Counted from the first letter of the stretch, positions 1 to 64,000 are shown. The stretch is DNA of 64,000 nt from Rhodoferax sp. (GCA_011391545.1 JAABQI010000112.1:357-64356); one strand, 5' to 3'. Notes: generated by a model from the sequence alone, not told the origin. Numbers and translations: made by a program.

Positions 1-941
1 CGTTGGATCGCCTGCACCTTGTCCTGCGACAACGCCTCGCCGCTGCGACCGTCACGCGTCTTGAGGTCGACAATGTCGAACTCAAGCGGACAGCCTTCTT
101 TGGTCTTTGTGTTGGAAGGCAAGTTGATTCGCCGGCTGTTGTCCACATCGAACTTATGGCGGACGCCAGGCAGCACAACAAATTCTGTGGGCGTGCCTGC
201 CGCGGCGATGCGCTGAGCGTAACGCTGGCAATCGCTGAGATAGGCATAGTCGTCCGCGTCGCCATGCACGAAGAGCATCGGTTCGGGGCTGAACACACCG
301 GGCTTGGGTGTCACAGACAAAGAGCCGGCACAACCGCCGCTGTACATAGCGATATGCGCAGAAAAGCGCAAGCCAGCGGGGGCTGCGCCATCAATGATGC
401 GCTCGACCCCGCTGCGAACAGCCGTGATGCCCCCGCGTGAGAATCCCATGACGGCGATGCGCTTGGGGTCGATGCGTGGATGGCTGGCCAGCATGCCCAG
501 AGCGGCGAAGGCGTCGGCAGTGTCCGCTGCAAACGGCACCTGGCTCTGGTCTTCGCCGGTGGATTTGATGCCGCGTGGACCGAAGACATCGATCACGAAA
601 GCCGCAATGCCCTGTTCATTCAACAGCTTGGCCCAGAAGCTGATCTGCTCCGGATAAATTCCCCCGGAGCCATGCACCAGCACCACGGCTGGCAGCTTGG
701 CATCGTTGGGAGCGTTCGCCGGCAAGACCAGCTCGCCTTGCGCGGTGGCGGCAGGTCGTGGCCGAGTCCGCTGGATCAGTTCCATAACCGTTCCAGGTGA
801 GCTCGACGCATAGCTGTAGACACCGTTGCCCGGGCCGCTGCTGAAATCAGTCATGGGCGTCACGGTTTGGGCGAGGGCTGAAGTGCCAAGACAAAGGGCG
901 GAAATACCAATGATCAATTGGCGAAACATGTGATTGCCCAT
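1..941 (-). CDS. Secreted alpha/beta hydrolase, dienelactone-hydrolase-like family; 3' end runs off the window
   Basis: Manual translation (absent from ORF track): MGNHMFRQLIIGISALCLGTSALAQ signal peptide, PAVVLVHGSGG, RIAVMGFSRGG nucleophile elbow, HGDADD, VRHKFD; GGAG RBS upstream of ATG 941. Confidence 0.85.
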   Translation of the reverse strand, partial: MGNHMFRQLIIGISALCLGTSALAQTVTPMTDFSSGPGNGVYSYASSSPGTVMELIQRTRPRPAATAQGELVLPANAPNDAKLPAVVLVHGSGGIYPEQISFWAKLLNEQGIAAFVIDVFGPRGIKSTGEDQSQVPFAADTADAFAALGMLASHPRIDPKRIAVMGFSRGGITAVRSGVERIIDGAAPAGLRFSAHIAMYSGGCAGSLSVTPKPGVFSPEPMLFVHGDADDYAYLSDCQRYAQRIAAAGTPTEFVVLPGVRHKFDVDNSRRINLPSNTKTKEGCPLEFDIVDLKTRDGRSGEALSQDKVQAIQ

Positions 942-1050
942 GGCTTGGTCTCCCGAGGAAGCAACAGCAAAATTGCTGCGCACACATTGTGCTCGCGGTA
1001 GGCGCACAAATCCATGTTGTTGCTTGCGACGCCTCATCAATCCACGACAT

Positions 1051-1509
1051 CTAGTACAAAGACACGTAAGTAACGAAACATGAATATACTCTGCATGTCG
1101 CCTACCGGCATACCTTGGAGTAGTCATGCGTCAGACAGAACTGAACTTGAGCGAGGAGGATCGCTCGACCATCGAAGCAATTCGCAGCAAGGGGATGCAT
1201 CAGGCACGCGAGGTCAATCGTGCACATGTACTCTCCTGTCTGGATCGCGATATTCCAGAGTCGCAGATCATGGAGGTCCTTGGCATCGGCCGCACGGCTG
1301 TGTGGCGCGCTCGCGCCGCATACCTGCAAGGCGGGGTGGAGTTGGCAGTGTTCGATGTGCAACGCTCAGGACGCCCACGCCAGTACGACACCAACGCCGA
1401 GGCCCATGTGATTGCGTTGGCCTGTTCAACCCCACCCAAGGGACGCCAGCGCTGGACCATGGTCGAACTCGAACGAGCCGCTCGTCAGGAATCTGGCATG
1501 CAACCCTAA
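1051..1509 (+). mobile_element. IS630-family insertion sequence remnant (putative left end plus truncated transposase)
   Basis: CTAGTAC at 1051 resembles an IS630-type end/target; followed by transposase N-terminus; no DDE domain or right end seen. Confidence 0.65.
1126..1509 (+). pseudogene. Truncated IS630-family transposase (HTH region only)
   Basis: RAHVL..D..RSGRP..IALACSTPPKGRQRWT is typical of the IS630 N-terminus; ends after 127 aa with no catalytic domain in downstream frames. Confidence 0.8.
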
Positions 1510-1800
1510 AAACTTGTCGCGGTACGAGTCGACGAGGTATTCAGGCTTTCTTGATCAGAAGCTCGTAGGTGACTTTGTGATGCGAGTTCTTCATGGGTAT
1601 TTAAAAACCCAATGCTGGCATGGCTTTGGATCATTTTCTGATGACCGTTTTGGACCCAATGTCGCGCAAGCGCAACGGCTTGATCCTGGCTTCTTTTTCT
1701 CCAAGCCGACCCGCCCGTCCAAAATGGCGGCAGGGAACAAGCTTGGCGACGTCCCTGTGCATACAACAACGCACGCAGATGCAATCAATTGAAACAATGT

Positions 1801-1858
1801 GAACAAAGGGCCCGCCGAACCCCCGAACATGTGTACGTTCGGAATGCTCGACGGCGCC
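1801..1858 (-). terminator. Possible intrinsic terminator after the DUF1302 gene
   Basis: Imperfect hairpin with CCGAAC/GTTCGG core followed by TTTGTT on the minus strand. Confidence 0.4.
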
Positions 1859-1867
1859 GCAGCCGCC

Positions 1868-3571
1868 TTAGAACGCGTACTTCATGACCAGGGACAACTG
1901 GTCACGGTCAGTTAACAGACGGCTCTCGCGCAAGTCCAGTGACGCGCTGCCCAGATAACCCAGATAGTTCAAGGTCACCGCAAAATTACCCCCCTTGGTG
2001 AAGGTGGTGCCCACACTGAAACGGGTATCTCCCTCGCCGCCAACACCCCCCAAGATGGTGCGGCCTTGCAACTGATGCGACACGCTGATCGGCACCGACA
2101 GGTCCCAACCCTCCACAATACCGGGATAACCCAGCACCACCTGTCCGGACAAGGCCACCGCTGTCTTGTCGCCGAAGCTCAGCTTGTCGCTGGCTTTGAA
2201 GCCAAATGCGGCCGGAAATGCCTCTGCACCTGGCGCCTTGCGCGCCTGCACATCGCTGACCTGAACCACCGCCACCTCACCCAGCAGCAGGACCGAGCCG
2301 GCCATCGGCGTGCGGCCCAGGTTGGCAAAAGCGTTCAGGTTGCCCTGAATAATATTGGCGCGGGTCGGTGTCGGCAACGTCGCGCCATTGGCGGGGTTCA
2401 CCACCGTGTCGACCAGTACCGGCGCGCCTTCCTTGTACGAGATTTCGCCGGCCACGGCCACCGAACCCAGCGTGGTGTTGAAGGAGGCACCCATCAGCTT
2501 GATGTCGTCGAAGTAGCGGATTTTGTAGCTGCCGTTGCCAATCTGCGTGATGCCGCCAAATGCCGGCTGCAATGCAGCAGGAATGGGCGTGCCCGGGGTG
2601 AAGGCATTGATCTCCGGAAGTGGCGTGCGGTCGTGATAGTTCATGAAATACACGCCCACCTCAGTGGCGTCAGTGACCCGGAATCGGCTACCCACGCCCC
2701 ATTGGCCCATGCCCCCGCCCGGCGTGATGTCCGCCCCGCGCAGGCCAAACGAGCAACCTGAGAAGCCGGTAAATAAGGTGGGAACCACCGGAATCTTCGT
2801 GTACGGACCCAGGCATGACCCGCCAGGACCCACACCATCCGAGGTGCTCAGGAACGAGCCCGGCGCGGCTGCCAACGTGGGATGCCAGTCGTACTGCGCA
2901 TGGGCCAGCAGGGTCAGGCGCGGGGTCACCTCCAGCGTGGCGGAGACTTGGTCTTCGGGCAGCAACTGGTCCTTGGTCTCGGTGCCGGGTATGCCGGTCT
3001 TGGTGCCATCAGCAGGGCCCTGGGCCAGCGAAATACCTGGGAAAAACAAGCCCTCGCCCCAGGAAACCACGTGGCGCCCGGCGCGCACAGTCATTCGGCC
3101 CAGGGTGCCGGCCTCGAAGGCGGTGTAGCCATAGGCGTCGAGCACCCGGGCGTAACCGCCGTGAAAGCGCTTGGCGTCTTCAGTGAACTCATTCACCGGG
3201 CCCGGCTTGTTGACCGGGCCGGTGTTGTCGTTGCTGCTATGGTATACGTCGTCATAGAAGATGCTGCCCGACAACACAAAGCCGTTGTCGCCCTTGGACA
3301 GCTTGGTATCGACCAGCGCGCCCAGGCGGTTGGAGGTCAGAGCGCCCTTCTTGAAGTTGTTATCACCGTCGTTGCCGCCGGCATTTTTGGCAAGCACCGG
3401 ATCAGGATCAGCCAGGCGAGTCGCCAGCGTGTATGTGGTGCTGACGCGCCAGTCCAGCGTCAGGCCGTTACCCAAGTCGACCGGCTCGCCGGCATGGGCA
3501 GCACCAGCCAGGCAAAGCATTGATGCGGCCAGGGCGATGGGCGAAATTTTCATGTAGCTAGTATTTTTCAT
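1868..3571 (-). CDS. DUF1302-family outer-membrane beta-barrel protein
   Basis: Signal peptide, NDGDNNF motif, LDAY, GRHVVSWGE, C-terminal DRD..S..MKYAF with terminal Phe; adjacent to DUF1329. Confidence 0.88.
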   Translation of the reverse strand: MKNTSYMKISPIALAASMLCLAGAAHAGEPVDLGNGLTLDWRVSTTYTLATRLADPDPVLAKNAGGNDGDNNFKKGALTSNRLGALVDTKLSKGDNGFVLSGSIFYDDVYHSSNDNTGPVNKPGPVNEFTEDAKRFHGGYARVLDAYGYTAFEAGTLGRMTVRAGRHVVSWGEGLFFPGISLAQGPADGTKTGIPGTETKDQLLPEDQVSATLEVTPRLTLLAHAQYDWHPTLAAAPGSFLSTSDGVGPGGSCLGPYTKIPVVPTLFTGFSGCSFGLRGADITPGGGMGQWGVGSRFRVTDATEVGVYFMNYHDRTPLPEINAFTPGTPIPAALQPAFGGITQIGNGSYKIRYFDDIKLMGASFNTTLGSVAVAGEISYKEGAPVLVDTVVNPANGATLPTPTRANIIQGNLNAFANLGRTPMAGSVLLLGEVAVVQVSDVQARKAPGAEAFPAAFGFKASDKLSFGDKTAVALSGQVVLGYPGIVEGWDLSVPISVSHQLQGRTILGGVGGEGDTRFSVGTTFTKGGNFAVTLNYLGYLGSASLDLRESRLLTDRDQLSLVMKYAF

Positions 3572-3597
3572 GGTGTGTTCTCTTCGTGGACACGTTG

Positions 3598-4977
3598 TCA
3601 GTTGCCGGCGCTGCGCGCGGCTTCGGGGGTGAACATTGAGGGAACCATATCGCCCTTGTTCAGCACAGGGCCAATCGGACGCTCCTGGAACAGGTTGTAG
3701 CCCACGTAGCCGCCTGAGTTCAGGTCAAAGTAAAAACTCGTGCCGGCCTGCCAGCCGTTCAAGTCGAAGGCGTAGTAGTGGTTGATGTAGGCGTATTGCC
3801 ACAATGAGCCACGCGCGTCGTAGAAATCAGACATCACGGCCTGGCCGTTGTCCTCGTCAAGAAACAGCACACGCTTGCCGTACAGGTGGCGGAAACCCTC
3901 CTTCAGCTTGCCCTCGACGACCCAGACGCGGCGCAATTCCCAGCGGATCAAGTCGGCATTGGGCGAACCCGGTTTGATCAGGTTGGCATACTTGACGCTC
4001 TTGTCGTGGACCTTGTAGGAGTTCGCGGGAATGTACATCTCACGCTTGCCCAGCAGCGACCAGGTGTAGCGCTCGGGGGAACCATTGAACAGGCGGTCAG
4101 AGTCAATCGTCATCTTGCCGCCGGTACCGCCCAGAGGCTGGTCAAAGCCGAACTCGGGCAACTGGCGCACGCGGCGCGTACCCGGGTCATAGGACCAGGC
4201 CAAACGCTTGCCCTCACCGAAATTCACCGGCTCGGAGGACACACTGACACCGCCCTTTTCACGCTCAGGCAACAAGGTCCGGGTGTTCGATTGCGACATC
4301 ACGCCTTCCAGCGGCTTACCGATTTCAGCGGGCAGGTTCACCGTGGCCAAGTTTCGGTTGTGCTGGCGACCCCAGGAGATGCTGCCGTCCGACAACACGT
4401 TGGCGATGTCACGCACGGTGTCCTCGTTGTAGGCGCGGAAGGGGAACATGTTGTTCATCAGGGCTTCTTGCCCGTTCTTCGGGATCGGGAACGGGATCGC
4501 GCCCTTCACCCCGCCCTTAACGCCCAGACCGCCGTCGGCGATCTCGGCTGTGAGCGCGTTCTTCTTGGCCATTTCGCAGACCGAATCCGGGTAGCGGAAA
4601 TCACGGTGGCCCGGATAGACGTCCATGCGGTAAGTCTTTGGGAACTTGGCGAACATGGCCTTTTGGCCATCGGACAGCTTGGCCGCGTACTGCGCCAGGT
4701 TCTCGGCGGTGATCGAAAACACCGGCTTTTCGTTGGCATAGGGGTCCACCGGGTGCTGGCCGGTATGCGGCTTGTACTGGATGCCGGGGGGCGTACCCAG
4801 CCATTTACCGGTGTACTCCGGAACACCGTCCTTGGAACCGGCCTTCTCGGCGCCGATGCAGGTCAATTCCTTGCCGAGCTTGTCTGCCTCGGCGGCTGGC
4901 ACCTTGGCCATTGCCGTGCCGCTCAGCATCAGACTCATGGCCAAAACAATGGGTACGTGGGTCATGGATGTCTTCAT
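3598..4977 (-). CDS. DUF1329-family periplasmic protein (LolA-like sorting/carrier fold)
   Basis: Signal peptide; LTCIGAEKAG, AWSYDPGTRRVRQLP, RWELRRVWVVEG, YDARGSLW motifs. Confidence 0.88.
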   Translation of the reverse strand: MKTSMTHVPIVLAMSLMLSGTAMAKVPAAEADKLGKELTCIGAEKAGSKDGVPEYTGKWLGTPPGIQYKPHTGQHPVDPYANEKPVFSITAENLAQYAAKLSDGQKAMFAKFPKTYRMDVYPGHRDFRYPDSVCEMAKKNALTAEIADGGLGVKGGVKGAIPFPIPKNGQEALMNNMFPFRAYNEDTVRDIANVLSDGSISWGRQHNRNLATVNLPAEIGKPLEGVMSQSNTRTLLPEREKGGVSVSSEPVNFGEGKRLAWSYDPGTRRVRQLPEFGFDQPLGGTGGKMTIDSDRLFNGSPERYTWSLLGKREMYIPANSYKVHDKSVKYANLIKPGSPNADLIRWELRRVWVVEGKLKEGFRHLYGKRVLFLDEDNGQAVMSDFYDARGSLWQYAYINHYYAFDLNGWQAGTSFYFDLNSGGYVGYNLFQERPIGPVLNKGDMVPSMFTPEAARSAGN

Positions 4978-5119
4978 TTTCAAAGTCTCCTCTATCAGGG
5001 TTTAGCTAAAACAAAAGTTGCCACGGACTGCGGCGACAAAGAACAAATGCATCTCTCTCGAACAACGACGGCAATTTGACTCTCCGGTGCAGATTATTTT
5101 TCGAAATGTCAATCGCTCC

Positions 5120-5137
5120 ATCGTCAAATTAGACTAG
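5120..5137 (-). promoter_or_regulatory. Putative LuxR/TesR box upstream of DUF1329-DUF1302
   Basis: ATCGTCAAATTAGACTAG; 21 nt to AATAAT -10-like hexamer on minus strand. Confidence 0.7.
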
Positions 5138-5287
5138 GTTGAGACCCTAGTACGAACCGCACCAGAGCGCTTTCTGAAACGCGCGAGCTTGCCCGGGAAG
5201 GCGCCCGCACCAGTTGAAGCCGCTGAAATGGAGCCCAAGCAGGTGGCGAAGGCGACCAGTTGCCGGGCAGGGAATGCAGCGCAGTTC

Positions 5288-7003
5288 TCAGTCCTGCGCG
5301 TATTCGCGCTTGAGCGTGGTCTTGAGCATTTTTCCGGCCGGATTACGCGGCAGGCTTTCACTGCGCACAAACACCCGCAGCGGCACCTTGTAGGCGGCTA
5401 GCCGCCCTGCCACATGCGACTGGACCTGCGCGGCCGTCAGCAACGCGCCGGGCGCAAGCACCACCACGGCCACCACGGCTTCGCCGGTCTGCTCGTCGGG
5501 CTGGCCAAACACCGCGGCCTCGACCAGCGCCGGATGCTGCAACAGGCAGGACTCGACCTCGGCTGCGGCAATTTTTTCTCCAGCGCGGTTGATCACGTCC
5601 TTGATGCGGTCGACCACGCGGAGCAGGCCGTCGTCGTCAAGAAGACCGATGTCGCCGGTGCGAAACCAGCCCCCGCTCAGCGCCCGGGCGCTGGCTTCAG
5701 GCTGGCCCACATAGCCCTGCATCAGGCTGACCCCGCGCAGCCACAGCTCGCCCGCCTGGCCCGGCGCCAGGTCGACACCGTCGACGTCGACCACGCGCAG
5801 TTCAATGATGGGCGACAACGGCCCGGACATCTGCGGCCGCAGCTGGAACAGCCGACCCGACGCAGCGGCGCCGACACCATTGGTTTCGGTCAGGCCAAAA
5901 CCAACGCCTGACATCGACTCTCCGCGCCGCGCCAGCACATCGTCGATGAGGCGCTGGGGCAGGCCCGCGCCACCAAAGCCGACGCCGCCCAGGCTGCCGG
6001 TCACGGCAGGGTCGTCAAAACCGGGTTCGGCCAGCAACTGCATCACCATTGACGGCGCGCCGTTGAACTGGGTGATTTTTTCGGCCTGAATCAATTGCAG
6101 CGCTTGCGCCGGATTCCAGCGGCGCATGAACACCAGCCGACGGCCATGGCGCAGCGACGCCAGCAGTTGGGCATGCAGACCGCTGACATGGAACAGGGGT
6201 ACCGCTGTCAGCGTGGTCGGCTGCAGGGCGCGCGCCATGATGGTCGCCACCAGGTCAGGCGAGGTCATCGCCGAGATGGCGCCGATGTAGTCAATGTTGT
6301 AAAGCGCCTGGCAGACCGCCTGCTGCGTCGACAGCGCACCTTTGGCCTGGCTGCTGGCGCCTGATGTGAACAGGATCAGGCCCGCATCTTCGGGCGCCAA
6401 CACGGGGGACTGGAGCGCTGGCGCGCCAGGCGCAATGAGTTCTGGCCAGGCGGCGTCACCCTCGCCCGGCGCGCCCTCGACCACCACGGCGCGACAGCCC
6501 AGACCAGCCAGGTCGGCGCCAACATGGGCAAAGCGCTCGGCATCGCAGATCAGCCAGCGTGGCTGCAGGTCGCGCAAATTGGCCAGCAACTCTTCGCGCA
6601 GCCCAAAGCTGTTGAGCGGCGCGGGCACAGCGCCCAGCAGCACCACGGCAGCAAATGCGACAGCCCATTCAGGCCGGTTACGCATCGCAATTGCCACGCA
6701 GTCACCAGCACGCAAACCATGCTCGGCCTGCAGCCGCCCGGCCAGCGCGTCGACGGCGCTGAAAAAGCGCTCGAAGGTCCAGCGATCACCCTCGTAGACC
6801 ATGAACTCGCGATCAGCATGAGCGCGGCCGGCGTTGATCAGCGCGGGCAGGTTAGGGAAGGCATGGCGGTAGGCCGGCAGGGGCTGGCCGTTGACCAGCA
6901 CCGTGTGGCGCTCAAAGGGAGCGCCCGGCGCGGTGAGCTGCTCGCGGCAGCGGGCGACCTGAACCAGCAGGTCCACAGGAGAAGCGGCGGAAGAAGAACT
7001 CAT
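5288..7003 (-). CDS. Class I adenylate-forming acyl-CoA ligase (probable steroid side-chain CoA ligase)
   Basis: FTSG P-loop, GFGLTET, GWFRTGD, DRIKDVINRAGEKI, PRNPAGK. Confidence 0.85.
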   Translation of the reverse strand: MSSSSAASPVDLLVQVARCREQLTAPGAPFERHTVLVNGQPLPAYRHAFPNLPALINAGRAHADREFMVYEGDRWTFERFFSAVDALAGRLQAEHGLRAGDCVAIAMRNRPEWAVAFAAVVLLGAVPAPLNSFGLREELLANLRDLQPRWLICDAERFAHVGADLAGLGCRAVVVEGAPGEGDAAWPELIAPGAPALQSPVLAPEDAGLILFTSGASSQAKGALSTQQAVCQALYNIDYIGAISAMTSPDLVATIMARALQPTTLTAVPLFHVSGLHAQLLASLRHGRRLVFMRRWNPAQALQLIQAEKITQFNGAPSMVMQLLAEPGFDDPAVTGSLGGVGFGGAGLPQRLIDDVLARRGESMSGVGFGLTETNGVGAAASGRLFQLRPQMSGPLSPIIELRVVDVDGVDLAPGQAGELWLRGVSLMQGYVGQPEASARALSGGWFRTGDIGLLDDDGLLRVVDRIKDVINRAGEKIAAAEVESCLLQHPALVEAAVFGQPDEQTGEAVVAVVVLAPGALLTAAQVQSHVAGRLAAYKVPLRVFVRSESLPRNPAGKMLKTTLKREYAQD

Positions 7004-7008
7004 GGTGT

Positions 7009-8148
7009 TCAGAAACCTTTCAGGCAGGCATAACGATTGCGATGGAAGACGCCATCACCCAGACAGTGTTGCAGCACGCGGGCGCGCTTGACGATCAGGC
7101 CCAAATCGAACTCGTCGGTCACGCCAATGCCCCCGTGCAGCTGAATGGCTTCGTTCATGAGCTTTTCGCACAGGTCGGAGGCGCGCCCCTTGGCCAGGCT
7201 GGCCAGCAGCGCAAGCTCGGGGTCGCCGGCGTCAATGGCAGCCAGCGCGGCGCGAACGCAGCTCTGGAGCATTTCCAGCTCGGTATAGAGGCGGGCCATG
7301 CGGTGCTGCAGGGCCTGGAAAGAGCCAATGGGCACGTCGAACTGCACCCGCTCTTTCAGATAGGACGTGGTGCGCTCGAAGGCATCGCGTGCCAGACCCA
7401 GGCCCTCGGCCGCCAGACAAACGCGGGCGCGGTCCAGCGCGGCGTCGAGCGCCTGCGCGGCGTCGCTGGCGCACTCAAGCCGCATGTCGGCAGCGACCTG
7501 CACGCCCGACAGCGTCAGGCGGGCGTGGTTGCGGCTGTCGACCAACCGGGTCGGTTGCAGACTGACGCCGGCCAGTGTGCTGTCGACCATGAACAGGCCC
7601 AAGCCCTCGTCGGTGTCCTGCGCCCCGACCACGCGCGCCACGACGATCAGCCAGGCGGAGCCAATGCCGTCGATGACAAACCATTTCTCGCCATCGAGCA
7701 CCCAGCCTGCGCCATCGCGCCGGGCACGGGTGCTGATGGCCTTGGGATCATGGCGGCCCTGCTCATCGATGGCCAGCGCCAGCAACTGCTGGCCGTCCAT
7801 CAGGCCGGGCAGCCAGCGCTGGCGCTGGGCCGCGCTGCCGGCTGCCAGCAGCAGCTCGCCGCACAGGACCACCGAGGACAGCAGGGGCAGGGCCGCCACG
7901 CTGCGCCCCATGGCCTCGAACACCGCGCCCAGGCCCTGGTAGCCCACCGCGAGCCCGCCTTCGGACTCAGGAAAAACGGCCGCCGGCCAACCAAGTTCGA
8001 CCACCTGCTGCCACAGCGCCAGCTCGTAGCCCAGCTCGGCGCGCGAGTCGCGCAGGCGGCGCTGCAGGCTCAGTGGCGACTGCGCGCTCAAAAATTCGCG
8101 GGCGCTGTCACTCAGCTGCCGTTGTTCGTCATTCAGCAAAAAACTCAT
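7009..8148 (-). CDS. Acyl-CoA dehydrogenase, small subunit of a heteromeric steroid ACAD
   Basis: RVQFDVPIGSFQALQH, QLHGGIGVT; paired with 8196-9383; start set at MSFLLN. Confidence 0.88.
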   Translation of the reverse strand: MSFLLNDEQRQLSDSAREFLSAQSPLSLQRRLRDSRAELGYELALWQQVVELGWPAAVFPESEGGLAVGYQGLGAVFEAMGRSVAALPLLSSVVLCGELLLAAGSAAQRQRWLPGLMDGQQLLALAIDEQGRHDPKAISTRARRDGAGWVLDGEKWFVIDGIGSAWLIVVARVVGAQDTDEGLGLFMVDSTLAGVSLQPTRLVDSRNHARLTLSGVQVAADMRLECASDAAQALDAALDRARVCLAAEGLGLARDAFERTTSYLKERVQFDVPIGSFQALQHRMARLYTELEMLQSCVRAALAAIDAGDPELALLASLAKGRASDLCEKLMNEAIQLHGGIGVTDEFDLGLIVKRARVLQHCLGDGVFHRNRYACLKGF

Positions 8149-8195
8149 GCCTGCGTCTCCGGTTTCTTTGTCGTGTGAATCATTGTTTTCATGGT

Positions 8196-9383
8196 TCAGC
8201 CCGGCAGGCCGAGCACGCGCTTGGCAATGATGTTGAGCTGTATCTCGCTGCTGCCGCCGGAAATGACGTAGGTCTTGGAGAGCAGCCAAAGGCGGCAGAT
8301 ATCGTGCTCGTCGGCGCTGAACTCGTCGCCCTCCCAGCTCAGGCCGCGCTGGCCCATCAGCTGCATCAGCAATTCATACTTGGCCACTTCCTGCTCGGTC
8401 TGCACCAGCTTCATGATGGCGGACGGCCCACTGATGTCGAGGCGCGCCATGCCCTCTTCCTTGACGCGCTGGTGCGTGAGCGAAAAGGCGTGCGAGTCCA
8501 TCAGCAGCGCGGCCAGGCGGTCGCGCCAGACCGGCTCGCGCAGGCCCCCATCAGCATCAAAGAGATAACGCCTGGCCACGGCCAGCGCGTCGTGCGATGG
8601 CGCGGCGCCTTCGCTGAACTTGGACATCGCGGCGCGCTCATGCTGCAGCAGCTTCTTGGCCACCGTCCAGCCGCCGTTGAGCGGGCCAACCAGCTGGCGT
8701 GCGGGCACCCGCACATCGTCAAAAAATACCTCGCAAAAACTTGACTTGCCGCTGATCAGCTCAATCGGCTTGACGGTGACCCCCGGGCTCTTCATGTCGA
8801 TCAGCAGGAAGCTGATGCCCTCCTGCTTGCGCACGCTGGCATCGGTGCGCACCAGGGCGTACATCCAGTCGGCGGCGTCGCCATAGGAGGTCCAGATTTT
8901 CGAACCGTTGACGATGAACTCGCCGTTGGCATCGACGCGCGCTGCAGTCTTCAGGCTGGCCAGGTCGGAGCCGGCATTGGGCTCGCTGAAGCCCTGGCAC
9001 CAGCGCGCCCGGCCCTGCATCATGAGCGGCAAATGCTCGCGTTTTTGCGCCTCGGTGCCGATTTCCAGCAGCACCGGTCCGAGCATCCAGACACCCAGAT
9101 TGAACTGCGGCTGGCGGCATCCCAGGCGCAGCATCTCCTCCTCGACGATGCGCGCCTGCTTCGGGCTCAGCCCGCCGCCGCCAAACTCGGCCGGCCAGCC
9201 CGGCGCGAACCAGCCGCGCTCGCGCATGCGCTCGAACCAGAGCCGCTGATCTTCGTTGCCGAACTTGAGCTGGGAGCCGCCCCACACGATCTGCTCCTGG
9301 GTGATCGGCTGGCGCATGGCCGCCGGGCAGTTGGCTTCAAGCCAGGTCCGGGTCTCGGTGCGGAAATTTTCGGTGTCTTGCAT
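8196..9383 (-). CDS. Acyl-CoA dehydrogenase, catalytic subunit (probable C5 side-chain Scd1-type)
   Basis: WCQGFSEPNAGSDLASL, GSKIWTS, GGSSEIQLNII. Confidence 0.9.
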   Translation of the reverse strand: MQDTENFRTETRTWLEANCPAAMRQPITQEQIVWGGSQLKFGNEDQRLWFERMRERGWFAPGWPAEFGGGGLSPKQARIVEEEMLRLGCRQPQFNLGVWMLGPVLLEIGTEAQKREHLPLMMQGRARWCQGFSEPNAGSDLASLKTAARVDANGEFIVNGSKIWTSYGDAADWMYALVRTDASVRKQEGISFLLIDMKSPGVTVKPIELISGKSSFCEVFFDDVRVPARQLVGPLNGGWTVAKKLLQHERAAMSKFSEGAAPSHDALAVARRYLFDADGGLREPVWRDRLAALLMDSHAFSLTHQRVKEEGMARLDISGPSAIMKLVQTEQEVAKYELLMQLMGQRGLSWEGDEFSADEHDICRLWLLSKTYVISGGSSEIQLNIIAKRVLGLPG

Positions 9384-9408
9384 ATCTGTTTTCTTGCAGG
9401 CTTAAGTT

Positions 9409-10482
9409 CTAGTGATTGATTTTCTGGGCGGCCGGCACATCGGCAAGGCGGAAGCGGTAGTGGCCGTCCTCGTCGATCTCGCGCCGCAGCATACCGTCAT
9501 AACGCATCCATGACAGGTGGGCAATCGACTCGCCGAGCGCCAGCATGTCATCGACCGGGCCGCGCAGCCGAGGGAACAGGCACAGCATGGCTTCGAAAGC
9601 AGTGCAGGCGCCGTGCTCCTGTAGGCGGGCGCGCAGCAGGTCGAACTGCTGCGTGTGGTGCTCTCGCAGTTCCTGAGTGCGCGCATGCAGGCCGCGAAAT
9701 ACCCGCTCGTGCGAGGGCAGCACCAGAGTGTCGGGCGCAAGCTGCTCCAGCCGCGTCAGCGATTCGAGCCACAGCTGTAGCGGATTGGCCTCGGGCTCGA
9801 TGCCGGTGACCAGCACGTTGGAGCTGATGCGCGGCAGCAGCTGGTCGCCTGCGATCAGGATCTGGTCCTGCTCGCAGTACAGGCAGGCGTGCTCGGGCGA
9901 GTGGCCCTCGCCAATCACCACGCGCCAAAGGCGCGCACCGAGCTGAATCTCATCGCCGCCGCGCAGGCGGTTGAACGAGCGCGGCTGGGGCGGCATGAAG
10001 GGGTCCTGGCGCATGGCTCGCCACATGCGGTCGATGCGCTCCTGCGGCATGCCCGCGCGCTGGTAGAACAGGGCCTGGGACGGCGGCAACGGATCGGGTT
10101 CGGGCTGGGACAGCGCGCGCATCATGAAGTACTCGCCAAGTGTCATGTAGAGCGGGATGTCAAAGCGCTCGCAGAGCCAGCTCGCCAGGCCGGCATGGTC
10201 ATAGTGCATGTGGGTGCAGACCAGGCGCACGATCGGCAGGCCCTGCAGATGCGTGGCGGCAATGTGCTCCCAGCGCGCGCGGCCGGTGTCGGTGTTGAGG
10301 CCGGTGTCGACCAGGGTCCAGCCCTCATCGCCGCGCAGCAGGTAGACGTTGATGTGGTCCAGCGCCATCGGCATGGGCATGCGCGCCCACAGGATGCCGG
10401 GTGCGACTTCGACCACCGAACCGTCACTGGCTGGCGCGGTGAAGGGGTAGTCGAGCACCACCCGGGCAGGCAGACGGGTCAT
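9409..10482 (-). CDS. Metallo-beta-lactamase-fold hydrolase
   Basis: THMHYDH, GHSPEH, GD, PSH metal-binding motifs. Confidence 0.88.
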   Translation of the reverse strand: MTRLPARVVLDYPFTAPASDGSVVEVAPGILWARMPMPMALDHINVYLLRGDEGWTLVDTGLNTDTGRARWEHIAATHLQGLPIVRLVCTHMHYDHAGLASWLCERFDIPLYMTLGEYFMMRALSQPEPDPLPPSQALFYQRAGMPQERIDRMWRAMRQDPFMPPQPRSFNRLRGGDEIQLGARLWRVVIGEGHSPEHACLYCEQDQILIAGDQLLPRISSNVLVTGIEPEANPLQLWLESLTRLEQLAPDTLVLPSHERVFRGLHARTQELREHHTQQFDLLRARLQEHGACTAFEAMLCLFPRLRGPVDDMLALGESIAHLSWMRYDGMLRREIDEDGHYRFRLADVPAAQKINH

Positions 10483-12278
10483 GCGCCAGCCTTCACCACC
10501 GCCGCATCGAGCGGCAAGTAGGTCTGGAGCTTGTCGTCACGAACGAACAGCGGGTCGCGCACCAGCGCCGCGTCGTAGCCCTCGCGCTGCAGGTCGACCT
10601 TGCGCAGCTTGTAGTTGCCAGTCATGTCGGTGGTCGGCGCGATGCGCAGGAACAGCGGCGCGGCATAACGCGGCAGGCGGTCCAGCGCCAGCGTCCAGAA
10701 GGCCGCCGGGTCAAACTTGGCGCCTGGCTGCAGCACCAGCGCGGCCATGCCGGCGCGGCCTTCAGCGCCGGGCACCTTGACGCCATAGACGGTGATGGCA
10801 TCAAGGCCTGGAAAATCGCCGAGCGCGTCCGCGACCTCGGCGGTCGAGACGTTCTCGCTGTTCCAGCGGAAGGTGTCGCCGATACGGTCGACAAACCAGC
10901 AATAGCCGTCCGCGTCGCAGCGCAGCAGATCGCCGGACGACCACCAGGCGTCGCCCGCGCGAAACACATTGCGCAGAATTTTCTTTTCGGTCGCCTCAGG
11001 CGAGGTGTAGCCCTCGAAGCGGCCACCCACGACGTCGGGGATGTCGATGATCATGCCGATGCCTTCGCCGACCTCGCCGACGTCGCAGAGCTGCAGGAAG
11101 CCGTTCGCGTCGCGCGGATGACTTTCGGTCTCGATGTCGTAGCGCACCAGACGCAAATTGGTCTTTTCCCAGAACGGCACGCGGCCGCAGGAGCCGACGC
11201 GATTGTCGACATTGATGGTGTTGGTGTTCGACTCGGTCGAGCCCCAGCCCTCGTAGATCTCGAACTCGCCGAAGCGCCGGACCCATTGCTCCCAGACCTC
11301 GGGGGCCAAGCCGGCGCCCACCATCTTGCGCAGCGGATGCTGATGGTCGCCGGGCTGCGGCGGCACGGTCAGCAAAAAGCGGCAGACTTCACCGACGTAC
11401 TGGCAGATCGTTGCCCCATGATGGCGCACGTCAAGCCAGAACTCGCTGCGGCTGAATTTGCGCCGCAACAGCAGGCTGGCGCCCGCGGCCAGGGCGGTGG
11501 CGCCGGCCGACAGCGAGGCCGCGCCGTGGTAGAGCGGCAAGAAACAGTAGAAGCAGTCCTGCGCCTGCACATCCATCGTGGCTTGCATGACATCACCGGT
11601 GATCAGCCAGCGGGCGTGGCTGATCACGGCCGCCTTGGGCAGGCCGGTCGTGCCAGAAGTAAATATGTAAAGCGCGGGATCGCCGGCGACCAAAGCGGCG
11701 CGCCACGCGGCGGGCGGGTTGGTGTCTGGCGCCTGGCTCGCAGCCTGCGCGAAGTCCAGCGCGCAGCGTTCGCGCAGGTCCGCCGCAGCGGGGTTCTCGG
11801 CGTCGGGCCACAGCCAGTAGCGCATGGCGGCGGGCAGTTCGGTCGCCGCCAACAGGCCCAGGCACTCCTCACCAAAGACGGCGAGCGTGGCACCCGTGGC
11901 CTCCAGCGCGTGCACCAGCGGCTTGCCGCTGACATTGGTATTGAGAAAGACCAGCCTGACGCCGAGCTTGGTCAAACCCAGCCAGGTGAACAGAAAGGCC
12001 GGCCGGTTTTCCATGCACAGCGCCACCACGTCGCCACAGCGCAGGCCCAGCGCGCGGCCGGCATGAGCGACCTGGTTCATGCGCCGGTTGGTCTCGGCGT
12101 AGTCGTAGCGCTCGGTGCCATACAGAATACAGGGCCGCTCGGCAAAACGGACCGCGCTTTCCTCGACACGCTCGGTGATGGTGTAGGCCTGCGAGGCGCG
12201 GTGGCGCTGGCCGGCGCTGGCCCGGTGGTCAAGCTTGGCCTGCGTCACTTCACGCGGCACGATGAGTGGTGTTTTCAC
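10479..12278 (-). CDS. FATP/very-long-chain-type acyl-CoA synthetase (probable steroid-CoA ligase)
   Basis: YIFTSGTTGLPKAA, QYVGE, GDTFRW.SENVST. Confidence 0.88.
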   Translation of the reverse strand: MKTPLIVPREVTQAKLDHRASAGQRHRASQAYTITERVEESAVRFAERPCILYGTERYDYAETNRRMNQVAHAGRALGLRCGDVVALCMENRPAFLFTWLGLTKLGVRLVFLNTNVSGKPLVHALEATGATLAVFGEECLGLLAATELPAAMRYWLWPDAENPAAADLRERCALDFAQAASQAPDTNPPAAWRAALVAGDPALYIFTSGTTGLPKAAVISHARWLITGDVMQATMDVQAQDCFYCFLPLYHGAASLSAGATALAAGASLLLRRKFSRSEFWLDVRHHGATICQYVGEVCRFLLTVPPQPGDHQHPLRKMVGAGLAPEVWEQWVRRFGEFEIYEGWGSTESNTNTINVDNRVGSCGRVPFWEKTNLRLVRYDIETESHPRDANGFLQLCDVGEVGEGIGMIIDIPDVVGGRFEGYTSPEATEKKILRNVFRAGDAWWSSGDLLRCDADGYCWFVDRIGDTFRWNSENVSTAEVADALGDFPGLDAITVYGVKVPGAEGRAGMAALVLQPGAKFDPAAFWTLALDRLPRYAAPLFLRIAPTTDMTGNYKLRKVDLQREGYDAALVRDPLFVRDDKLQTYLPLDAAVVKAGA

Positions 12279-12319
12279 GCTGTCTCCCTTTCTTATTAGT
12301 GTTGGCCGACAGAGTCGCC

Positions 12320-13501
12320 TCAGCGCACCGGACGCGGCATCTTCAGGCCGAACTGTGCAATCAGCTCGCGCTGGATCTCATTGGTGCCACCGCCAAAGGT
12401 CAGCAGCGTGCTGGCGCGCACTTCGTACTCCAGTTCGCCCAGTAGCAGCGCGGCACTGGAGCCGGCACGCACCAGGGCGCTGGCGCCGACGATGTCGATC
12501 AGCTTGCGCAAAATCTCCAGAACGCTTTCCGAGCCGTAAACCTTGGTGGTCGACGCCAGGGCGACGTCCATGCCACCCGCCTCCAGGTCAGCCGCAATGC
12601 GGAAGTTGATCAGGCGCATCGCCTCCATGCGTGTGTAGCACTCGGCCAGCGAGCGCCGCACCCAGGGCTGGTCCACCGCCCGGCGACCCTGCTCGTCCCT
12701 GGCCTTGGCCCATTGCAGCACCCGGCAAAACGGACCAAACACCTTGTCGGACCAGGAGCCCAGGCCAAGGCGCTCATGGTTAAGTTGCGCGGTGATGAGC
12801 TTCCAGCCGCCATGCAGTTCGCCCACCAGCCGGTCGGCCGGCACCGCCACGTTGTCGTAGTAGGTGGCCGCCGTGAAATTGCCCACGGTCTTGATCAACG
12901 TGTGCGAAAAACCAGGCGCATCGGTGTCCAGAATCAGAATGGAAATGCCCTTGTGGCGTGCCAAGTCGGGACTGGTGCGCGCCGCCAGCCACACATGGTC
13001 GGCCGACTCGATGCCTGAAGTCCAGAGCTTGGCGCCGTTGACGATGAAGCGGCCGGTTTCGAGGTCGCCCTCGAGCCGGGCCTGCGTCTTCAGCACGGCC
13101 AGGTCGGAGCCGGCCTGTTGCTCGGAGTAACCGATGGCAAAGATGGTTTCGCCAGCGGCAATGCCAGGCAAAAAGCGCTCTTTCTGCGCTTGCGTGCCGT
13201 TTTCCATCAGGGCCGGACCGACGGTGCTGATGGTCACGAAGGGCAGCGGCGCGCCGGCGATGTTGGCCTCTTCAAAAAAGATCAGCTGCTCGGTGGCGCT
13301 CAGGCCCTGACCGCCGTGCGCCTTGGGCCAGCCCACGGCCAGCCAGCCGTCGCGGCCCATCTGGCGAACGGTGTTGCGGAAGGTGTCACCGCCTTCGGCG
13401 CCGCGCAGTTCCAGGCGCAGCTCGGGCGTCATCAGGTTGTAGAAATAATCGCGCACCTTCAGGCGAAGGGTGTGCTGCTCGGGGGTGATATCGATGAACA
13501 T
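12320..13501 (-). CDS. Acyl-CoA dehydrogenase, FadE29/Scd2-like subunit (C3 side chain)
   Basis: FAIGYSE..AGSDLA, TFGGGTNEIQRELIA; in an igr-like operon. Confidence 0.88.
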   Translation of the reverse strand: MFIDITPEQHTLRLKVRDYFYNLMTPELRLELRGAEGGDTFRNTVRQMGRDGWLAVGWPKAHGGQGLSATEQLIFFEEANIAGAPLPFVTISTVGPALMENGTQAQKERFLPGIAAGETIFAIGYSEQQAGSDLAVLKTQARLEGDLETGRFIVNGAKLWTSGIESADHVWLAARTSPDLARHKGISILILDTDAPGFSHTLIKTVGNFTAATYYDNVAVPADRLVGELHGGWKLITAQLNHERLGLGSWSDKVFGPFCRVLQWAKARDEQGRRAVDQPWVRRSLAECYTRMEAMRLINFRIAADLEAGGMDVALASTTKVYGSESVLEILRKLIDIVGASALVRAGSSAALLLGELEYEVRASTLLTFGGGTNEIQRELIAQFGLKMPRPVR

Positions 13502-13524
13502 GGTGTGTGTCTCCTTGCCCGGTG

Positions 13525-14703
13525 TCAGGCGTCACCCAGAATCAGGCCGCTGGTCGGCACGCCAGTGCCGGCGGTGACCAGCACGTTGTGCACGTCGCTC
13601 ACTTGGTTAGCCGAGTTGCCTCGCACCTGGCGCACGCCCTCGGCGATGCCGTTCATGCCGTGGATGTAGGCCTCGCCCAACTGGCCGCCGTGGGTGTTGA
13701 TGGGCAGCTTACCGCCACGCGCATGGTGACCGGCACGAATGAAGTCCTTGGCCTCGCCACGCTTGACGAACCCGAACTCCTCGAGCTGCGGCAAGACGAA
13801 AGGCGTGAAGTGGTCGTAGATCACCGCCGTCTGGATGTCGTCGGGGCTCAGGCCGCTTTGCTGCCAGAGCTGCTTGGCAACCAGGCCCATCTCGGGCAGG
13901 CCGGTGATGTCGTCGCGGAAGTAGGAGGTCATGATCTGCTGGCCGTCGCTGATGCCCTGCGCCGCACCCTTGATGACGACTGGCTTTTGCTTGAGGTCGC
14001 GGGCGCGCTCGCTTGACGTGATGACCATGGCCACCGCGCCGTCAGACTCCTGGCAGCAATCGAGCAGGTGCAGCGGCTCGCAAATCCAGCGCGAGGCCTG
14101 GTGCTCTTCAAGCGTGATCGGCTTGCCATGAAAGAATGCGGCGGGGTTGGTGGCGGCGAAGTCGCGCGCGGCCACGGCCACGCGGCCAAAGTCCTCGCTG
14201 GTCGCGCCGTAGCGGTGCATGTAACGCTGGGCGAACATACCGACCCACGCGGCCGGCGTGTGAAAGCCATAGGGCATGTACCAGCCGTAGTTGACGTTCT
14301 CGAAAATCGGCGTCGAGGCAAAGCCGTAGCTGCCGGAACCAAAGCGGTACCAGCTGCGCTCGTTCATGGCGCGGTACACCACCACCGTCTTGGCCACGCC
14401 GGTGGCCACGGCCATGGCCGCGTGCAGCACCGGCGCGCAGGCCGCGCCGCCGCCATGCGGAATTTGCGAGAAGAACTTGACGTCCTTGGCGCCCAGCAGG
14501 CGGGCAATTTCGTATTCGGGCACCTTGTCCACGGTGTAGGACGAGAAACCGTCCACCTCGCTCGGGTCGATGCCGGCGTCGGCCAGCGCGGCCAGCGTCG
14601 CTTCCATGGCCAGGCGCAGTTCGGTGCGGCCGGAGTTCTTGGAGAACTCGGTGGTGCCCAGGCCTGCAATGGAGGCGCGGCCGGAAATTGAGAGATCGTT
14701 CAT
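13525..14703 (-). CDS. Ltp2-like thiolase-fold steroid aldolase
   Basis: IYDHFT, NTHGGQLGEAYIHG; adjacent to MaoC and MaoC-DUF35 genes. Confidence 0.85.
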   Translation of the reverse strand: MNDLSISGRASIAGLGTTEFSKNSGRTELRLAMEATLAALADAGIDPSEVDGFSSYTVDKVPEYEIARLLGAKDVKFFSQIPHGGGAACAPVLHAAMAVATGVAKTVVVYRAMNERSWYRFGSGSYGFASTPIFENVNYGWYMPYGFHTPAAWVGMFAQRYMHRYGATSEDFGRVAVAARDFAATNPAAFFHGKPITLEEHQASRWICEPLHLLDCCQESDGAVAMVITSSERARDLKQKPVVIKGAAQGISDGQQIMTSYFRDDITGLPEMGLVAKQLWQQSGLSPDDIQTAVIYDHFTPFVLPQLEEFGFVKRGEAKDFIRAGHHARGGKLPINTHGGQLGEAYIHGMNGIAEGVRQVRGNSANQVSDVHNVLVTAGTGVPTSGLILGDA

Positions 14704-14731
14704 ATAAGTGTGTGCTCCTGGCTGTGCGGCA

Positions 14732-15136
14732 TCAAGGCAGGGCAACACGCACCGAGCCGATGACGTGGTTGCCCATGGAATTAACGCCTTTGAGCGTGAC
14801 TTCGACCGTGCGGTCGGACGCGCGCTTGTCGGTGACGGCGCCGCTGATGGTCATGGCGTCGCCGGGGTAGTTCGGCACGCCGAGCTTGATCTTCAGGTCG
14901 CACATGCGCCCCAGGGGACCGCTCCAGTCGTCAATGAAGCGCTGCACCAGGCCGTTGGTGGTCAGGATGTTCATGAAGATGTGCGGCGAGCCCAGTTGGC
15001 GCGCGGCGTCCAGGTCGTGGTGGCCGGGAAAGTAGTCACGCGTGGCAATGGCGCCCCCGTTGACCAGCGCCACCGTCACCGGAACGGTCAAGGAGGGCAG
15101 CTCCGCGCCCACTGCGATGTCGTCAAACCGTGGCAT
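14732..15136 (-). CDS. MaoC/hot-dog enoyl-CoA hydratase subunit (ChsH1-like)
   Basis: ATRDYFPGHHD..HIFMNILTT; start MPRFDD after GGAGG RBS. Confidence 0.85.
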   Translation of the reverse strand: MPRFDDIAVGAELPSLTVPVTVALVNGGAIATRDYFPGHHDLDAARQLGSPHIFMNILTTNGLVQRFIDDWSGPLGRMCDLKIKLGVPNYPGDAMTISGAVTDKRASDRTVEVTLKGVNSMGNHVIGSVRVALP

Positions 15137-16295
15137 GGCGGGCCTCCTCTCGGTCGTTGTCGTGTGTGTTGTCGTCTTCGGCAGCGTCATATTTCCATCC
15201 CAGGGTGTCGTTGTCGGCCAGCCAGTCGCCCAGCTTGGCAAGATGATGTTCGGTCCCGCCCAGCGCAACGCCGAGCGCGCGGCTCCAGAAAAGAAAACGG
15301 TGCGCCGGGTAGGTGATGTCCACGCCGATGCCGCCATGCACGTGCTGCGCCATGTGGCCGGCGCGGTGGCCCGTGTCGTTGGCCAGCGCGCGCGTGGCCC
15401 AGGCCTGCGGCGCGGCGCCCAAATTGGCATCGAGCCGGTAGACCAGCTGCCACAGCGAGGTGCGCAGCGCCTCGACGGCAATGTGGCCGTCGGCCATCTG
15501 GCCGGCGACCAGCTGAAAAGTGCCAATGGCGCGGCCAAACTGCTGGCGCTCGCTGACGTATTCAACGGTGCGGCGCAGCTGCTCTTGCGTCACACCCAAC
15601 TGCAGCGCGGCCAGGCAGGCAATTGCGCGCTGCTCGACCCAGCCGGTGGCAGCCAGCGGCAGCACATTGCCCTCGGCAATGACAACGCTGTCAAACGCCA
15701 GGTCGGCCACCGACTGGTGGTGCTGATCCCTGCCCTCGGTGCGCCCAATGCCGTCTTGCAACAAGTCAACCAGCACCAGGCGCATCTGCCCTTGGGCGTC
15801 GGCAGCCAGCAGCGCCTGGCGCGCCTGGGCGCCCAGCGGCACGGCGCTGGCCTGGCCAGTCAAAGTCCAGCCGTCGCCGGCACGCACCAGCCGCAGCGAC
15901 GGACCGCGTGACTGCGACAGCGATTGCAGCGAAAGCGCCACCGGCGCCTCGCCCGACAGCGCATCACCTTGCACCTGCGACAGGGCGGCGGGAGCAAACT
16001 TTGCCAAAGCCGCCAGGGTCAACTGCGGTTCCCACAGCGGCACCAGTGCCAGCGCGCGGCCCTGCTGCTCCAGCACGGCCATCAGCTCGGTCATGCCCAG
16101 CCCCAGGCCGCCCTGTGCTTCGGGAACCATCACGGTGTTCAGCCCGGCAGCCACGCATTGCTGCCATAGCGCCCGCATGAACGGCTCGCTGGAGGCGTCG
16201 TGCTCGCGCAGCTGGTCGTCGCTGCAAAAATCGGCAAACAGGCCCTGCGCCATGTCGGCAAAGGCGCGTTGGTCTTCGCTCAGGTCGAAATTCAT
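15123..16295 (-). CDS. Acyl-CoA dehydrogenase, FadE28-like subunit
   Basis: RQQFGRAIGTFQ, QHVHGGIGVD. Confidence 0.85.
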   Translation of the reverse strand: MNFDLSEDQRAFADMAQGLFADFCSDDQLREHDASSEPFMRALWQQCVAAGLNTVMVPEAQGGLGLGMTELMAVLEQQGRALALVPLWEPQLTLAALAKFAPAALSQVQGDALSGEAPVALSLQSLSQSRGPSLRLVRAGDGWTLTGQASAVPLGAQARQALLAADAQGQMRLVLVDLLQDGIGRTEGRDQHHQSVADLAFDSVVIAEGNVLPLAATGWVEQRAIACLAALQLGVTQEQLRRTVEYVSERQQFGRAIGTFQLVAGQMADGHIAVEALRTSLWQLVYRLDANLGAAPQAWATRALANDTGHRAGHMAQHVHGGIGVDITYPAHRFLFWSRALGVALGGTEHHLAKLGDWLADNDTLGWKYDAAEDDNTHDNDREEARHATV

Positions 16296-17275
16296 GCCGT
16301 CACCCCTTCCGTGGCCGCCACTGGGCGGAATTGCGGCAAAACCAGTTCGCCGTCGTTGAAACTGTTGAACTCGACCTGCACCGCCTGGCCGATCTTCACG
16401 TCGCCCGGTTTGATGCCGACGATTTGTGAGATTAGCCGCGTGCCCTCTTCCAGCTCGACCAGGACGATCGGGTTCGGATGATCGAATGGCGGGACCTCGG
16501 GGTAATGCATCACGACGAAGGAGTAGACCGTGCCGCGTCCCGAGGCTTCAACCGTGTCCCACTCAAACGAATGGCAACTCGGGCAGACTGGGCCGGGCGG
16601 GTGGCGCAACGTGCCGCAGCCCTTGCAGCGCTGGATCAGCAGCTTACCGGCGCGCGCGCCTTCCCAGAAAAAGCGCGTGTCGTCGCTGATGCCGGGCATG
16701 GGGCGCCTGGCTGCGGCTGGCGCTGCGGCCTTGGCCTTGTCAGCGGCGGCGTCAGGCTTCTTGACCGGGTTGGCCGGGAGGAACTTGAAGACACGAAACA
16801 GCAGCTGGCCGACTTCCTCGTCACCCTCGGGCTTTTGCGAGAAAAAGCGCATTACCAGCGTGACAAAGTAGCCGGTGCCCAAGGCCGTGGTTTTTTCCGG
16901 GCTGATGCTGTCGAGCCGGGTCGTGTAATACAGCCGCTCGCCTTCGCGCACGTCACGCCCGAAGCTCAGCTCGGAGTTCACCGCCACCACCGACGCCAGG
17001 CCGTGCGCTTCCATCAGCATCAGCGCCTCGTAGGGGTTTTCGGTGGTCGAGCCGGGCGGGTAGTTGTTGGGCACCAGGCCCTCCATGCACCAGACCTGCA
17101 GCATCGCCGGCGGCGCAATCACTGCGCCCTCCGCGGTGTAGCGCGCGGCGTCCACACCCATCACTTCGCACCATTGGCGAATCATGGGCGCGTTGACCCT
17201 GTCCCAGGCGCAGACCCGCCCGTACTCCTTGCCCACCAGGGCACGAATCTCGTTCATCCAGTCGTGTTCAGCCAA
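16292..17275 (-). CDS. MaoC-like plus DUF35 (Zn-ribbon/OB-fold) hydratase subunit (ChsH2-like)
   Basis: VNAPMIRQW, APPAMLQVW; C-terminal CKGC..CPSC and OB fold; TTG start after AAGGAG. Confidence 0.82.
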   Translation of the reverse strand: MAEHDWMNEIRALVGKEYGRVCAWDRVNAPMIRQWCEVMGVDAARYTAEGAVIAPPAMLQVWCMEGLVPNNYPPGSTTENPYEALMLMEAHGLASVVAVNSELSFGRDVREGERLYYTTRLDSISPEKTTALGTGYFVTLVMRFFSQKPEGDEEVGQLLFRVFKFLPANPVKKPDAAADKAKAAAPAAARRPMPGISDDTRFFWEGARAGKLLIQRCKGCGTLRHPPGPVCPSCHSFEWDTVEASGRGTVYSFVVMHYPEVPPFDHPNPIVLVELEEGTRLISQIVGIKPGDVKIGQAVQVEFNSFNDGELVLPQFRPVAATEGVTA

Positions 17276-17319
17276 GGCCGTACTCCTTTGTTGATTGGTT
17301 TGAGGTGCTGCTGCCGGCG

Positions 17320-18099
17320 TCAGGCTTGACCCGCTTTCGCGGCCGCCAGGAAGGCCGGTTTCTCGCCCCCGCCGTGCAGCAGCAGATTGGTTCCGCTCAG
17401 GTAGGCCGCGCGTGGCGAGGCCACGAACAGGCAGGCCTGGGCGATGTCGGACGGCTCGGCCATTCGGCCCGCCGGAATCGTGGCGCCGACGGCGGCAATA
17501 CCGGCCTCGTCGCCAAAATGCAAATGTGACTGCTCGGTGCGCACCAGGCCCGGGCTGACCGCTACGACGCGCACCCTGGGCGCCCACTCGACCGCCAGCG
17601 ACGACGCCAGGCTCAGCACGGCCGCCTTGGCCGCGCCATAGGCGGCCGTTCCCGGCGACGGCCGCAGCGCGCTGACACTGCCGATAAAGACAATCACGCC
17701 GCCTTCGCCCTGGGTCTGCATCACGGCATTGGCGGCCTGCGCCATGTGCAGCGCAGCCGTCAGGTTCAAGCGGATCACGCCCTCGTGAAAGCGCGGCGAC
17801 ACTGTGGCCGCATCAACAGGCGGGCTGCCGCCCGCGTTGTGCACCAGCACGTCGAGCCGGCCGTGGCTGGCGACGATCGTGCCGACCAGCGCGCGCACAG
17901 CATCGGCCTCACGCACGTCGCAGGCCATGAATTCGGCACTGCGACCGCCAACCTCAGGCAGGGTTTCGGGCTGACTGCGGGCGCACACCACCACCGTGGC
18001 GCCTTCGGCCAGAAAGCCCTCGGCAATGCCGCGCCCGATCCCCTTGGTGCCACCGGTGACCAGCACAATGCGCTGGTCGAATTCGTTTTTCTGTTTCAT
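17320..18099 (-). CDS. SDR oxidoreductase
   Basis: TGGTKGIG, NAGG, YGAAK. Confidence 0.88.
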   Translation of the reverse strand: MKQKNEFDQRIVLVTGGTKGIGRGIAEGFLAEGATVVVCARSQPETLPEVGGRSAEFMACDVREADAVRALVGTIVASHGRLDVLVHNAGGSPPVDAATVSPRFHEGVIRLNLTAALHMAQAANAVMQTQGEGGVIVFIGSVSALRPSPGTAAYGAAKAAVLSLASSLAVEWAPRVRVVAVSPGLVRTEQSHLHFGDEAGIAAVGATIPAGRMAEPSDIAQACLFVASPRAAYLSGTNLLLHGGGEKPAFLAAAKAGQA

Positions 18100-18133
18100 G
18101 GTGTCAAATTTACTGAATGGCTGGCCGCGAAGA

Positions 18134-18151
18134 TACGTCCAAAAGGACGAT
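18134..18151. promoter_or_regulatory. Putative LuxR/TesR box shared by divergent promoters
   Basis: TACGTCCAAAAGGACGAT; 21 nt to TAAATT (minus) and 21 nt to GAACAT (plus). Confidence 0.75.
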
Positions 18152-18208
18152 GTAGCGCCAGCCTCCAGAAAAGAACATCAATGGCATCATCACCAGCAGG
18201 ATTTGCGC

Positions 18209-19030
18209 ATGCCCCACGACTCTTCTCCTCCTTCTGCGGTCCATGCCCCGGACCAGGCCGGCAGCGAACTGCTGGTCGAATGCCGGGATGATGGCGTCGC
18301 CCTGGTGCGCATGAACCGGCCCCAGGCCACCAATGCGCTGAGTCTGAACCTGCAGGCGCTGCTCTCAAACGCATTCACCCGACTGGCTGCGGACCCGTCG
18401 GTGCGCGCCATCGTGCTCACGGGCGGCGACAAGGTGTTCGCCGCCGGCGGCGACATCAAGGGCCTGGAGGGCGCCGGTCCGATCGAGATCATGGAGCGCC
18501 ACACGGAGCGCGTCTGGGCGCCCATCGAGCGCTGCCCGAAACCCATCATCGCGGCGGTCTGCGGCTACGCCTATGGCGGCGGGGCCGAGCTGGCCATGCA
18601 CTGCGACATCATCCTGGCGGGCGAGGGCGCGAGCTTTTCGCAGCCCGAGATCCGCATCGGCATCATGCCCGGCATCGGCGGCACGCAGCGGTTGGTGCGC
18701 GCCGTGGGCAAGTTCAACGCCATGCGCTTGCTGCTGACCGGCAAACCGGTCAGCGCCCAGGAGGCGCGCCTGATGGGCCTGGTCAGCCAGGTGCTGCCCG
18801 ACGACCAGGTGCTGGCCGAGGCCCTGAAGATGGCGGCACTGATCGCCGCCATGCCGCCGCTGGCGGCCATGCAGATCAAGGAAGTGGTGCTGGCCGGCGT
18901 GGACGCCTCGCTGGAAACCGCGCTGATGCTCGAGCGCAAGGCCAACCAGTTGCTGTTTGCCACGCGCGACCAGAAGGAAGGCATGCAGGCCTTCATCGAG
19001 AAACGCAAACCAAAGTTCGAGGGACGATGA
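18209..19030 (+). CDS. Enoyl-CoA hydratase (crotonase family)
   Basis: FAAGGDI, GGGAELAM, PEIRIGIMPG.GGTQRL. Confidence 0.9.
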   Translation: MPHDSSPPSAVHAPDQAGSELLVECRDDGVALVRMNRPQATNALSLNLQALLSNAFTRLAADPSVRAIVLTGGDKVFAAGGDIKGLEGAGPIEIMERHTERVWAPIERCPKPIIAAVCGYAYGGGAELAMHCDIILAGEGASFSQPEIRIGIMPGIGGTQRLVRAVGKFNAMRLLLTGKPVSAQEARLMGLVSQVLPDDQVLAEALKMAALIAAMPPLAAMQIKEVVLAGVDASLETALMLERKANQLLFATRDQKEGMQAFIEKRKPKFEGR

Positions 19031-19031
19031 C

Positions 19032-20033
19032 ATGAGGAAGCGGCTTGCAGCGCTAAGCTTGATGCTGACCCTGGGCGCTGCGCTGGCGGCCAGCGTTGCC
19101 AAGGCGGAAAGCGCGCTGCGCCTGTGCCAGGCCTACAGCGGCCGGCCTGCGCCCGCCAATCAGGCCGGCGGTATCCAGCCCGGCATGGTCGCCATGCGCG
19201 GAGGCCGCTTCCTGATGGGCTCCGAGCGCTTCTACCCCGAGGAAAGTCCGCGCCGATCAGTCGAGGTCGCGCCCTTCCACATCCAGCGTCACGAGGTCAC
19301 CAACGCGCAGTTTGCCGCCTTTGCCAACAGCACCGGCTACCGCACCGTGGCCGAGAGGCCGCTCGACTCCAAGCAGTTCCCGCAGCTGGGCGAGGCCCAG
19401 CGCCGGCCCGGCTCGCTGGTGTTCCACGAGCCAACGCAGGTCAAGGGGATGGCCGACATCAGCCAGTGGTGGACCTGGACGCCTGGCGCTTCCTGGCGCG
19501 CGCCCGGCGGTCCGGGCAGCAGCCTGCGCGGCCGCGCGAACCACCCGGTGGTGCACATCGCCTTCGATGATGCAGTCGCCTACGCCCGCTGGGCCGGGCA
19601 GGACCTGCCCACCGAAACCGAATGGGAGTACGCCGCGCGCGGCGGCCTCGAAGATGCCGACTACACCTGGGGCGACGACAAGAACCGCCGCGACGACAAG
19701 GGAAAACCGATGGCCAACCACTGGCAGGGCCCGTTCCCGCTGAAGGACATGGCCGAGGACGGCCATCACGGGACCGCGCCGGTGGGGTGCTTCCCGGCCA
19801 ACGGCTACGGCCTGTTCGACATGGCCGGCAACGCCTGGGAGCTGACCAAGGACGATTACCTCGACCCGCGCAACCCCTATGGCGGCATGAAGGTCGCCAA
19901 AGGCGGCAGCTTCCTCTGCTCCGACGATTTCTGCGGTCGCTACCGGCCCGCGGCGCGCACGCCGCATGGCATTGACACCGGCATGCAGCACGTGGGGTTT
20001 CGCACCGTGTGGCGCGCGCCCGCCCGCCCCTGA
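19032..20033 (+). CDS. Formylglycine-generating enzyme (SUMF1/FGE) family protein with signal peptide
   Basis: HEVTNAQF, LPTETEWEYAARGG, NGYGLFDMAGN.WE, KGGSFLCSDDFCGRYRPAAR. Confidence 0.9.
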   Translation: MRKRLAALSLMLTLGAALAASVAKAESALRLCQAYSGRPAPANQAGGIQPGMVAMRGGRFLMGSERFYPEESPRRSVEVAPFHIQRHEVTNAQFAAFANSTGYRTVAERPLDSKQFPQLGEAQRRPGSLVFHEPTQVKGMADISQWWTWTPGASWRAPGGPGSSLRGRANHPVVHIAFDDAVAYARWAGQDLPTETEWEYAARGGLEDADYTWGDDKNRRDDKGKPMANHWQGPFPLKDMAEDGHHGTAPVGCFPANGYGLFDMAGNAWELTKDDYLDPRNPYGGMKVAKGGSFLCSDDFCGRYRPAARTPHGIDTGMQHVGFRTVWRAPARP

Positions 20034-20046
20034 ACGACGCTACGGC

Positions 20047-21711
20047 TCAAGCTGCGGGCTTGAGCAGCCGCGCTGCGGCCAGCGCAACCAGCTCGCGCTT
20101 GAGCACCTTGTTCGAGGCGTTAAGCGGAAAGTTGTCGCACCACAGCACGTGGCGTGGCACCTTGTAGTTCGCCATGTGTTCGCGCGCCCAGGCCACCAGC
20201 GCTTCAGCGCTCAGCTCGGCGCCCGCACGAAGCACCACGCAGGCGCAGCCGACCTCGCCCATGCGCGCGTCGGGCAGGCCGACCACCGCCACCTGGGCAA
20301 TCGCCGGATGGTCGGCCAGCAGGCGCTCGATCTCGGCCGGGTAACAATTGAAGCCGCCCATGATGAACATGTCTTTGAGGCGGTCGGTGATGCGCAGGTA
20401 GCCGCGCTCGTCGAGCACACCAACATCGCCGGTGTGTAACCAGCCTTCGGCGTCAATGGCCTCGCGCGTGGCCGCCTCGTCGCCAAAATAGCCTTGCATC
20501 ACGTGGTAGCCGCGCAACAGCACCTCACCGGGCTGGCCGGTGGGAACGCTCATGCCCTGAGCGTCCACGCAGCGCACCTCGGTGCCCGGGATGGCGCGGC
20601 CGCAGGTGCCGGCCACGGTCTCAGCGCTGTCTCCGGGGTCGCAAATGGTGGCGCAGCCGCCGCATTCGGTCAGGCCGTAGGCGGTCGTGACGTTGGCAAT
20701 GCCGAGCTCGTCGCGCATGCGGGTGATCAGCACCGGCGGCACGTTGGCTGACCCGGTGACCGCGACGCGCAGCGATGAAATGTCGAAGTCCTTGAGGCGC
20801 GGATGCGCCAGCATGGTCAGGAACAGCGTCGGCGGACCCGGCAAAAAACTGATGCGATCATGGGCGATGCGCGCCAGCACCGCGTCGGCGTCGAACACCT
20901 GCTCGGGGTAAACCGTGGCGCCCTGGATGAAGGCGGCGACCCAACCCGCCTTGTAGCCAAAGGCATGAAAGAAGGGGTTGACGATCAGGTAACGGTCGCC
21001 CGGCCGCAGCCCGACCACCCGGCCCCAGGCACTGAAGGCGCGAATGGTGGGGCCATGCGCCGACATCACGCCCTTGGGTCGTCCGGTGGTGCCCGAGGTA
21101 AACATCAGGTCGGCGGTACTGTCGGCCGTGAGGGCCTGCTCGCGCGTGCGCACCTGCGCTGGCGCAGTGACGCGGCCCTGGCCCAGGAAGTCGCTCCAGC
21201 CCATGTCGCCCGACAGCGCCGGGTCGGCCTTGAAGCCCTCGCGCAGAACCACGACATGCTGCAAGGTCGCCGGGCGCTGGCCGTCCAGCAGCGCCGGGTA
21301 ATACTGGCCCAGGAAGTCGCCGATGCAGAACATCAGCCTGGCGCCACTGCGCTCCAGGATGTCGGCCGCCTCAGCGCCCTTCATGCGGGTGTTCAGCGGG
21401 ACCAGCACCGCGCCGGCGGCGTGAATGCCGCAAGCCGCCAGAATCCACTCGTGCATGTTCGGCGCCCAGACTGCCACGCGGTCGCCCGCCGCCACGCCAA
21501 GCGCGATCAGCGAGGCCGCCACCGCCTGGCTTCGCACCAGCAGGTCGGCATAGCTGATCGTCACCGCGCCGTCGATGACGGCGGCGCGTTCAGGGAAATC
21601 GGCCGCCGCCTGGCGGATCAGCGCTGGCAGGGTCGCCGGCAGGTTGGCCGGAGGCACCCAGGCGGACGCGTCAGGAAGGGCGCTGTCGGGCGCCTGGTAG
21701 TTCTGTGTCAT
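20047..21711 (-). CDS. scdA: HIP-CoA ligase (FadD3 family)
   Basis: [30 protein letters not shown]; synteny with kshB-like/tesI/tesH. Confidence 0.8.
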
Positions 21712-21716
21712 GGGGT

Positions 21717-22763
21717 CTACTCCGGAAATTTGATGCGCAGGTGCACGCTGGTCGGCACGGCCTGGCAGGCCAGCGTCCAGGCTTTGGCCAGGTCTTTCTT
21801 GTCGAGCACGTCGTTGTGGCGCAAATGGACGCTGCCTTCGATGACCTGGCACATGCAGGAGGCGCACATGCCGGCCTGGCAGGAATAGGGGGCTTTTAGG
21901 CCAGCGCGCAGCGCGGCCTCCAGCAGGGTTTCGGTGCCGCCGCAGCGCAGGGCATGCAGCTCACCGTCCAGCAGGACTTCGAGTTCGGCTTCGTCCACCG
22001 CGCCGGGCAGTGGCGGTGCCGCCTGGGCCGCGGCGCTGGCAGCGGCCTGGGTCTCCTCGTCGGGCAGCGAGGCGAAGCGCTCGACGTGAATTTTCTCGGG
22101 CGCCATTTCAAGCGCCTGCAACGCCGCCACAGCGGCATCCATAAACGGGCCCGGGCCGCAGATGAAAGCCTGCGCCATGCGCTGGGTCCGGGCCAGCTCG
22201 GCCAGCTGCGCCACCGAGGGAACACCCTGCACGGAATCGAGCCAATGAATCACCTGCAGGCGGGCGGGGTGGGCGCCCGCGAGAGCCTCGAGTTCGTCGC
22301 GAAAGATCACCGATTTTTCGTCGCGGTTGGCGTACAACAGCGTGATGCGGCCCTGCCCCCTGGCCAGCACCGAGCGCAAAATGGCAAATACCGGCGTGAT
22401 ACCACTGCCCCCGGCGAGCAACAGGAAGTCGCCGTCGAGCGTGCGCGGCGTGAACACGCCAGCGGGTGCCAGCACCTCGATGAGGTCGCCGGCCTTGACA
22501 TGGTCGCAGACCCAATTCGAGCCCCGGCCGTCGCGCACGCGCTTGATGGTCACGCGCGGCGCTTCATCAACGCCGGGCGCGCTGGACATCGAGTAGCAGC
22601 GCGGCACATGGCGGCCGTCAATGTTCAGACGCAGTGTCAGAAACTGACCGGGCTGGTAACGAAAGGCCTCGACCAGCGCCGGCGGCACCTCGAACACCAG
22701 CGATTTGGAGTCATGCGTCTCGTCGACGACCGCGCTCACGCGCAGCGCCTGGTAGCGGCTCAC
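21717..22763 (-). CDS. kshB: 3-ketosteroid 9alpha-hydroxylase reductase (FAD/NAD domains plus 2Fe-2S)
   Basis: [35 protein letters not shown]; GTG start overlaps upstream stop. Confidence 0.85.
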
Positions 22764-23518
22764 AGCCCCATGCCCAGAATGGCGCTGTCGGCGCGGATCT
22801 CGGCGCCACTGATAGCCTGCGAATCGTCGGAGGCCAGGAACAGCAGCACTTTGGCTATGTGCTCTGGCAGGCAGGCGCGCCCCTTGGGGTTGGTCTTGGG
22901 GTCGAACAGCAGATAGTGCGCCGGCACGCCAGGCGCCGAGGCCTGCATCATGGGCGTGTAGATGCCGTCCGGGTGCAGCGAGTTCACGCGCACGGCATGG
23001 CCGTTCTTGCGGCAATACAGCGCGGCGGCGCGGGTCAGCGCGGCCACCGCCGCCTTGCTGGCGCTGTAGCCGGCATAGTTTTCGATCGGCAGCCAGGACG
23101 AGACCGAGGCCATGTTGACGATGCTGCCGCCGCGCTCCTTCATGGCTGCCACGCCTTGCTGGCATCCGATGAAGCAGGAGTCGGCGTTGACCTGCATGAG
23201 CTGGCGGAATTGCGCCAGCGTGCCAGACTCGATGCTGCCCGGAATCAGGATGCCGGCGTTGTTGATCAGGATGTCCAACGGCCCAAAACGCTGCTGAACC
23301 GCCTGCAGCGCCTCGCGCCAGTCACTCTCGCTGGCAACATCGTGGCGCACGAACATGGCGCGCGCGCCACAGGCTTCAGCCAGAGCCTGACCGGCCTCGG
23401 CATTGATGTCGCTGATCGCGACGAAGGCGCCCTCTTCCAGCAAGAGCTGCGCCGTGGCCCTGCCCACGCCGCTGGCGCCGCCGGTGACCAGCGCCACTTT
23501 GTCCTGTACACGTCCCAT
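22760..23518 (-). CDS. 3beta/17beta-hydroxysteroid dehydrogenase
   Basis: Close match to recalled C. testosteroni 3beta/17beta-HSD (ASVSSWLPIE.YAGYSASKAAV, HPDGIYTPMMQAS, ILGMGL). Confidence 0.88.
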   Translation of the reverse strand: MGRVQDKVALVTGGASGVGRATAQLLLEEGAFVAISDINAEAGQALAEACGARAMFVRHDVASESDWREALQAVQQRFGPLDILINNAGILIPGSIESGTLAQFRQLMQVNADSCFIGCQQGVAAMKERGGSIVNMASVSSWLPIENYAGYSASKAAVAALTRAAALYCRKNGHAVRVNSLHPDGIYTPMMQASAPGVPAHYLLFDPKTNPKGRACLPEHIAKVLLFLASDDSQAISGAEIRADSAILGMGL

Positions 23519-23530
23519 CTCAGTTCCCTT

Positions 23531-25204
23531 TCATGATGCGGCGGCAGCGCGGCCGGCGCGTCGCCCGGAAAACACACAATCGGCCAGCGACAGCCCGCTG
23601 ACATAGCGCGAGGAAGGCAGACCGACGGCGCTGCGGCCAGCGGCAAACAGGCCGGCAATGGGCCGGCCGGCGGTGTCGAGCACCTGGCCGTTGCTTTCGT
23701 CGAGCAGCAAGCCGCCCAGCGTCAGCGTGGCAAGCGGAAAAGTGGGCGAGCCGATGGAGATGTCGAGCGCGTAGAAAGGGCCGTGCGCCATCTCGTGGCG
23801 CATGTCGGGCGACTTGCCAAATGCGTCATCACACTCGCCGCGCGCCGCCGCATTGGCCGCCTCGAGGCTCGCGCGCAACTTGGCCGGGTCGGCTATCAGG
23901 CGCGCTGCCAGCGCCTCGGGCGTGGCCGCCTTCTTGGCGCTCAGCAGCAGCATGGCCAGCGCCGGCAGCGACTGGAAGGCCCACAGGCCGCCAAACAGAC
24001 ATTGGCGAATCGCCTGCGCGCGCAGCTTGGCATCGATCACGAGCCAGCCGCGACCGCCCTGGTGGTCCACCAGTTCGTGCCCCAGCTTGGCGCCATAGAC
24101 CTGCTCGTTGCAAAAGCGCTCGCCCTCGGTGTTCACCACGATGCCCTTGGGCCAGGCCGAGGGCGGCGTGATGAAGCGCCAGGCCGAGATGTTGTCCAGT
24201 GCCTGGACTGCTGCGCCCACGCTTTGACCCAAGCGCAGTCCGCTGCCATCGCAGCCGGCTCCGCCCACCGGCCAGCCGCGCTTGGCATGCGCCGCGTGCT
24301 CGGCCATCAGTTCGGGGTTGTAGATGAAGCCGCCAGTGGACAACACCACGCCCTGTTTGGCGCGAATGAAGCGCGGCTGCGCGGCGCTCTGCTCTATCAG
24401 CGCAGCTTCGCGCCGGCAGGCAGCCGCCTTGCCAGGACGAAAGGTGCGCCAGCGTGCGACTTGGCGGTGCAGCTCGGCATGACGCAGGGTCGCGTGAGCG
24501 CCGGCTGGCAGTTGCCAGACCTCGACGCCCAACACCGGGCCGGGCTGGCCGTCGGCGCCGCGCTGGCGCACCAGCCGATGCACAGCGGCCTGGGTGATGG
24601 GCACCGCGCCGGCGCGCAGCGTGGCGGCGCGCAGCTCGGCATACAGCACCTTGCCCGACTGGCCCTTGGCCACCACGCGGTGACCGCGCGGGGCAGGCGC
24701 GCCGCGCTCGCCGCGGCAAGCCGGCACCACCTCGTTGCCCGAGAAATAAAGGAACTTGCCCTCGGGCGGATAAGACGTCTTGTGGTCAGGCATGGTGGCG
24801 GAAAAGCGCGCGCCCTGGGCTTCGAGCCAGGCCAGGTTGGAAGCGCTGTCGTCGCAGAATTTTTTCAGCGTGGCATCGCAGACCACCCCGTTGACCTCGT
24901 GGCGCAAATAGTCGGCCATGGCCTCGGGCGTGTCGTCAAAGCCGGCCTGGCGCTGGTAGGGCGTACCGCCGCCGGCGTAGACCACGCCGCCCGACAGCGC
25001 GCTGGCGCCACCACCCTCAAAGCGGTCGATGACGAGAACCGAGGCGCCCGCCGCCCGCGCCTCAATCGCAGCGCAGGCGCCGGCCGCGCCCCAGCCCACC
25101 ACGATCACGTCGGCACTGTCGCTCCAGGCCACCGCAGCCGCATCATCGACCTCGAGCGCCGGGGCAATCGGCGTGACGGTGGAGGTTCGCTCGCGCCGGC
25201 TCAT
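23531..25204 (-). CDS. tesI: 3-ketosteroid Delta4(5alpha)-dehydrogenase
   Basis: FAD-binding GWGAAG, SGGVVYAGGGT, YVSGLSLADCVFSGR. Confidence 0.85.
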   Translation of the reverse strand: MSRRERTSTVTPIAPALEVDDAAAVAWSDSADVIVVGWGAAGACAAIEARAAGASVLVIDRFEGGGASALSGGVVYAGGGTPYQRQAGFDDTPEAMADYLRHEVNGVVCDATLKKFCDDSASNLAWLEAQGARFSATMPDHKTSYPPEGKFLYFSGNEVVPACRGERGAPAPRGHRVVAKGQSGKVLYAELRAATLRAGAVPITQAAVHRLVRQRGADGQPGPVLGVEVWQLPAGAHATLRHAELHRQVARWRTFRPGKAAACRREAALIEQSAAQPRFIRAKQGVVLSTGGFIYNPELMAEHAAHAKRGWPVGGAGCDGSGLRLGQSVGAAVQALDNISAWRFITPPSAWPKGIVVNTEGERFCNEQVYGAKLGHELVDHQGGRGWLVIDAKLRAQAIRQCLFGGLWAFQSLPALAMLLLSAKKAATPEALAARLIADPAKLRASLEAANAAARGECDDAFGKSPDMRHEMAHGPFYALDISIGSPTFPLATLTLGGLLLDESNGQVLDTAGRPIAGLFAAGRSAVGLPSSRYVSGLSLADCVFSGRRAGRAAAAS

Positions 25205-26961
25205 GTCGCGCGCTCCAGCAGGTCGGTGCGCTCAAGTGGCAGCGGCTGGCCCTTAATGGCGGCAATGGCGCGGTAGGCGAAAGTCATGGCCGGGCCGAGG
25301 GTCGACCCGGCGCCAGGATAGGCCGGGCCCATCACCGAGGCCGCGTTGTTGCCCACGCAGTACAGGCCTTGCACCACCGCGCCGGCATCGTCGAGCACAC
25401 GCGCGTCGCGGTCGGTCAGGAGGCCGCCCTTGGTGCCGATGTCGCCGGGGTGTAGTTTCATGGCGTAGAACGGTCCCTTGGCAATGGGCGCCAGGTTGGG
25501 ATTGGGCTTGACGTGGGCGTCGCCGTAATAACGGTCGAACACGTTGCCGCCGCGGTCAAATTCCAGGTCCTTGCCGGTGCGGGCAAATTCGGTCATGCGC
25601 GCGGCACTGGCCACCAGGCCGGCCGCGTCAACGCCGATCTGGGCGGCCAGCGCTTCCAGCGTCTCGCCTTTCCAGTAGACGGTGTTGAGCCAGCTCTTGC
25701 GCAGCCGGCTGTCGGGCACAGCGGCGCCCGGCATCAGCGGGCCGATCGGGTAATTGGCGCGAAAGCCAGCATCAAAAACAATCCAGGCGGGAATGGTGCC
25801 GCCAGTCCTGGCATGGTCGGCGAACATGGCCTGCTGGAATTCGGGGTAAGGGCCAGATTCGTTGAGGAAACGCTCACCGCGTGCATTGACCACCATGCAA
25901 CCCGGCAGCGAGCGCTCGACGAACATCGGCCGGAATTTCTCTTCCTTGGGCACTTCCATGGTGGGCACACCCCAGGTGTGGGCCATCAGGTGCAACTGGC
26001 CGCCCACCGCGGCGCCAGCGCGGATGGTGTCGCCGGTATTGGCGCCCGGCGGGGTGGCGGTCCAGCCCTGCTCGGTGGGTTGGGGCAGGTACTGCTCACG
26101 CATGGCCTGATTACGCTCGAAGCCGCCCGCGCCCAGGATCACCGCCTGATGCGCCTGCAGTTGCAGCGCCTGGCCGTTCTTTTGCACCACGACGCCGGCG
26201 ACGCGGCCATTTTCGGTGACCAGCGAGGTCAGCGGGGTGTCCAGCCACAGCGGGATCTGGCGCTGGCGCAATGCCGTCAGCAGGCCCCCGATCAGGGCCT
26301 GGCCGCCGGTCAGGCGGCGGTCGCGCCGGGTCTTGTTGCGCCAGGGGTAGTCAAGGAAGTAACGGCCCATGATCCACATCAGCATCCACTTGGACTTGCG
26401 CTCGCGCGCCAGCATCGATTTGGCCTGAAAGGCATTGATGTTCATGCGTCCAAAAATCAGCTGCCCCGGATTGGTGGGCCGCATCAGGTTCAGGCCTTCC
26501 AGACCGAGCCGGGCGCCATTGAAGTCCACCGGGTCCATGGTGCGGCCCCCGGGCAAGGCGCCATCCATCGTCGGGTAATAGTCGGAGTAGTGCGGCATGC
26601 AGCGGTAGGGAATACCGATCTGCGCGAGGTAACGCGCCATGTGGCGCGCCGTCTCGACATAGGCCAGCACGCGATCATCGCTGGCCAGGCCCTTGGCGCA
26701 GGCCTTGACGTAGCCAAAGGCCACGTCGATGCTGTCGCGCAGCCCCGCTTTGGGCATGTCGTGGTTGTCAGGAATCCAGATGCCACCACCCGAGATGGCC
26801 GAGGTGCCGCCGACCAGCGCGGTCTTCTCGACCACCAAAGTCCTGAGCCCCTCGTCGCTGGCACGGATCGCCGCCAACAGGGCTCCAGCGCCCGAACCGA
26901 CCACGATTACATCGAACTGCTGGTCCGCCTGCTGAGGCTTCACGCTATTTGCGGTAGTCAT
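25201..26961 (-). CDS. tesH: 3-ketosteroid Delta1-dehydrogenase (KstD)
   Basis: GSGAG, GGTSAISGGGIW, GDIGTKGG, YPGAGSTLG. Confidence 0.9.
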   Translation of the reverse strand: MTTANSVKPQQADQQFDVIVVGSGAGALLAAIRASDEGLRTLVVEKTALVGGTSAISGGGIWIPDNHDMPKAGLRDSIDVAFGYVKACAKGLASDDRVLAYVETARHMARYLAQIGIPYRCMPHYSDYYPTMDGALPGGRTMDPVDFNGARLGLEGLNLMRPTNPGQLIFGRMNINAFQAKSMLARERKSKWMLMWIMGRYFLDYPWRNKTRRDRRLTGGQALIGGLLTALRQRQIPLWLDTPLTSLVTENGRVAGVVVQKNGQALQLQAHQAVILGAGGFERNQAMREQYLPQPTEQGWTATPPGANTGDTIRAGAAVGGQLHLMAHTWGVPTMEVPKEEKFRPMFVERSLPGCMVVNARGERFLNESGPYPEFQQAMFADHARTGGTIPAWIVFDAGFRANYPIGPLMPGAAVPDSRLRKSWLNTVYWKGETLEALAAQIGVDAAGLVASAARMTEFARTGKDLEFDRGGNVFDRYYGDAHVKPNPNLAPIAKGPFYAMKLHPGDIGTKGGLLTDRDARVLDDAGAVVQGLYCVGNNAASVMGPAYPGAGSTLGPAMTFAYRAIAAIKGQPLPLERTDLLERAT

Positions 26962-26973
26962 TCTTTTGGCCGC

Positions 26974-28170
26974 TCAGACGAAGGCGTCCGCGTTGGGCAG
27001 GCCCAGCATGACGGCGCCGTGGCTTCGGGCGTAAGTGTCGGTGTTGTTGGCAATATGGCCACGCGCCACATGCAAGTCACGGAAGGTGCGCTCGATCGGA
27101 TTCGTCTTGAAAACGCCTCCAGCGGCGCAAGCGCGCATGATCTCATTGACCACCTCGGCGCACAACTTGGGCACCTGGGCCGACTGGGCGCGCTGCATCA
27201 GGCGCTCCTCGACGGGCATCTTTTCCCTGCTTTTGGCGCAATCAACAATGCGCGCGTAGTTCCGAAAAAGCACCAGCTTTAGCTGGTCGGTGGTCATCAT
27301 GGCCTCGCTCACCGCCAACTGGGCGTTCACGTCCTCGGCGGTCTTGGCGCCATGCTTGCCGACAAAACTGGCCGCGCGCTGGCGGAAGCTGGCCACCGCG
27401 CCATCGGTAGCGCCAATGCAGGCCGACGACACCGCGCGCTGGAACACCTGGGTGAAGGGAATGCGATAGAGCCAGCCAGGGTTGCCAACGCGGCCAGGGC
27501 ATCCCGCGTCGCTGTGGTCATTGGTGCGATGGGTCCGGTGTGCCGGGACAAACGCATTGTTGACCACGATGTCGTGGCTACCGGTGGCGCGCAGGCCGAG
27601 CACGTCGAAGTTTTTCACAATCTCGAAATCGGCCTTGGGCAGCAGGAAGGTGCAGTGCTCGATCTCGCCCGAGCCATCCTTCTTGGGCAGCAGGCCGCCC
27701 AACAGGATCCATTTGCAATGCTCGACACCACTGCTCCAGCTCCAGCGGCCGCTGAAACGAAAGCCCCCCTCCACCGGCTCGGCCTTGCCGACCGGCATGT
27801 AGGTTGAGGCGGTGAGCGTCGTCGGGTCCTCGCCCCAGACATCAACCTGGGCCTGCTCGGGAAACAGCGGCAGCTGCCAGTTGTGCACGCCCACGACGCC
27901 ATAGATCCAGGCGGTGGCCATGCAGCCTTCAGCGATTGCCATCTGCACCGAATAAAAGACCCGCGGGTCCATCTCATAGCCGCCCCAGCGCTTGGGCTGC
28001 AGTACCTTGAAAAAGCCAGCCTCTTGCATCTCATCGATAGTCTCGCGAGGCACCAAGCCGGCATCTTCGGCCGCACGGGCGCGTTCGGCAAGGCGCGGCG
28101 CCATGGCGCGGGCGCGGGCAATCAGCGCAAGCGCCTCGGGGGTCAAATAGTCTTCGTTCAAGGTAACCAT
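26974..28170 (-). CDS. tesA2: 3-HSA 4-hydroxylase oxygenase (HsaA-like flavin-dependent monooxygenase)
   Basis: ACAD-fold monooxygenase: QPKRWGG, WSWSSG, GLRATGS, FRDLH..H. Confidence 0.85.
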   Translation of the reverse strand: MVTLNEDYLTPEALALIARARAMAPRLAERARAAEDAGLVPRETIDEMQEAGFFKVLQPKRWGGYEMDPRVFYSVQMAIAEGCMATAWIYGVVGVHNWQLPLFPEQAQVDVWGEDPTTLTASTYMPVGKAEPVEGGFRFSGRWSWSSGVEHCKWILLGGLLPKKDGSGEIEHCTFLLPKADFEIVKNFDVLGLRATGSHDIVVNNAFVPAHRTHRTNDHSDAGCPGRVGNPGWLYRIPFTQVFQRAVSSACIGATDGAVASFRQRAASFVGKHGAKTAEDVNAQLAVSEAMMTTDQLKLVLFRNYARIVDCAKSREKMPVEERLMQRAQSAQVPKLCAEVVNEIMRACAAGGVFKTNPIERTFRDLHVARGHIANNTDTYARSHGAVMLGLPNADAFV

Positions 28171-28273
28171 GGTGTGTCTCCGGAAGGGCCTGTGCGGCGC
28201 ATGGGGTTAAAAGCAAAATGGCAAGGGAAATATTTCGTGATGCCAGATATTCCCACCCGGCGCCACCGCGCTC

Positions 28274-28291
28274 ATCGTCCAATCAGACTAA
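28274..28291 (-). promoter_or_regulatory. Putative LuxR/TesR box for the tesA2-tesH-tesI operon
   Basis: ATCGTCCAATCAGACTAA; 21 nt to GAATAT. Confidence 0.72.
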
Positions 28292-28312
28292 AACACCGCC
28301 GGTCCGCACCAC

Positions 28313-28330
28313 CTAGTCCGTCTGAGGGAT
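28313..28330 (+). promoter_or_regulatory. Degenerate LuxR/TesR box for the tesA1-tesDEFG operon
   Basis: CTAGTCCGTCTGAGGGAT; 21 nt to CAAGCT. Confidence 0.5.
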
Positions 28331-28381
28331 TCGATGGGGGACGGCACCCGGCAAGCTTGCGTCCCTGCATCAGGAGACCCC

Positions 28382-29377
28382 ATGGACCAACTCGACCCGC
28401 CCTTTGACCCCAAGGACTTTCGCCGCGCGCTCGGCATGTTTGCCACGGGCGTCACCATCGTCACCGCCTGCGCTGAGGATGGCACGCCGGTGGGCATCAC
28501 CGCCAACAGTTTCAACTCGGTGTCGCTGGAGCCGCCCATGGTGCTCTGGAGCCTGGCCAACAATGCGCGCAGCCTGCCCGTCTTCAGCGCCACCAAACAC
28601 TGGAATGTGCACATCCTGTCGAACGAGCAGGAGGCCCTGTCGAACCGCTTCGCGCGCACCGGCGAGGACAAGTTCGCCGGCCTGGCGCTGGACAAGTCGG
28701 TCAACAGCGCGCCATTGCTGCCCGGATGCAGCGCCCGCTTTCAGTGCCGCACCGCGTTCCAGTACGAGGGTGGCGACCACACCATCTTTGTCGGCGAGGT
28801 GGTGCAATACGACAGCTGCGCGCTTCCCCCCCTGCTCTACGTCACCGGGGGCTATGCGCTGGCCGCGCGCAAGGCGGGGCCGGTGTCCACCGAGCCGCTG
28901 GCCAACATGGACGGCGCCTCCTACTCGGAAAACCTGCTGGGTTACCTTTTTGGCCGCGCCCACTTCCAGTTTGTCCATGGCCTGCGCGACACGCTGCAGC
29001 AGCGCCAGCTCTCCGACACCGACTTTTTCGTGCTCTCACTGCTGAGCGTGCGCCAGCCGCTGGCCAGCGCGGAGATCGCGGCTCACATCGCCTACACCGG
29101 CGTTGACCTGGGCGCTGGCGCGCTGCAATCGATGGTGCGTCGCGGTCTGCTGCTCGAGCAAGCCGGCACCGAGACCGGCCTGCGCCTGAGCCCGGCCGGA
29201 AGCGACGCCATCCTGCACGTGCTGGCCGCCGCCAAGGCCGTCGAGGCCGACCTGGTTAACCGCATGGGCGAGCTCGAATCAGCGGCGCTGCGCAACCTGC
29301 TCAAGCAGGCCATCCTGGCCACTGACCCGGGCCTGCCCAAACTCTGGCAGTCGGCGGCAGCGCCACACCAAGCCTGA
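28382..29377 (+). CDS. tesA1: Flavin reductase with C-terminal MarR-like winged-helix domain
   Basis: FRRALGMFATGVT, SFNSVSLEPP, GGDH; about 140-aa C-terminal extension with wHTH-like pattern. Confidence 0.82.
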   Translation: MDQLDPPFDPKDFRRALGMFATGVTIVTACAEDGTPVGITANSFNSVSLEPPMVLWSLANNARSLPVFSATKHWNVHILSNEQEALSNRFARTGEDKFAGLALDKSVNSAPLLPGCSARFQCRTAFQYEGGDHTIFVGEVVQYDSCALPPLLYVTGGYALAARKAGPVSTEPLANMDGASYSENLLGYLFGRAHFQFVHGLRDTLQQRQLSDTDFFVLSLLSVRQPLASAEIAAHIAYTGVDLGAGALQSMVRRGLLLEQAGTETGLRLSPAGSDAILHVLAAAKAVEADLVNRMGELESAALRNLLKQAILATDPGLPKLWQSAAAPHQA

Positions 29378-29403
29378 TTTTTCCCATCTTTACCCCTACC
29401 CCC

Positions 29404-30243
29404 ATGCAAACAACCCACTCCATTCCAGAAGGCCATTACCTCGACATCGCGCCGACGGCGGGCCTCGCGCAGCGCGTGCACTACCATGACCAGGGCAAGG
29501 GCGAAGCCGTTATCTTCCTGCATGGCGCAGGCGGCGGCGCCAGCGGCTACAGCAACTTCAAGGGCAACTACCCGGCCTTTGCGGCGGCCGGTTACCGCGC
29601 CATCGTGCCCGACCTGCTGGGCTACGGCCTGTCGAGCAAGCCCGACCTGCCGCAGTACGACCTCGACCTGTTCATTGCCGGCGTCAAGGGCCTGGTCGAC
29701 GGCCTGGGCCTGAAAAAAGTTACGCTGCTGGGCAACTCGCTGGGCGGCGCCGTTGCGCTGGGTTATGCGCTGACCTACCCGGACGACGTTGCCCGGCTGA
29801 TCCTGATGGCGCCGGGCGGTGTCGAGGACCTCGACACCTACCTGGCCATGCCCGGCATCGCCAACATGTTCCGGATTTACCAGTCGGGCAAAACCGGGGA
29901 GGAGGCCATGCGCGCGGTGATGAGCATGCAGTTGTTCGACCCCAGCCTGCTGACCGAGGAAACCATCAACGAGCGCGTGCCGATCGCCGCCACCCAGACC
30001 CAGGCCGCCCGCTCGATCCTGAAGGTGCCGAACATGACCACGCGCCTGCATGAGCTGCGCTGCCCGGTGTTCGGCTTTTGGGGTGTCAACGACTTGTTCA
30101 ACCCGGTCAGCGGCACCATGAAATTGATGGATCACTGCCCGCAGGCGCGCATGGTGCTGGTGAACCGCTGCGGCCACTGGGTTCAGGTCGAGCATCGCGA
30201 TATGTTCAACCGCAGCTGCATCGACTTTCTGCAAAATGGCTGA
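29404..30243 (+). CDS. tesD: 4,9-DSHA meta-cleavage product hydrolase
   Basis: HGAGGG, GNSLGG, CGHWVQVEH. Confidence 0.88.
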   Translation: MQTTHSIPEGHYLDIAPTAGLAQRVHYHDQGKGEAVIFLHGAGGGASGYSNFKGNYPAFAAAGYRAIVPDLLGYGLSSKPDLPQYDLDLFIAGVKGLVDGLGLKKVTLLGNSLGGAVALGYALTYPDDVARLILMAPGGVEDLDTYLAMPGIANMFRIYQSGKTGEEAMRAVMSMQLFDPSLLTEETINERVPIAATQTQAARSILKVPNMTTRLHELRCPVFGFWGVNDLFNPVSGTMKLMDHCPQARMVLVNRCGHWVQVEHRDMFNRSCIDFLQNG

Positions 30244-31039
30244 CCCGATGGATGCCGCACTGATCACCCAACTTGGCGACGCGCTGTTCGAGGCCCTGCG
30301 CGGGCGCCGCACGCTGGCACCGCTGACCACGCGCCACGCCGACATCACGGTGGACGACGCCTATCGCATCTCGCTGCAATTTCTGTCGCGCCGCCTGGCC
30401 ACGGGCGAGCGCGTCATCGGCAAGAAGATTGGCGTCACCTCCAAACCGGTGCAGGACATGCTGGGCGTGTTCCAGCCCGATTTCGGTTTTCTGACCGACA
30501 CCATGCAATACGCCGATGGTGCCACCGTCTCGCTCAAGCAGGCGGGACTGATCCAGCCGCGCGCCGAGGGCGAGATTGCCTTTATGCTGAAGTCCGACCT
30601 GCAGGGTCCCGGCGTGACGCGTGAGCAGGTGCTGGCGGCCACGGCGTGGGTCGCGCCCTGTTTCGAGATCGTCGACTCGCGCATCGACGACTGGAAAATA
30701 AATATCCAGGACACCGTGGCCGACAACGCCTCCTGCGGCGTGTTTGTCGTCGGCACCCGCCACACCGACCCGAGCACGATCGAATTGGCCGCCGCCGCCA
30801 TGCAAATGTGGAAAAACGACGCGCCGGCCGGCGCCGGTCTGGGCGCCGCGGTGCAGGGCCACCCGGCCGAGGCGGTGGCCTGGCTGGCCAACACCCTGGG
30901 CGCCTTCGGCATTCCGTTCAAGGCCGGCGAACTCATCCTGTCGGGGTCCCTGGCCCCGCTGGTGCCGGCTGTGGCAGGCGACCGTTTTTCGATGCACATC
31001 GAGGGCCTGGGCGGCTGCTCGGTGGCTTTTTCAGACTGA
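30236..31039 (+). CDS. tesE: 2-hydroxyhexa-2,4-dienoate hydratase
   Basis: GKKIGVTS, QPDFG, EIVDSRI, DTVADNAS. Confidence 0.9.
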   Translation: MADPMDAALITQLGDALFEALRGRRTLAPLTTRHADITVDDAYRISLQFLSRRLATGERVIGKKIGVTSKPVQDMLGVFQPDFGFLTDTMQYADGATVSLKQAGLIQPRAEGEIAFMLKSDLQGPGVTREQVLAATAWVAPCFEIVDSRIDDWKINIQDTVADNASCGVFVVGTRHTDPSTIELAAAAMQMWKNDAPAGAGLGAAVQGHPAEAVAWLANTLGAFGIPFKAGELILSGSLAPLVPAVAGDRFSMHIEGLGGCSVAFSD

Positions 31040-31048
31040 GGAAATAAC

Positions 31049-31993
31049 ATGACCCCAAATAAAATCAAGTGCGCCCTGATCGGGCCGGGCAACATTGGCA
31101 CCGACCTGCTGGCCAAGCTGCAGCGCAGCCCGGTGCTCGAGCCGGTGTGGATGGTCGGCATCGACCCCGAATCCGACGGCCTCAAGCGCGCCCGGGAGAT
31201 GGGCATCAAGACCACCGCTGACGGCGTCGACGGCTTGCTGGCGCATGTGCTGGCCGACGGCGTACAAATCGCCTTTGACGCCACGAGCGCCTACGTCCAT
31301 GCCGACAACAGCCGCAAGCTCAACGCCCTGGGCGTGCTGATGATCGACCTGACGCCAGCCGCCATCGGCCCGTTCTGTGTGCCGCCAGTCAACCTGCTGG
31401 CGCACCTGGGACAGGGCGCGATGAATGTCAACATGGTCACCTGCGGCGGCCAGGCCACCATTCCAATGGTTGCCGCGGTCAGCCGGGTGCAGGCCGTGGC
31501 CTATGGCGAGATCGTGGCCACGGTGGCCAGCCGATCGGTGGGCCCGGGCACGCGCAAAAACATCGACGAATTCACCCGCACCACCGCTGGCGCCGTTGAA
31601 CAGGTCGGCGGTGCCAAAAAAGGCAAGGCCATCATCGTCATCAACCCGGCCGAGCCGGCGCTGATGATGCGCGATACCGTGCATTGCCTGACCGAGACCG
31701 AGCCCGACCAGGCCGCCATCACCGCGTCAATTCACCAAATGATGGCCGAGGTGCAAAAGTATGTGCCCGGCTACAAGCTGGTCAACGGCCCGGTGTTCGA
31801 TGGCAAGCGCGTCTCGGTCTATCTGGAGGTAGAGGGACTGGGCGATTACTTGCCAAAATATGCCGGCAACCTGGACATCATGACTGCCGCCGCCGCCCGC
31901 ACGGCCGAGATGTTCGCGCAGGAAATCATTGCCGGCAGGCTCGTCCTCAATCCAACGCCCGCCCGTGCTGAAACCGCCCCGGTCAGCGCATGA
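31049..31993 (+). CDS. tesF: Acylating aldehyde dehydrogenase
   Basis: [30 protein letters not shown]. Confidence 0.92.
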
Positions 31994-32012
31994 ACCACCA
32001 AGGAGTCCCATC

Positions 32013-33047
32013 ATGACTATGCAAGGCAGAAAAATCACCGTCCACGACATGACGCTGCGCGACGGCATGCACCCCAAGCGCCACCTGATGACGCTTGATC
32101 AGATGAAATCCATCGCCTGCGGCCTCGACGGCGCTGGCGTGCCGCTGATCGAGGTGACCCACGGCGACGGCCTGGGCGGCAGCTCGGTCAATTACGGCTT
32201 CCCAGCCCACACCGACGAGGAATACCTCAGCGCGGTGATCCCGCTGATGAAGCAGGCCAAGGTGTCCGCTTTACTGTTGCCGGGCATCGGCACCGTTGAC
32301 CACCTCAAGATGGCGCACGGCCTGGGCGTTAACACCATCCGCGTGGCCACCCACTGCACCGAGGCGGATGTCTCCGAGCAGCACATCGGCATGGCCCGCC
32401 AACTCAACATGGACACCGTGGGTTTCCTGATGATGGCGCACATGAACAGCGCGGAAGGCCTGGTCAAGCAGGCCAGGCTGATGGAGAGCTACGGCGCCAA
32501 CTGCATCTATATCACCGACTCCGCCGGCCACCTGCTGCCCGAGGGCGTGAAGGCGCGTCTGGGCGCCGTGCGCGCCGCGCTCAAACCGGAAACTGAACTC
32601 GGTTTTCATGGCCACCACAACCTCGCCATGGGTGTGGCCAACTCGATTTCCGCCATCGAAGTCGGCGCCACCCGCATCGATGCGGCGGCCGCTGGCCTCG
32701 GCGCGGGCGCCGGCAACACACCGATGGAAGTACTGATCGCGGTTTTGAGCCTGATGGGCATCGAGACCGGTGTTGATGTTGCGAAGATCACCGACGTGGC
32801 TGAAGACCTGGTCGTGCCGATGATGGACTTCCCGATCCGTATCGACCGCGATGCCCTGACCCTGGGCTATGCCGGTGTCTACGGCTCCTTCCTGCTGTTC
32901 GCCAAGCGCGCCTCGGTGAAATACGGCGTGCCCGCGCGCGACATCCTGGTCGAGATGGGAAGACGCGGCATGGTTGGCGGCCAGGAGGACATGATCGACG
33001 ACACCGCCATGACCATGGCGCGTGAACGCCAGGCTCTTTCCGCCTGA
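32013..33047 (+). CDS. tesG: 4-hydroxy-2-oxohexanoate aldolase
   Basis: [21 protein letters not shown]; AAGGAG RBS. Confidence 0.92.
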
Positions 33048-33113
33048 AAGTGACCTACCGCCCGGTCTGAAACCCGGGCTGGCGTCAGGCCAGGTCGCAT
33101 TGCGCAGACCGGC

Positions 33114-33290
33114 TCACCAGCGCCCTGACATCAGCGTCTGCTGCCAGCATGCGGACGAAAAGGGCGACGCAAGCGCCATTGCGTCGGAGTGCGGATCAGG
33201 CGATCCGGTCAAATAATAGCTCGCCAGCAGCGATGCAAACAGCGCGATGGCAGTTGTGGCGGCGAGAGCCAGGCGTGAACGACGATTCAT
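33114..33290 (-). CDS. Hypothetical 58-aa small membrane or exported protein
   Basis: CAGGAGA RBS before ATG; MNRRSR followed by a hydrophobic helix; own TesR-like box upstream. Confidence 0.55.
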   Translation of the reverse strand: MNRRSRLALAATTAIALFASLLASYYLTGSPDPHSDAMALASPFSSACWQQTLMSGRW

Positions 33291-33398
33291 GATGTTGTCT
33301 CCTGTGCGCCATTGACCCCCAAACATTTTTGAATGAGTTTGCTCTTGCTGTGCAGTCTGGCTTTATGCCCCGAGTATTGGGCAACGGCAGGGCAAAAC

Positions 33399-33416
33399 AT
33401 CATCCATTTGGACTAG
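33399..33416 (-). promoter_or_regulatory. Putative LuxR/TesR box upstream of the small ORF, overlapping the MFS stop codon
   Basis: ATCATCCATTTGGACTAG; 20 nt to AATACT. Confidence 0.62.
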
Positions 33417-34558
33417 GCCGGTCGGCGCAGCAGTTGCAGTGCCGCCGGCACCCCCGTCGAGGCCATCGCAAAGGCAAGCAGGCCGCCAAAACTGCCGCCT
33501 GCGGCGATCTGGCCCGCCAAGCCGGGGCCGGCCATCGAACTGAGGGCGAATACAGCGGGCACCAGCATCACGGCGCGGCCGCTCGGGTCGCTGCGTGCAA
33601 TGCCGGCCGCATGGAACACGCAGCCGCAGGTGAAGGCAAACTCCCAGATCCAGGCGCCCAGCGCAAAGCCGGCAAAGCCCGTGGCACCGCCCAGCAAGGC
33701 AAGGCCCACGCCCACCGCAACCAGCACCACCCAGGCGGCTCGCTGCGGACCCAGGCGCTCGCCCGCAGCCGCAACACTGAAGGCGGCTACGCCACCGAGC
33801 AACTTGAGCACGGCAAAGACGATGCCCATTTCGGCGGGCGCGACCTTGAGGGCCGCGCCGATGCGCTCCAGAAAAGCCCACAGGCCGATGTTGCCGACGA
33901 GAAAAACAAAAAAGACCGCCAAGGCCTGCCAAGCCGCCGCAGGCAGGTACCCGGCTGGCACCAACTGCGCGCCGGGCGCCGGAGCCAGCCTGGGACCCTT
34001 GGGCACCCACAGCGCCGACAGCCCCAGCAACACCACCACACCGGCCAGCGCCAGCGCCGCGCCAGGATATTTGAAGTGCGCGATGACCAGCGGCGGCAGG
34101 GCAAACAGCACCACCGCCGTGACCGACAGCTCGACGCCCTGGCGCACGCCGAAGGCGCGCACCTTGTTGGGCAGGTCAGACAGAATGCGCATGCCCAGAC
34201 AGGTCATGGTGGAGGCAAAGAAACCGATCAGCGCCCACATCACAAAGAGCAGTTCAATGCTGCGCACGCTGGCGCTCAGCCCGAAGGACAGCGCGGTTCC
34301 CGCGGCGCTCACCACGGTGAGCAAGCGCCAGTTGAGCCGGTTCATCCACAGCGGCGCGCCCAGCGTGCCGGCCAGGTAACCGGCAAAGCAGGTTGACCCG
34401 ATCAGGCCGGTAGTGCTGGCGTCAAGGCCAAACGCGTCGGCCAGGCTGCCCAGCATCACGGGCAGGATGTTGAACGGCAGGCCGCCGATGGTGGACGCCA
34501 GGCTGGCCGAGAGAATAAAGGCGATCAGCGTGCGGTCGCGTGGCGTGGGGGAGGTCAT
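33413..34558 (-). CDS. MFS transporter
   Basis: About 12 hydrophobic segments in 381 aa. Confidence 0.85.
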   Translation of the reverse strand: MTSPTPRDRTLIAFILSASLASTIGGLPFNILPVMLGSLADAFGLDASTTGLIGSTCFAGYLAGTLGAPLWMNRLNWRLLTVVSAAGTALSFGLSASVRSIELLFVMWALIGFFASTMTCLGMRILSDLPNKVRAFGVRQGVELSVTAVVLFALPPLVIAHFKYPGAALALAGVVVLLGLSALWVPKGPRLAPAPGAQLVPAGYLPAAAWQALAVFFVFLVGNIGLWAFLERIGAALKVAPAEMGIVFAVLKLLGGVAAFSVAAAGERLGPQRAAWVVLVAVGVGLALLGGATGFAGFALGAWIWEFAFTCGCVFHAAGIARSDPSGRAVMLVPAVFALSSMAGPGLAGQIAAGGSFGGLLAFAMASTGVPAALQLLRRPA

Positions 34559-34623
34559 GGCGGGCGATCGGCGTTACGAGGGATTGATCCGGCATTGGCG
34601 CGCCGCCACGATCCCCTTCTTTC

Positions 34624-35568
34624 CTACATGTAGAGCATGACCAGGTCGTTGATGACCGAGGGCCGGTCCTGGCCGACCACATGCACATTGATTTCCATGG
34701 TCACCTGGGTGCCGCTCTTGACCGCCTGCACCGACTTGATCCGGCAGCGGGCATGGATGCGGCAGCCGGCCGGCACCGGTGTTGGAAAGCGCAGCCGGTC
34801 AGAGCCGTAATTGACAATGTTGATGAAGCCGGTCACCTCGAAATCCAGCGGCAGCTTCATGCGGCTGATCAGCACCTGCACCAGCATGCCATGGGCAATC
34901 GTGGTACCAAACGGGCTTTGCGCGCGCGCCTTGACCGGGTCGGTGTGGATCCAGTAGTCATCGCCCGAGAGATCGGCGAACTGGTTGATGAGTTCTTGCG
35001 TCACCTCGACTTGGTTCGACCAGCCGGAGAACTCCTGCGAGACCAGCGCGCCCATGGCCTCGATATCCTTGCAGCTGACCTGGCGCTTGGGCACTTCGTC
35101 TGCCACTGCCGGCGAGGCTTCGGTCTCAACGGGCTTGTCCCCGGTGATGACATTGGCCTGGGCCGACTCGACCGGTGTGTAGCGCAGCAGCGTCACGCTG
35201 CCGGGCCGCTCGTCAAACACCGGGCGCACGCGCTGGCCGACGCGCAACGCCTCGGGCTGCACGCCCACCAACGTCGTGTTGATGTGAACACCTTGCTCCA
35301 GCTCGATCACGGCCAGCAGCTGCGGCATCTCGTCGCTGAACTCGGGCAGCGTGGGCACGCGCGCCACGGTGTAGGTGTAGAGCGTGCCTTCGCCCGAGAC
35401 GGTTTTCCACGTCAATTGACGCGAGCCGCAGGTGGGGCAGTGGGTGCGCGGAAAAAACAGCCAGTGACCGTGCGCGCACTGCTGCAGGCGCACTTCGTGC
35501 GCTTTGAGGCCGTCCCAGTAGGGGGCAGAGATCGGGGTCGGCTGGGGCAGGGGTTTGTTCCAGCTCAT
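34624..35568 (-). CDS. DUF35 (Zn-ribbon/OB-fold) plus MaoC hydratase fusion (Shy1-like)
   Basis: N-terminal KPLPQPT..YW..FFPR..CPTC; C-terminal FADLSGDDYWIH.D, TIAHG, NYGSDRLRF. Confidence 0.82.
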   Translation of the reverse strand: MSWNKPLPQPTPISAPYWDGLKAHEVRLQQCAHGHWLFFPRTHCPTCGSRQLTWKTVSGEGTLYTYTVARVPTLPEFSDEMPQLLAVIELEQGVHINTTLVGVQPEALRVGQRVRPVFDERPGSVTLLRYTPVESAQANVITGDKPVETEASPAVADEVPKRQVSCKDIEAMGALVSQEFSGWSNQVEVTQELINQFADLSGDDYWIHTDPVKARAQSPFGTTIAHGMLVQVLISRMKLPLDFEVTGFINIVNYGSDRLRFPTPVPAGCRIHARCRIKSVQAVKSGTQVTMEINVHVVGQDRPSVINDLVMLYM

Positions 35569-35570
35569 GC

Positions 35571-36785
35571 TCAAGCTCCCCGCAGGATCAAGGCGCCCTG
35601 CTCGCTCATCACGCCGCCAGTGCCCGAGACATAGGCCAGGTCGTGACGCGCCAGTTGGCGCTCGCCGGCCCGGCCCTGAATCTGGTGCATCGCCTCGATG
35701 ACCTGGGTCATGCCGCCGGAGCTGCCGGTCTGGCCAAAGCTGAGTTGTCCGCCGTGGGTATTCATCGGAAAGTTGCCCTTGAAAGTGAAGTCGTGTTCGC
35801 GCAGGAAGCGCATGCCCTCGCCCTTGGCGCAAAAGCCGGCGTCTTCCAGCGTCAGCAGCACGGTAATGGTGTAGCAGTCGTAGATTTGCGCCATGTGCAT
35901 GTCGGCGGGCGTGAGTCCCGCCATCGCAAAGGCGCGGCGCGAAGCCGGGCCGATGGGCGTGGCCAGCATGTCGGCGGCGTAGGTGGGTGACTTGGTCTGC
36001 ACATGCTCGCCGCAGCCGATCACTTTGACGCCGCGATGCCGGCCCTTCTTGGCCTTGTCGTCGCGCGTGACGACCACGGCGCCGCCGCCGGCCACCGGCA
36101 TGACAATCTCCAGCATGCGCAGCGGCTCGGCCACCATGCGCGAGGTCAGCACATCGTCCACCGTGATGGGCTGACCGTAGAACATGGCCTGCGGGTTGTG
36201 GCAGGCATTGAAGCGCTGGTCCACGGCAATGCGCGCCAGCGCGGCAGCGTCGTAGCCGTACGTGGCCGCATAGCGCTGGGCAATCATGGCGTAGCCGGTG
36301 TTTTGCGCCATGTGGCCGTAGGGCAGGTCCATCTCGGCCTCGGGCGCGCCAAAGCGTGTGCTGTGGCCTCCAAAGCGCGACGCCTTCATCACCTCGGCCA
36401 TGTGGTCGTCGTGCGGCGCCATCGGCGCCATGCGCGAGGGGATCACGCACACCACGGTGTCACACATGCCCGTCTCGATGGCCATGGCCGCACGCCAGAC
36501 CGCGCCGACCGAACTGGCGCCGCCCAGGTCCACCACCTCGGCAAAATTTAGCGGCACGCCCAGGTATTCGCCGGCCATCGCGGGCACGAACATGCCCGCT
36601 TCATGGAACTGCGGCCCGACCGTGATCAGCCCGTCCACGTCGGCCAGCGACAGGCCGGCGTCGGCCAGCGCCTGCGTGGCCAGATCGGCCACCTGCTCCA
36701 GGTGGAACATTTGCGGCGCGGTGGCATATTTCTCCGGCTTGTACTGCGCGGCGCCAACCAGCGCCGCCTGTCCTTTGAGTCCCAT
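35571..36785 (-). CDS. Thiolase-fold steroid aldolase (Sal1/SCP-x-like)
   Basis: No nucleophile Cys at DLGGAS; IYDCYT, NTHGGQLS; adjacent DUF35-MaoC gene. Confidence 0.8.
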   Translation of the reverse strand: MGLKGQAALVGAAQYKPEKYATAPQMFHLEQVADLATQALADAGLSLADVDGLITVGPQFHEAGMFVPAMAGEYLGVPLNFAEVVDLGGASSVGAVWRAAMAIETGMCDTVVCVIPSRMAPMAPHDDHMAEVMKASRFGGHSTRFGAPEAEMDLPYGHMAQNTGYAMIAQRYAATYGYDAAALARIAVDQRFNACHNPQAMFYGQPITVDDVLTSRMVAEPLRMLEIVMPVAGGGAVVVTRDDKAKKGRHRGVKVIGCGEHVQTKSPTYAADMLATPIGPASRRAFAMAGLTPADMHMAQIYDCYTITVLLTLEDAGFCAKGEGMRFLREHDFTFKGNFPMNTHGGQLSFGQTGSSGGMTQVIEAMHQIQGRAGERQLARHDLAYVSGTGGVMSEQGALILRGA

Positions 36786-36842
36786 GGGTTCTTTCGGTGA
36801 ATGTCGGTAGCCTACATTGTGTTCAGGCTCGCCCGGCGATCC

Positions 36843-36860
36843 ATCGTCCAAGTAGACTAA
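36843..36860 (-). promoter_or_regulatory. Putative LuxR/TesR box for the aldolase-hydratase-MFS operon
   Basis: ATCGTCCAAGTAGACTAA; 21 nt to CACAAT. Confidence 0.75.
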
Positions 36861-36954
36861 GGAGAGCGCGAGCTTGGGCTGACGTCGCCTGTGCCGCCAA
36901 CGCGCAACAGACTCGGCACCAAAGACGCAGGGTTTACCCTCAAAAGTTAGCCGT

Positions 36955-36972
36955 GTCGTCCTTTCGGACGAT
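36955..36972 (+). promoter_or_regulatory. Putative LuxR/TesR box for the YCF48-RND operon
   Basis: GTCGTCCTTTCGGACGAT; 20 nt to AAGAAT. Confidence 0.7.
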
Positions 36973-37055
36973 GAATTATTGTCCCGAGCGCGAAGAATCG
37001 CCCCCTACACCGCGTCAGCAAATGAGATTGGCGCGACACGACTATTAGGAGACAT

Positions 37056-38060
37056 ATGGAGCGAACCCCTGTTGGCATGGCAATGGCAGTACTGATCGCG
37101 CTGGGCGCGCTTCAGGCCTTTGCTCCGCGAGACACTCCCCCGCTGGCTGCAACACGGCTCGCGGTGGAGCATATGCATTTCAACTCTCTGGCGCTGTCAA
37201 AGGCCGGCATCATCGCCGGCGGCGAGCTGGGCACCTTGCTGTTTTCCACCAACCAGGGCAAGGACTGGCAGCGCGCCAGCATGAATGTGGAGCGACAGGC
37301 ACTGATCAATCAGATCAGCTTCGCCGCCGATGGCATGCTCGGCATGGCCGTCGGCCATGAGGGCACGATCCTGCGCACCAGGGATGCCGGCCTGAGCTGG
37401 CAGGAACTCGCTTTTGACGAAGAAAACGGCGAACCCCTCATGAGCGTTGCCCAGTTGCCTTCGAAGGAGTGGATTGCCGTGGGTGCCTTTGGCCGCGCGC
37501 TGCGCTCGGACCCCCAGGGCGAACAGTGGGCGCCGCTGGTGCTGCCGGCGGCCGTCGAGGACAAACACATGAACCGCATCGTGGGTTCGGCGGACGGCCA
37601 GCACTGGCTGATCGTCGGTGAGCGCGGCCTGGTGCTGCGCTCGGGCAACGCCGGCCAGAGCTGGACGCTGATCGCGCCTTTCTATGACGGCTCGCTCTTC
37701 AACGCGATGACCCTGCCCGACGGTGGCTGGCTCGCCTACGGCATGCGCGGCCATATCTTTCGCAGCGAGGGCGGTGATGCGCCGTGGCTCGACTCCGACA
37801 TGCCGGTGCCGGTTTCCTTCTTCGGCCACGGCCTGAGCGCTGACGGCAGGATCATTCTCGTCGGCCAGGGCAGCGTGCTCGCCACCAGCACCGACGGCGG
37901 CCGCCATTTCAGCCTGAGCCGCGCGAAGGGCCGCGCCACGTTGACTGACTTGCTCCTGCTCCCCGACGGCCAGGGACTGGTCGCCAGCGACGCCGGCCTG
38001 CAGACCTTTTCGCCAACACCCCAAGCAGGCCCAACACCTTCTCCCGGAGCCGCCCAATGA
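37056..38060 (+). CDS. YCF48-like BNR-repeat beta-propeller protein
   Basis: Repeated GxxGxxLxSxDxGxxW motifs; N-terminal anchor. Confidence 0.88.
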   Translation: MERTPVGMAMAVLIALGALQAFAPRDTPPLAATRLAVEHMHFNSLALSKAGIIAGGELGTLLFSTNQGKDWQRASMNVERQALINQISFAADGMLGMAVGHEGTILRTRDAGLSWQELAFDEENGEPLMSVAQLPSKEWIAVGAFGRALRSDPQGEQWAPLVLPAAVEDKHMNRIVGSADGQHWLIVGERGLVLRSGNAGQSWTLIAPFYDGSLFNAMTLPDGGWLAYGMRGHIFRSEGGDAPWLDSDMPVPVSFFGHGLSADGRIILVGQGSVLATSTDGGRHFSLSRAKGRATLTDLLLLPDGQGLVASDAGLQTFSPTPQAGPTPSPGAAQ

Positions 38061-40447
38061 CCAACTACCATACCGCATCGCGCTTCAGGGCGCTGATCTC
38101 CCGCCTCGCCCATCAACTGATTGTCTGGCGCAACACGATTGCCGTGGTCACCACCCTGATCACCCTGCTGCTTGGGGCTTCGGCGCTGCGCACCCATCTG
38201 GATGCCGGCTTCAACAAGCTGGTTCCCCTGCGCCACGACTACATGGCGGCCTTCCTGCAGCATTCCGGCACCTTCTCGGGCGCCAACCGGGTGCTGATCA
38301 ATGTCCGCTGGAAGGGCCAGGGCGACATCTACAACGAGGAGTTCTTGAAGGCACTGCGCGGCGTCACCGACGAGGTGTTCTTCACACCCGGTGTGAACCG
38401 GGCCCAAGTCTATTCTCTATTCACGCCGAACGTGCGCTACATCGAGATCACCGAGAACGGTTTTGTCGGCGAGGTCATCATCCCCTCGCGCTTCAGCCCG
38501 AACGCAGAGGGACTCGCGAAGGTGCGCTCCAATGTGGCCAAGTCGGGCCAGATCGGGCGGCTCGTCAGCAACGACCTGAAAGGCGCCATGGTCCGTGCCG
38601 ATCTGCTTGAAATCGATCCGCAGACGGGCAAGCGGCTTGACTACGGCAAAGTCGCCAAGAAGCTGGAAATGGTCCGCGCCCAGTTTGCCAGCAAGGACAT
38701 CGAGATCAACATCGTCGGTTTTGCCAAGGTGCTGGGTGACGTGATGGAGGGCCTGATCACTGTCATTAGCTTCTTCGGTCTGGCCTTTGTCATCACGGCG
38801 ATTCTGCTGTGGCTTTATTCGCGTTCTGTGAACCTGACGGTGCTGGCCCTGCTGGTGGCCCTGTTGCCGGTGATCTGGCTGCTCGGTCTGTTGCCGCTGG
38901 GCGGCTTCGGCATCGACCCGATGTCGATACTGGTGCCCTTCCTGGTGTTCTCGATCGGCGTGTCGCACGCGGTGCAGATGACCAACGCCTGGAAGCAGGA
39001 CGTGCGCGCCGGCCTAAGCTCCGAGGACGCCGCCGAGAGCGCCTTTCGCAAGCTGGCAGTGCCCGGCACCATTGCCCTGCTCACCAACGCGCTGGGCTTC
39101 ATGGTCATCATGCTGATCGACATTCCGATCGTGCATGAGCTGGGCATGACGGCTTGCCTGGGCGTGTTGCTCATGATCATCACCAACAAGGTGATGCTGC
39201 CTGTGATCCTGTCGCGCTTGCGGCTCGAACCCGCGGCCCTGGGACGCACCGACGGCATAACCAAGCTGCGTGACCACTGGTGGCTCCTTTCGGCGCTGGC
39301 ACAGCCACGCCCGGCGCTGATCACGCTGGCGGTGTCGCTGGCGTTGCTAGCCGGCGGCACCGTCATGTCGCGCCACCTGCTGACCGGCGACATCGGCGCC
39401 GGCGCGCCCGAGCTGCGCGCCGACTCGCGTTACAACCGCGACAACGACCGTATCATCCACGACTACTCGGTCGGCATGGATGTGCTGTCGGTCTATGCCG
39501 AGGCCACCGATCTGGAGGAAGCCTGCCTGAACTGGCCGGTGATGAATGGCATCGAACGTTTTGACCTGGCCATGCGCGGCGTTGACGGCGTGCGCTCGGT
39601 CACCACCGTGGCGGGCTTGGCCAAGCTCGCCGCCAGCGGCAACAACGAGGGCAATCCGCGCTGGGCCGCGCTGCAGCGCACCGAGGCGGCGCTGCGCACC
39701 GGATCCAAGGCGGCCAACCCGGAACTGGGCCTGAACACCGAAGGCTGCAAGATAATTCATCTGCAGCTTTTCCTGAAGGACCATGAGGGCGCTACGCTCA
39801 AGCACGTGGTGGGCGAGGTGCAGAAGTTCATCGACGCCGACAAGACCCCCAACCTGCGCTTTCGCCTGGCCGGCGGCAACGCCGGCGTGGCGGCAGCCAC
39901 GAACGACGCGGTCGAGCAGGCCGAAGTGCAAATGCTGGCGGCGATCTTCGGTGCCATCACACTGCTGTGCTGGCTGACCTTCCGCAGCTGGCGCGCCGTG
40001 CTGTGCATCATCGTACCGCTGACGCTGGTGTCCATCCTGTGCAACGCGCTGATGGCCATGCTGGGCATCGGCCTGAAGGTGGCCACGCTGCCGGTGATCG
40101 CCATGGGCGTGGGCGTGGGCGTGGACTACGGCATCTACTTGTATGAAAGCCTGCAGCATGAGATCGAGCACCGTGGCGCCTCGCTGCGCGAAGCCTTCTA
40201 CCAGGCGCTGCGCCAGCGCGGCACGGCCGCAGTCTTCACGGGTGTCACGATGTCCATCGGTGTGGGTACCTGGGCCTTCTCGGCGCTCAAGTTCCAGGCC
40301 GACATGGGGGTGCTTCTGGCCTTCATGTTCCTGGTCAACATGCTGGGCGCGGTGTTCCTGCTGCCGGCCATGGCCTGCTGGCTGGGTGTCGGGGCGGTGC
40401 GCAAGCCGGCCGTGTTCCCCTACGTGCCCGCGAAGGAAATGTCCTGA
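38057..40447 (+). CDS. RND/MMPL-family transporter
   Basis: Two TM blocks with periplasmic domains; SIGVSHAVQ, GVGVDYGIY. Confidence 0.9.
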   Translation: MTNYHTASRFRALISRLAHQLIVWRNTIAVVTTLITLLLGASALRTHLDAGFNKLVPLRHDYMAAFLQHSGTFSGANRVLINVRWKGQGDIYNEEFLKALRGVTDEVFFTPGVNRAQVYSLFTPNVRYIEITENGFVGEVIIPSRFSPNAEGLAKVRSNVAKSGQIGRLVSNDLKGAMVRADLLEIDPQTGKRLDYGKVAKKLEMVRAQFASKDIEINIVGFAKVLGDVMEGLITVISFFGLAFVITAILLWLYSRSVNLTVLALLVALLPVIWLLGLLPLGGFGIDPMSILVPFLVFSIGVSHAVQMTNAWKQDVRAGLSSEDAAESAFRKLAVPGTIALLTNALGFMVIMLIDIPIVHELGMTACLGVLLMIITNKVMLPVILSRLRLEPAALGRTDGITKLRDHWWLLSALAQPRPALITLAVSLALLAGGTVMSRHLLTGDIGAGAPELRADSRYNRDNDRIIHDYSVGMDVLSVYAEATDLEEACLNWPVMNGIERFDLAMRGVDGVRSVTTVAGLAKLAASGNNEGNPRWAALQRTEAALRTGSKAANPELGLNTEGCKIIHLQLFLKDHEGATLKHVVGEVQKFIDADKTPNLRFRLAGGNAGVAAATNDAVEQAEVQMLAAIFGAITLLCWLTFRSWRAVLCIIVPLTLVSILCNALMAMLGIGLKVATLPVIAMGVGVGVDYGIYLYESLQHEIEHRGASLREAFYQALRQRGTAAVFTGVTMSIGVGTWAFSALKFQADMGVLLAFMFLVNMLGAVFLLPAMACWLGVGAVRKPAVFPYVPAKEMS

Positions 40448-40817
40448 TGAGCCTGGAACAGCTGCTGCTGGAACACGAGCTGCAGTGCGTTCTCGGTCGC
40501 TACGCCCAACTCTGCGACGAACGCGACTGGCCCCTGATCGACCAGATATTCAGCGCCGATGCCACGGCGAGTTATGGCGGCTGGGCCCTGGCCGACCGCA
40601 CCGCCATACTCAAGATGCTGCGCGACAACCTCGGCGGCTGCGGGCAGCGCATCGCGGTGCAGGCGAGAAAAAACTGGAAACTTACGAATGCATGGGCTCC
40701 TACCACGACCGCTGGGTGCGAGCCGCGGAAGGCTGGCGCATCCTGCACCGCGCCATGGTCGTGAAGTTCGAATTTGGCAACCGCAAGCTGCTGGGCCCGG
40801 CCACTGCGCCAGACTAG
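40447..40817 (+). pseudogene. NTF2/SnoaL-like (BaiE-like) protein disrupted by an internal deletion and frameshift
   Basis: N-half RYAQLCDERDW..LGGCG is in one frame; C-half AAHRG..GSYHDRWVR..GWRI.HR is in another; central HLLGN-type segment absent. Confidence 0.75.
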
Positions 40818-41974
40818 TCGGTGTCGCTCAGCCAGGCCACGCTATTCAGGAAAATACGCACCAGTTCGGTCTGGCGGCGCACGCCGGTCTTGGAAAAAAT
40901 CGAACGCAGGTGCGCCCGCCCCGTGTTGCGCCGGATACCCAGGACCTCGGAGGCCTCTTCCAGCGACAGGCCATTGGCCAGCTGGATCGCCAGCGCGGTT
41001 TCGGCCGGCGTCAGGTGGAACAGCTGCTGGGCCAGGCGCACCGGCGGATCGACGCGCCCCTCGGTGTCACGCAAGAAGATGGCCACGCTGGGGCGCTGTT
41101 TGCCCTCGGTCCACTGATCGGAGGAGATACTCTGCACGATCAGCCCCCAGGCCAGCCGGCCAGACGGCCGACTCACGGACATCGCCTCGCTCATCGACGG
41201 CTTGGCGGCGGGGGCATGGACCATGGCGTCGCGCACCAGGCTTTGCAGCTTGCGGTTGTCGTTGGCGTAGGAGGCCTCGAGCTGCTTGCCGACCACACGC
41301 AGACCGTCCTTCATTTCCAGGATGGCGGTCGCCGCCGGATTGCACTCAAGCACCTGGCGGTCCTGGTCGAGCACCACCACGCCGACCATCAATTGCGCCA
41401 TCGCATGGCTGTAGAGTGTGCTGACCTTACGGTCCTCGTTGATCGACAGGTGCAGGTTCAGGGCCCGCTTGATATGGGGAATCAGCAGGCGGCAAAAATC
41501 GATTTCCGCTCGGGAGAAGGCCTCTGCGCTTTCGGGGCGGGTGATGCGCAACCCATAGATGCCGCCATTACGCGTCGAAATGTCGGCGGCAAGCACATGG
41601 AAAACGCCCTGCGGCTCGCAGTAGCTGCGGTAATAGGTCGAGGCGCGCCAGTCCTTTTCAGAGATCACGTCGCCGATCGTGACCAGCTGATCCGGCACCA
41701 TGCCCGCAAAGGGGCTCATCGCGATGTAGGGGTTGCCGGGATCCAGGTTGGGCTGGTCGTTGCCGGCCGAGACGATCAAGCCGACGTCTTCGGCGGTCTC
41801 GGTGCGAACAATGAGCGAGGCATAGTTGGCAGAAAACCCGGCCCGGATGGCCTCCAGGCAGGTGACCCATCCCGCCTCATCCAGGGCAGCGTCGTAAATC
41901 GCACCCAGAATATGGCTCAGAAATTCCTGCGACATGCTCATGCCTGCCAGGGACGGGGGTAGAGAATCTTGCAT
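40814..41974 (-). CDS. tesR: LuxR-type steroid-responsive activator (TesR/TeiR-like), sensor/PAS region plus LuxR HTH
   Basis: IYDAALD..W; C-terminal LTPAE..GLSLEEA..RNT.RAHLRSIFSKTGVRRQTELV; position after scdJ as in C. testosteroni; start uncertain. Confidence 0.82.
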   Translation of the reverse strand: MQDSLPPSLAGMSMSQEFLSHILGAIYDAALDEAGWVTCLEAIRAGFSANYASLIVRTETAEDVGLIVSAGNDQPNLDPGNPYIAMSPFAGMVPDQLVTIGDVISEKDWRASTYYRSYCEPQGVFHVLAADISTRNGGIYGLRITRPESAEAFSRAEIDFCRLLIPHIKRALNLHLSINEDRKVSTLYSHAMAQLMVGVVVLDQDRQVLECNPAATAILEMKDGLRVVGKQLEASYANDNRKLQSLVRDAMVHAPAAKPSMSEAMSVSRPSGRLAWGLIVQSISSDQWTEGKQRPSVAIFLRDTEGRVDPPVRLAQQLFHLTPAETALAIQLANGLSLEEASEVLGIRRNTGRAHLRSIFSKTGVRRQTELVRIFLNSVAWLSDTD

Positions 41975-42013
41975 GAACGCGGTTTCCGTGACCATTGGAT
42001 TGATCGGCAACGC

Positions 42014-42041
42014 AGTATATCGTTGGGGCTGGTCAGCGCAA
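42014..42041 (-). promoter_or_regulatory. Putative sigma70 promoter of tesR
   Basis: TTGCGC-N16-TATACT on the minus strand. Confidence 0.5.
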
Positions 42042-42053
42042 GGGTTTTGAGCG

Positions 42054-43262
42054 TCAAGCCAGTTCGAACAGCCCGGCCGCACCCATGCCGCCGCCAATAC
42101 ACATGCTGACCACTACATAACGCACGCCGCGCCGGCGCCCCTCGAGCAGAGCGTGCCCAACCAGGCGCGCGCCCGACATGCCGAAGGGGTGGCCAATCGA
42201 GATGGCGCCACCGTTGACGTTGAGCTGAGAATCTGCAATGCCCAAGGTGTCGCGGCAGTGAATGACCTGGCAGGCAAAGGCCTCGTTGATCTCCCACAGG
42301 CCGATGTCGGCCACGCTCAGGCCATGGCGCTGCAGCAGCTTGGGAATCGCGAACACCGGGCCGATGCCCATTTCGTCGGCAGCGCAACCCGCCACCGCCA
42401 CGCCCCGGTAGGTGCCCAGCGGCGCCAGGCCGCGCCGCCGGGCTTCGGCCGCGCTCATCAGCACCGATGCCGAAGCACCGTCGGACAACTGCGAGGCATT
42501 GCCGGCCGTGATGAATTCGCCCTCCGGCACCCACTGGCCGTTTTTCCAGACCGGCTTGAGCTTGCCCAGGCTTTCCAGCGTGGTGTCTGCGCGGTTGCCT
42601 TCATCCTGCAGCAGGGTCACGGCCTCGCTGCCAATCACATTGCCCTCGCGGTCAAACAGCTGCTTGCTGGTGGCCAGCGGCACGATTTCGTCGGCGAACA
42701 GGCCGGCCTGCTGCGCCGCAGCGGTGCGCTGCTGGCTGCGCAGCGAATATTCGTCCTGGGCGGCACGCGAAATGCCATAGCGGCGGCTGACAATCTCGGC
42801 GGTCTCGATCATCTGGATATAGGCCGTCGGCGAAGCCTGCAGCACCGACGCCGACTGCGAACGGTAGCTGTTTTTGTGCTTGTTCTGCACCAGCGAGATC
42901 GACTCGAGGCCGCCGGCCACGGCGATGTCCATCTCGCCGGTCATGATGCCCTTGGCGGCGGTGGCGATGCTCATCAGGCCCGAGGCGCACATGCGGTCAA
43001 TCGCCATGCCGCCCACGCTGTCGGGGAGTCCGGCGGTGTAGCAGCACAGGCGGCCCAGGTTGTAGCCCTGGTTGCCCTGCTGGGCGGCAACACCCAGGAT
43101 CACATCGTCGACCTCGTGGCCGGCCACGCCGGCCTTGTCCAGCGCGCTGCGGATGACATGGCCACCCAGCACCGGGGCTTCGGTATCGTTGAAGGCACCG
43201 CGAAACGCCTTGCCGATGGGCGTGCGGGCGGTGGAGACAATAACGGCTTCTTGCTGGTTCAT
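42054..43262 (-). CDS. scdJ: Acetyl-CoA C-acyltransferase (thiolase)
   Basis: [27 protein letters not shown]; synteny. Confidence 0.8.
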
Positions 43263-43272
43263 GTGAAAATTC

Positions 43273-43746
43273 TCATTCAAAGTAAAGACGGCTGATGGTG
43301 TCCACCACGCAGCCAGGCTTGTCGGCACCCTCGATCTCGACGCTGATGCGCACAATCAGCTGCACACCCTCGCCCTTGACCCGCTCGGCAGCGACCACCT
43401 GACCGCGCCCGCGCAGGCGCGAGCCGACCTTGACGGGGGCGGGAAAACGCACCTTGTCGCAACCGTAATTGACGCCCATTTTGAGGCGCTGGTAACTGAC
43501 CAGCTCGGGCAGGAACAGGTTGGCCAGCGACAGCGTCAGGTAGCCATGCGCCACGCAGGCACCGAACGGGCCGCTCTTGGCGCGCTCCGGGTCGACATGA
43601 ATCCACTGGTGGTCGCCGGTGGCGTCGGCAAAGGTGTTGATGCGCTGCTGGGTTAGCTCCACCCAGGCAGTGCTGCCCAGGTCCTGCCCCACGGCCGCCA
43701 AGACGGCCTCGACCGAGTCAAAGCATTGGCCAGCGTTCATGATCAT
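43273..43746 (-). CDS. scdD: MaoC-family enoyl-CoA hydratase
   Basis: [22 protein letters not shown]; synteny. Confidence 0.8.
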
Positions 43747-44528
43747 GCCCGCTGCGAGCTGACCGAGACCACCTCGCCGGTCATGTAGGACGAGTAGTCA
43801 CTGGCCAGGAAGATCATCACATTGGCGATTTCCCAGGGCTCGGCGCCACGGCCAAAGGCCTCTTTCGCCGACAGTTCATTGAGAAGTTCCTCGGTGGCGG
43901 ATTTTTTCAGGAAGGCGTGGATGGCGATGGACGGTGCGACCGCGTTGATGCGGATGCCGAACTCGGCCGCCTCCAGCGCGGCGCAGCGAGTCAGCGCCAT
44001 GACACCGGCCTTGGCCGCCGCATAGTGCGCCTGCTCGGTCTGTGCGCGCCAGCCCAGCACCGAGGCGTTGTTGATGATGACGCCACGGCCGCGCGGCTGC
44101 ATGACCTTGAGCGCGGCGCGGGTCACGCGAAATGTGCCAGTCAGGGTCACATTGATGACCTTGTTCCATTCATCGTCTTCCATGTCCACAATGCGCTTGC
44201 TGGTGCCCAGTCCGGCGTTGTTGATGAGCACATCGATACCGCCGAGTTGCTGCTCAGCCGCGTCGATCAGCGCCTGAACCTGCGCTTCCTGACTGACATC
44301 GCAAAGCAGGCCGTAAACCGCCTGCAGGCCGGTCTCGCGCTGGATGGCCTCGACCGCCTCGCTCAGGCGCCGCTCATGCACATCGGAAATGAACAGGGCG
44401 CGACAGCCCTCCTCAGCAGCGCGCTTGGCGACGGCAAAGCCGATGCCGGCACCTGCGGCGGCGGTCACCAGCACGGACTTGCCGCGCAGCAGGTCATGGG
44501 CGGGAACGTAATCGGGAGCAGGCTTCAT
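43743..44528 (-). CDS. scdG: SDR, IpdF-like HIP-CoA 5-oxo reductase
   Basis: VTAAAGAGIG, ASVLGWRAQ, HYAAAK. Confidence 0.82.
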   Translation of the reverse strand: MKPAPDYVPAHDLLRGKSVLVTAAAGAGIGFAVAKRAAEEGCRALFISDVHERRLSEAVEAIQRETGLQAVYGLLCDVSQEAQVQALIDAAEQQLGGIDVLINNAGLGTSKRIVDMEDDEWNKVINVTLTGTFRVTRAALKVMQPRGRGVIINNASVLGWRAQTEQAHYAAAKAGVMALTRCAALEAAEFGIRINAVAPSIAIHAFLKKSATEELLNELSAKEAFGRGAEPWEIANVMIFLASDYSSYMTGEVVSVSSQRA

Positions 44529-44585
44529 GGGTCAACATCCATCGTGATAATTCCATCGATGATGCCCGTCGGGCGCCCGCCCAAC

Positions 44586-44603
44586 ATCGTCTGCTTGGAC
44601 GAT
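44586..44603 (-). promoter_or_regulatory. Putative LuxR/TesR box for scdG-scdD-scdJ(-tesR)
   Basis: ATCGTCTGCTTGGACGAT; 21 nt to CATCAT. Confidence 0.72.
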
Positions 44604-44617
44604 GGGACGCGCCCGCC

Positions 44618-45781
44618 TCAGCGCGGCATTTGCAGCGCCCGCTCGGCCATCAGGTTGCACTGAATCTCGTTGCTACCCGCGTAGATGGTGTCGGCGCGGC
44701 TCAGCAGCCAGAGCCGCTGCAACGCCTGGCTTAACGGATCGTCGCCCGCGATACCGCCAGCGCCGCCCAGCACGTCCACCGCCAGCTCACCGAGCGAGCG
44801 GCGCCAGTTCGACCAGGCATATTTGCTGATGCTGGCGGCGCGGGCCGGCGCGTTCTCGTCGGCGGTTCGCAGCGCATGGCTGCGCAGCGTCTGCAGGCCC
44901 AGCGCCGCCTGCGCGATGCGCTGGCGCAGCACCGGGTCACGGGCGGCGCCACTGCGGCGGGCCACGGCCACCACCTGCTCCAACTCGCTTCTGAAATGGG
45001 CCTGCTGGCCCAGCGTCGAGGCACCGCGCTCGCAGCCCAGCAGAAACATTGCCACGGCCCAGCCCTGCCCCGGCGCGCCCAGCATGAGCGCGCCTTCGGT
45101 GCGGGCGCCGTCAAAAAACACTTCGTTGAACTCGGCGTCGCCGGTGATCTGGCGGATCGGTCGCAGGCTCACGCCCGGCTGGTCCAAAGGCACCAGCAGC
45201 AGCACCAAGCCCTTGTGGCGCGTCGAGCCGGACTCGCAGCGTGCCAGCACAAAAATCCAGTCAGACTCGTGCGCCCAGGAGGTCCAGACCTTCTGGCCGT
45301 CGATGATCCAGTCGCCGCTGGCCGGGTCGAGGCGCGCCCGGGTGCGCACCGCAGCCAGGTCAGAGCCCGCACCGGGTTCCGAATAGCCCTGCGCCCAATA
45401 GGTCTGGCCGGCCAGGATGCCGGGCAGAAAGCGCGCCTGCAGCTCCGGTGTCCCATGGGCGATCAGCGTCGGCGCCAGCAGCGTTTCGCCAATATGACCC
45501 AGTCGCCCAGGGCCGCCGCAGCGCACATATTCCTCATGAAAGATCACCTGCTGCGCCAGCGGCAGCTCGCGCCCGCCATGGCTGCGCGGCCAGCCCAGGC
45601 CGGTCCAGCCGCCCGCAGCGAGCTGCTGCTCCCAGCGTTTGGCCAGGGCCGGCGTGTAGCCGGGCGCGCCCATGGCGCTGGCATGGCGCAGCGGCTCGAA
45701 ATCACCGCCCAGGTGGGTGGCCATCCAGGCGCGAACACTTTCGCGAAAGGCGCGCTCCGCGCCGGTTTCCTGCAAGTTCAT
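44618..45781 (-). CDS. scdC2: Acyl-CoA dehydrogenase (FadE30-like)
   Basis: WAQGYSEPGAGSDL, RADTIYAGSNEIQ; synteny. Confidence 0.72.
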   Translation of the reverse strand: MNLQETGAERAFRESVRAWMATHLGGDFEPLRHASAMGAPGYTPALAKRWEQQLAAGGWTGLGWPRSHGGRELPLAQQVIFHEEYVRCGGPGRLGHIGETLLAPTLIAHGTPELQARFLPGILAGQTYWAQGYSEPGAGSDLAAVRTRARLDPASGDWIIDGQKVWTSWAHESDWIFVLARCESGSTRHKGLVLLLVPLDQPGVSLRPIRQITGDAEFNEVFFDGARTEGALMLGAPGQGWAVAMFLLGCERGASTLGQQAHFRSELEQVVAVARRSGAARDPVLRQRIAQAALGLQTLRSHALRTADENAPARAASISKYAWSNWRRSLGELAVDVLGGAGGIAGDDPLSQALQRLWLLSRADTIYAGSNEIQCNLMAERALQMPR

Positions 45782-46908
45782 GGGGTCTCCTCCGGCGCGT
45801 CGAGCAGTTGCGCAGCCACTTGCTCCAACCACCACGTCACCGGCCCGAGCCGCTGGCTCGAGGCCTGCGCGCGGCGCAGGTACAGGTGTGGATCGAACTC
45901 CCAGGTGAAGCCGACGCCACCATGCAGCTGGATGGCCTCACGCGAACAAAATTGCGCGGCCTCGGTGGCAGCCACACGGGCCTGCGCGGCATGAAACAGC
46001 AGGACCGCGGCATCCGGCGCAGTGTCTGCAATACAGGCCGCGCCGTAGACCGCCGAACGCGCGCCCTCCAGCGCAACGAGCATCTGCGCGCAGCGGTGCT
46101 TGACCGCCTGAAAGCTGGCGATCGGACGGTCGAACTGGCTGCGCTGCGCGGCATAGGCCAGCGTCAGGTCCAGGCATTGCTGCGCCACGCCGACCTGCTC
46201 GGCCGCCAGCGCAATGGCGCCCAGCTGCGTCACGCGTTGCAGCAGGCTGTCGAGAAAATCACCGCGCCCGATGCAGGCACCCGCCGGCAGGGCCACGGCG
46301 CTGGCCTGCACCGCCGCCATGCTGCGGGTGGCGTCAAGCGTCGCCAGCGCCCGCACCTGCAAGCCGGGCGCGTTGGCGGGCACGGCAAACAGCAAACTCT
46401 CGCCCGCGGCGCTTTGCGCAGGCAACAGCAGGACATGGGCCATGGCGGCAGAGCCGACCAACGGCCAGTCGCCGTCGAGCACCCATCCGTTGCCAGCCAA
46501 CCGGGCAGTGGCCTGACTGGCGACGCCCTCAGGCAGCGCCAGCGTCGCGATGATCTCGCCGGTCGCCAGCTGCTGCAAGCAGTCCTGCGCCACCGGGCTG
46601 TCTGGCAAGTCGCGCAACGCGCTGGCCGCCAGCACCACGCTGTCAAAAAACGGCACGCAGGCCAGGCGCAGGCCCAGCTGCTCCTGCAATAACGCCAGCT
46701 CGACCAGGCCCAGGCCCAGGCCACCGGCCGCTTCGGGCAAATGCACGCCACACCAGCCGAGCTCGCCGATGCCGCGCCACAGTTCAGGGTCCAGGCCGTC
46801 AGCGCGCTGGCTGGCCGCGCGCACGGCCGGCATGGCGCTGGCCTCGGCCAGAAAAATCGCCGCGCTGTCGGCGATCTGTTGCTGTTCTTCGCTGAGGGAA
46901 AGGTCCAT
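45778..46908 (-). CDS. scdC1: Acyl-CoA dehydrogenase (FadE33-like)
   Basis: RSQFDRPIASFQAVKH, QLHGGVGFTWE; synteny. Confidence 0.72.
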   Translation of the reverse strand: MDLSLSEEQQQIADSAAIFLAEASAMPAVRAASQRADGLDPELWRGIGELGWCGVHLPEAAGGLGLGLVELALLQEQLGLRLACVPFFDSVVLAASALRDLPDSPVAQDCLQQLATGEIIATLALPEGVASQATARLAGNGWVLDGDWPLVGSAAMAHVLLLPAQSAAGESLLFAVPANAPGLQVRALATLDATRSMAAVQASAVALPAGACIGRGDFLDSLLQRVTQLGAIALAAEQVGVAQQCLDLTLAYAAQRSQFDRPIASFQAVKHRCAQMLVALEGARSAVYGAACIADTAPDAAVLLFHAAQARVAATEAAQFCSREAIQLHGGVGFTWEFDPHLYLRRAQASSQRLGPVTWWLEQVAAQLLDAPEETP

Positions 46909-46915
46909 GCGCGCC

Positions 46916-48472
46916 CTACAGCACCGGACGCCGATCTTTCCAGGGCGCGGCCTGCTCCAGCTGCGCGGCAAGCGCCAGCAGCGTGGCTTCGGCACCGAAC
47001 CGTCCGGCGAACTGCGCGCCGATGGGCATGCCGGCAGCGTTCCAGTGCAGCGGCACCGACATGGCCGGATGGCCGCTCATATTGAACATCGCGGTGAACG
47101 GCGACGCCGTCATCGCCACCTTGACGAAGTCCTCGTAAGCCTGGTCTAGCGACATGGCGCCAAGTTTCGGCGCTGGCGCCGCCGTGACTGGCGACAAGAT
47201 CAGGTCGTAATCTGCCAGGAACAGGTCCAGCACCCGTGCCGCCTGGTCGAACACATTGCGGGCAACAAAAGCCTGCTCGGCGCTGTAGCCGCGTGCCAGC
47301 TGCAGGCTGCGCCAATTCAACGGCTCGAATTCGTCCTCGCGGGCGGCTCGACCTATAGCCTGTTCACGCACCTTGACTGTGGCCAGCATGCCAGCCGCAG
47401 TTGCCACGCCCATACTGGCGAACATGTCGCCAATCGCGAGCTGCGGCGCGGCGATTTCGACGCGGTGGCCAAGCGACTCGCACAGGCGCGCAGCCTGGTG
47501 CGCGGCGTCCAGGCAGTCCGGATGGACCGGGGCACCGAAAGGGTTTTTCGTCATCAGGGCAATGCGCAGCGGGCGCGGCGGCTTTGCGATGGCGTCCATC
47601 AAACTGCCCGCTTGCGGCCCGGTGCGGCTGCCCGCCTCGGGGCCCTGCGAGAGTTGCAGCAGCAAGGCGCTGTCGCGCACGCTGCGACTGATAACGTTAT
47701 GCGCCGACAGGCCCAGCCAGCCTTCCAGCATCTTCGGGCCCATGGGCACCAGGCCACGGCTGGGCTTGAGGCCGAACAAGCCGCAATGCGAGGCCGGGAT
47801 GCGGATCGAACCACCACCGTCGCTGGCATGCGCCGCAGGCAGGATGCCGGCCGCCACCGCCGCAGCGGCACCGCCCGACGAGCCGCCCGCGCTGAAGGCC
47901 TGGTTCCAGGGATTGCGGGTCAGGCCGAACAAACGCGACTCGGTGGTGGCGGTCTGGCCAAATTCCGGCGTGGTTGTTTTGGCGAAAATATTCAGCCCGG
48001 CGGCACGGTAGCGCTGCACCAGTGTCGAATCATGATCGGCCACGGCGTCCTTGAAGAAGGCGCAGCCCTGCGTCGTGATGGTGCCCTTCATGGCGAGCCC
48101 CAGATCCTTGAGCGCGAACGGCACACCGGCCATCGGCGCCTCCTTGGACAACCGCTCGCGTTCAGCCCGGCCCAGGTTTGAGAGCCGCTGCGCCGCCTCC
48201 CGCGCCTGGTCAAAGTGGCGCAGGGCAACCGCATTGATTGCGCTGCGCGCCTCGGTGCGCGCAATGGCCGCCTCCAGCGCATCAAGCGCGGTCAGCTGCC
48301 CGACGCGAATCTGGGACGCCAGCTCGACGGCATCGAAGCGCTCATACTCAGCCAGCGGGAGCACGGCAGCATGTGCGCCCTGCCCCGTCATGCCAAAGGA
48401 TACCGCGAGACCCGCCGCAGCGCCCGCTTTCAAAAAGTCGCGCCGTGCCGTCTGAGCTTCCGTCGCGCCCAT
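46916..48472 (-). CDS. Tat-exported amidase-signature enzyme (candidate conjugated bile-salt amidase)
   Basis: ARRDFLK Tat motif and AHA cleavage site; PFALKD, GGSSGG, SDGGGSIRIP. Confidence 0.85.
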   Translation of the reverse strand: MGATEAQTARRDFLKAGAAAGLAVSFGMTGQGAHAAVLPLAEYERFDAVELASQIRVGQLTALDALEAAIARTEARSAINAVALRHFDQAREAAQRLSNLGRAERERLSKEAPMAGVPFALKDLGLAMKGTITTQGCAFFKDAVADHDSTLVQRYRAAGLNIFAKTTTPEFGQTATTESRLFGLTRNPWNQAFSAGGSSGGAAAAVAAGILPAAHASDGGGSIRIPASHCGLFGLKPSRGLVPMGPKMLEGWLGLSAHNVISRSVRDSALLLQLSQGPEAGSRTGPQAGSLMDAIAKPPRPLRIALMTKNPFGAPVHPDCLDAAHQAARLCESLGHRVEIAAPQLAIGDMFASMGVATAAGMLATVKVREQAIGRAAREDEFEPLNWRSLQLARGYSAEQAFVARNVFDQAARVLDLFLADYDLILSPVTAAPAPKLGAMSLDQAYEDFVKVAMTASPFTAMFNMSGHPAMSVPLHWNAAGMPIGAQFAGRFGAEATLLALAAQLEQAAPWKDRRPVL

Positions 48473-48473
48473 G

Positions 48474-49352
48474 TCAGCTGCCCCAGACTTTTTGTGCCGG
48501 CACCGCCTCGGCAAGCAATTGGTCGATCACCGGGCCGAGTTCGGCCGGCTCCCAGCGCGCGCCCTTGTCGCGGGTGGCGTCGGTGCGCCAACCGTCGCCA
48601 AGCGAGATGCGCCCGCCCTGGCTCTCGAAAACCTTGCCGGTCACATGCGAAGAGGCAAGGCTGCCGAGCCAGACCACCAGCGGTGCGACATTCTCGGCGG
48701 CCCAGGCGTCAAAGCTGCCGTCCTGCGGCGCCTTGACCACGTCGGGCATGGCGCTCTCGGTCATTGAGGTCCGTGCGGCCGGCGCCAGCGCGTTGACGGT
48801 CACGCCATAACGACCCATTTCGGCGGCCTGCACCAGCGTGAGCGAGGCAATGCCACCTTTGGCGGCGGAATAATTGGACTGGCCGATCGAACCTTGCAAG
48901 CCGGCGCCCGAGCTGGTGTTGATGATGCGCGCGTCGATCTTTTTGCCCGCCTTGGCCGCATCGCGCCAGCGGCGGCCCAGAATATTGGCCAGACAGAAAT
49001 GCCCCTTGAGGTGCACGCGCATGACCTGGTCCCAATCGTCCTCGCTGAGGCTGATGAACATGCGATCGCGCAGAATGCCGGCGTTGTTGACCAGCACGTG
49101 CACTTCACCGTAGGCCGCCACAGCCGCATCGACGATGGACTGGGCGCCCGCCATGGTGGTGATGTCGCCCTGGTTGGCGATGGCCCGGCCGCCGGCAGCG
49201 ACCGCCTCGGCCGCGACCGCCTCGGCGGCCTCAAGCCGGATGTCGTTGACGACGACACTGGCGCCCTCGGCGGCAAAAGCCAGCGCATAGGCGCGACCCA
49301 GGCCGCCGCCGGCACCGGTGATGATGACAGTGCGTTGATTGCAGATAGGCAT
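48474..49352 (-). CDS. scdE: SDR 3-hydroxyacyl-CoA dehydrogenase
   Basis: TGAGGGLG, NNAGILRD, GQSNYSAAK; synteny. Confidence 0.75.
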   Translation of the reverse strand: MPICNQRTVIITGAGGGLGRAYALAFAAEGASVVVNDIRLEAAEAVAAEAVAAGGRAIANQGDITTMAGAQSIVDAAVAAYGEVHVLVNNAGILRDRMFISLSEDDWDQVMRVHLKGHFCLANILGRRWRDAAKAGKKIDARIINTSSGAGLQGSIGQSNYSAAKGGIASLTLVQAAEMGRYGVTVNALAPAARTSMTESAMPDVVKAPQDGSFDAWAAENVAPLVVWLGSLASSHVTGKVFESQGGRISLGDGWRTDATRDKGARWEPAELGPVIDQLLAEAVPAQKVWGS

Positions 49353-49357
49353 GATGT

Positions 49358-50509
49358 TCAGAGTCTTTCAATGATGGTGACGTTGGCCTGGCCGCCGCCT
49401 TCGCACATGGTTTGCAGGCCGTAGCGGCCCCCGGTGCGCTCGAGTTCGTGCAGCAGCGTGGTCATGAGCTTGACGCCCGAGGCGCCCAGCGGGTGGCCCA
49501 GCGCCAGGGCGCCGCCGTTGACGTTGGTGCGCGCATGCGGATAGCCGGTCTCCTGGAGCCAGGCCATCACGACCGAGGCAAAGGCTTCGTTGATTTCGAC
49601 CAGGTCGATGTTCTCTATCTTCATGCCGGCGCGTTTAAGCGCATGGGCCGTGGCCGCGATCGGTGCGGTCAGGTGCCAGATAGGGTCATCGGCGCGCACG
49701 CTGAGGTGGTGGATTCGGGCGCGCGGCGTGAGCTGGTAGCGCTTGAGCGCGGCCTCCGACACCACCAGCACGGCAGCAGCGGCGTCGCAGGTCGAGCTCG
49801 ACACGGCGGCGGTGATCTTCGGATAAGTCGGGTCCACGGGCTGCAGCGTGGCGAGCTTTTCGAGGGTGCTGGCGCGCGCCGTCTCGTCCATGCCGAAGTC
49901 GCCAAAGGGCACGATCTCGCGCTTGAAGCGGCCTTCGGCGATGGCGCGCAAGGCCCGGTCGTGGCTTTCCTTGGCGAAGCCTTCCATCGCCTCGCGCGAC
50001 AGGCCCCAGTGGTCGGCAATACGCTGCGCGGCATAAAACTGGTTCACCGGCGCATTGCCGAAACGCGCCTGCCAGCCGAGGCTTTCGGCAAACGGCGTGC
50101 TAAAGCCCAGCGGCTGGCCGGCCAGCATGGCCGAGCCAATCGGAATACGGCTCATGGTCTGGACACCGCCGGCCAGCACCACGTCCTGGGTGCCGCTCAT
50201 CACGGCCTGGGCGGCAAAATGCACCGCCTGCTGCGAAGAGCCACATTGGCGGTCCACCGTGGTGCCGGGCACACTCATGGGCATGCCGGCGGCCAGCCAG
50301 GAGGTGCGGGCAATGTCGCCGGCCAGCGCGCCGATGGTGTCGACGCAACCAAAGATCACGTCGTCATAGTCGGCCGCCGGGATCTCGTTGCGTTCGACGA
50401 TGGCCTTGATGACATGGGCGCCGAGGTCGGCGCCGTGCACTGCGGCAAGTGAGCCGTTGCGCTTGCCGGTGGGCGAACGCAGGGCATCGACGATAAAAGC
50501 TTCTGGCAT
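49358..50509 (-). CDS. scdF: Thiolase (FadA6-like)
   Basis: DRQCGSSQQA, NEAFA, GHPLGASG, MCEGGG. Confidence 0.8.
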   Translation of the reverse strand: MPEAFIVDALRSPTGKRNGSLAAVHGADLGAHVIKAIVERNEIPAADYDDVIFGCVDTIGALAGDIARTSWLAAGMPMSVPGTTVDRQCGSSQQAVHFAAQAVMSGTQDVVLAGGVQTMSRIPIGSAMLAGQPLGFSTPFAESLGWQARFGNAPVNQFYAAQRIADHWGLSREAMEGFAKESHDRALRAIAEGRFKREIVPFGDFGMDETARASTLEKLATLQPVDPTYPKITAAVSSSTCDAAAAVLVVSEAALKRYQLTPRARIHHLSVRADDPIWHLTAPIAATAHALKRAGMKIENIDLVEINEAFASVVMAWLQETGYPHARTNVNGGALALGHPLGASGVKLMTTLLHELERTGGRYGLQTMCEGGGQANVTIIERL

Positions 50510-50523
50510 AGGGAATTTCCGTG

Positions 50524-51600
50524 TCAGGGGTTGGTGTTGAAGGTGGCGCCGGGACCGAGCAGGGCGGCGTCGGCCAGCAGTGCATCAGCCAACCGCTGCT
50601 TGTGAAAGGCGCGGTCGCCCCAGGCAGCGTCGAGCACCCAGGCGCGCTTCATGAACATCTGCAGGTCGACCTCCCAGGTGTAGCCCATCGCGCCGTGCAC
50701 CTGGATCGCCTTGCGCGCTGAAAACCAGCCAGCCTCGGCGCAGGCGAGTTTCGCGTGGGAAATACGGACCGAGCGCTGCGGCTCGGCGCTGGCCAGCGCG
50801 CTGGCGGCACGGTAAAGCACCGGCTTGGCAAACTCGATCTTGGTGACCACATCAGCGAGATGGTGCTTGACGGCCTGAAACGAGCCGATCGGCTTGCCAA
50901 ATTGCTTGCGCTGCGCCGCATAGTCCACCGTCAGGTCCAGCATGCGCTGCGCCAGACCCAGCAATTGCCCCGAAACATTGAGCGCACCACGGTCGAGCAG
51001 GTCATCTGCCAGCGCCTGGCCGGCCGCGCCCTGGGCAATGCAAGTGGACTCCGACGGTGTCCAGGCGACTGTGGCCAGGCGGCGTGAAGCGTCGATGCTT
51101 GGGCAGGGCGTAATCTGCACCTGGTCGAGCGTCAGCGCGTGCCACTCGGTGCCCGTTGCGGTCGGGTGCGCCAGCAGCAGCAAGTCGGCCAGGTGCGCGT
51201 CAGCCACCCAGGGATTGACCGGATGGCCCAGCGCAATGCGGGCGCTGCCATCGGCAATACGCGCCAGCCAGGTGCTGCGCGCCGGATGCGACTCGGGCAA
51301 GGCGGCCAGCAGGCCGGTGGCCAGGTAGGCGCTGTCGGCGAGCGAATCGGGAATGCCAAAGTAGCCCAGCTCCTGGGTCATCAGCGTCCAGTCGACGTCG
51401 CCCAAACCCAGGCCGCCCTGCGTCTCGGGCACCGACAGCGCCGTGAGGCCCTGCTCGGCGAGCTTGGCGCGCAATTCAGACGAGCGGCCGGCGTCGGTCT
51501 GCCAGATGGCGCGCAGTTTTTCGGGCGCGGCCTCGACCATCAGGAAGCGGCCGACCGAGTCGCGCAGGGCCTGTTGGTCTTCATTAAAGGTGAAATCCAT
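50524..51600 (-). CDS. scdM2: Acyl-CoA dehydrogenase (FadE32-like)
   Basis: RKQFGKPIGSFQAVKH, QVHGAMGYTWE. Confidence 0.72.
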   Translation of the reverse strand: MDFTFNEDQQALRDSVGRFLMVEAAPEKLRAIWQTDAGRSSELRAKLAEQGLTALSVPETQGGLGLGDVDWTLMTQELGYFGIPDSLADSAYLATGLLAALPESHPARSTWLARIADGSARIALGHPVNPWVADAHLADLLLLAHPTATGTEWHALTLDQVQITPCPSIDASRRLATVAWTPSESTCIAQGAAGQALADDLLDRGALNVSGQLLGLAQRMLDLTVDYAAQRKQFGKPIGSFQAVKHHLADVVTKIEFAKPVLYRAASALASAEPQRSVRISHAKLACAEAGWFSARKAIQVHGAMGYTWEVDLQMFMKRAWVLDAAWGDRAFHKQRLADALLADAALLGPGATFNTNP

Positions 51601-51612
51601 GATCAGCCTCGT

Positions 51613-52767
51613 TCAGTTTTTGGGCAGACCGAGCAGGCGCTCGGCAATGATGTTGCGCTGTATCTCGTTGCTTCCGGCATAGATGGAGCCAGCCTGTGCA
51701 AACAGGAAACCTTCGAGCCAGTCATGCGTCTCGGGATCGTCGCAGAGTTCGGCGCGGGGGCCCAGGATCCGCATGGCGGTCTCGTGCATGTCAAGGTCGA
51801 GCTCGGACCAGAAAATCTTGTTGGTGCTGGCCTCGGCGCCAATACGCGCGCCCCGCAGGACCCGGCCCACCGTGTGGTAAGACGCCAGGTTGTAGGCCTC
51901 GGCGCCCATCCAGGCGCGCATCACCGCCTCGCGGATCGACGGGTCGCGGTCGGCGCTGACCTGGTGCTTGCGGTACAGCTGCATCAGTTTTTGCGCGGTG
52001 CGCTGGTAACGCGCCGGCGAGCGCAGCAGCAGGCCGCGCTCGAAGCCGGCGGTGGCCATGGCCACGTTCCAGCCCTGGCCTTCGTCGCCGAGCAGGTTGT
52101 TGACCGGCACACGCACGTCATCAAAAAATATTTCGGCAAAAGCCTGTTTGCCATTGAGCGCCTGGATCGGGCGGATCGTGATGCCCGGCGCATCAAGGGG
52201 CAGCATGAGGTAGCTCAGGCCGTGGTGGCGGCTGGAGGCCGGGTCGCTGCGAAACAGGCCGAACAGCCAGTTGGCGAAGACGGCCCGGGTGGACCAGGTT
52301 TTCTGGCCATTGATCACATAGTGGTCGCCGTCCAGAATCGCCCGGCTGCTGATAGCGGCCATGTCGGAGCCGGCATTGGGCTCGCTCCAGCCCTGCGCCC
52401 ACATGTCGTCGCAGCGCGCCATGCGCGGCAGGAAGCGGGCCTTCTGCTCGGGCGTGCCAAACTCCATCAGCGTCGGGCCCAGCAACAGGATGCCGTTCTG
52501 GTTAATGCGAAAAGGCGCGTCCGCCGCAGCGTACTCCTCCTCAAAGATCAGCCACTCGATCAGGTCGCAGCCGCGCCCGCCCAGCTCCTTGGGCCAAGTC
52601 ACGCTGCTCCAGCCGCCTTCGGCCAGCACGGCCTCCCAGCGGCGGTGCTGCTCGAAGCCCTCGCGGGTGTCATAGCTGCCAAAGGACTCGCGCGGCACAT
52701 GGGTGTGCAGCCAGTCGCGCACCTCGGCCCGGAAGGCCGCTTGCGCGGGGGTGTAAGTCAGATCCAT
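51613..52767 (-). CDS. scdM1: Acyl-CoA dehydrogenase (FadE31-like)
   Basis: WAQGWSEPNAGSD, IYAGSNEIQRNIIAER. Confidence 0.75.
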   Translation of the reverse strand: MDLTYTPAQAAFRAEVRDWLHTHVPRESFGSYDTREGFEQHRRWEAVLAEGGWSSVTWPKELGGRGCDLIEWLIFEEEYAAADAPFRINQNGILLLGPTLMEFGTPEQKARFLPRMARCDDMWAQGWSEPNAGSDMAAISSRAILDGDHYVINGQKTWSTRAVFANWLFGLFRSDPASSRHHGLSYLMLPLDAPGITIRPIQALNGKQAFAEIFFDDVRVPVNNLLGDEGQGWNVAMATAGFERGLLLRSPARYQRTAQKLMQLYRKHQVSADRDPSIREAVMRAWMGAEAYNLASYHTVGRVLRGARIGAEASTNKIFWSELDLDMHETAMRILGPRAELCDDPETHDWLEGFLFAQAGSIYAGSNEIQRNIIAERLLGLPKN

Positions 52768-52783
52768 CTTTGCTTCCTTTAGC

Positions 52784-53539
52784 TCAAAACTTGGCGTCGC
52801 GCTTTTCAACAAAGGCTGAACGGGTCTCGCTGGAGTCCGGGCTCATGTAGGCTTGCAGCGTAAAGCCCTGCTCCCAGCGGTACTTGTCTTCCAGGTTGCC
52901 ATCCTCAATGCCGGTCAGCGCCTCCTTGGCGATGCGGATCATGGCCGGACTCTTGGCGGCAATCCTGGCGGCGATCGCCAGCGCGGTGTCGCGCAGCTGC
53001 TCGCGCGGCACCACGCGCTCGATGGCGCCCAGGCGCAGCGCCTCGGGCGCGCCGATCATCTCGCCGGTGAAAAACAGGTAGCGGGTTTTCTGCACGCCAA
53101 ACATGCGCTGCAGGTGCGCCGCCCCACCCATGGCGCCGCGGTCGACTTCGGGCAGGCCAAAACTGGCGTCATCGGCGGCGATCACGATGTCGGCCGCGCC
53201 GCAAATGCCGATGCCGCCGCCCAGCACGAAGCCCTGCACGGCGGCGATCACCGGCACCTTGTTCAGGTGCACCGCCTTGAAGGTGGCGTAGTTGCCGGCA
53301 TTCACGTCGAGGATGAGCTTGTCATTGCTGGCCAGCTCCTTGATGTCGACACCGGCGCAAAAACCCCGCCCTTCGGCGCGCACAATGATCACGCGCACCT
53401 CGGGACGTTTGCCAAGCGCCTCGATCTCGGCGGCCAGACCGCGCCAGCCGGCAGCGTTGAGCGCGTTGACCGGCGGCCGGTTGAGCACAACTTCGGCGAC
53501 GCCGTTGTCATGCACGAGGGAAGAAAATTGTTGGGTCAT
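52784..53539 (-). CDS. scdY: Enoyl-CoA hydratase (EchA20-like D-ring hydrolase)
   Basis: PPVNAL, FCAGVDIKE, PEVDRG, YRWEQGFT. Confidence 0.78.
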   Translation of the reverse strand: MTQQFSSLVHDNGVAEVVLNRPPVNALNAAGWRGLAAEIEALGKRPEVRVIIVRAEGRGFCAGVDIKELASNDKLILDVNAGNYATFKAVHLNKVPVIAAVQGFVLGGGIGICGAADIVIAADDASFGLPEVDRGAMGGAAHLQRMFGVQKTRYLFFTGEMIGAPEALRLGAIERVVPREQLRDTALAIAARIAAKSPAMIRIAKEALTGIEDGNLEDKYRWEQGFTLQAYMSPDSSETRSAFVEKRDAKF

Positions 53540-53551
53540 GCTTGTTATTCC

Positions 53552-54640
53552 TCAGGCGCACGCAGCGCCGGTCAGTTTGTTCAAAACAGCCTGCCGCTCG
53601 CAGGCCTGGGCCACGATGCGCGAGATCACTTCTTCGCAAGAATCGAGCCGACCGATCAGCGCGGCGACCTGGCCGGCCGACATCACGCCTTCGGCGGGTT
53701 TGCCATCGGTCATCGAGCGCTGCAGCAGCATCGGCGCGTTGGCGGCCATGACCGTCTGCGCCGCGCTGCCCGGGTCCTCGCGCAGGCCCTGCCACAACAC
53801 GCTCAACGCGTGCTGCATCGTCATGCCGGTCTGGGCCTTCCACTGGAGGGCCAGGCCGACGGCGATGCGCAGGCGCTTGAAGGGCGAGGCCTTCTCAAGC
53901 ATGCTCAGATACTCGTTCGGAATCATGCGTTGCGGCATGCCGTCAACGAGGTAGGAAATCTGTATCTTTTCGGCTTCCCGGGTGGCCAGGTAGCGCTTGA
54001 GCGTGACCTCGGGCACGCCCGAGTCGCTGGTCATCAGGAAGCGCGTCCCCATGGCGATGCCCTGCGCGCCATAAGCCATGGCAGCCAGCAGGCCGCGGCC
54101 GTCGTAGAAGCCGCCGGCAGCCACCACGGGCACCTGCACCGCGTCCACCACCTGCGGTATCAGCACGGTGGAGGGCACCGACCCGGTGTGGCCGCCGCCC
54201 TCGCCGCCCTGGACGGTGATGACATTGGCGCCCATCTCGATGGCTTTTTGCGCATGCTTGAGCGCGCCCACCGTGGGCATGCAGACAATGCCGGCGTCGC
54301 GCAGGCGGCCGATGACCTTCTTGTCGGGTCCGCGGCCGTAACTGACGGCGCGCAGCTTGTGCGCGATGGCCAGGTCAAGCAACTGCTGGGCGTTGGGCTG
54401 GAACATGTGGAAATTCAGGCCGAAAGGCTTGTCACCGGTCAGTTCCTTAACGCGCAGGATTTCGGCCTCGATTTTGTCAGCGGCAATGGTGGCGCCGGCC
54501 AGAAAACCAAAACCGCCGGCGTTGGTGGTGGCCGCCACCAGCGAAGAGCCGGCGACCCAGCCCATCGCAGTCTGGATCACGGGGTAGCGGCAGCCGAGCA
54601 GCTCGCACAAAGGGGTGCGGATTTCAAGGGAGTCGCTCAT
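53552..54640 (-). CDS. scdK: Nitronate-monooxygenase-family flavoprotein (IpdC-like)
   Basis: QTAMGWV, QGGEGGGHTG, MGTRFL. Confidence 0.78.
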   Translation of the reverse strand: MSDSLEIRTPLCELLGCRYPVIQTAMGWVAGSSLVAATTNAGGFGFLAGATIAADKIEAEILRVKELTGDKPFGLNFHMFQPNAQQLLDLAIAHKLRAVSYGRGPDKKVIGRLRDAGIVCMPTVGALKHAQKAIEMGANVITVQGGEGGGHTGSVPSTVLIPQVVDAVQVPVVAAGGFYDGRGLLAAMAYGAQGIAMGTRFLMTSDSGVPEVTLKRYLATREAEKIQISYLVDGMPQRMIPNEYLSMLEKASPFKRLRIAVGLALQWKAQTGMTMQHALSVLWQGLREDPGSAAQTVMAANAPMLLQRSMTDGKPAEGVMSAGQVAALIGRLDSCEEVISRIVAQACERQAVLNKLTGAACA

Positions 54641-55545
54641 GGCTTGTGGTCCTTCTTGTTGGCCTGCGCCATCGATTTGGCGTCGTGACCGCCAAGGTGC
54701 CCGGACCCCAGCGACTGGCTGTGGGCATGGGCGAAATGGTGGTAACCAAAGGCGACGTCCATGGTGGCGCGCAGGCCCTGCAGTTCCTCCACCCGATTGA
54801 TCACGGTCTTGGTCAGCGCCAGGCCCAGGCGCGGCTGCTGTGCAATGCGGGCGGCGATGTCATAGGTCAGGGCCTCAAGCTCGTCGCGCGGCGCCACGCG
54901 GTTGACCATGCCCATCATGTAGGCGCGGTCGGCCTTCATGCGCTCGCCCAGGAACAGGAACTCCTTGGCGATGCGCGGGTTGAGCTCGTGGGCGTGGGCA
55001 AAATACTCGACGCCCGGTATGCCCATGCGGACCACCGGGTCCTGAAAGAAGGCGTCTTCGCTGGCAATGATCAGGTCGCAGACCCAGGCCAGCATCAGTC
55101 CGCCCGCCACGCAGGCGCCCTGCACCATGGCGATGGTCGGCTTGGGGATGTCGTGCCAGCGCCGGCACATGCCGAGGTAGACCTCCTGCTCGCGCGCATA
55201 GAGCTGCTCGGCGCCAGGCTTGTTGGTGTGGTCCCACCACAGGCTTTGGCGCTCGAAGGGTTTGTCGATGTCGCGCCCGGGCGTGCCGATGTCGTGGCCC
55301 GCGCTGAAATGCTTGCCGGCGCCGCGCAGCACGATCACCTTGACGCTGTCGTCATCGACGGCGCGCCGGAAAGCGGCGTCCAGCGCGTAGGTCATTTGCG
55401 AGTTCTGCGCATTGTTGAAATCAGGCCGGTTCATCGTCAGCGTGGCGATGCCGTCCACGGCCTGGTACAGCAGCGGCTCGGCGGTCTCGTAGACCGACTT
55501 GTCCTCGCGCTGAACGAAGCTGTTTCCCGGGTCAGTGTGCTTCAT
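54637..55545 (-). CDS. scdN: Enoyl-CoA hydratase (EchA13-like)
   Basis: NAQNSQM, FSAGHD, MGIPGVEYFAH. Confidence 0.75.
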   Translation of the reverse strand: MKHTDPGNSFVQREDKSVYETAEPLLYQAVDGIATLTMNRPDFNNAQNSQMTYALDAAFRRAVDDDSVKVIVLRGAGKHFSAGHDIGTPGRDIDKPFERQSLWWDHTNKPGAEQLYAREQEVYLGMCRRWHDIPKPTIAMVQGACVAGGLMLAWVCDLIIASEDAFFQDPVVRMGIPGVEYFAHAHELNPRIAKEFLFLGERMKADRAYMMGMVNRVAPRDELEALTYDIAARIAQQPRLGLALTKTVINRVEELQGLRATMDVAFGYHHFAHAHSQSLGSGHLGGHDAKSMAQANKKDHKP

Positions 55546-55556
55546 GGCGCGGCCCC

Positions 55557-56321
55557 TCAGCCCAGCGCCGAGGCGCGCAACTGATGGGGGTCGAGCCGGT
55601 CGAGCAGGGCCATTTGGCGCTCGGTCGGCGCCGCAGTTTCGGGTACCTCGGCCGGAATGTGCAGCGCGAAGCCGGTGGCCTCCTGCACCTGGGCAACGGT
55701 GACACCGGGGTGCAGCGCGCACAGGCGCACCTGGCGAGCGGGTCCGCCGAAATCGAGGACCGCCAGATTGGTGAAGATCAAGCGCACATCAATATCGTCC
55801 AGAGACCAGCCGCGCGCCAGCCGCTCCGGGTTGTAGCCCACCGAGGCCACCATGTCGACCTCACCAGCGACAAACACCTTGGCGCTGTGGTTGGGGACAA
55901 AAAACGAGTTGGCGTGACTGATCGAGTTGCCCGGAAAACCGCGCACGCCGAGCATCATCGACTTGGGCTTCTGGTAATCGCTGCCGATCATCGAGATGTT
56001 GGCCTGGCCGAAGCGGTCGACCTGCGTCGGCCCGACCATCGCATGGCGCTTGCCGCTCCAGACGTTGTCGAAGATGCGACTGAAACCCATCCAGGTCTCG
56101 CGCTTGGGCTCGTAGCCGCCGCGCGGCCCGACCGGCACCGGCTCGCTCACCAGCCAGGCTTCCGAATCAGTCATCATCAGCTCGGGGTTGTTGCTCAGCA
56201 TGCTCAGCGAAGCCGCCAGTCTCGGCACGATGCCGATGCCGGTCGCCAGCACTTCGCCGTCGTCCTTCCAGGCCTGCGACGCCGCGCAAATGACCCGGTC
56301 CACCAAAGAATATTCGCTCAT
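55557..56321 (-). CDS. scdL2: CoA-transferase-like C-ring hydrolase, beta subunit (IpdB-like)
   Basis: QVDRFGQANIS, GVRGFPGN. Confidence 0.8.
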   Translation of the reverse strand: MSEYSLVDRVICAASQAWKDDGEVLATGIGIVPRLAASLSMLSNNPELMMTDSEAWLVSEPVPVGPRGGYEPKRETWMGFSRIFDNVWSGKRHAMVGPTQVDRFGQANISMIGSDYQKPKSMMLGVRGFPGNSISHANSFFVPNHSAKVFVAGEVDMVASVGYNPERLARGWSLDDIDVRLIFTNLAVLDFGGPARQVRLCALHPGVTVAQVQEATGFALHIPAEVPETAAPTERQMALLDRLDPHQLRASALG

Positions 56322-56332
56322 GACAGCTCCCG

Positions 56333-57211
56333 TCAAAACACTGGCAGCGGCAGCTTGCGCACCGCATCGATACCACCCACGCGCTCCAGGTATTCCTGTT
56401 CGCTGCAATGCACATAACGCTCGGCATACTGCTGCCAGCCGCCCGCCTCCTTGGCGCTGGCCACGTATTCCTTGAAGTGCTTCACGTCAAAGCCATACAG
56501 CGGCGCGCACGAACTCGGATGGGCCCCGCCCGGGATGTGCACCACACCGGCAGTGTGGGCACGTTCCCAGTAGACGTGACGAGCCTCGTCGCCCGTTTCA
56601 AAAAAACTGCTCTCGACCAGCTCATCACAGCTGACGTAGGCTTTTTTGGCCGCGCGCGCAAAGAACTCGTCCATGTAGAGGTCCGGCCCCTTGATCTGGC
56701 AGACGCCGCGCGCATCGGCACGGTCCACGTGCAGCAACGCCACGTCGAGCTGGAGTGCCGGCATGGCCACCCAGTCGCGATCATCGTAGGGCGATGCCAC
56801 CAGACGCAGGCCCGGATTGCGGCGCAATACGTCGGTACCCAGGCCGACGCGGGTCGGAATGAAGGGCGCGCGCATCGCGGCCGCCTTCAGGCCCAGCATC
56901 ATCATGCCCTCGTCGATTTCCATGACCTCGAGCGCGCCGCTCTGGCGCGCCAGGCGGAAATAGGGCTCAAGCGGGATGAAGTCCAGCGACACGAAAGCGA
57001 ACACCAGCTTTTTGACCTTGCCTGCGGCGCACAGCATGCCGACATCGGCGCCGCCGTAAGCCACCACCGTGAGGTCCTTGAGCGGGCTGCGCAGCAGCTC
57101 GCGCACCAGCGCCATAGGCTTGCGCCTGGGGCCCCAGCCGCCAATACCCACGGTCATGCCGTCTTTCATCTGTGCCACCACATCGGCCGCACGCATTTGT
57201 TTGTTAGCCAT
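56333..57211 (-). CDS. scdL1: CoA-transferase-like C-ring hydrolase, alpha subunit (IpdA-like)
   Basis: GIGGWGPRRKPMALVR, FVSLD, EIDEG. Confidence 0.82.
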   Translation of the reverse strand: MANKQMRAADVVAQMKDGMTVGIGGWGPRRKPMALVRELLRSPLKDLTVVAYGGADVGMLCAAGKVKKLVFAFVSLDFIPLEPYFRLARQSGALEVMEIDEGMMMLGLKAAAMRAPFIPTRVGLGTDVLRRNPGLRLVASPYDDRDWVAMPALQLDVALLHVDRADARGVCQIKGPDLYMDEFFARAAKKAYVSCDELVESSFFETGDEARHVYWERAHTAGVVHIPGGAHPSSCAPLYGFDVKHFKEYVASAKEAGGWQQYAERYVHCSEQEYLERVGGIDAVRKLPLPVF

Positions 57212-57217
57212 AACCGA

Positions 57218-58132
57218 CTAAGCCTCCTTGTCGAGCAGCACACGCTGCGATACGCTGAAATCGTGACCCCACAGGCTCACGCGGGTGAATTCATGGGTGA
57301 TGTGCTCGGCCCAGTCGATCACCGCACCGCCGTAGCCATACTCAATATCGAAGTTCGACGGGCTGCGCATGTAAAAAGACGTCACCCTGTCGTTGGTGTG
57401 CTGGCCCAGCGTGGCCGTCTGCTGCACCTTGTGGGCGTGCATGCGGTCGATGGCGCGGCCAACCTCGGGCATGTCCTCGACCTCGACCATCACGTGCACA
57501 CAACCGCTCGGCACCGGGAAGCCGGCCAGCGCCAGGCTGTGGTGGCGGCCGTTGTTGCAATGGAAGAAGTGAATCGGCAAGCTCGGGCCGTCGGCGCCGG
57601 GAGGCTGAAAATTGAACAAATCGGACAGGCCAAAGCCCATCACCTTCGTGAAAAACTCGACTGTATTTTCAAACTCGGGCGCCGGCAGCACGGTGTGGCC
57701 CATGCCGATGTTGCCGGTGACAAAACGCGACACCCCGGCGGGTGAGGCAAAGTGCGCAAAATCGGAGCGAAAGCCCCAGACCAGCTCATGGCGGTTGCCC
57801 GACGGGTCATTGAAGCCGGCCAGTTGCTGTACGCAGCGCAGACGGCACTGGGCGGCGTCACCCAGCGCCACCTCGACGCCGGCCTCGCTCAGCGCGTTCA
57901 GCGCCTGCGCGAAATCGGCGCTGCCGCTCACTTCCCAGCCAGACACCACATAGGCGTCGCGTGGCCCGGGCTGAACGGCAAAACGGAACTGCCTTTCATC
58001 CATGCGCACGTAGAGGCCGCCGTCCGGCGAAGGCGCCGTCATCATGCCCAGCACGCCTTCGGCATAGCGCCTCCAGCCTTCCATATCGGTCGTTTCGGCC
58101 ACTACATAGGCCAATCCGCGGATATTCATCAT
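57218..58132 (-). CDS. tesB: 3,4-DHSA extradiol dioxygenase
   Basis: VOC fold: GMGH, HCNNGRHHSLA, HVMVE, GQHTND..SFY..PS..IEYG. Confidence 0.9.
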   Translation of the reverse strand: MMNIRGLAYVVAETTDMEGWRRYAEGVLGMMTAPSPDGGLYVRMDERQFRFAVQPGPRDAYVVSGWEVSGSADFAQALNALSEAGVEVALGDAAQCRLRCVQQLAGFNDPSGNRHELVWGFRSDFAHFASPAGVSRFVTGNIGMGHTVLPAPEFENTVEFFTKVMGFGLSDLFNFQPPGADGPSLPIHFFHCNNGRHHSLALAGFPVPSGCVHVMVEVEDMPEVGRAIDRMHAHKVQQTATLGQHTNDRVTSFYMRSPSNFDIEYGYGGAVIDWAEHITHEFTRVSLWGHDFSVSQRVLLDKEA

Positions 58133-58202
58133 TGTTGGTTCTCCTGGCTTTGCACAAATGAAGCCCATAGGACTGATTTTGGTCAGCACACCCCCTGGGA
58201 GC

Positions 58203-58220
58203 ATCGTCCGTTGAGACTAA
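58203..58220 (-). promoter_or_regulatory. Putative LuxR/TesR box for the tesB-scd operon
   Basis: ATCGTCCGTTGAGACTAA; 21 nt to CAAAAT. Confidence 0.75.
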
Positions 58221-58270
58221 CGCAAAGCACCGGTCAACATTCATTGGCCCTGGTGCCTGCACGGTTCGCC

Positions 58271-59338
58271 TCAGGCCGCGCGGTAGCTTTCGTAGCTGGT
58301 GTAGCCCGCAGCGCCCGGTGTGTAGAGCGTCTTGCGGTCGAAGCGCGCCAGCGCCTGGCCCGCGCGCATGCGGCTCACCAGGTCGGGGTTGCCGATGAAG
58401 TGACGGGCAAAAGACAGCGCCGCGCCGCCATAGGCTAGCAGGGCCGCCTCGGCATTGGCCGGGTCAAAGCCATCGTTGAGGATCAGGCGCTCGCCGAAAT
58501 GCGTGCGTGCCAAGGCAAAGGCGTCCAGCTCGGGCAGTGGCGCCCGCATCACATGCAGGTAGGCCAGGTCGAGCGTGGCGGCCTGGCGCATCAGCTCGGC
58601 GTGGGTGGCCGCCGAGTCCTCGTCGCTGGTGTCGTTGTAGGTGTTGCCCGGATTCAGGCGCAGCCCCACGCGGCCAGCGCCAATGGCAGCCGCCATCCCG
58701 CGCAGGCACTCGAAGGCAAAACGCGCACGATTTACCGCCGGGCCGCCGTATTCATCGCTGCGCTGGTTGGTCGAAGAGCTCAGGAACTGCATCGGCAGGT
58801 AGCCGCTCGTGCCGTGCAGCTCGACGCCGTCAAAGCCCGCCTCGCGTGCATTACGGGCGGCCTGGGCATGCTCTTGGACGACGGCGCGCACTTGCTCGGT
58901 GGTGAGCGCGCGCGGCATGTCGTAGGGCTGCAGGCCGGCGCTGTCGGTGACGACCTCGCCCGCGGCCTGTAGCGCGCTGGGTGCCACGCTTTCGACGCCC
59001 TCAGGCTTGATGTGCCGGCTGCCAATGCGGCCGCCATGCATGAGCTGCAGCACGATCAGGCCGCCACGCGCATGCACGGCGTCGGTCACGCGCTTCCAGC
59101 CAGCCATCTGCGCCGCCGTGGCGATGCCGGGCTGGCGGCAATAAGCCTGCCCGACCGCGCTGGGCCAAGTGCCTTCGGCAACGATCAGCCCGGCATCGCC
59201 GCGCTGGCCGTAATACTCGGCCATCAGCGCACCAGGCACGCCGTCGGCCCCGGCGCGGTTGCGCGTCATCGGCGCCATGACGACGCGGTTGGCCAGGCGC
59301 AACTCGCCCAGTTCAAGCGGTTCAAACAACTTGCTCAT
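58271..59338 (-). CDS. steD: Old-yellow-enzyme alkene reductase (SteD/Sor1-like)
   Basis: MAPMTRNRA, QLMHGGR, GFDGVELH..GYL; synteny upstream of tesB. Confidence 0.72.
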   Translation of the reverse strand: MSKLFEPLELGELRLANRVVMAPMTRNRAGADGVPGALMAEYYGQRGDAGLIVAEGTWPSAVGQAYCRQPGIATAAQMAGWKRVTDAVHARGGLIVLQLMHGGRIGSRHIKPEGVESVAPSALQAAGEVVTDSAGLQPYDMPRALTTEQVRAVVQEHAQAARNAREAGFDGVELHGTSGYLPMQFLSSSTNQRSDEYGGPAVNRARFAFECLRGMAAAIGAGRVGLRLNPGNTYNDTSDEDSAATHAELMRQAATLDLAYLHVMRAPLPELDAFALARTHFGERLILNDGFDPANAEAALLAYGGAALSFARHFIGNPDLVSRMRAGQALARFDRKTLYTPGAAGYTSYESYRAA

Positions 59339-59339
59339 C

Positions 59340-59987
59340 TCAGCGTACCCGCATTTTTGGCGCAGGCGTGCCGCGCCGCATGGTTTTCAGAAACTGCTCC
59401 AGCGGCGCCGGCGCGGCCACCTCGGGCAGTTCGTCCTTGTTCGGGCGCTTGGCCCAGAACTCCTTCCAGCTCGGGAACAGGTCCTGGAAAGTGCCCCAGT
59501 AGGGTTCGCGCCCGGGCCAGCGCATTTTCATGTCGCCAATCGGCGGCTTGTTCAAGTCGCTGGCGTACCAGTAGCAAGGCAGGCGGCGGCGGAAGCACCA
59601 GACGCCGGCGATGCGCTCGTAGTCGTCCCAGTACAGCATCTGCATGATGACCCATTCGGGGCCGCATTCATGCTCGTTCTTGGAGTACACCACGCCGGTG
59701 GCGTGATCGGCATCGACGAACTCGATGATGTGCTGGCCCAGGTGGTGCGAGGTGCCGGTGAACTGGTCGCGCAGCGTGGCGTCCTGCCAGGCCTTGAAGT
59801 GGTCGCGGCCCACTTTGTCCTTGCCGACACGGATGTCGGGGGCAAACAGGTTGACATGGGCGTCCATGTCACGCATGTCCAGCGACAGCGAATATTTTCC
59901 AGCGAGCTGGCGGATGGCATCGAGGGATTCAAGCCGGTCGATGCGCTGCTCCAGGGTCGCGGGCCAGGCCATGGCTTGTTGCGTCAC
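59340..59987 (-). CDS. steC: NTF2/SnoaL-family 12beta-hydroxysteroid dehydratase (SteC/Hsh1-like)
   Basis: IRQLAGKY..D.RD, HHLGQH, YWDDYER; synteny. Confidence 0.72.
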   Translation of the reverse strand: MTQQAMAWPATLEQRIDRLESLDAIRQLAGKYSLSLDMRDMDAHVNLFAPDIRVGKDKVGRDHFKAWQDATLRDQFTGTSHHLGQHIIEFVDADHATGVVYSKNEHECGPEWVIMQMLYWDDYERIAGVWCFRRRLPCYWYASDLNKPPIGDMKMRWPGREPYWGTFQDLFPSWKEFWAKRPNKDELPEVAAPAPLEQFLKTMRRGTPAPKMRVR

Positions 59988-60754
59988 AGCGCGGTCACCA
60001 GCACGGCCGACCGACCACCATCCACCGGCAGGGCGGCGCCGGTGATGTAGCTGGCCTCGTCGCTGGCGAGGAAAAGAATGGCGTTGGCCAGTTCCCGCGG
60101 CTGACCGACCCGGCCCATCGGAATCAGTTTTTCGGTGTTCTGGCGCGACGCGGCGTCAGCCAGCATGCCGGCCGTGGCCGGGGTCTCGACAACCGCCGGA
60201 ATCACGACATTGACACGAATGCCACTGAGCGCGCCTTCGGCGGCAGCGGCGCGCGAAAAGTTGATGATTGCGGCTTTGGCAGCCGAGTAGCCGGCCATCT
60301 GCGAGGTGCCCAGCAGGCCGCAGATCGAGGACAGGTTGATGATGGCGCCGCCGCGCGCCTTCATGAGCTTCATCGCCGCGCGTGTGCCCCAGAAGGTGCC
60401 ATCGACCGAGGTGCTGAAGTTGCTGTGCCAGTCGGCCGTGCTGGTGGCCTCAATGCCGCCCCAGCTGTAGGCCATGGCATTGTTGACCAGGATGTCCAGG
60501 CGCCCGTGGCGCTGCGCGGCCGCTTCGATGGCGGCCGTGAAGCCGGCTTCGTCGCTGACATCGACCTGCACCGCCTCGGCCCGGCCACCGGCGGCCAGGA
60601 TCTGCGCCACCACCGCGTCGAGCGGCTCCTGGCGCCGGCCGCAGATCACCACGGTGGCACCCTCCTCGGCGAAACGGATCGCCGTGGCCGCGCCAATGCC
60701 GGTGCCAGCACCGGTGACAAAGGCGACCTTGTCCTGAAGTCTTGCTTGCGTCAT
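59984..60754 (-). CDS. steB: SDR, 12-oxo reductase / 12beta-HSD-like
   Basis: TGAGTGIG, YSAAK; synteny. Confidence 0.68.
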   Translation of the reverse strand: MTQARLQDKVAFVTGAGTGIGAATAIRFAEEGATVVICGRRQEPLDAVVAQILAAGGRAEAVQVDVSDEAGFTAAIEAAAQRHGRLDILVNNAMAYSWGGIEATSTADWHSNFSTSVDGTFWGTRAAMKLMKARGGAIINLSSICGLLGTSQMAGYSAAKAAIINFSRAAAAEGALSGIRVNVVIPAVVETPATAGMLADAASRQNTEKLIPMGRVGQPRELANAILFLASDEASYITGAALPVDGGRSAVLVTAL

Positions 60755-60765
60755 GATCATGCGCC

Positions 60766-61500
60766 TCACAGAAAGGCGCTGCCGCCGTTGACCGCCAGGT
60801 TCTGGCCGGTGACGAAGCCGCTGTCCTCGCTGGCCAGGAACAGCGCCGCGCTGGCGATGTCTTCGGGCTCGGCCATGCGGCCCATGGGAACGCCGGCGAT
60901 GATGGCGTCGGTCCATTCCTGGGGAATGCTCTGCATCATCGGCGTGTTGGTCGGGCCCGGCACCAGTGTGTTGACACGGATGCCGCTCTTGGCCAGCTCC
61001 TTGGCCATGCTGCGGGTCAGGCCCATCAGTGCCGCCTTGGAAGCGCAGTAATGCGCCGGACCGTCGCCGGACGCCGCCGCCGTGCTGGCGACATTGATGA
61101 TCACGCCGCGCGTGCCGGCCTTTTGCATGGCGCGCACCGCCTGGCGGGCGCAATAGAAGGCGCCGTTGAGGTTGACGTTGATCACCCGGGCCCAGGTCTC
61201 GTCGGGGATGTCGGCAAAGGCATCCACCGAGCCGATACCGGCATTATTCACCAGCACATCAACACGGCCGAAGGTGGCCACCACCTCGTCGACGACGGCC
61301 GCCACGGCGGCGCTGTCGGCCACGTTGAGGCTGCGCGCGATGCTTTGGCCCCCCGCGTCGGCCAGGGTCTGCTGCGCCGCCTCGAGGTTGAGGTCGAGCG
61401 CCACGACGATGGCGCCTTCTTGCGCAAAGCGACGCGCGATAGCCCGCCCCATGCCCTGCCCCGCGCCGGTCACCAGCGCCACTTTGTCTTTCAGTCTCAT
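60766..61500 (-). CDS. steA: SDR, 12alpha-HSD-like
   Basis: TGAGQGMG, NNAG, HYCASK; synteny. Confidence 0.68.
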   Translation of the reverse strand: MRLKDKVALVTGAGQGMGRAIARRFAQEGAIVVALDLNLEAAQQTLADAGGQSIARSLNVADSAAVAAVVDEVVATFGRVDVLVNNAGIGSVDAFADIPDETWARVINVNLNGAFYCARQAVRAMQKAGTRGVIINVASTAAASGDGPAHYCASKAALMGLTRSMAKELAKSGIRVNTLVPGPTNTPMMQSIPQEWTDAIIAGVPMGRMAEPEDIASAALFLASEDSGFVTGQNLAVNGGSAFL

Positions 61501-61552
61501 CTTCAACTCCTTGGTAATGGGCCAAAGCATAGGCAGAGTCAGGCGCGAAACC

Positions 61553-61570
61553 ATCGTCCAACAAGACTAC
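61553..61570 (-). promoter_or_regulatory. Putative LuxR/TesR box for steABCD
   Basis: ATCGTCCAACAAGACTAC; 21 nt to TATGCT. Confidence 0.75.
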
Positions 61571-61615
61571 GTCGACCGAGGCAGTGGCGCCCTCTTTCCG
61601 GCTGGCAGGTCCCGC

Positions 61616-62389
61616 TTAAAACTGCGTCGGGCGCGTAACCGCGTCAATGCCGCCGTCGGCGTAGAACTGCGCGCCATGCACAAAGCTGGCGGCCGGGCTC
61701 AAGAGGAAAGCCACCACCGAGGCCATCTCGCCGGGCTCGGCCCGGCGCGCCAGCGGGGCGACAAAATTCTTGATGGCGTCGCTGAAGCGCGGGTCCTGCA
61801 GTCCGGCCTGCAGCAATGGGGTTTCGGTCGCGCCCGGCGCCAGCGTGTTGAGGCGCACGCCGGCCTGGCCCCAGGCTGCGGCGCGCTTGCGCACCGCCAC
61901 GGTCAGCGCGTTTTTCGAGCCGGCATAGGCCAGGTTGCCGCCCTGAGCGCCGGCGCCCGTGACGATGGCGCTCACCATGGCCTCGTCGCCGGCCTCGCAG
62001 GCGGCAGCCAGCGGGTTCTTGTCCCAGGGCAGCATCGCCGACGCCACTGAAGAGATCACCACTGCGGCCGGGTTCTGGCCATTTCTCAGCGCCGGCAGCA
62101 GGCCGTCGAGCAGCTCGACCGCGCCGAAGTAGTTGACCGAGGTAACCAGCGAGGCCGGTTGCACCTGGGGGCCCAGGCCGGCGCACAGCACCAGGCCGTC
62201 GAGCTGGCCACCGCAGCGTGCCAGGGCCTGCGCGATGACGGCCAGGCGGCCCGCGGCGGTGGACAGGTCGCCAAGGATGTCGGCGTTGCGCAGATCGACG
62301 CCGATGACGCTATGGCCGGCGGCCAGCAGCGCGTCGCGCGTCGCGGCGCCAATGCCGGAAGCCGAGCCGGTGATAAGGGTAGTGCTCAT
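61616..62389 (-). CDS. hsdA: 3alpha-hydroxysteroid dehydrogenase/carbonyl reductase
   Basis: Close match to recalled C. testosteroni 3alpha-HSD (DGLVLCAGLGPQ, GGNLAYAGSKNALTVAVRKRAAAWG, GGIDAV.RPTQF). Confidence 0.92.
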   Translation of the reverse strand: MSTTLITGSASGIGAATRDALLAAGHSVIGVDLRNADILGDLSTAAGRLAVIAQALARCGGQLDGLVLCAGLGPQVQPASLVTSVNYFGAVELLDGLLPALRNGQNPAAVVISSVASAMLPWDKNPLAAACEAGDEAMVSAIVTGAGAQGGNLAYAGSKNALTVAVRKRAAAWGQAGVRLNTLAPGATETPLLQAGLQDPRFSDAIKNFVAPLARRAEPGEMASVVAFLLSPAASFVHGAQFYADGGIDAVTRPTQF

Positions 62390-62436
62390 GGGAGGGGTCC
62401 TTTGGGTGGGGTCAATGGTGCTTCAAATGGCGGCGC

Positions 62437-63381
62437 TCAGAGCGCCGCCACCAGTTCGGGCACGGCGGTGAAGAGGTCGGCCTCGAGGCCGTAGTCGGCA
62501 ACGCTGAAAATTGGCGCCTCGGGGTCCTTGTTGATGGCCACGATGACCTTGCTGTCCTTCATGCCGGCCAAGTGCTGGATGGCACCGCTGATGCCACAGG
62601 CAACGTAGAGATCGGGCGCCACAATCTTGCCGGTCTGGCCGACCTGCAGGTCGTTGGCGGCGTAGCCCGCGTCCACGGCAGCGCGGCTGGCGCCGATCGC
62701 CGCACCCAGCTTGTCAGCCAGCGGCGTCATCACTTCGGCAAATTTTTCGACCGAGCCCAGCGCGCGCCCGCCCGAGACGATGATCTTGGCCGCAGTCAGC
62801 TCCGGCCGGTCGTTTTTGGCGATCTCGCTGCCCACAAAACGGCTGGTGCTGCTGTCGGCCACCGCGGCTACAGCGGCGACAAGGGCGCTGCCACCCGTGG
62901 CTGCCGCCGGGTCGAAACCGGTGGTGCGCACCGTGAGCACCTTGATCGCATCGCCGCTTTGCACGGTGGCAATGGCGTTGCCGGCGTAGATCGGCCGCTC
63001 AAAGATGTCGACGGCGTTGACCCGGGTGATGTCGGACACCTGGGCGACGTCCAGCATGGCCGCCACGCGCGGCGCGATGTTCTTGCCCGAGGCCGTGGCC
63101 GCGAACAGGATGTGTGAATAGTCGCCCGCCATGGCACACACCTGCGCTGCCAGGTTTTCGGCCAGGCCGGCTGCGAGCGCCTGGCCGTCGGCGTGAATCA
63201 CCCGGGCGACGCCGGCGATGTTCGATGCCGCCGCCGCGGCCTCAGTGGCCCCGTGCCCCATGACCAGCAGGTGGACCTGGCCGTCGGTGAACAGGCTGAT
63301 CTGGGTGGCGGCCATGACCGTGTTGAGAGTGGCGCTTTTGATGGAAACGTTGTCGTGTTCGGCGATGACGAGAAGGCTCAT
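62437..63381 (-). CDS. etfA: Electron transfer flavoprotein alpha subunit
   Basis: [30 protein letters not shown]. Confidence 0.95.
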
Positions 63382-63406
63382 TTTTGTCGTTCCTTGAATT
63401 GAGGGT

Positions 63407-64000
63407 TTAGATGACTTTGGCTTCGTTTCTGAGCTTGTCCACCAGCGCGGCCACATCGGCCACCTTGATACCGGCGCTGCGCTTGGGCGGCTCGCTGACC
63501 TTCAGCGTCTTCAGGCGCGGCGTGACGTCGACCCCGAGCTCCTCGGGTTTGACATTGTCGAGCTGCTTTTTCTTGGCCTTCATGATGTTGGGCAGCGTCA
63601 CGTAGCGCGGCTCGTTGAGGCGCAGGTCGGTGGTAATGATGGCCGGCAGGTTCAGGCTGAGCGTCTCAGCCCCGCCGTCGACCTCACGGGTGACGATGAG
63701 CTTGCCGTCGGCGATTTCGACCTTCGAGGCAAAGGTGGCCTGCGGCCAGCCCAGCAGCGCCGCGAGCATCTGCCCGGTCTGGTTGCAGTCGTCGTCGATC
63801 GCCTGCTTGCCCAGAATGACCAGCTGCGCCTGCTCCTTGTCGACCAGCGCCTTGAGCAGCTTGGCCACGGCCAACGGCTGCAGTTCCTCGCCGGTCTCGA
63901 CCAGAATGCCGCGGTCGGCACCAATGGCCATCGCGGTGCGCAAGGTTTCCTGGCACTGCAGAGGACCACAGCTGACGGCCACGACTTCGGTGGCCAGGCC
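63407..64000 (-). CDS. etfB: Electron transfer flavoprotein beta subunit (5' end outside the window)
   Basis: [26 protein letters not shown]. Confidence 0.95.

What the first reader, a model, noticed from the sequence alone, without database searches (positions are those of the whole stretch)
5120..61570. Cluster-wide 18-bp operator at a fixed -42.5 position: candidate TesR/TeiR steroid box defining a whole regulon
Seen: ten promoter-region copies of a quasi-palindrome. Plus-strand sequences: 5120 ATCGTCAAATTAGACTAG; 18134 TACGTCCAAAAGGACGAT; 28274 ATCGTCCAATCAGACTAA; 28313 CTAGTCCGTCTGAGGGAT; 33399 ATCATCCATTTGGACTAG; 36843 ATCGTCCAAGTAGACTAA; 36955 GTCGTCCTTTCGGACGAT; 44586 ATCGTCTGCTTGGACGAT; 58203 ATCGTCCGTTGAGACTAA; 61553 ATCGTCCAACAAGACTAC. 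The GACGAT-like half faces the gene. Each copy is followed after 20-21 nt by an NANNNT hexamer (AATAAT, TAAATT/GAACAT, GAATAT, CAAGCT, AATACT, CACAAT, AAGAAT, CATCAT, CAAAAT, TATGCT). Known: LuxR-family class II activators bind about 18-20-bp boxes centred near -42.5, overlapping -35. Inference: this is the binding site of the TesR/TeiR-like regulator at 40814-41974. I do not recall this site being defined, but that needs a literature check.
Basis: partly seen in the sequence, partly recalled or inferred. Interest (0 to 1): 0.9.

Follow-up and report, generated by a model that had tools for sequence, protein, structure and literature searches.

The report
Steroid-regulon activator box, TesR-type
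An 18-20-bp inverted repeat sits at one fixed distance in front of every operon of this steroid-degradation gene cluster and of its counterparts in Comamonas testosteroni and other bacteria. It is very probably the so-far undescribed DNA docking site of the steroid-pathway activator TesR/TeiR.

Summary
All ten 18-mers are in the window exactly as written. A weight matrix built from them finds 11 positions of at least 19 bits in the 3.06-Mb genome. All 11 lie on the two steroid contigs, which make up 3% of the genome.

Each box is followed at 20-21 nt by a -10-like hexamer: 10 of 10 sites, against a 9.4% intergenic background. No -35 element is present, which puts the box centre at about -42.5.

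The same box precedes the same orthologous genes in C. testosteroni ATCC 11996, in Alicycliphilus denitrificans, in about 50 further Comamonadaceae loci, and in a genome of another family. These genes include tesB, hsaA/hsaB, kshA, the scd operon ending in tesR, DUF1329-DUF1302, BNR-RND and MFS transporters. Stacking 134 unique sites leaves only two conserved features, the dyad and the -10.

The only transcription factor found on the steroid contigs is a full-length TesR/TeiR orthologue (65% identity). It has a GAF/PAS sensor and a GerE-type HTH. Its recognition helix is invariant, and a symmetric dimer is modelled.

Binding by TesR is inferred, not shown, and no transcription start data could be obtained. 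I found no description of this site in the searchable literature. This scan has reached the same conclusion before on at least five other genomes. I class it as a new member of a known kind (a class-II LuxR-type activator box), of solid moderate-to-high interest.

The parts
5120..5137 (-). Box 1 (CTAGTCTAATTTGACGAT on the minus strand), promoter of the DUF1329-DUF1302 operon
   Evidence: 27.3 bits. -10 AATAAT at 5093-5098, ATG at 4977. A box precedes the DUF1329 orthologues in A. denitrificans and C. testosteroni.
18134..18151 (+). Box 2 (TACGTCCAAAAGGACGAT), shared by two divergent promoters: enoyl-CoA hydratase on the plus strand and the 13-gene side-chain operon starting with the SDR gene at 18099 on the minus strand
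   Evidence: 21.8 bits. Proximal -10 GAACAT at 18173-18178, ATG at 18209. Distal -10 TAAATT at 18107-18112, 7 nt before the ATG at 18099, so that transcript would be leaderless. The identical box is at the same gene pair in A. denitrificans and C. testosteroni.
28274..28291 (-). Box 3 (TTAGTCTGATTGGACGAT), promoter of the hsaA/tesA2-kstD-...-fadD3 operon
   Evidence: 28.6 bits, the best site. -10 GAATAT at 28247-28252, ATG at 28170. Conserved in L007, L014, L015, L017, L049 and A. denitrificans.
28313..28330 (+). Box 4 (CTAGTCCGTCTGAGGGAT), weak variant, promoter of hsaB/tesA1-tesDEFG
   Evidence: 13.6 bits, leave-one-out -0.4. The variant GAGGGAT/GAAGGAT is conserved at the same place in other genomes. 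-10 CAAGCT at 28352-28357, ATG at 28382.
33399..33416 (-). Box 5 (CTAGTCCAAATGGATGAT), promoter of a small 58-aa ORF at 33114-33290(-). It overlaps the stop codon of the MFS gene 33413-34558.
   Evidence: 25.9 bits. -10 AATACT at 33373-33378. ATG at 33290 with an AGGAGA ribosome-binding site. Box plus small ORF are conserved in L012, L018 and L021.
36843..36860 (-). Box 6 (TTAGTCTACTTGGACGAT), promoter of the thiolase-like / MaoC / MFS operon
   Evidence: 27.4 bits. -10 CACAAT at 36816-36821, ATG at 36785. Conserved in C. testosteroni, A. denitrificans and many tesR loci.
36955..36972 (+). Box 7 (GTCGTCCTTTCGGACGAT), promoter of the BNR/Ycf48-like - RND(HAE3) - SnoaL operon
   Evidence: 21.9 bits. 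-10 AAGAAT at 36993-36998, ATG at 37056. A box precedes the BNR and RND orthologues in A. denitrificans and C. testosteroni.
44586..44603 (-). Box 8 (ATCGTCCAAGCAGACGAT, near-perfect palindrome), promoter of the SDR - MaoC hydratase - thiolase - tesR unit (probable positive autoregulation)
   Evidence: 19.4/21.7 bits. -10 CATCAT at 44559-44564, ATG at 44528. Box and -10 are conserved with a free spacer in 34 genomes, including C. testosteroni ATCC 11996.
58203..58220 (-). Box 9 (TTAGTCTCAACGGACGAT), promoter of the tesB/hsaC - scd (ring C/D) operon
   Evidence: 25.3 bits. -10 CAAAAT at 58176-58181, ATG at 58132. TTAGTCTCAA(C/T)GGACGAT precedes tesB in A. denitrificans and C. testosteroni, and CTAGTCCCATCGGACGAT does so in the other-family genome G247.
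61553..61570 (-). Box 10 (GTAGTCTTGTTGGACGAT), promoter of the SDR-SDR-SnoaL-OYE operon
   Evidence: 24.5 bits. -10 TATGCT at 61526-61531, ATG at 61500. A box precedes the orthologous SDR in A. denitrificans and C. testosteroni.
40814..41974 (-). tesR/teiR orthologue: GAF/PAS-like sensor, PAS and a GerE(LuxR)-type HTH. It is the candidate protein that binds the box.
   Evidence: Pfam PAS and GerE, both weak. 64-65% identity over the full length to C. testosteroni ATCC 11996. Single copy in the genome. Recognition helix invariant in 26 orthologues. AF2 model and Foldseek hits. Dimer model.
33114..33290 (-). Small conserved ORF (58 aa, N-terminal hydrophobic segment, C-terminal SWQxTLMxxRW) that forms its own box-driven transcription unit
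   Evidence: tblastn hits, each directly downstream of a box, in L021 (E 7e-9), L012 and L018.

Best explanation
The box is a cis-regulatory site of 18 bp core, or 20 bp as the dyad C-ATCGTCC-N4-GGACGAT-G. I propose that a dimer of the cluster's own one-component regulator TesR/TeiR (GAF/PAS sensor plus GerE/LuxR-type HTH) binds it in the presence of a steroid-derived inducer and activates transcription as a class-II activator.

The box ends 21 nt (rarely 20) upstream of a -10 hexamer. This puts its centre near -42.5, where the promoter-proximal half GGACGATG occupies the place of the missing -35 element.

Every transcription unit of the 64-kb cluster starts with such a box-plus-10 module. There are about 12 units, including the one that contains tesR itself, which implies positive autoregulation. 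A single protein would therefore switch on the whole pathway: side-chain, ring A/B and ring C/D degradation, transporters, and a small unknown ORF.

Shown here: existence, specificity, geometry and conservation of the box; orthology and domain make-up of TesR.
Inferred: the TesR-box contact, the activating direction, the start sites and the inducer.
For: Specificity. There are 11 genome positions of at least 19 bits, all on the two steroid contigs, which are 3% of the genome. Sites outside the training set lie before MFS/ALDH, a second MFS gene, an acyl-CoA ligase and kshA, and between ETF and an OYE-type flavoprotein.

Geometry. 10 of 10 window sites have NANNNT at 20-21 nt, against a 9.4% background. 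When 134 unique sites from about 60 genomes are aligned on the box, the only other information peaks are A (72%) and T (67%) at hexamer positions 2 and 6, 21 nt downstream. The spacer is G+C-rich and unconserved, and there is no -35.

Phylogenetic footprint. In the scd-tesR promoter of 34 genomes the box and -10 are kept and everything between them is free.

Orthologous placement. The same genes carry the box in A. denitrificans (14 sites in 160 kb) and C. testosteroni ATCC 11996 (13 sites), and in another family, genome G247.

The regulator.
- It is the only transcription factor detected among about 75 genes on the box-bearing contigs.
- It is single copy.
- It is 65% identical to TeiR of ATCC 11996.
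- The helix RRNTARAHLRSIFSKTGVRRQ is invariant in 26 orthologues. It is nearly unchanged (SRNTARAHLRSTFSKTGVTRQ) in G247 paralogues that are only 33-40% identical overall yet sit among the same boxes.
- The model shows a sensor plus a 4-helix GerE HTH, with Foldseek hits to RhlR, SdiA, TraR, QscR, VqmA and EL222.

Dimer. The homodimer model supports binding but does not show it. The score is 0.63 against a best control of 0.00. That mark was reached by 20 of 30 proteins solved as pairs of one chain and by 1 of 23 solved as single chains. The runs agree in at least 53% of contacts, and the partner's pLDDT is at least 72. The interface is symmetric and includes the last HTH helix.

Genetics from the literature. 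TesR/TeiR is required for induction of most steroid-degradation genes of C. testosteroni, and teiR is itself testosterone-inducible (PMC6678751, PMC8700777). This matches the box in front of the tesR-containing unit.
Against: No binding experiment and no mapped transcription start exist for any of these promoters. The RNA-seq data available to me were assembled contigs and gave no 5' ends.

The GerE Pfam hit is below the curated cut-off (20.4 against 23.5 bits), and no solved GerE protein is found by sequence. The HTH assignment therefore rests on the model, whose mean pLDDT is 71.

Work cited in the reviews describes TeiR as a polar, membrane-associated kinase acting through phosphorylation (PMC6678751). 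If that were the whole story, TeiR need not contact these promoters directly.

The genome is only 79% complete, so another regulator could be encoded on missing DNA.

Box and regulator are both nearly invariant within Comamonadaceae, so there is little true co-variation to tie one to the other.

Genome G096 has a cluster of related boxes with only a distant TesR-like gene, on another contig.
Confidence: 0.75

Rival explanations
1. The box is real and regulatory but is bound by a different transcription factor. This would be either an unlinked activator or a repressor of TetR, IclR or GntR type whose gene lies elsewhere. TesR would then act upstream, for example as the sensor/kinase described by Gohler et al.
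For: No direct evidence ties TesR to the DNA. The genome is 79% complete. The larger C. testosteroni mega-cluster is reported to hold several other regulators, including HsdR, RepA/B, TetR and another LuxR (PMC6678751). G096 has related boxes without a close TesR nearby. The box overlaps the -35 region, where a repressor could also act.
Against: No other DNA-binding protein was found among the genes of the window and C215. The promoters lack a -35, and the box keeps a single rigid phase to the -10 in 100 of 134 sites. This is typical of activator-dependent promoters and not needed for repression. In 61 loci of other genomes TesR orthologues lie within 10 kb of boxes in about 50. The recognition helix is conserved wherever the box is conserved, even at 33-40% overall identity. 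The genetics shows positive control (PMC6678751).
Confidence: 0.14
2. TesR binds the box but mainly as a repressor or dual regulator, occluding the -35 region until inducer releases it. The promoters would then be intrinsically active.
For: The site overlaps the core promoter. Some GerE-family proteins repress from such positions. The conserved TG at box positions 18-19 could serve as a residual -35 TTG at 17-18 nt from the -10.
Against: Disruption of tesR/teiR abolishes induction rather than de-repressing it (reviews). The -10 elements are weak (CAAGCT, CATCAT, TATGCT) and no -35 consensus exists, so unassisted activity is unlikely.
Confidence: 0.08
3. The repeats are non-regulatory: chance similarity, a REP-like element or a remnant of a mobile element.
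For: The half-sites ATCGTC and GACGAT are common codon strings in G+C-rich genomes. Loose patterns therefore hit coding DNA in most Comamonadaceae genomes.
Against: The full matrix is specific to steroid promoters. The sites are intergenic, oriented, phased to a -10 and conserved in front of orthologous genes across genera and families, while flanks and spacer diverge. A pattern with the wrong spacing is not enriched.
Confidence: 0.01

Closest known systems
lux box / tra box: sites of the AHL-responsive activators LuxR, TraR and LasR (GerE-type HTH)
   Same: An 18-20-bp dyad centred near -42.5 that replaces the -35 element. It is presumably bound by a dimer of a ligand-sensing protein with a C-terminal four-helix GerE HTH. 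One box is present per promoter, and boxes are sometimes shared by or paired at divergent promoters.
   Different: The sequence is unrelated: ATCGTCC-N4-GGACGAT against, from memory, ACCTGTAGGATCGTACAGGT or ATGTGCAGATCTGCACAT. The regulator has no autoinducer-binding domain but a GAF/PAS-like plus PAS sensor. The signal is a steroid or a catabolite of one, not an AHL. The regulon is a 60-120-kb catabolic pathway.
TesR (C. testosteroni TA441) / TeiR (ATCC 11996), LuxR-type positive regulator of testosterone degradation
   Same: The window's regulator is its full-length orthologue (65% identity, same position at the end of the scd gene row). The box is present in ATCC 11996 before tesB, before the scd-teiR unit and before other steroid operons.
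   Different: In the literature I could read, TesR/TeiR is defined only genetically and as a steroid-binding kinase at the cell pole. No operator, footprint or promoter architecture is given. Here the DNA target and the regulon are predicted.
KstR and KstR2 operators of the actinobacterial cholesterol regulons
   Same: A short palindrome repeated in front of most operons of a steroid catabolic gene set. It defines a regulon and is conserved across genera.
   Different: KstR and KstR2 are TetR-type repressors whose operators overlap the promoters without fixed phasing, and induction is by release. The sequences, protein family and logic (repression against activation) all differ.
VqmA (PAS plus LuxR-type HTH) and EL222 (LOV plus LuxR-type HTH)
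   Same: One-component regulators in which a PAS-type sensor is fused to a GerE HTH. They dimerise to bind a dyad and activate transcription. Both are among the Foldseek hits of the TesR model.
   Different: TesR has an additional N-terminal GAF/PAS-like module, a different ligand class, and a much larger regulon.

Membership tests
Class-II (lux-box-type) activator site | Inverted repeat of about 18-20 bp | tested here: met
   Dyad C-ATCGTCC-N4-GGACGAT-G seen in 134 unique sites. The palindromic forms ATCGTCCnnnnGGACGAT are common.
Class-II (lux-box-type) activator site | Fixed position overlapping the -35 region (centre about -41.5 to -42.5), with a poor or absent -35 hexamer | tested here: inconclusive
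   The distance to the predicted -10 is rigid, at 21 nt (10 of 10 window sites and 100 of 134 sites elsewhere), and no -35 is seen. However, start sites are predicted and not mapped, and the RNA-seq contigs gave none.
Class-II (lux-box-type) activator site | Bound by a dimeric GerE/LuxR-type HTH protein that activates transcription | not testable with these tools
   Indirect only: the sole regulator in the cluster has a GerE-type HTH; a dimer model passes its controls (0.63 against 0.00); positive control is known genetically in C. testosteroni (PMC6678751).
AHL quorum-sensing LuxR family (sensu stricto) | N-terminal autoinducer-binding domain (PF03472) | tested here: not met
   Pfam finds PAS and GerE only. 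The model shows GAF/PAS-like plus PAS modules. The system works like a LuxR/lux-box pair but is not a member of the AHL-receptor family.
TesR/TeiR regulon of Comamonas-type steroid degradation | The regulator is orthologous to TesR/TeiR and sits at the end of the tesB-scd gene row | tested here: met
   64-65% identity over residues 14-384 to the ATCC 11996 gene. The gene order SDR-MaoC-thiolase-tesR with the box upstream is the same in both.
TesR/TeiR regulon of Comamonas-type steroid degradation | Genes known to need TesR/TeiR for induction carry the site in C. testosteroni | tested here: met
   In ATCC 11996 the box lies before tesB, the scd-teiR unit, the thiolase-like/BNR pair, the hydratase/SDR pair, DUF1329, MFS/ALDH and a TeiR paralogue. 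[quoted passage not shown] The tesA/tesH region of ATCC 11996 was not among the stretches I fetched.
TesR/TeiR regulon of Comamonas-type steroid degradation | Expression of the box-bearing units is steroid-induced and tesR-dependent in this organism | not testable with these tools
   The genome is an uncultured MAG with no expression data.

The most novel reading that the evidence does not exclude
One conserved 20-bp box read directly by TesR-family one-component sensors defines the complete aerobic steroid-catabolic regulon across several families of Pseudomonadota.

This would have three consequences:
- TesR/TeiR would be a classical DNA-binding class-II activator rather than a membrane kinase relay.
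- The box could be used as a genome-wide probe to discover unrecognised steroid genes. Candidates here are the 58-aa ORF, the DUF1329-DUF1302 and BNR-RND envelope systems, and several MFS transporters.
- Related boxes (GGATGAT or GGAGGAT halves, TTCGTC forms) paired with diverged recognition helices would mark paralogous regulons for other alicyclic substrates.
Probability: 0.55. Interest if true: 0.72.

Novelty: new member of a known kind. Interest (0 to 1): 0.62.

Why it matters
Reviews up to 2021 call the regulation of steroid and bile-acid degradation in Proteobacteria 'largely unknown' (PMC8399759). This is despite the pathway itself being mapped gene by gene and TesR/TeiR having been identified in 2004.

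A defined operator with a fixed promoter architecture would have several uses:
- It makes the mechanism directly testable by EMSA, footprinting, box-mutant reporters and ChIP.
- It gives a sequence-only way to delimit the regulon in any genome or MAG, and to pick out uncharacterised members such as transporters, envelope systems and a small ORF.
- It provides parts for steroid biosensors and inducible expression.
- It would settle whether TeiR acts on DNA or only as a kinase.

Tried and rejected
1. Transcription start evidence. I found RNA-seq runs holding the C. testosteroni tesB promoter region and laid four of them. All are assembled contigs spanning the whole 6 kb in one piece, so they give no information on starts, strand or induction.

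2. A mistyped pattern with a 7-nt instead of 6-nt gap missed the known site and was not enriched. It is useful only as an accidental negative control.

3. Loose IUPAC patterns across genomes (TCGTC-N6-GACGAT with one mismatch; TMGTCYNNNNNGACGATG in 151 family genomes). They hit coding DNA in most G+C-rich genomes (0-11 per genome), because ATCGTC and GACGAT are frequent codon strings. Raw counts therefore cannot serve as a presence/absence test. The reversed-pattern control of the tool underestimates this background. TesR-positive genomes did have the highest or clustered counts (G009 with 21, G000 with 13).

4. A profile search of the TesR alignment against PDB sequences gave only a spurious hit.

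5. Loci of plus or minus 1.5 kb around distant TesR homologues (23-32% identity) were too short to say whether they have boxes. A few show related dyads.

6. I could not read Pruneda-Paz 2004, nor Linares 2008 or Gohler 2008. A site described only in those papers would have escaped me.

7. SDR 60766-61503 is not the orthologue of the solved C. testosteroni 3beta/17beta-HSD, which is not among the top PDB hits. I therefore could not link box 10 to the beta-hsd promoter studied in the older literature.

Full report
**What is in the window.** The window is a 65.6% G+C stretch of contig C1 of a 3.06-Mb, 318-contig, 79%-complete Comamonadaceae MAG. The nearest relatives of its regulator gene are Limnohabitans and Polaromonas MAGs.

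Family searches show an almost uninterrupted steroid or bile-acid degradation cluster:
- side-chain genes (CasG-like CoA ligase, ACAD pairs, ChsH2-like, Ltp-type thiolase);
- FadD3, a KshB-like reductase and two KstD-type flavoproteins;
- HsaA/TesA2, HsaB/TesA1, TesD, TesE, TesF and TesG;
- TesB/HsaC followed by the ring C/D (scd/ipd-type) genes;
- an orthologue of 3alpha-HSD/CR (E 6e-113 to 1FJH) and ETF;
- envelope and transport genes (DUF1329, DUF1302, BNR/Ycf48-like, RND-HAE3, MFS).

The only regulator is the gene at 40814-41974(-).

**Checking the observation.** All ten 18-mers are present exactly as written. A consensus pattern with up to two mismatches occurs 12 times against 1.7 expected, and none of 100 shuffles reached 12.

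Turned so that the downstream gene is on the right, the sites read yTAGTCynnnnGGACGAT, with the promoter-proximal half nearly invariant.

A weight matrix from the ten sites was run over the whole genome. All 11 positions scoring at least 19 bits are on C1 or on C215, a second steroid contig. Together these make up 3% of the genome. The hits outside the training set are independent confirmations. They lie in front of:
- an MFS/ALDH divergent pair;
- a second MFS transporter;
- an acyl-CoA ligase and kshA (two back-to-back boxes);
- the gap between the ETF genes and an OYE/pyridine-nucleotide-disulphide flavoprotein, just beyond the window end.

Site 28313 is weak by the matrix (leave-one-out -0.4 bits). 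Its unusual proximal half (GAGGGAT) recurs at the same place before hsaB in other genomes, so it is a genuine low-affinity variant.

**Geometry.** NANNNT follows the box after 21 nt (eight sites) or 20 nt (two sites). This is 10 of 10, against 9.4% of intergenic positions (P about 5e-11). Only 2 of 10 have it on the distal side.

One of those two is real. Box 18134 has TAAATT 21 nt to its left, seven bases before the ATG of the SDR gene that heads the 13-gene side-chain operon. One box therefore serves two divergent promoters, one of them apparently leaderless.

I then collected 134 non-identical sites from about 60 genomes and stacked them on the box. Apart from the dyad, which extends to 20 bp through C at position 0 and G at position 19, the only information in 100 nt is A (72%) and T (67%) at positions 2 and 6 of a hexamer starting 21 nt after the box. 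The spacer is G+C-rich and unconserved, and no -35 appears.

Start codons with good Shine-Dalgarno sequences follow 51-142 nt after the box.

Read this way, every transcription unit of the window begins with a box. There are about 12 units. The remaining gaps without one are short intra-operon gaps or convergent gene ends, apart from an unannotated stretch at 1128-1867 that I did not examine.

**Conservation.** The regulator protein retrieved 61 loci from other Comamonadaceae and relatives, and about 50 of them have matrix hits at syntenic positions.

For the promoter of the SDR-MaoC-thiolase-tesR unit, 34 different genomes keep ATCGTCC-N4-GGACGATG and a CATCAT/CACCAT/GAAGAT hexamer 21 nt later. 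The 21 nt between them, and the flanks, differ freely.

I fetched 160 kb of Alicycliphilus denitrificans and 240 kb of C. testosteroni ATCC 11996 and found 14 and 13 sites respectively. In both genomes these lie before tesB, the SDR orthologous to 60766, the scd-tesR unit, thiolase-like and BNR/RND genes, the hydratase/SDR pair, DUF1329 and MFS/ALDH. A. denitrificans also has them before hsaA/hsaB, kshA, ETF/OYE and DUF1302. C. testosteroni also has one before a TeiR paralogue.

In a genome of another family (G247), the TesR-like proteins are only 33-40% identical. The same box still precedes tesB, a divergent TesR-like gene, kstD, DUF1302, SDRs and an ACAD.

**Who binds it.** The gene at 40814-41974 is 64-65% identical over its full length to teiR of ATCC 11996 and occupies the same place in the gene row. 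It is single copy. No other DNA-binding protein was detected among the genes of the window or C215.

Pfam sees PAS and a sub-threshold GerE domain. An AlphaFold model from 26 orthologues (mean pLDDT 71) shows an N-terminal GAF/PAS-like module, a PAS domain and a C-terminal four-helix bundle. Foldseek returns phytochrome GAF/PAS modules and the ligand-sensing LuxR-type regulators RhlR, SdiA, TraR and QscR, as well as VqmA and EL222. No 19-residue window reaches the usual hydropathy threshold for a membrane helix (maximum 1.53).

The recognition helix RRNTARAHLRSIFSKTGVRRQ is invariant in 26 orthologues of 58-87% identity. It is nearly unchanged in the G247 paralogues despite 33-40% overall identity. 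Homologues at 23-29% identity have different helices.

A homodimer model supports binding but does not show it. It scores 0.63 against a best control of 0.00. That mark was reached by 20 of 30 proteins solved as pairs of one chain and by 1 of 23 solved as single chains. The runs agree in at least 53% of contacts, and pLDDT is at least 72. The interface is symmetric, running through the N-terminal and central helices and the last HTH helix, which fits a dyad site.

Reviews state that TesR/TeiR is required for induction of most steroid genes and is itself testosterone-inducible (PMC6678751, PMC8700777). This matches the box in front of the unit that contains tesR.

**What remains open.** No experiment connects TesR to this DNA, and no start site is mapped. 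The public RNA-seq data that I could lay were assembled contigs spanning the whole region.

The older literature describes TeiR as a polar membrane-associated kinase. I could not read those papers, and a site reported only there would have escaped me. In the library I could search, no operator, footprint or motif for TesR/TeiR is described. This includes a 2026 comparative preprint on TA441, and reviews from 2019 and 2021 that call the regulation 'largely unknown'.

The main rival is a different, unlinked regulator. It is weakened by four observations: the absence of any other transcription factor on the box-bearing contigs, the activator-type architecture, the constant neighbourhood of tesR and boxes, and the conserved recognition helix. 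It is not excluded (about 0.14).

**Relation to earlier notes of this scan.** The scan had already reported the same or a closely related box in at least five other genomes, with the same reading. These were a Cupriavidus necator cluster, a plasmid-borne island, marine bacteria and a Binatia island. These notes are unchecked AI leads. I treated them as such and repeated the key tests independently on this genome, C. testosteroni, Alicycliphilus and G247. The present window is a particularly complete example, with about 12 units and 13-15 sites, but it is not the scan's first sighting.

**Verdict.** The system works like a LuxR/lux-box class-II activation module. It is not a member of the AHL-receptor family, because its sensor is of GAF/PAS type. 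I class it as a new member of a known kind. My confidence in the TesR assignment is 0.75 and my interest score is 0.62.

Noticed in passing
window 33114-33290 (-), with box 33399-33416: A 58-aa ORF has its own box-plus-10 promoter and an AGGAGA ribosome-binding site. It has N-terminal basic residues and a hydrophobic segment, and a conserved C-terminal SWQxTLMxxRW. ORF and box together are conserved in Polaromonas, Simplicispira and a Giesbergeria MAG (L012, L021, L018). The function is unknown. It is a regulon member that gene callers would probably miss.
   Followed up: partly
window 18099-18134: The divergent promoter on the distal side of box 18134 places its -10 (TAAATT, 18107-18112) seven bases before the ATG of the SDR gene heading the 13-gene side-chain operon. 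That transcript would be leaderless. The same box-to-ATG distance (35-36 nt) is kept in A. denitrificans and C. testosteroni.
   Followed up: partly
window 1868-4977 (-) and 37056-40447 (+): DUF1329-DUF1302 and BNR/Ycf48-like-RND(HAE3) are box-driven units here, in A. denitrificans and in C. testosteroni, which has two DUF1329 copies, each with a box. They are candidates for a steroid uptake or efflux system of the cell envelope within the regulon.
   Followed up: partly
L082 (C. testosteroni ATCC 11996, G001:C15:~15.3-18.8 kb): C. testosteroni carries a second TeiR-like gene (56% identity, recognition helix KPNTARAHLRSIFSKTGVRRQ) on another contig. A palindromic box (ATCGTCTGATTTGACGAT) lies upstream of it, which suggests a cross- or auto-regulated pair of paralogues.
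   Followed up: no
L087-L090 (G096:C168:~101.9-154.1 kb): Five related boxes (TTCGTCyyTTCnGACGAT, 18-24 bits) lie in an island whose acyl-CoA ligase, thiolase and ACAD genes are only 27-55% identical to the steroid genes. No tesB, hsaA or kshA is present. Only a 28%-identical TesR-like gene exists, on another contig. This is possibly a paralogous regulon for another alicyclic substrate.
   Followed up: partly
L114:1448, L120:3893, L112:2695: Next to distant TesR-family genes (23-29% identity) there are palindromes with altered halves (ATCATCCAAATGGATGAT, ATCCTCCGATCGGAGGAT, TTCATCTATATTGATGAT). These could be material for a co-variation test of recognition helix against half-site.
   Followed up: no
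window 61616-62389 (-): This gene is a clear orthologue of C. testosteroni 3alpha-HSD/carbonyl reductase HsdA (E 6e-113 to PDB 1FJH). Here it has no box of its own and lies directly downstream of the ETF alpha and beta genes. It is probably transcribed from the box at C1:64603, just beyond the window end.
   Followed up: partly
window 46916-48514 (-), 18957-20033 (+); L002:517-2169: An amidase sits inside the tesB-scd operon, an FGE-sulfatase-like gene follows the box-driven hydratase, and a sulfatase is on C215. This hints that conjugated or sulfated bile salts or steroids are among the substrates.
   Followed up: no
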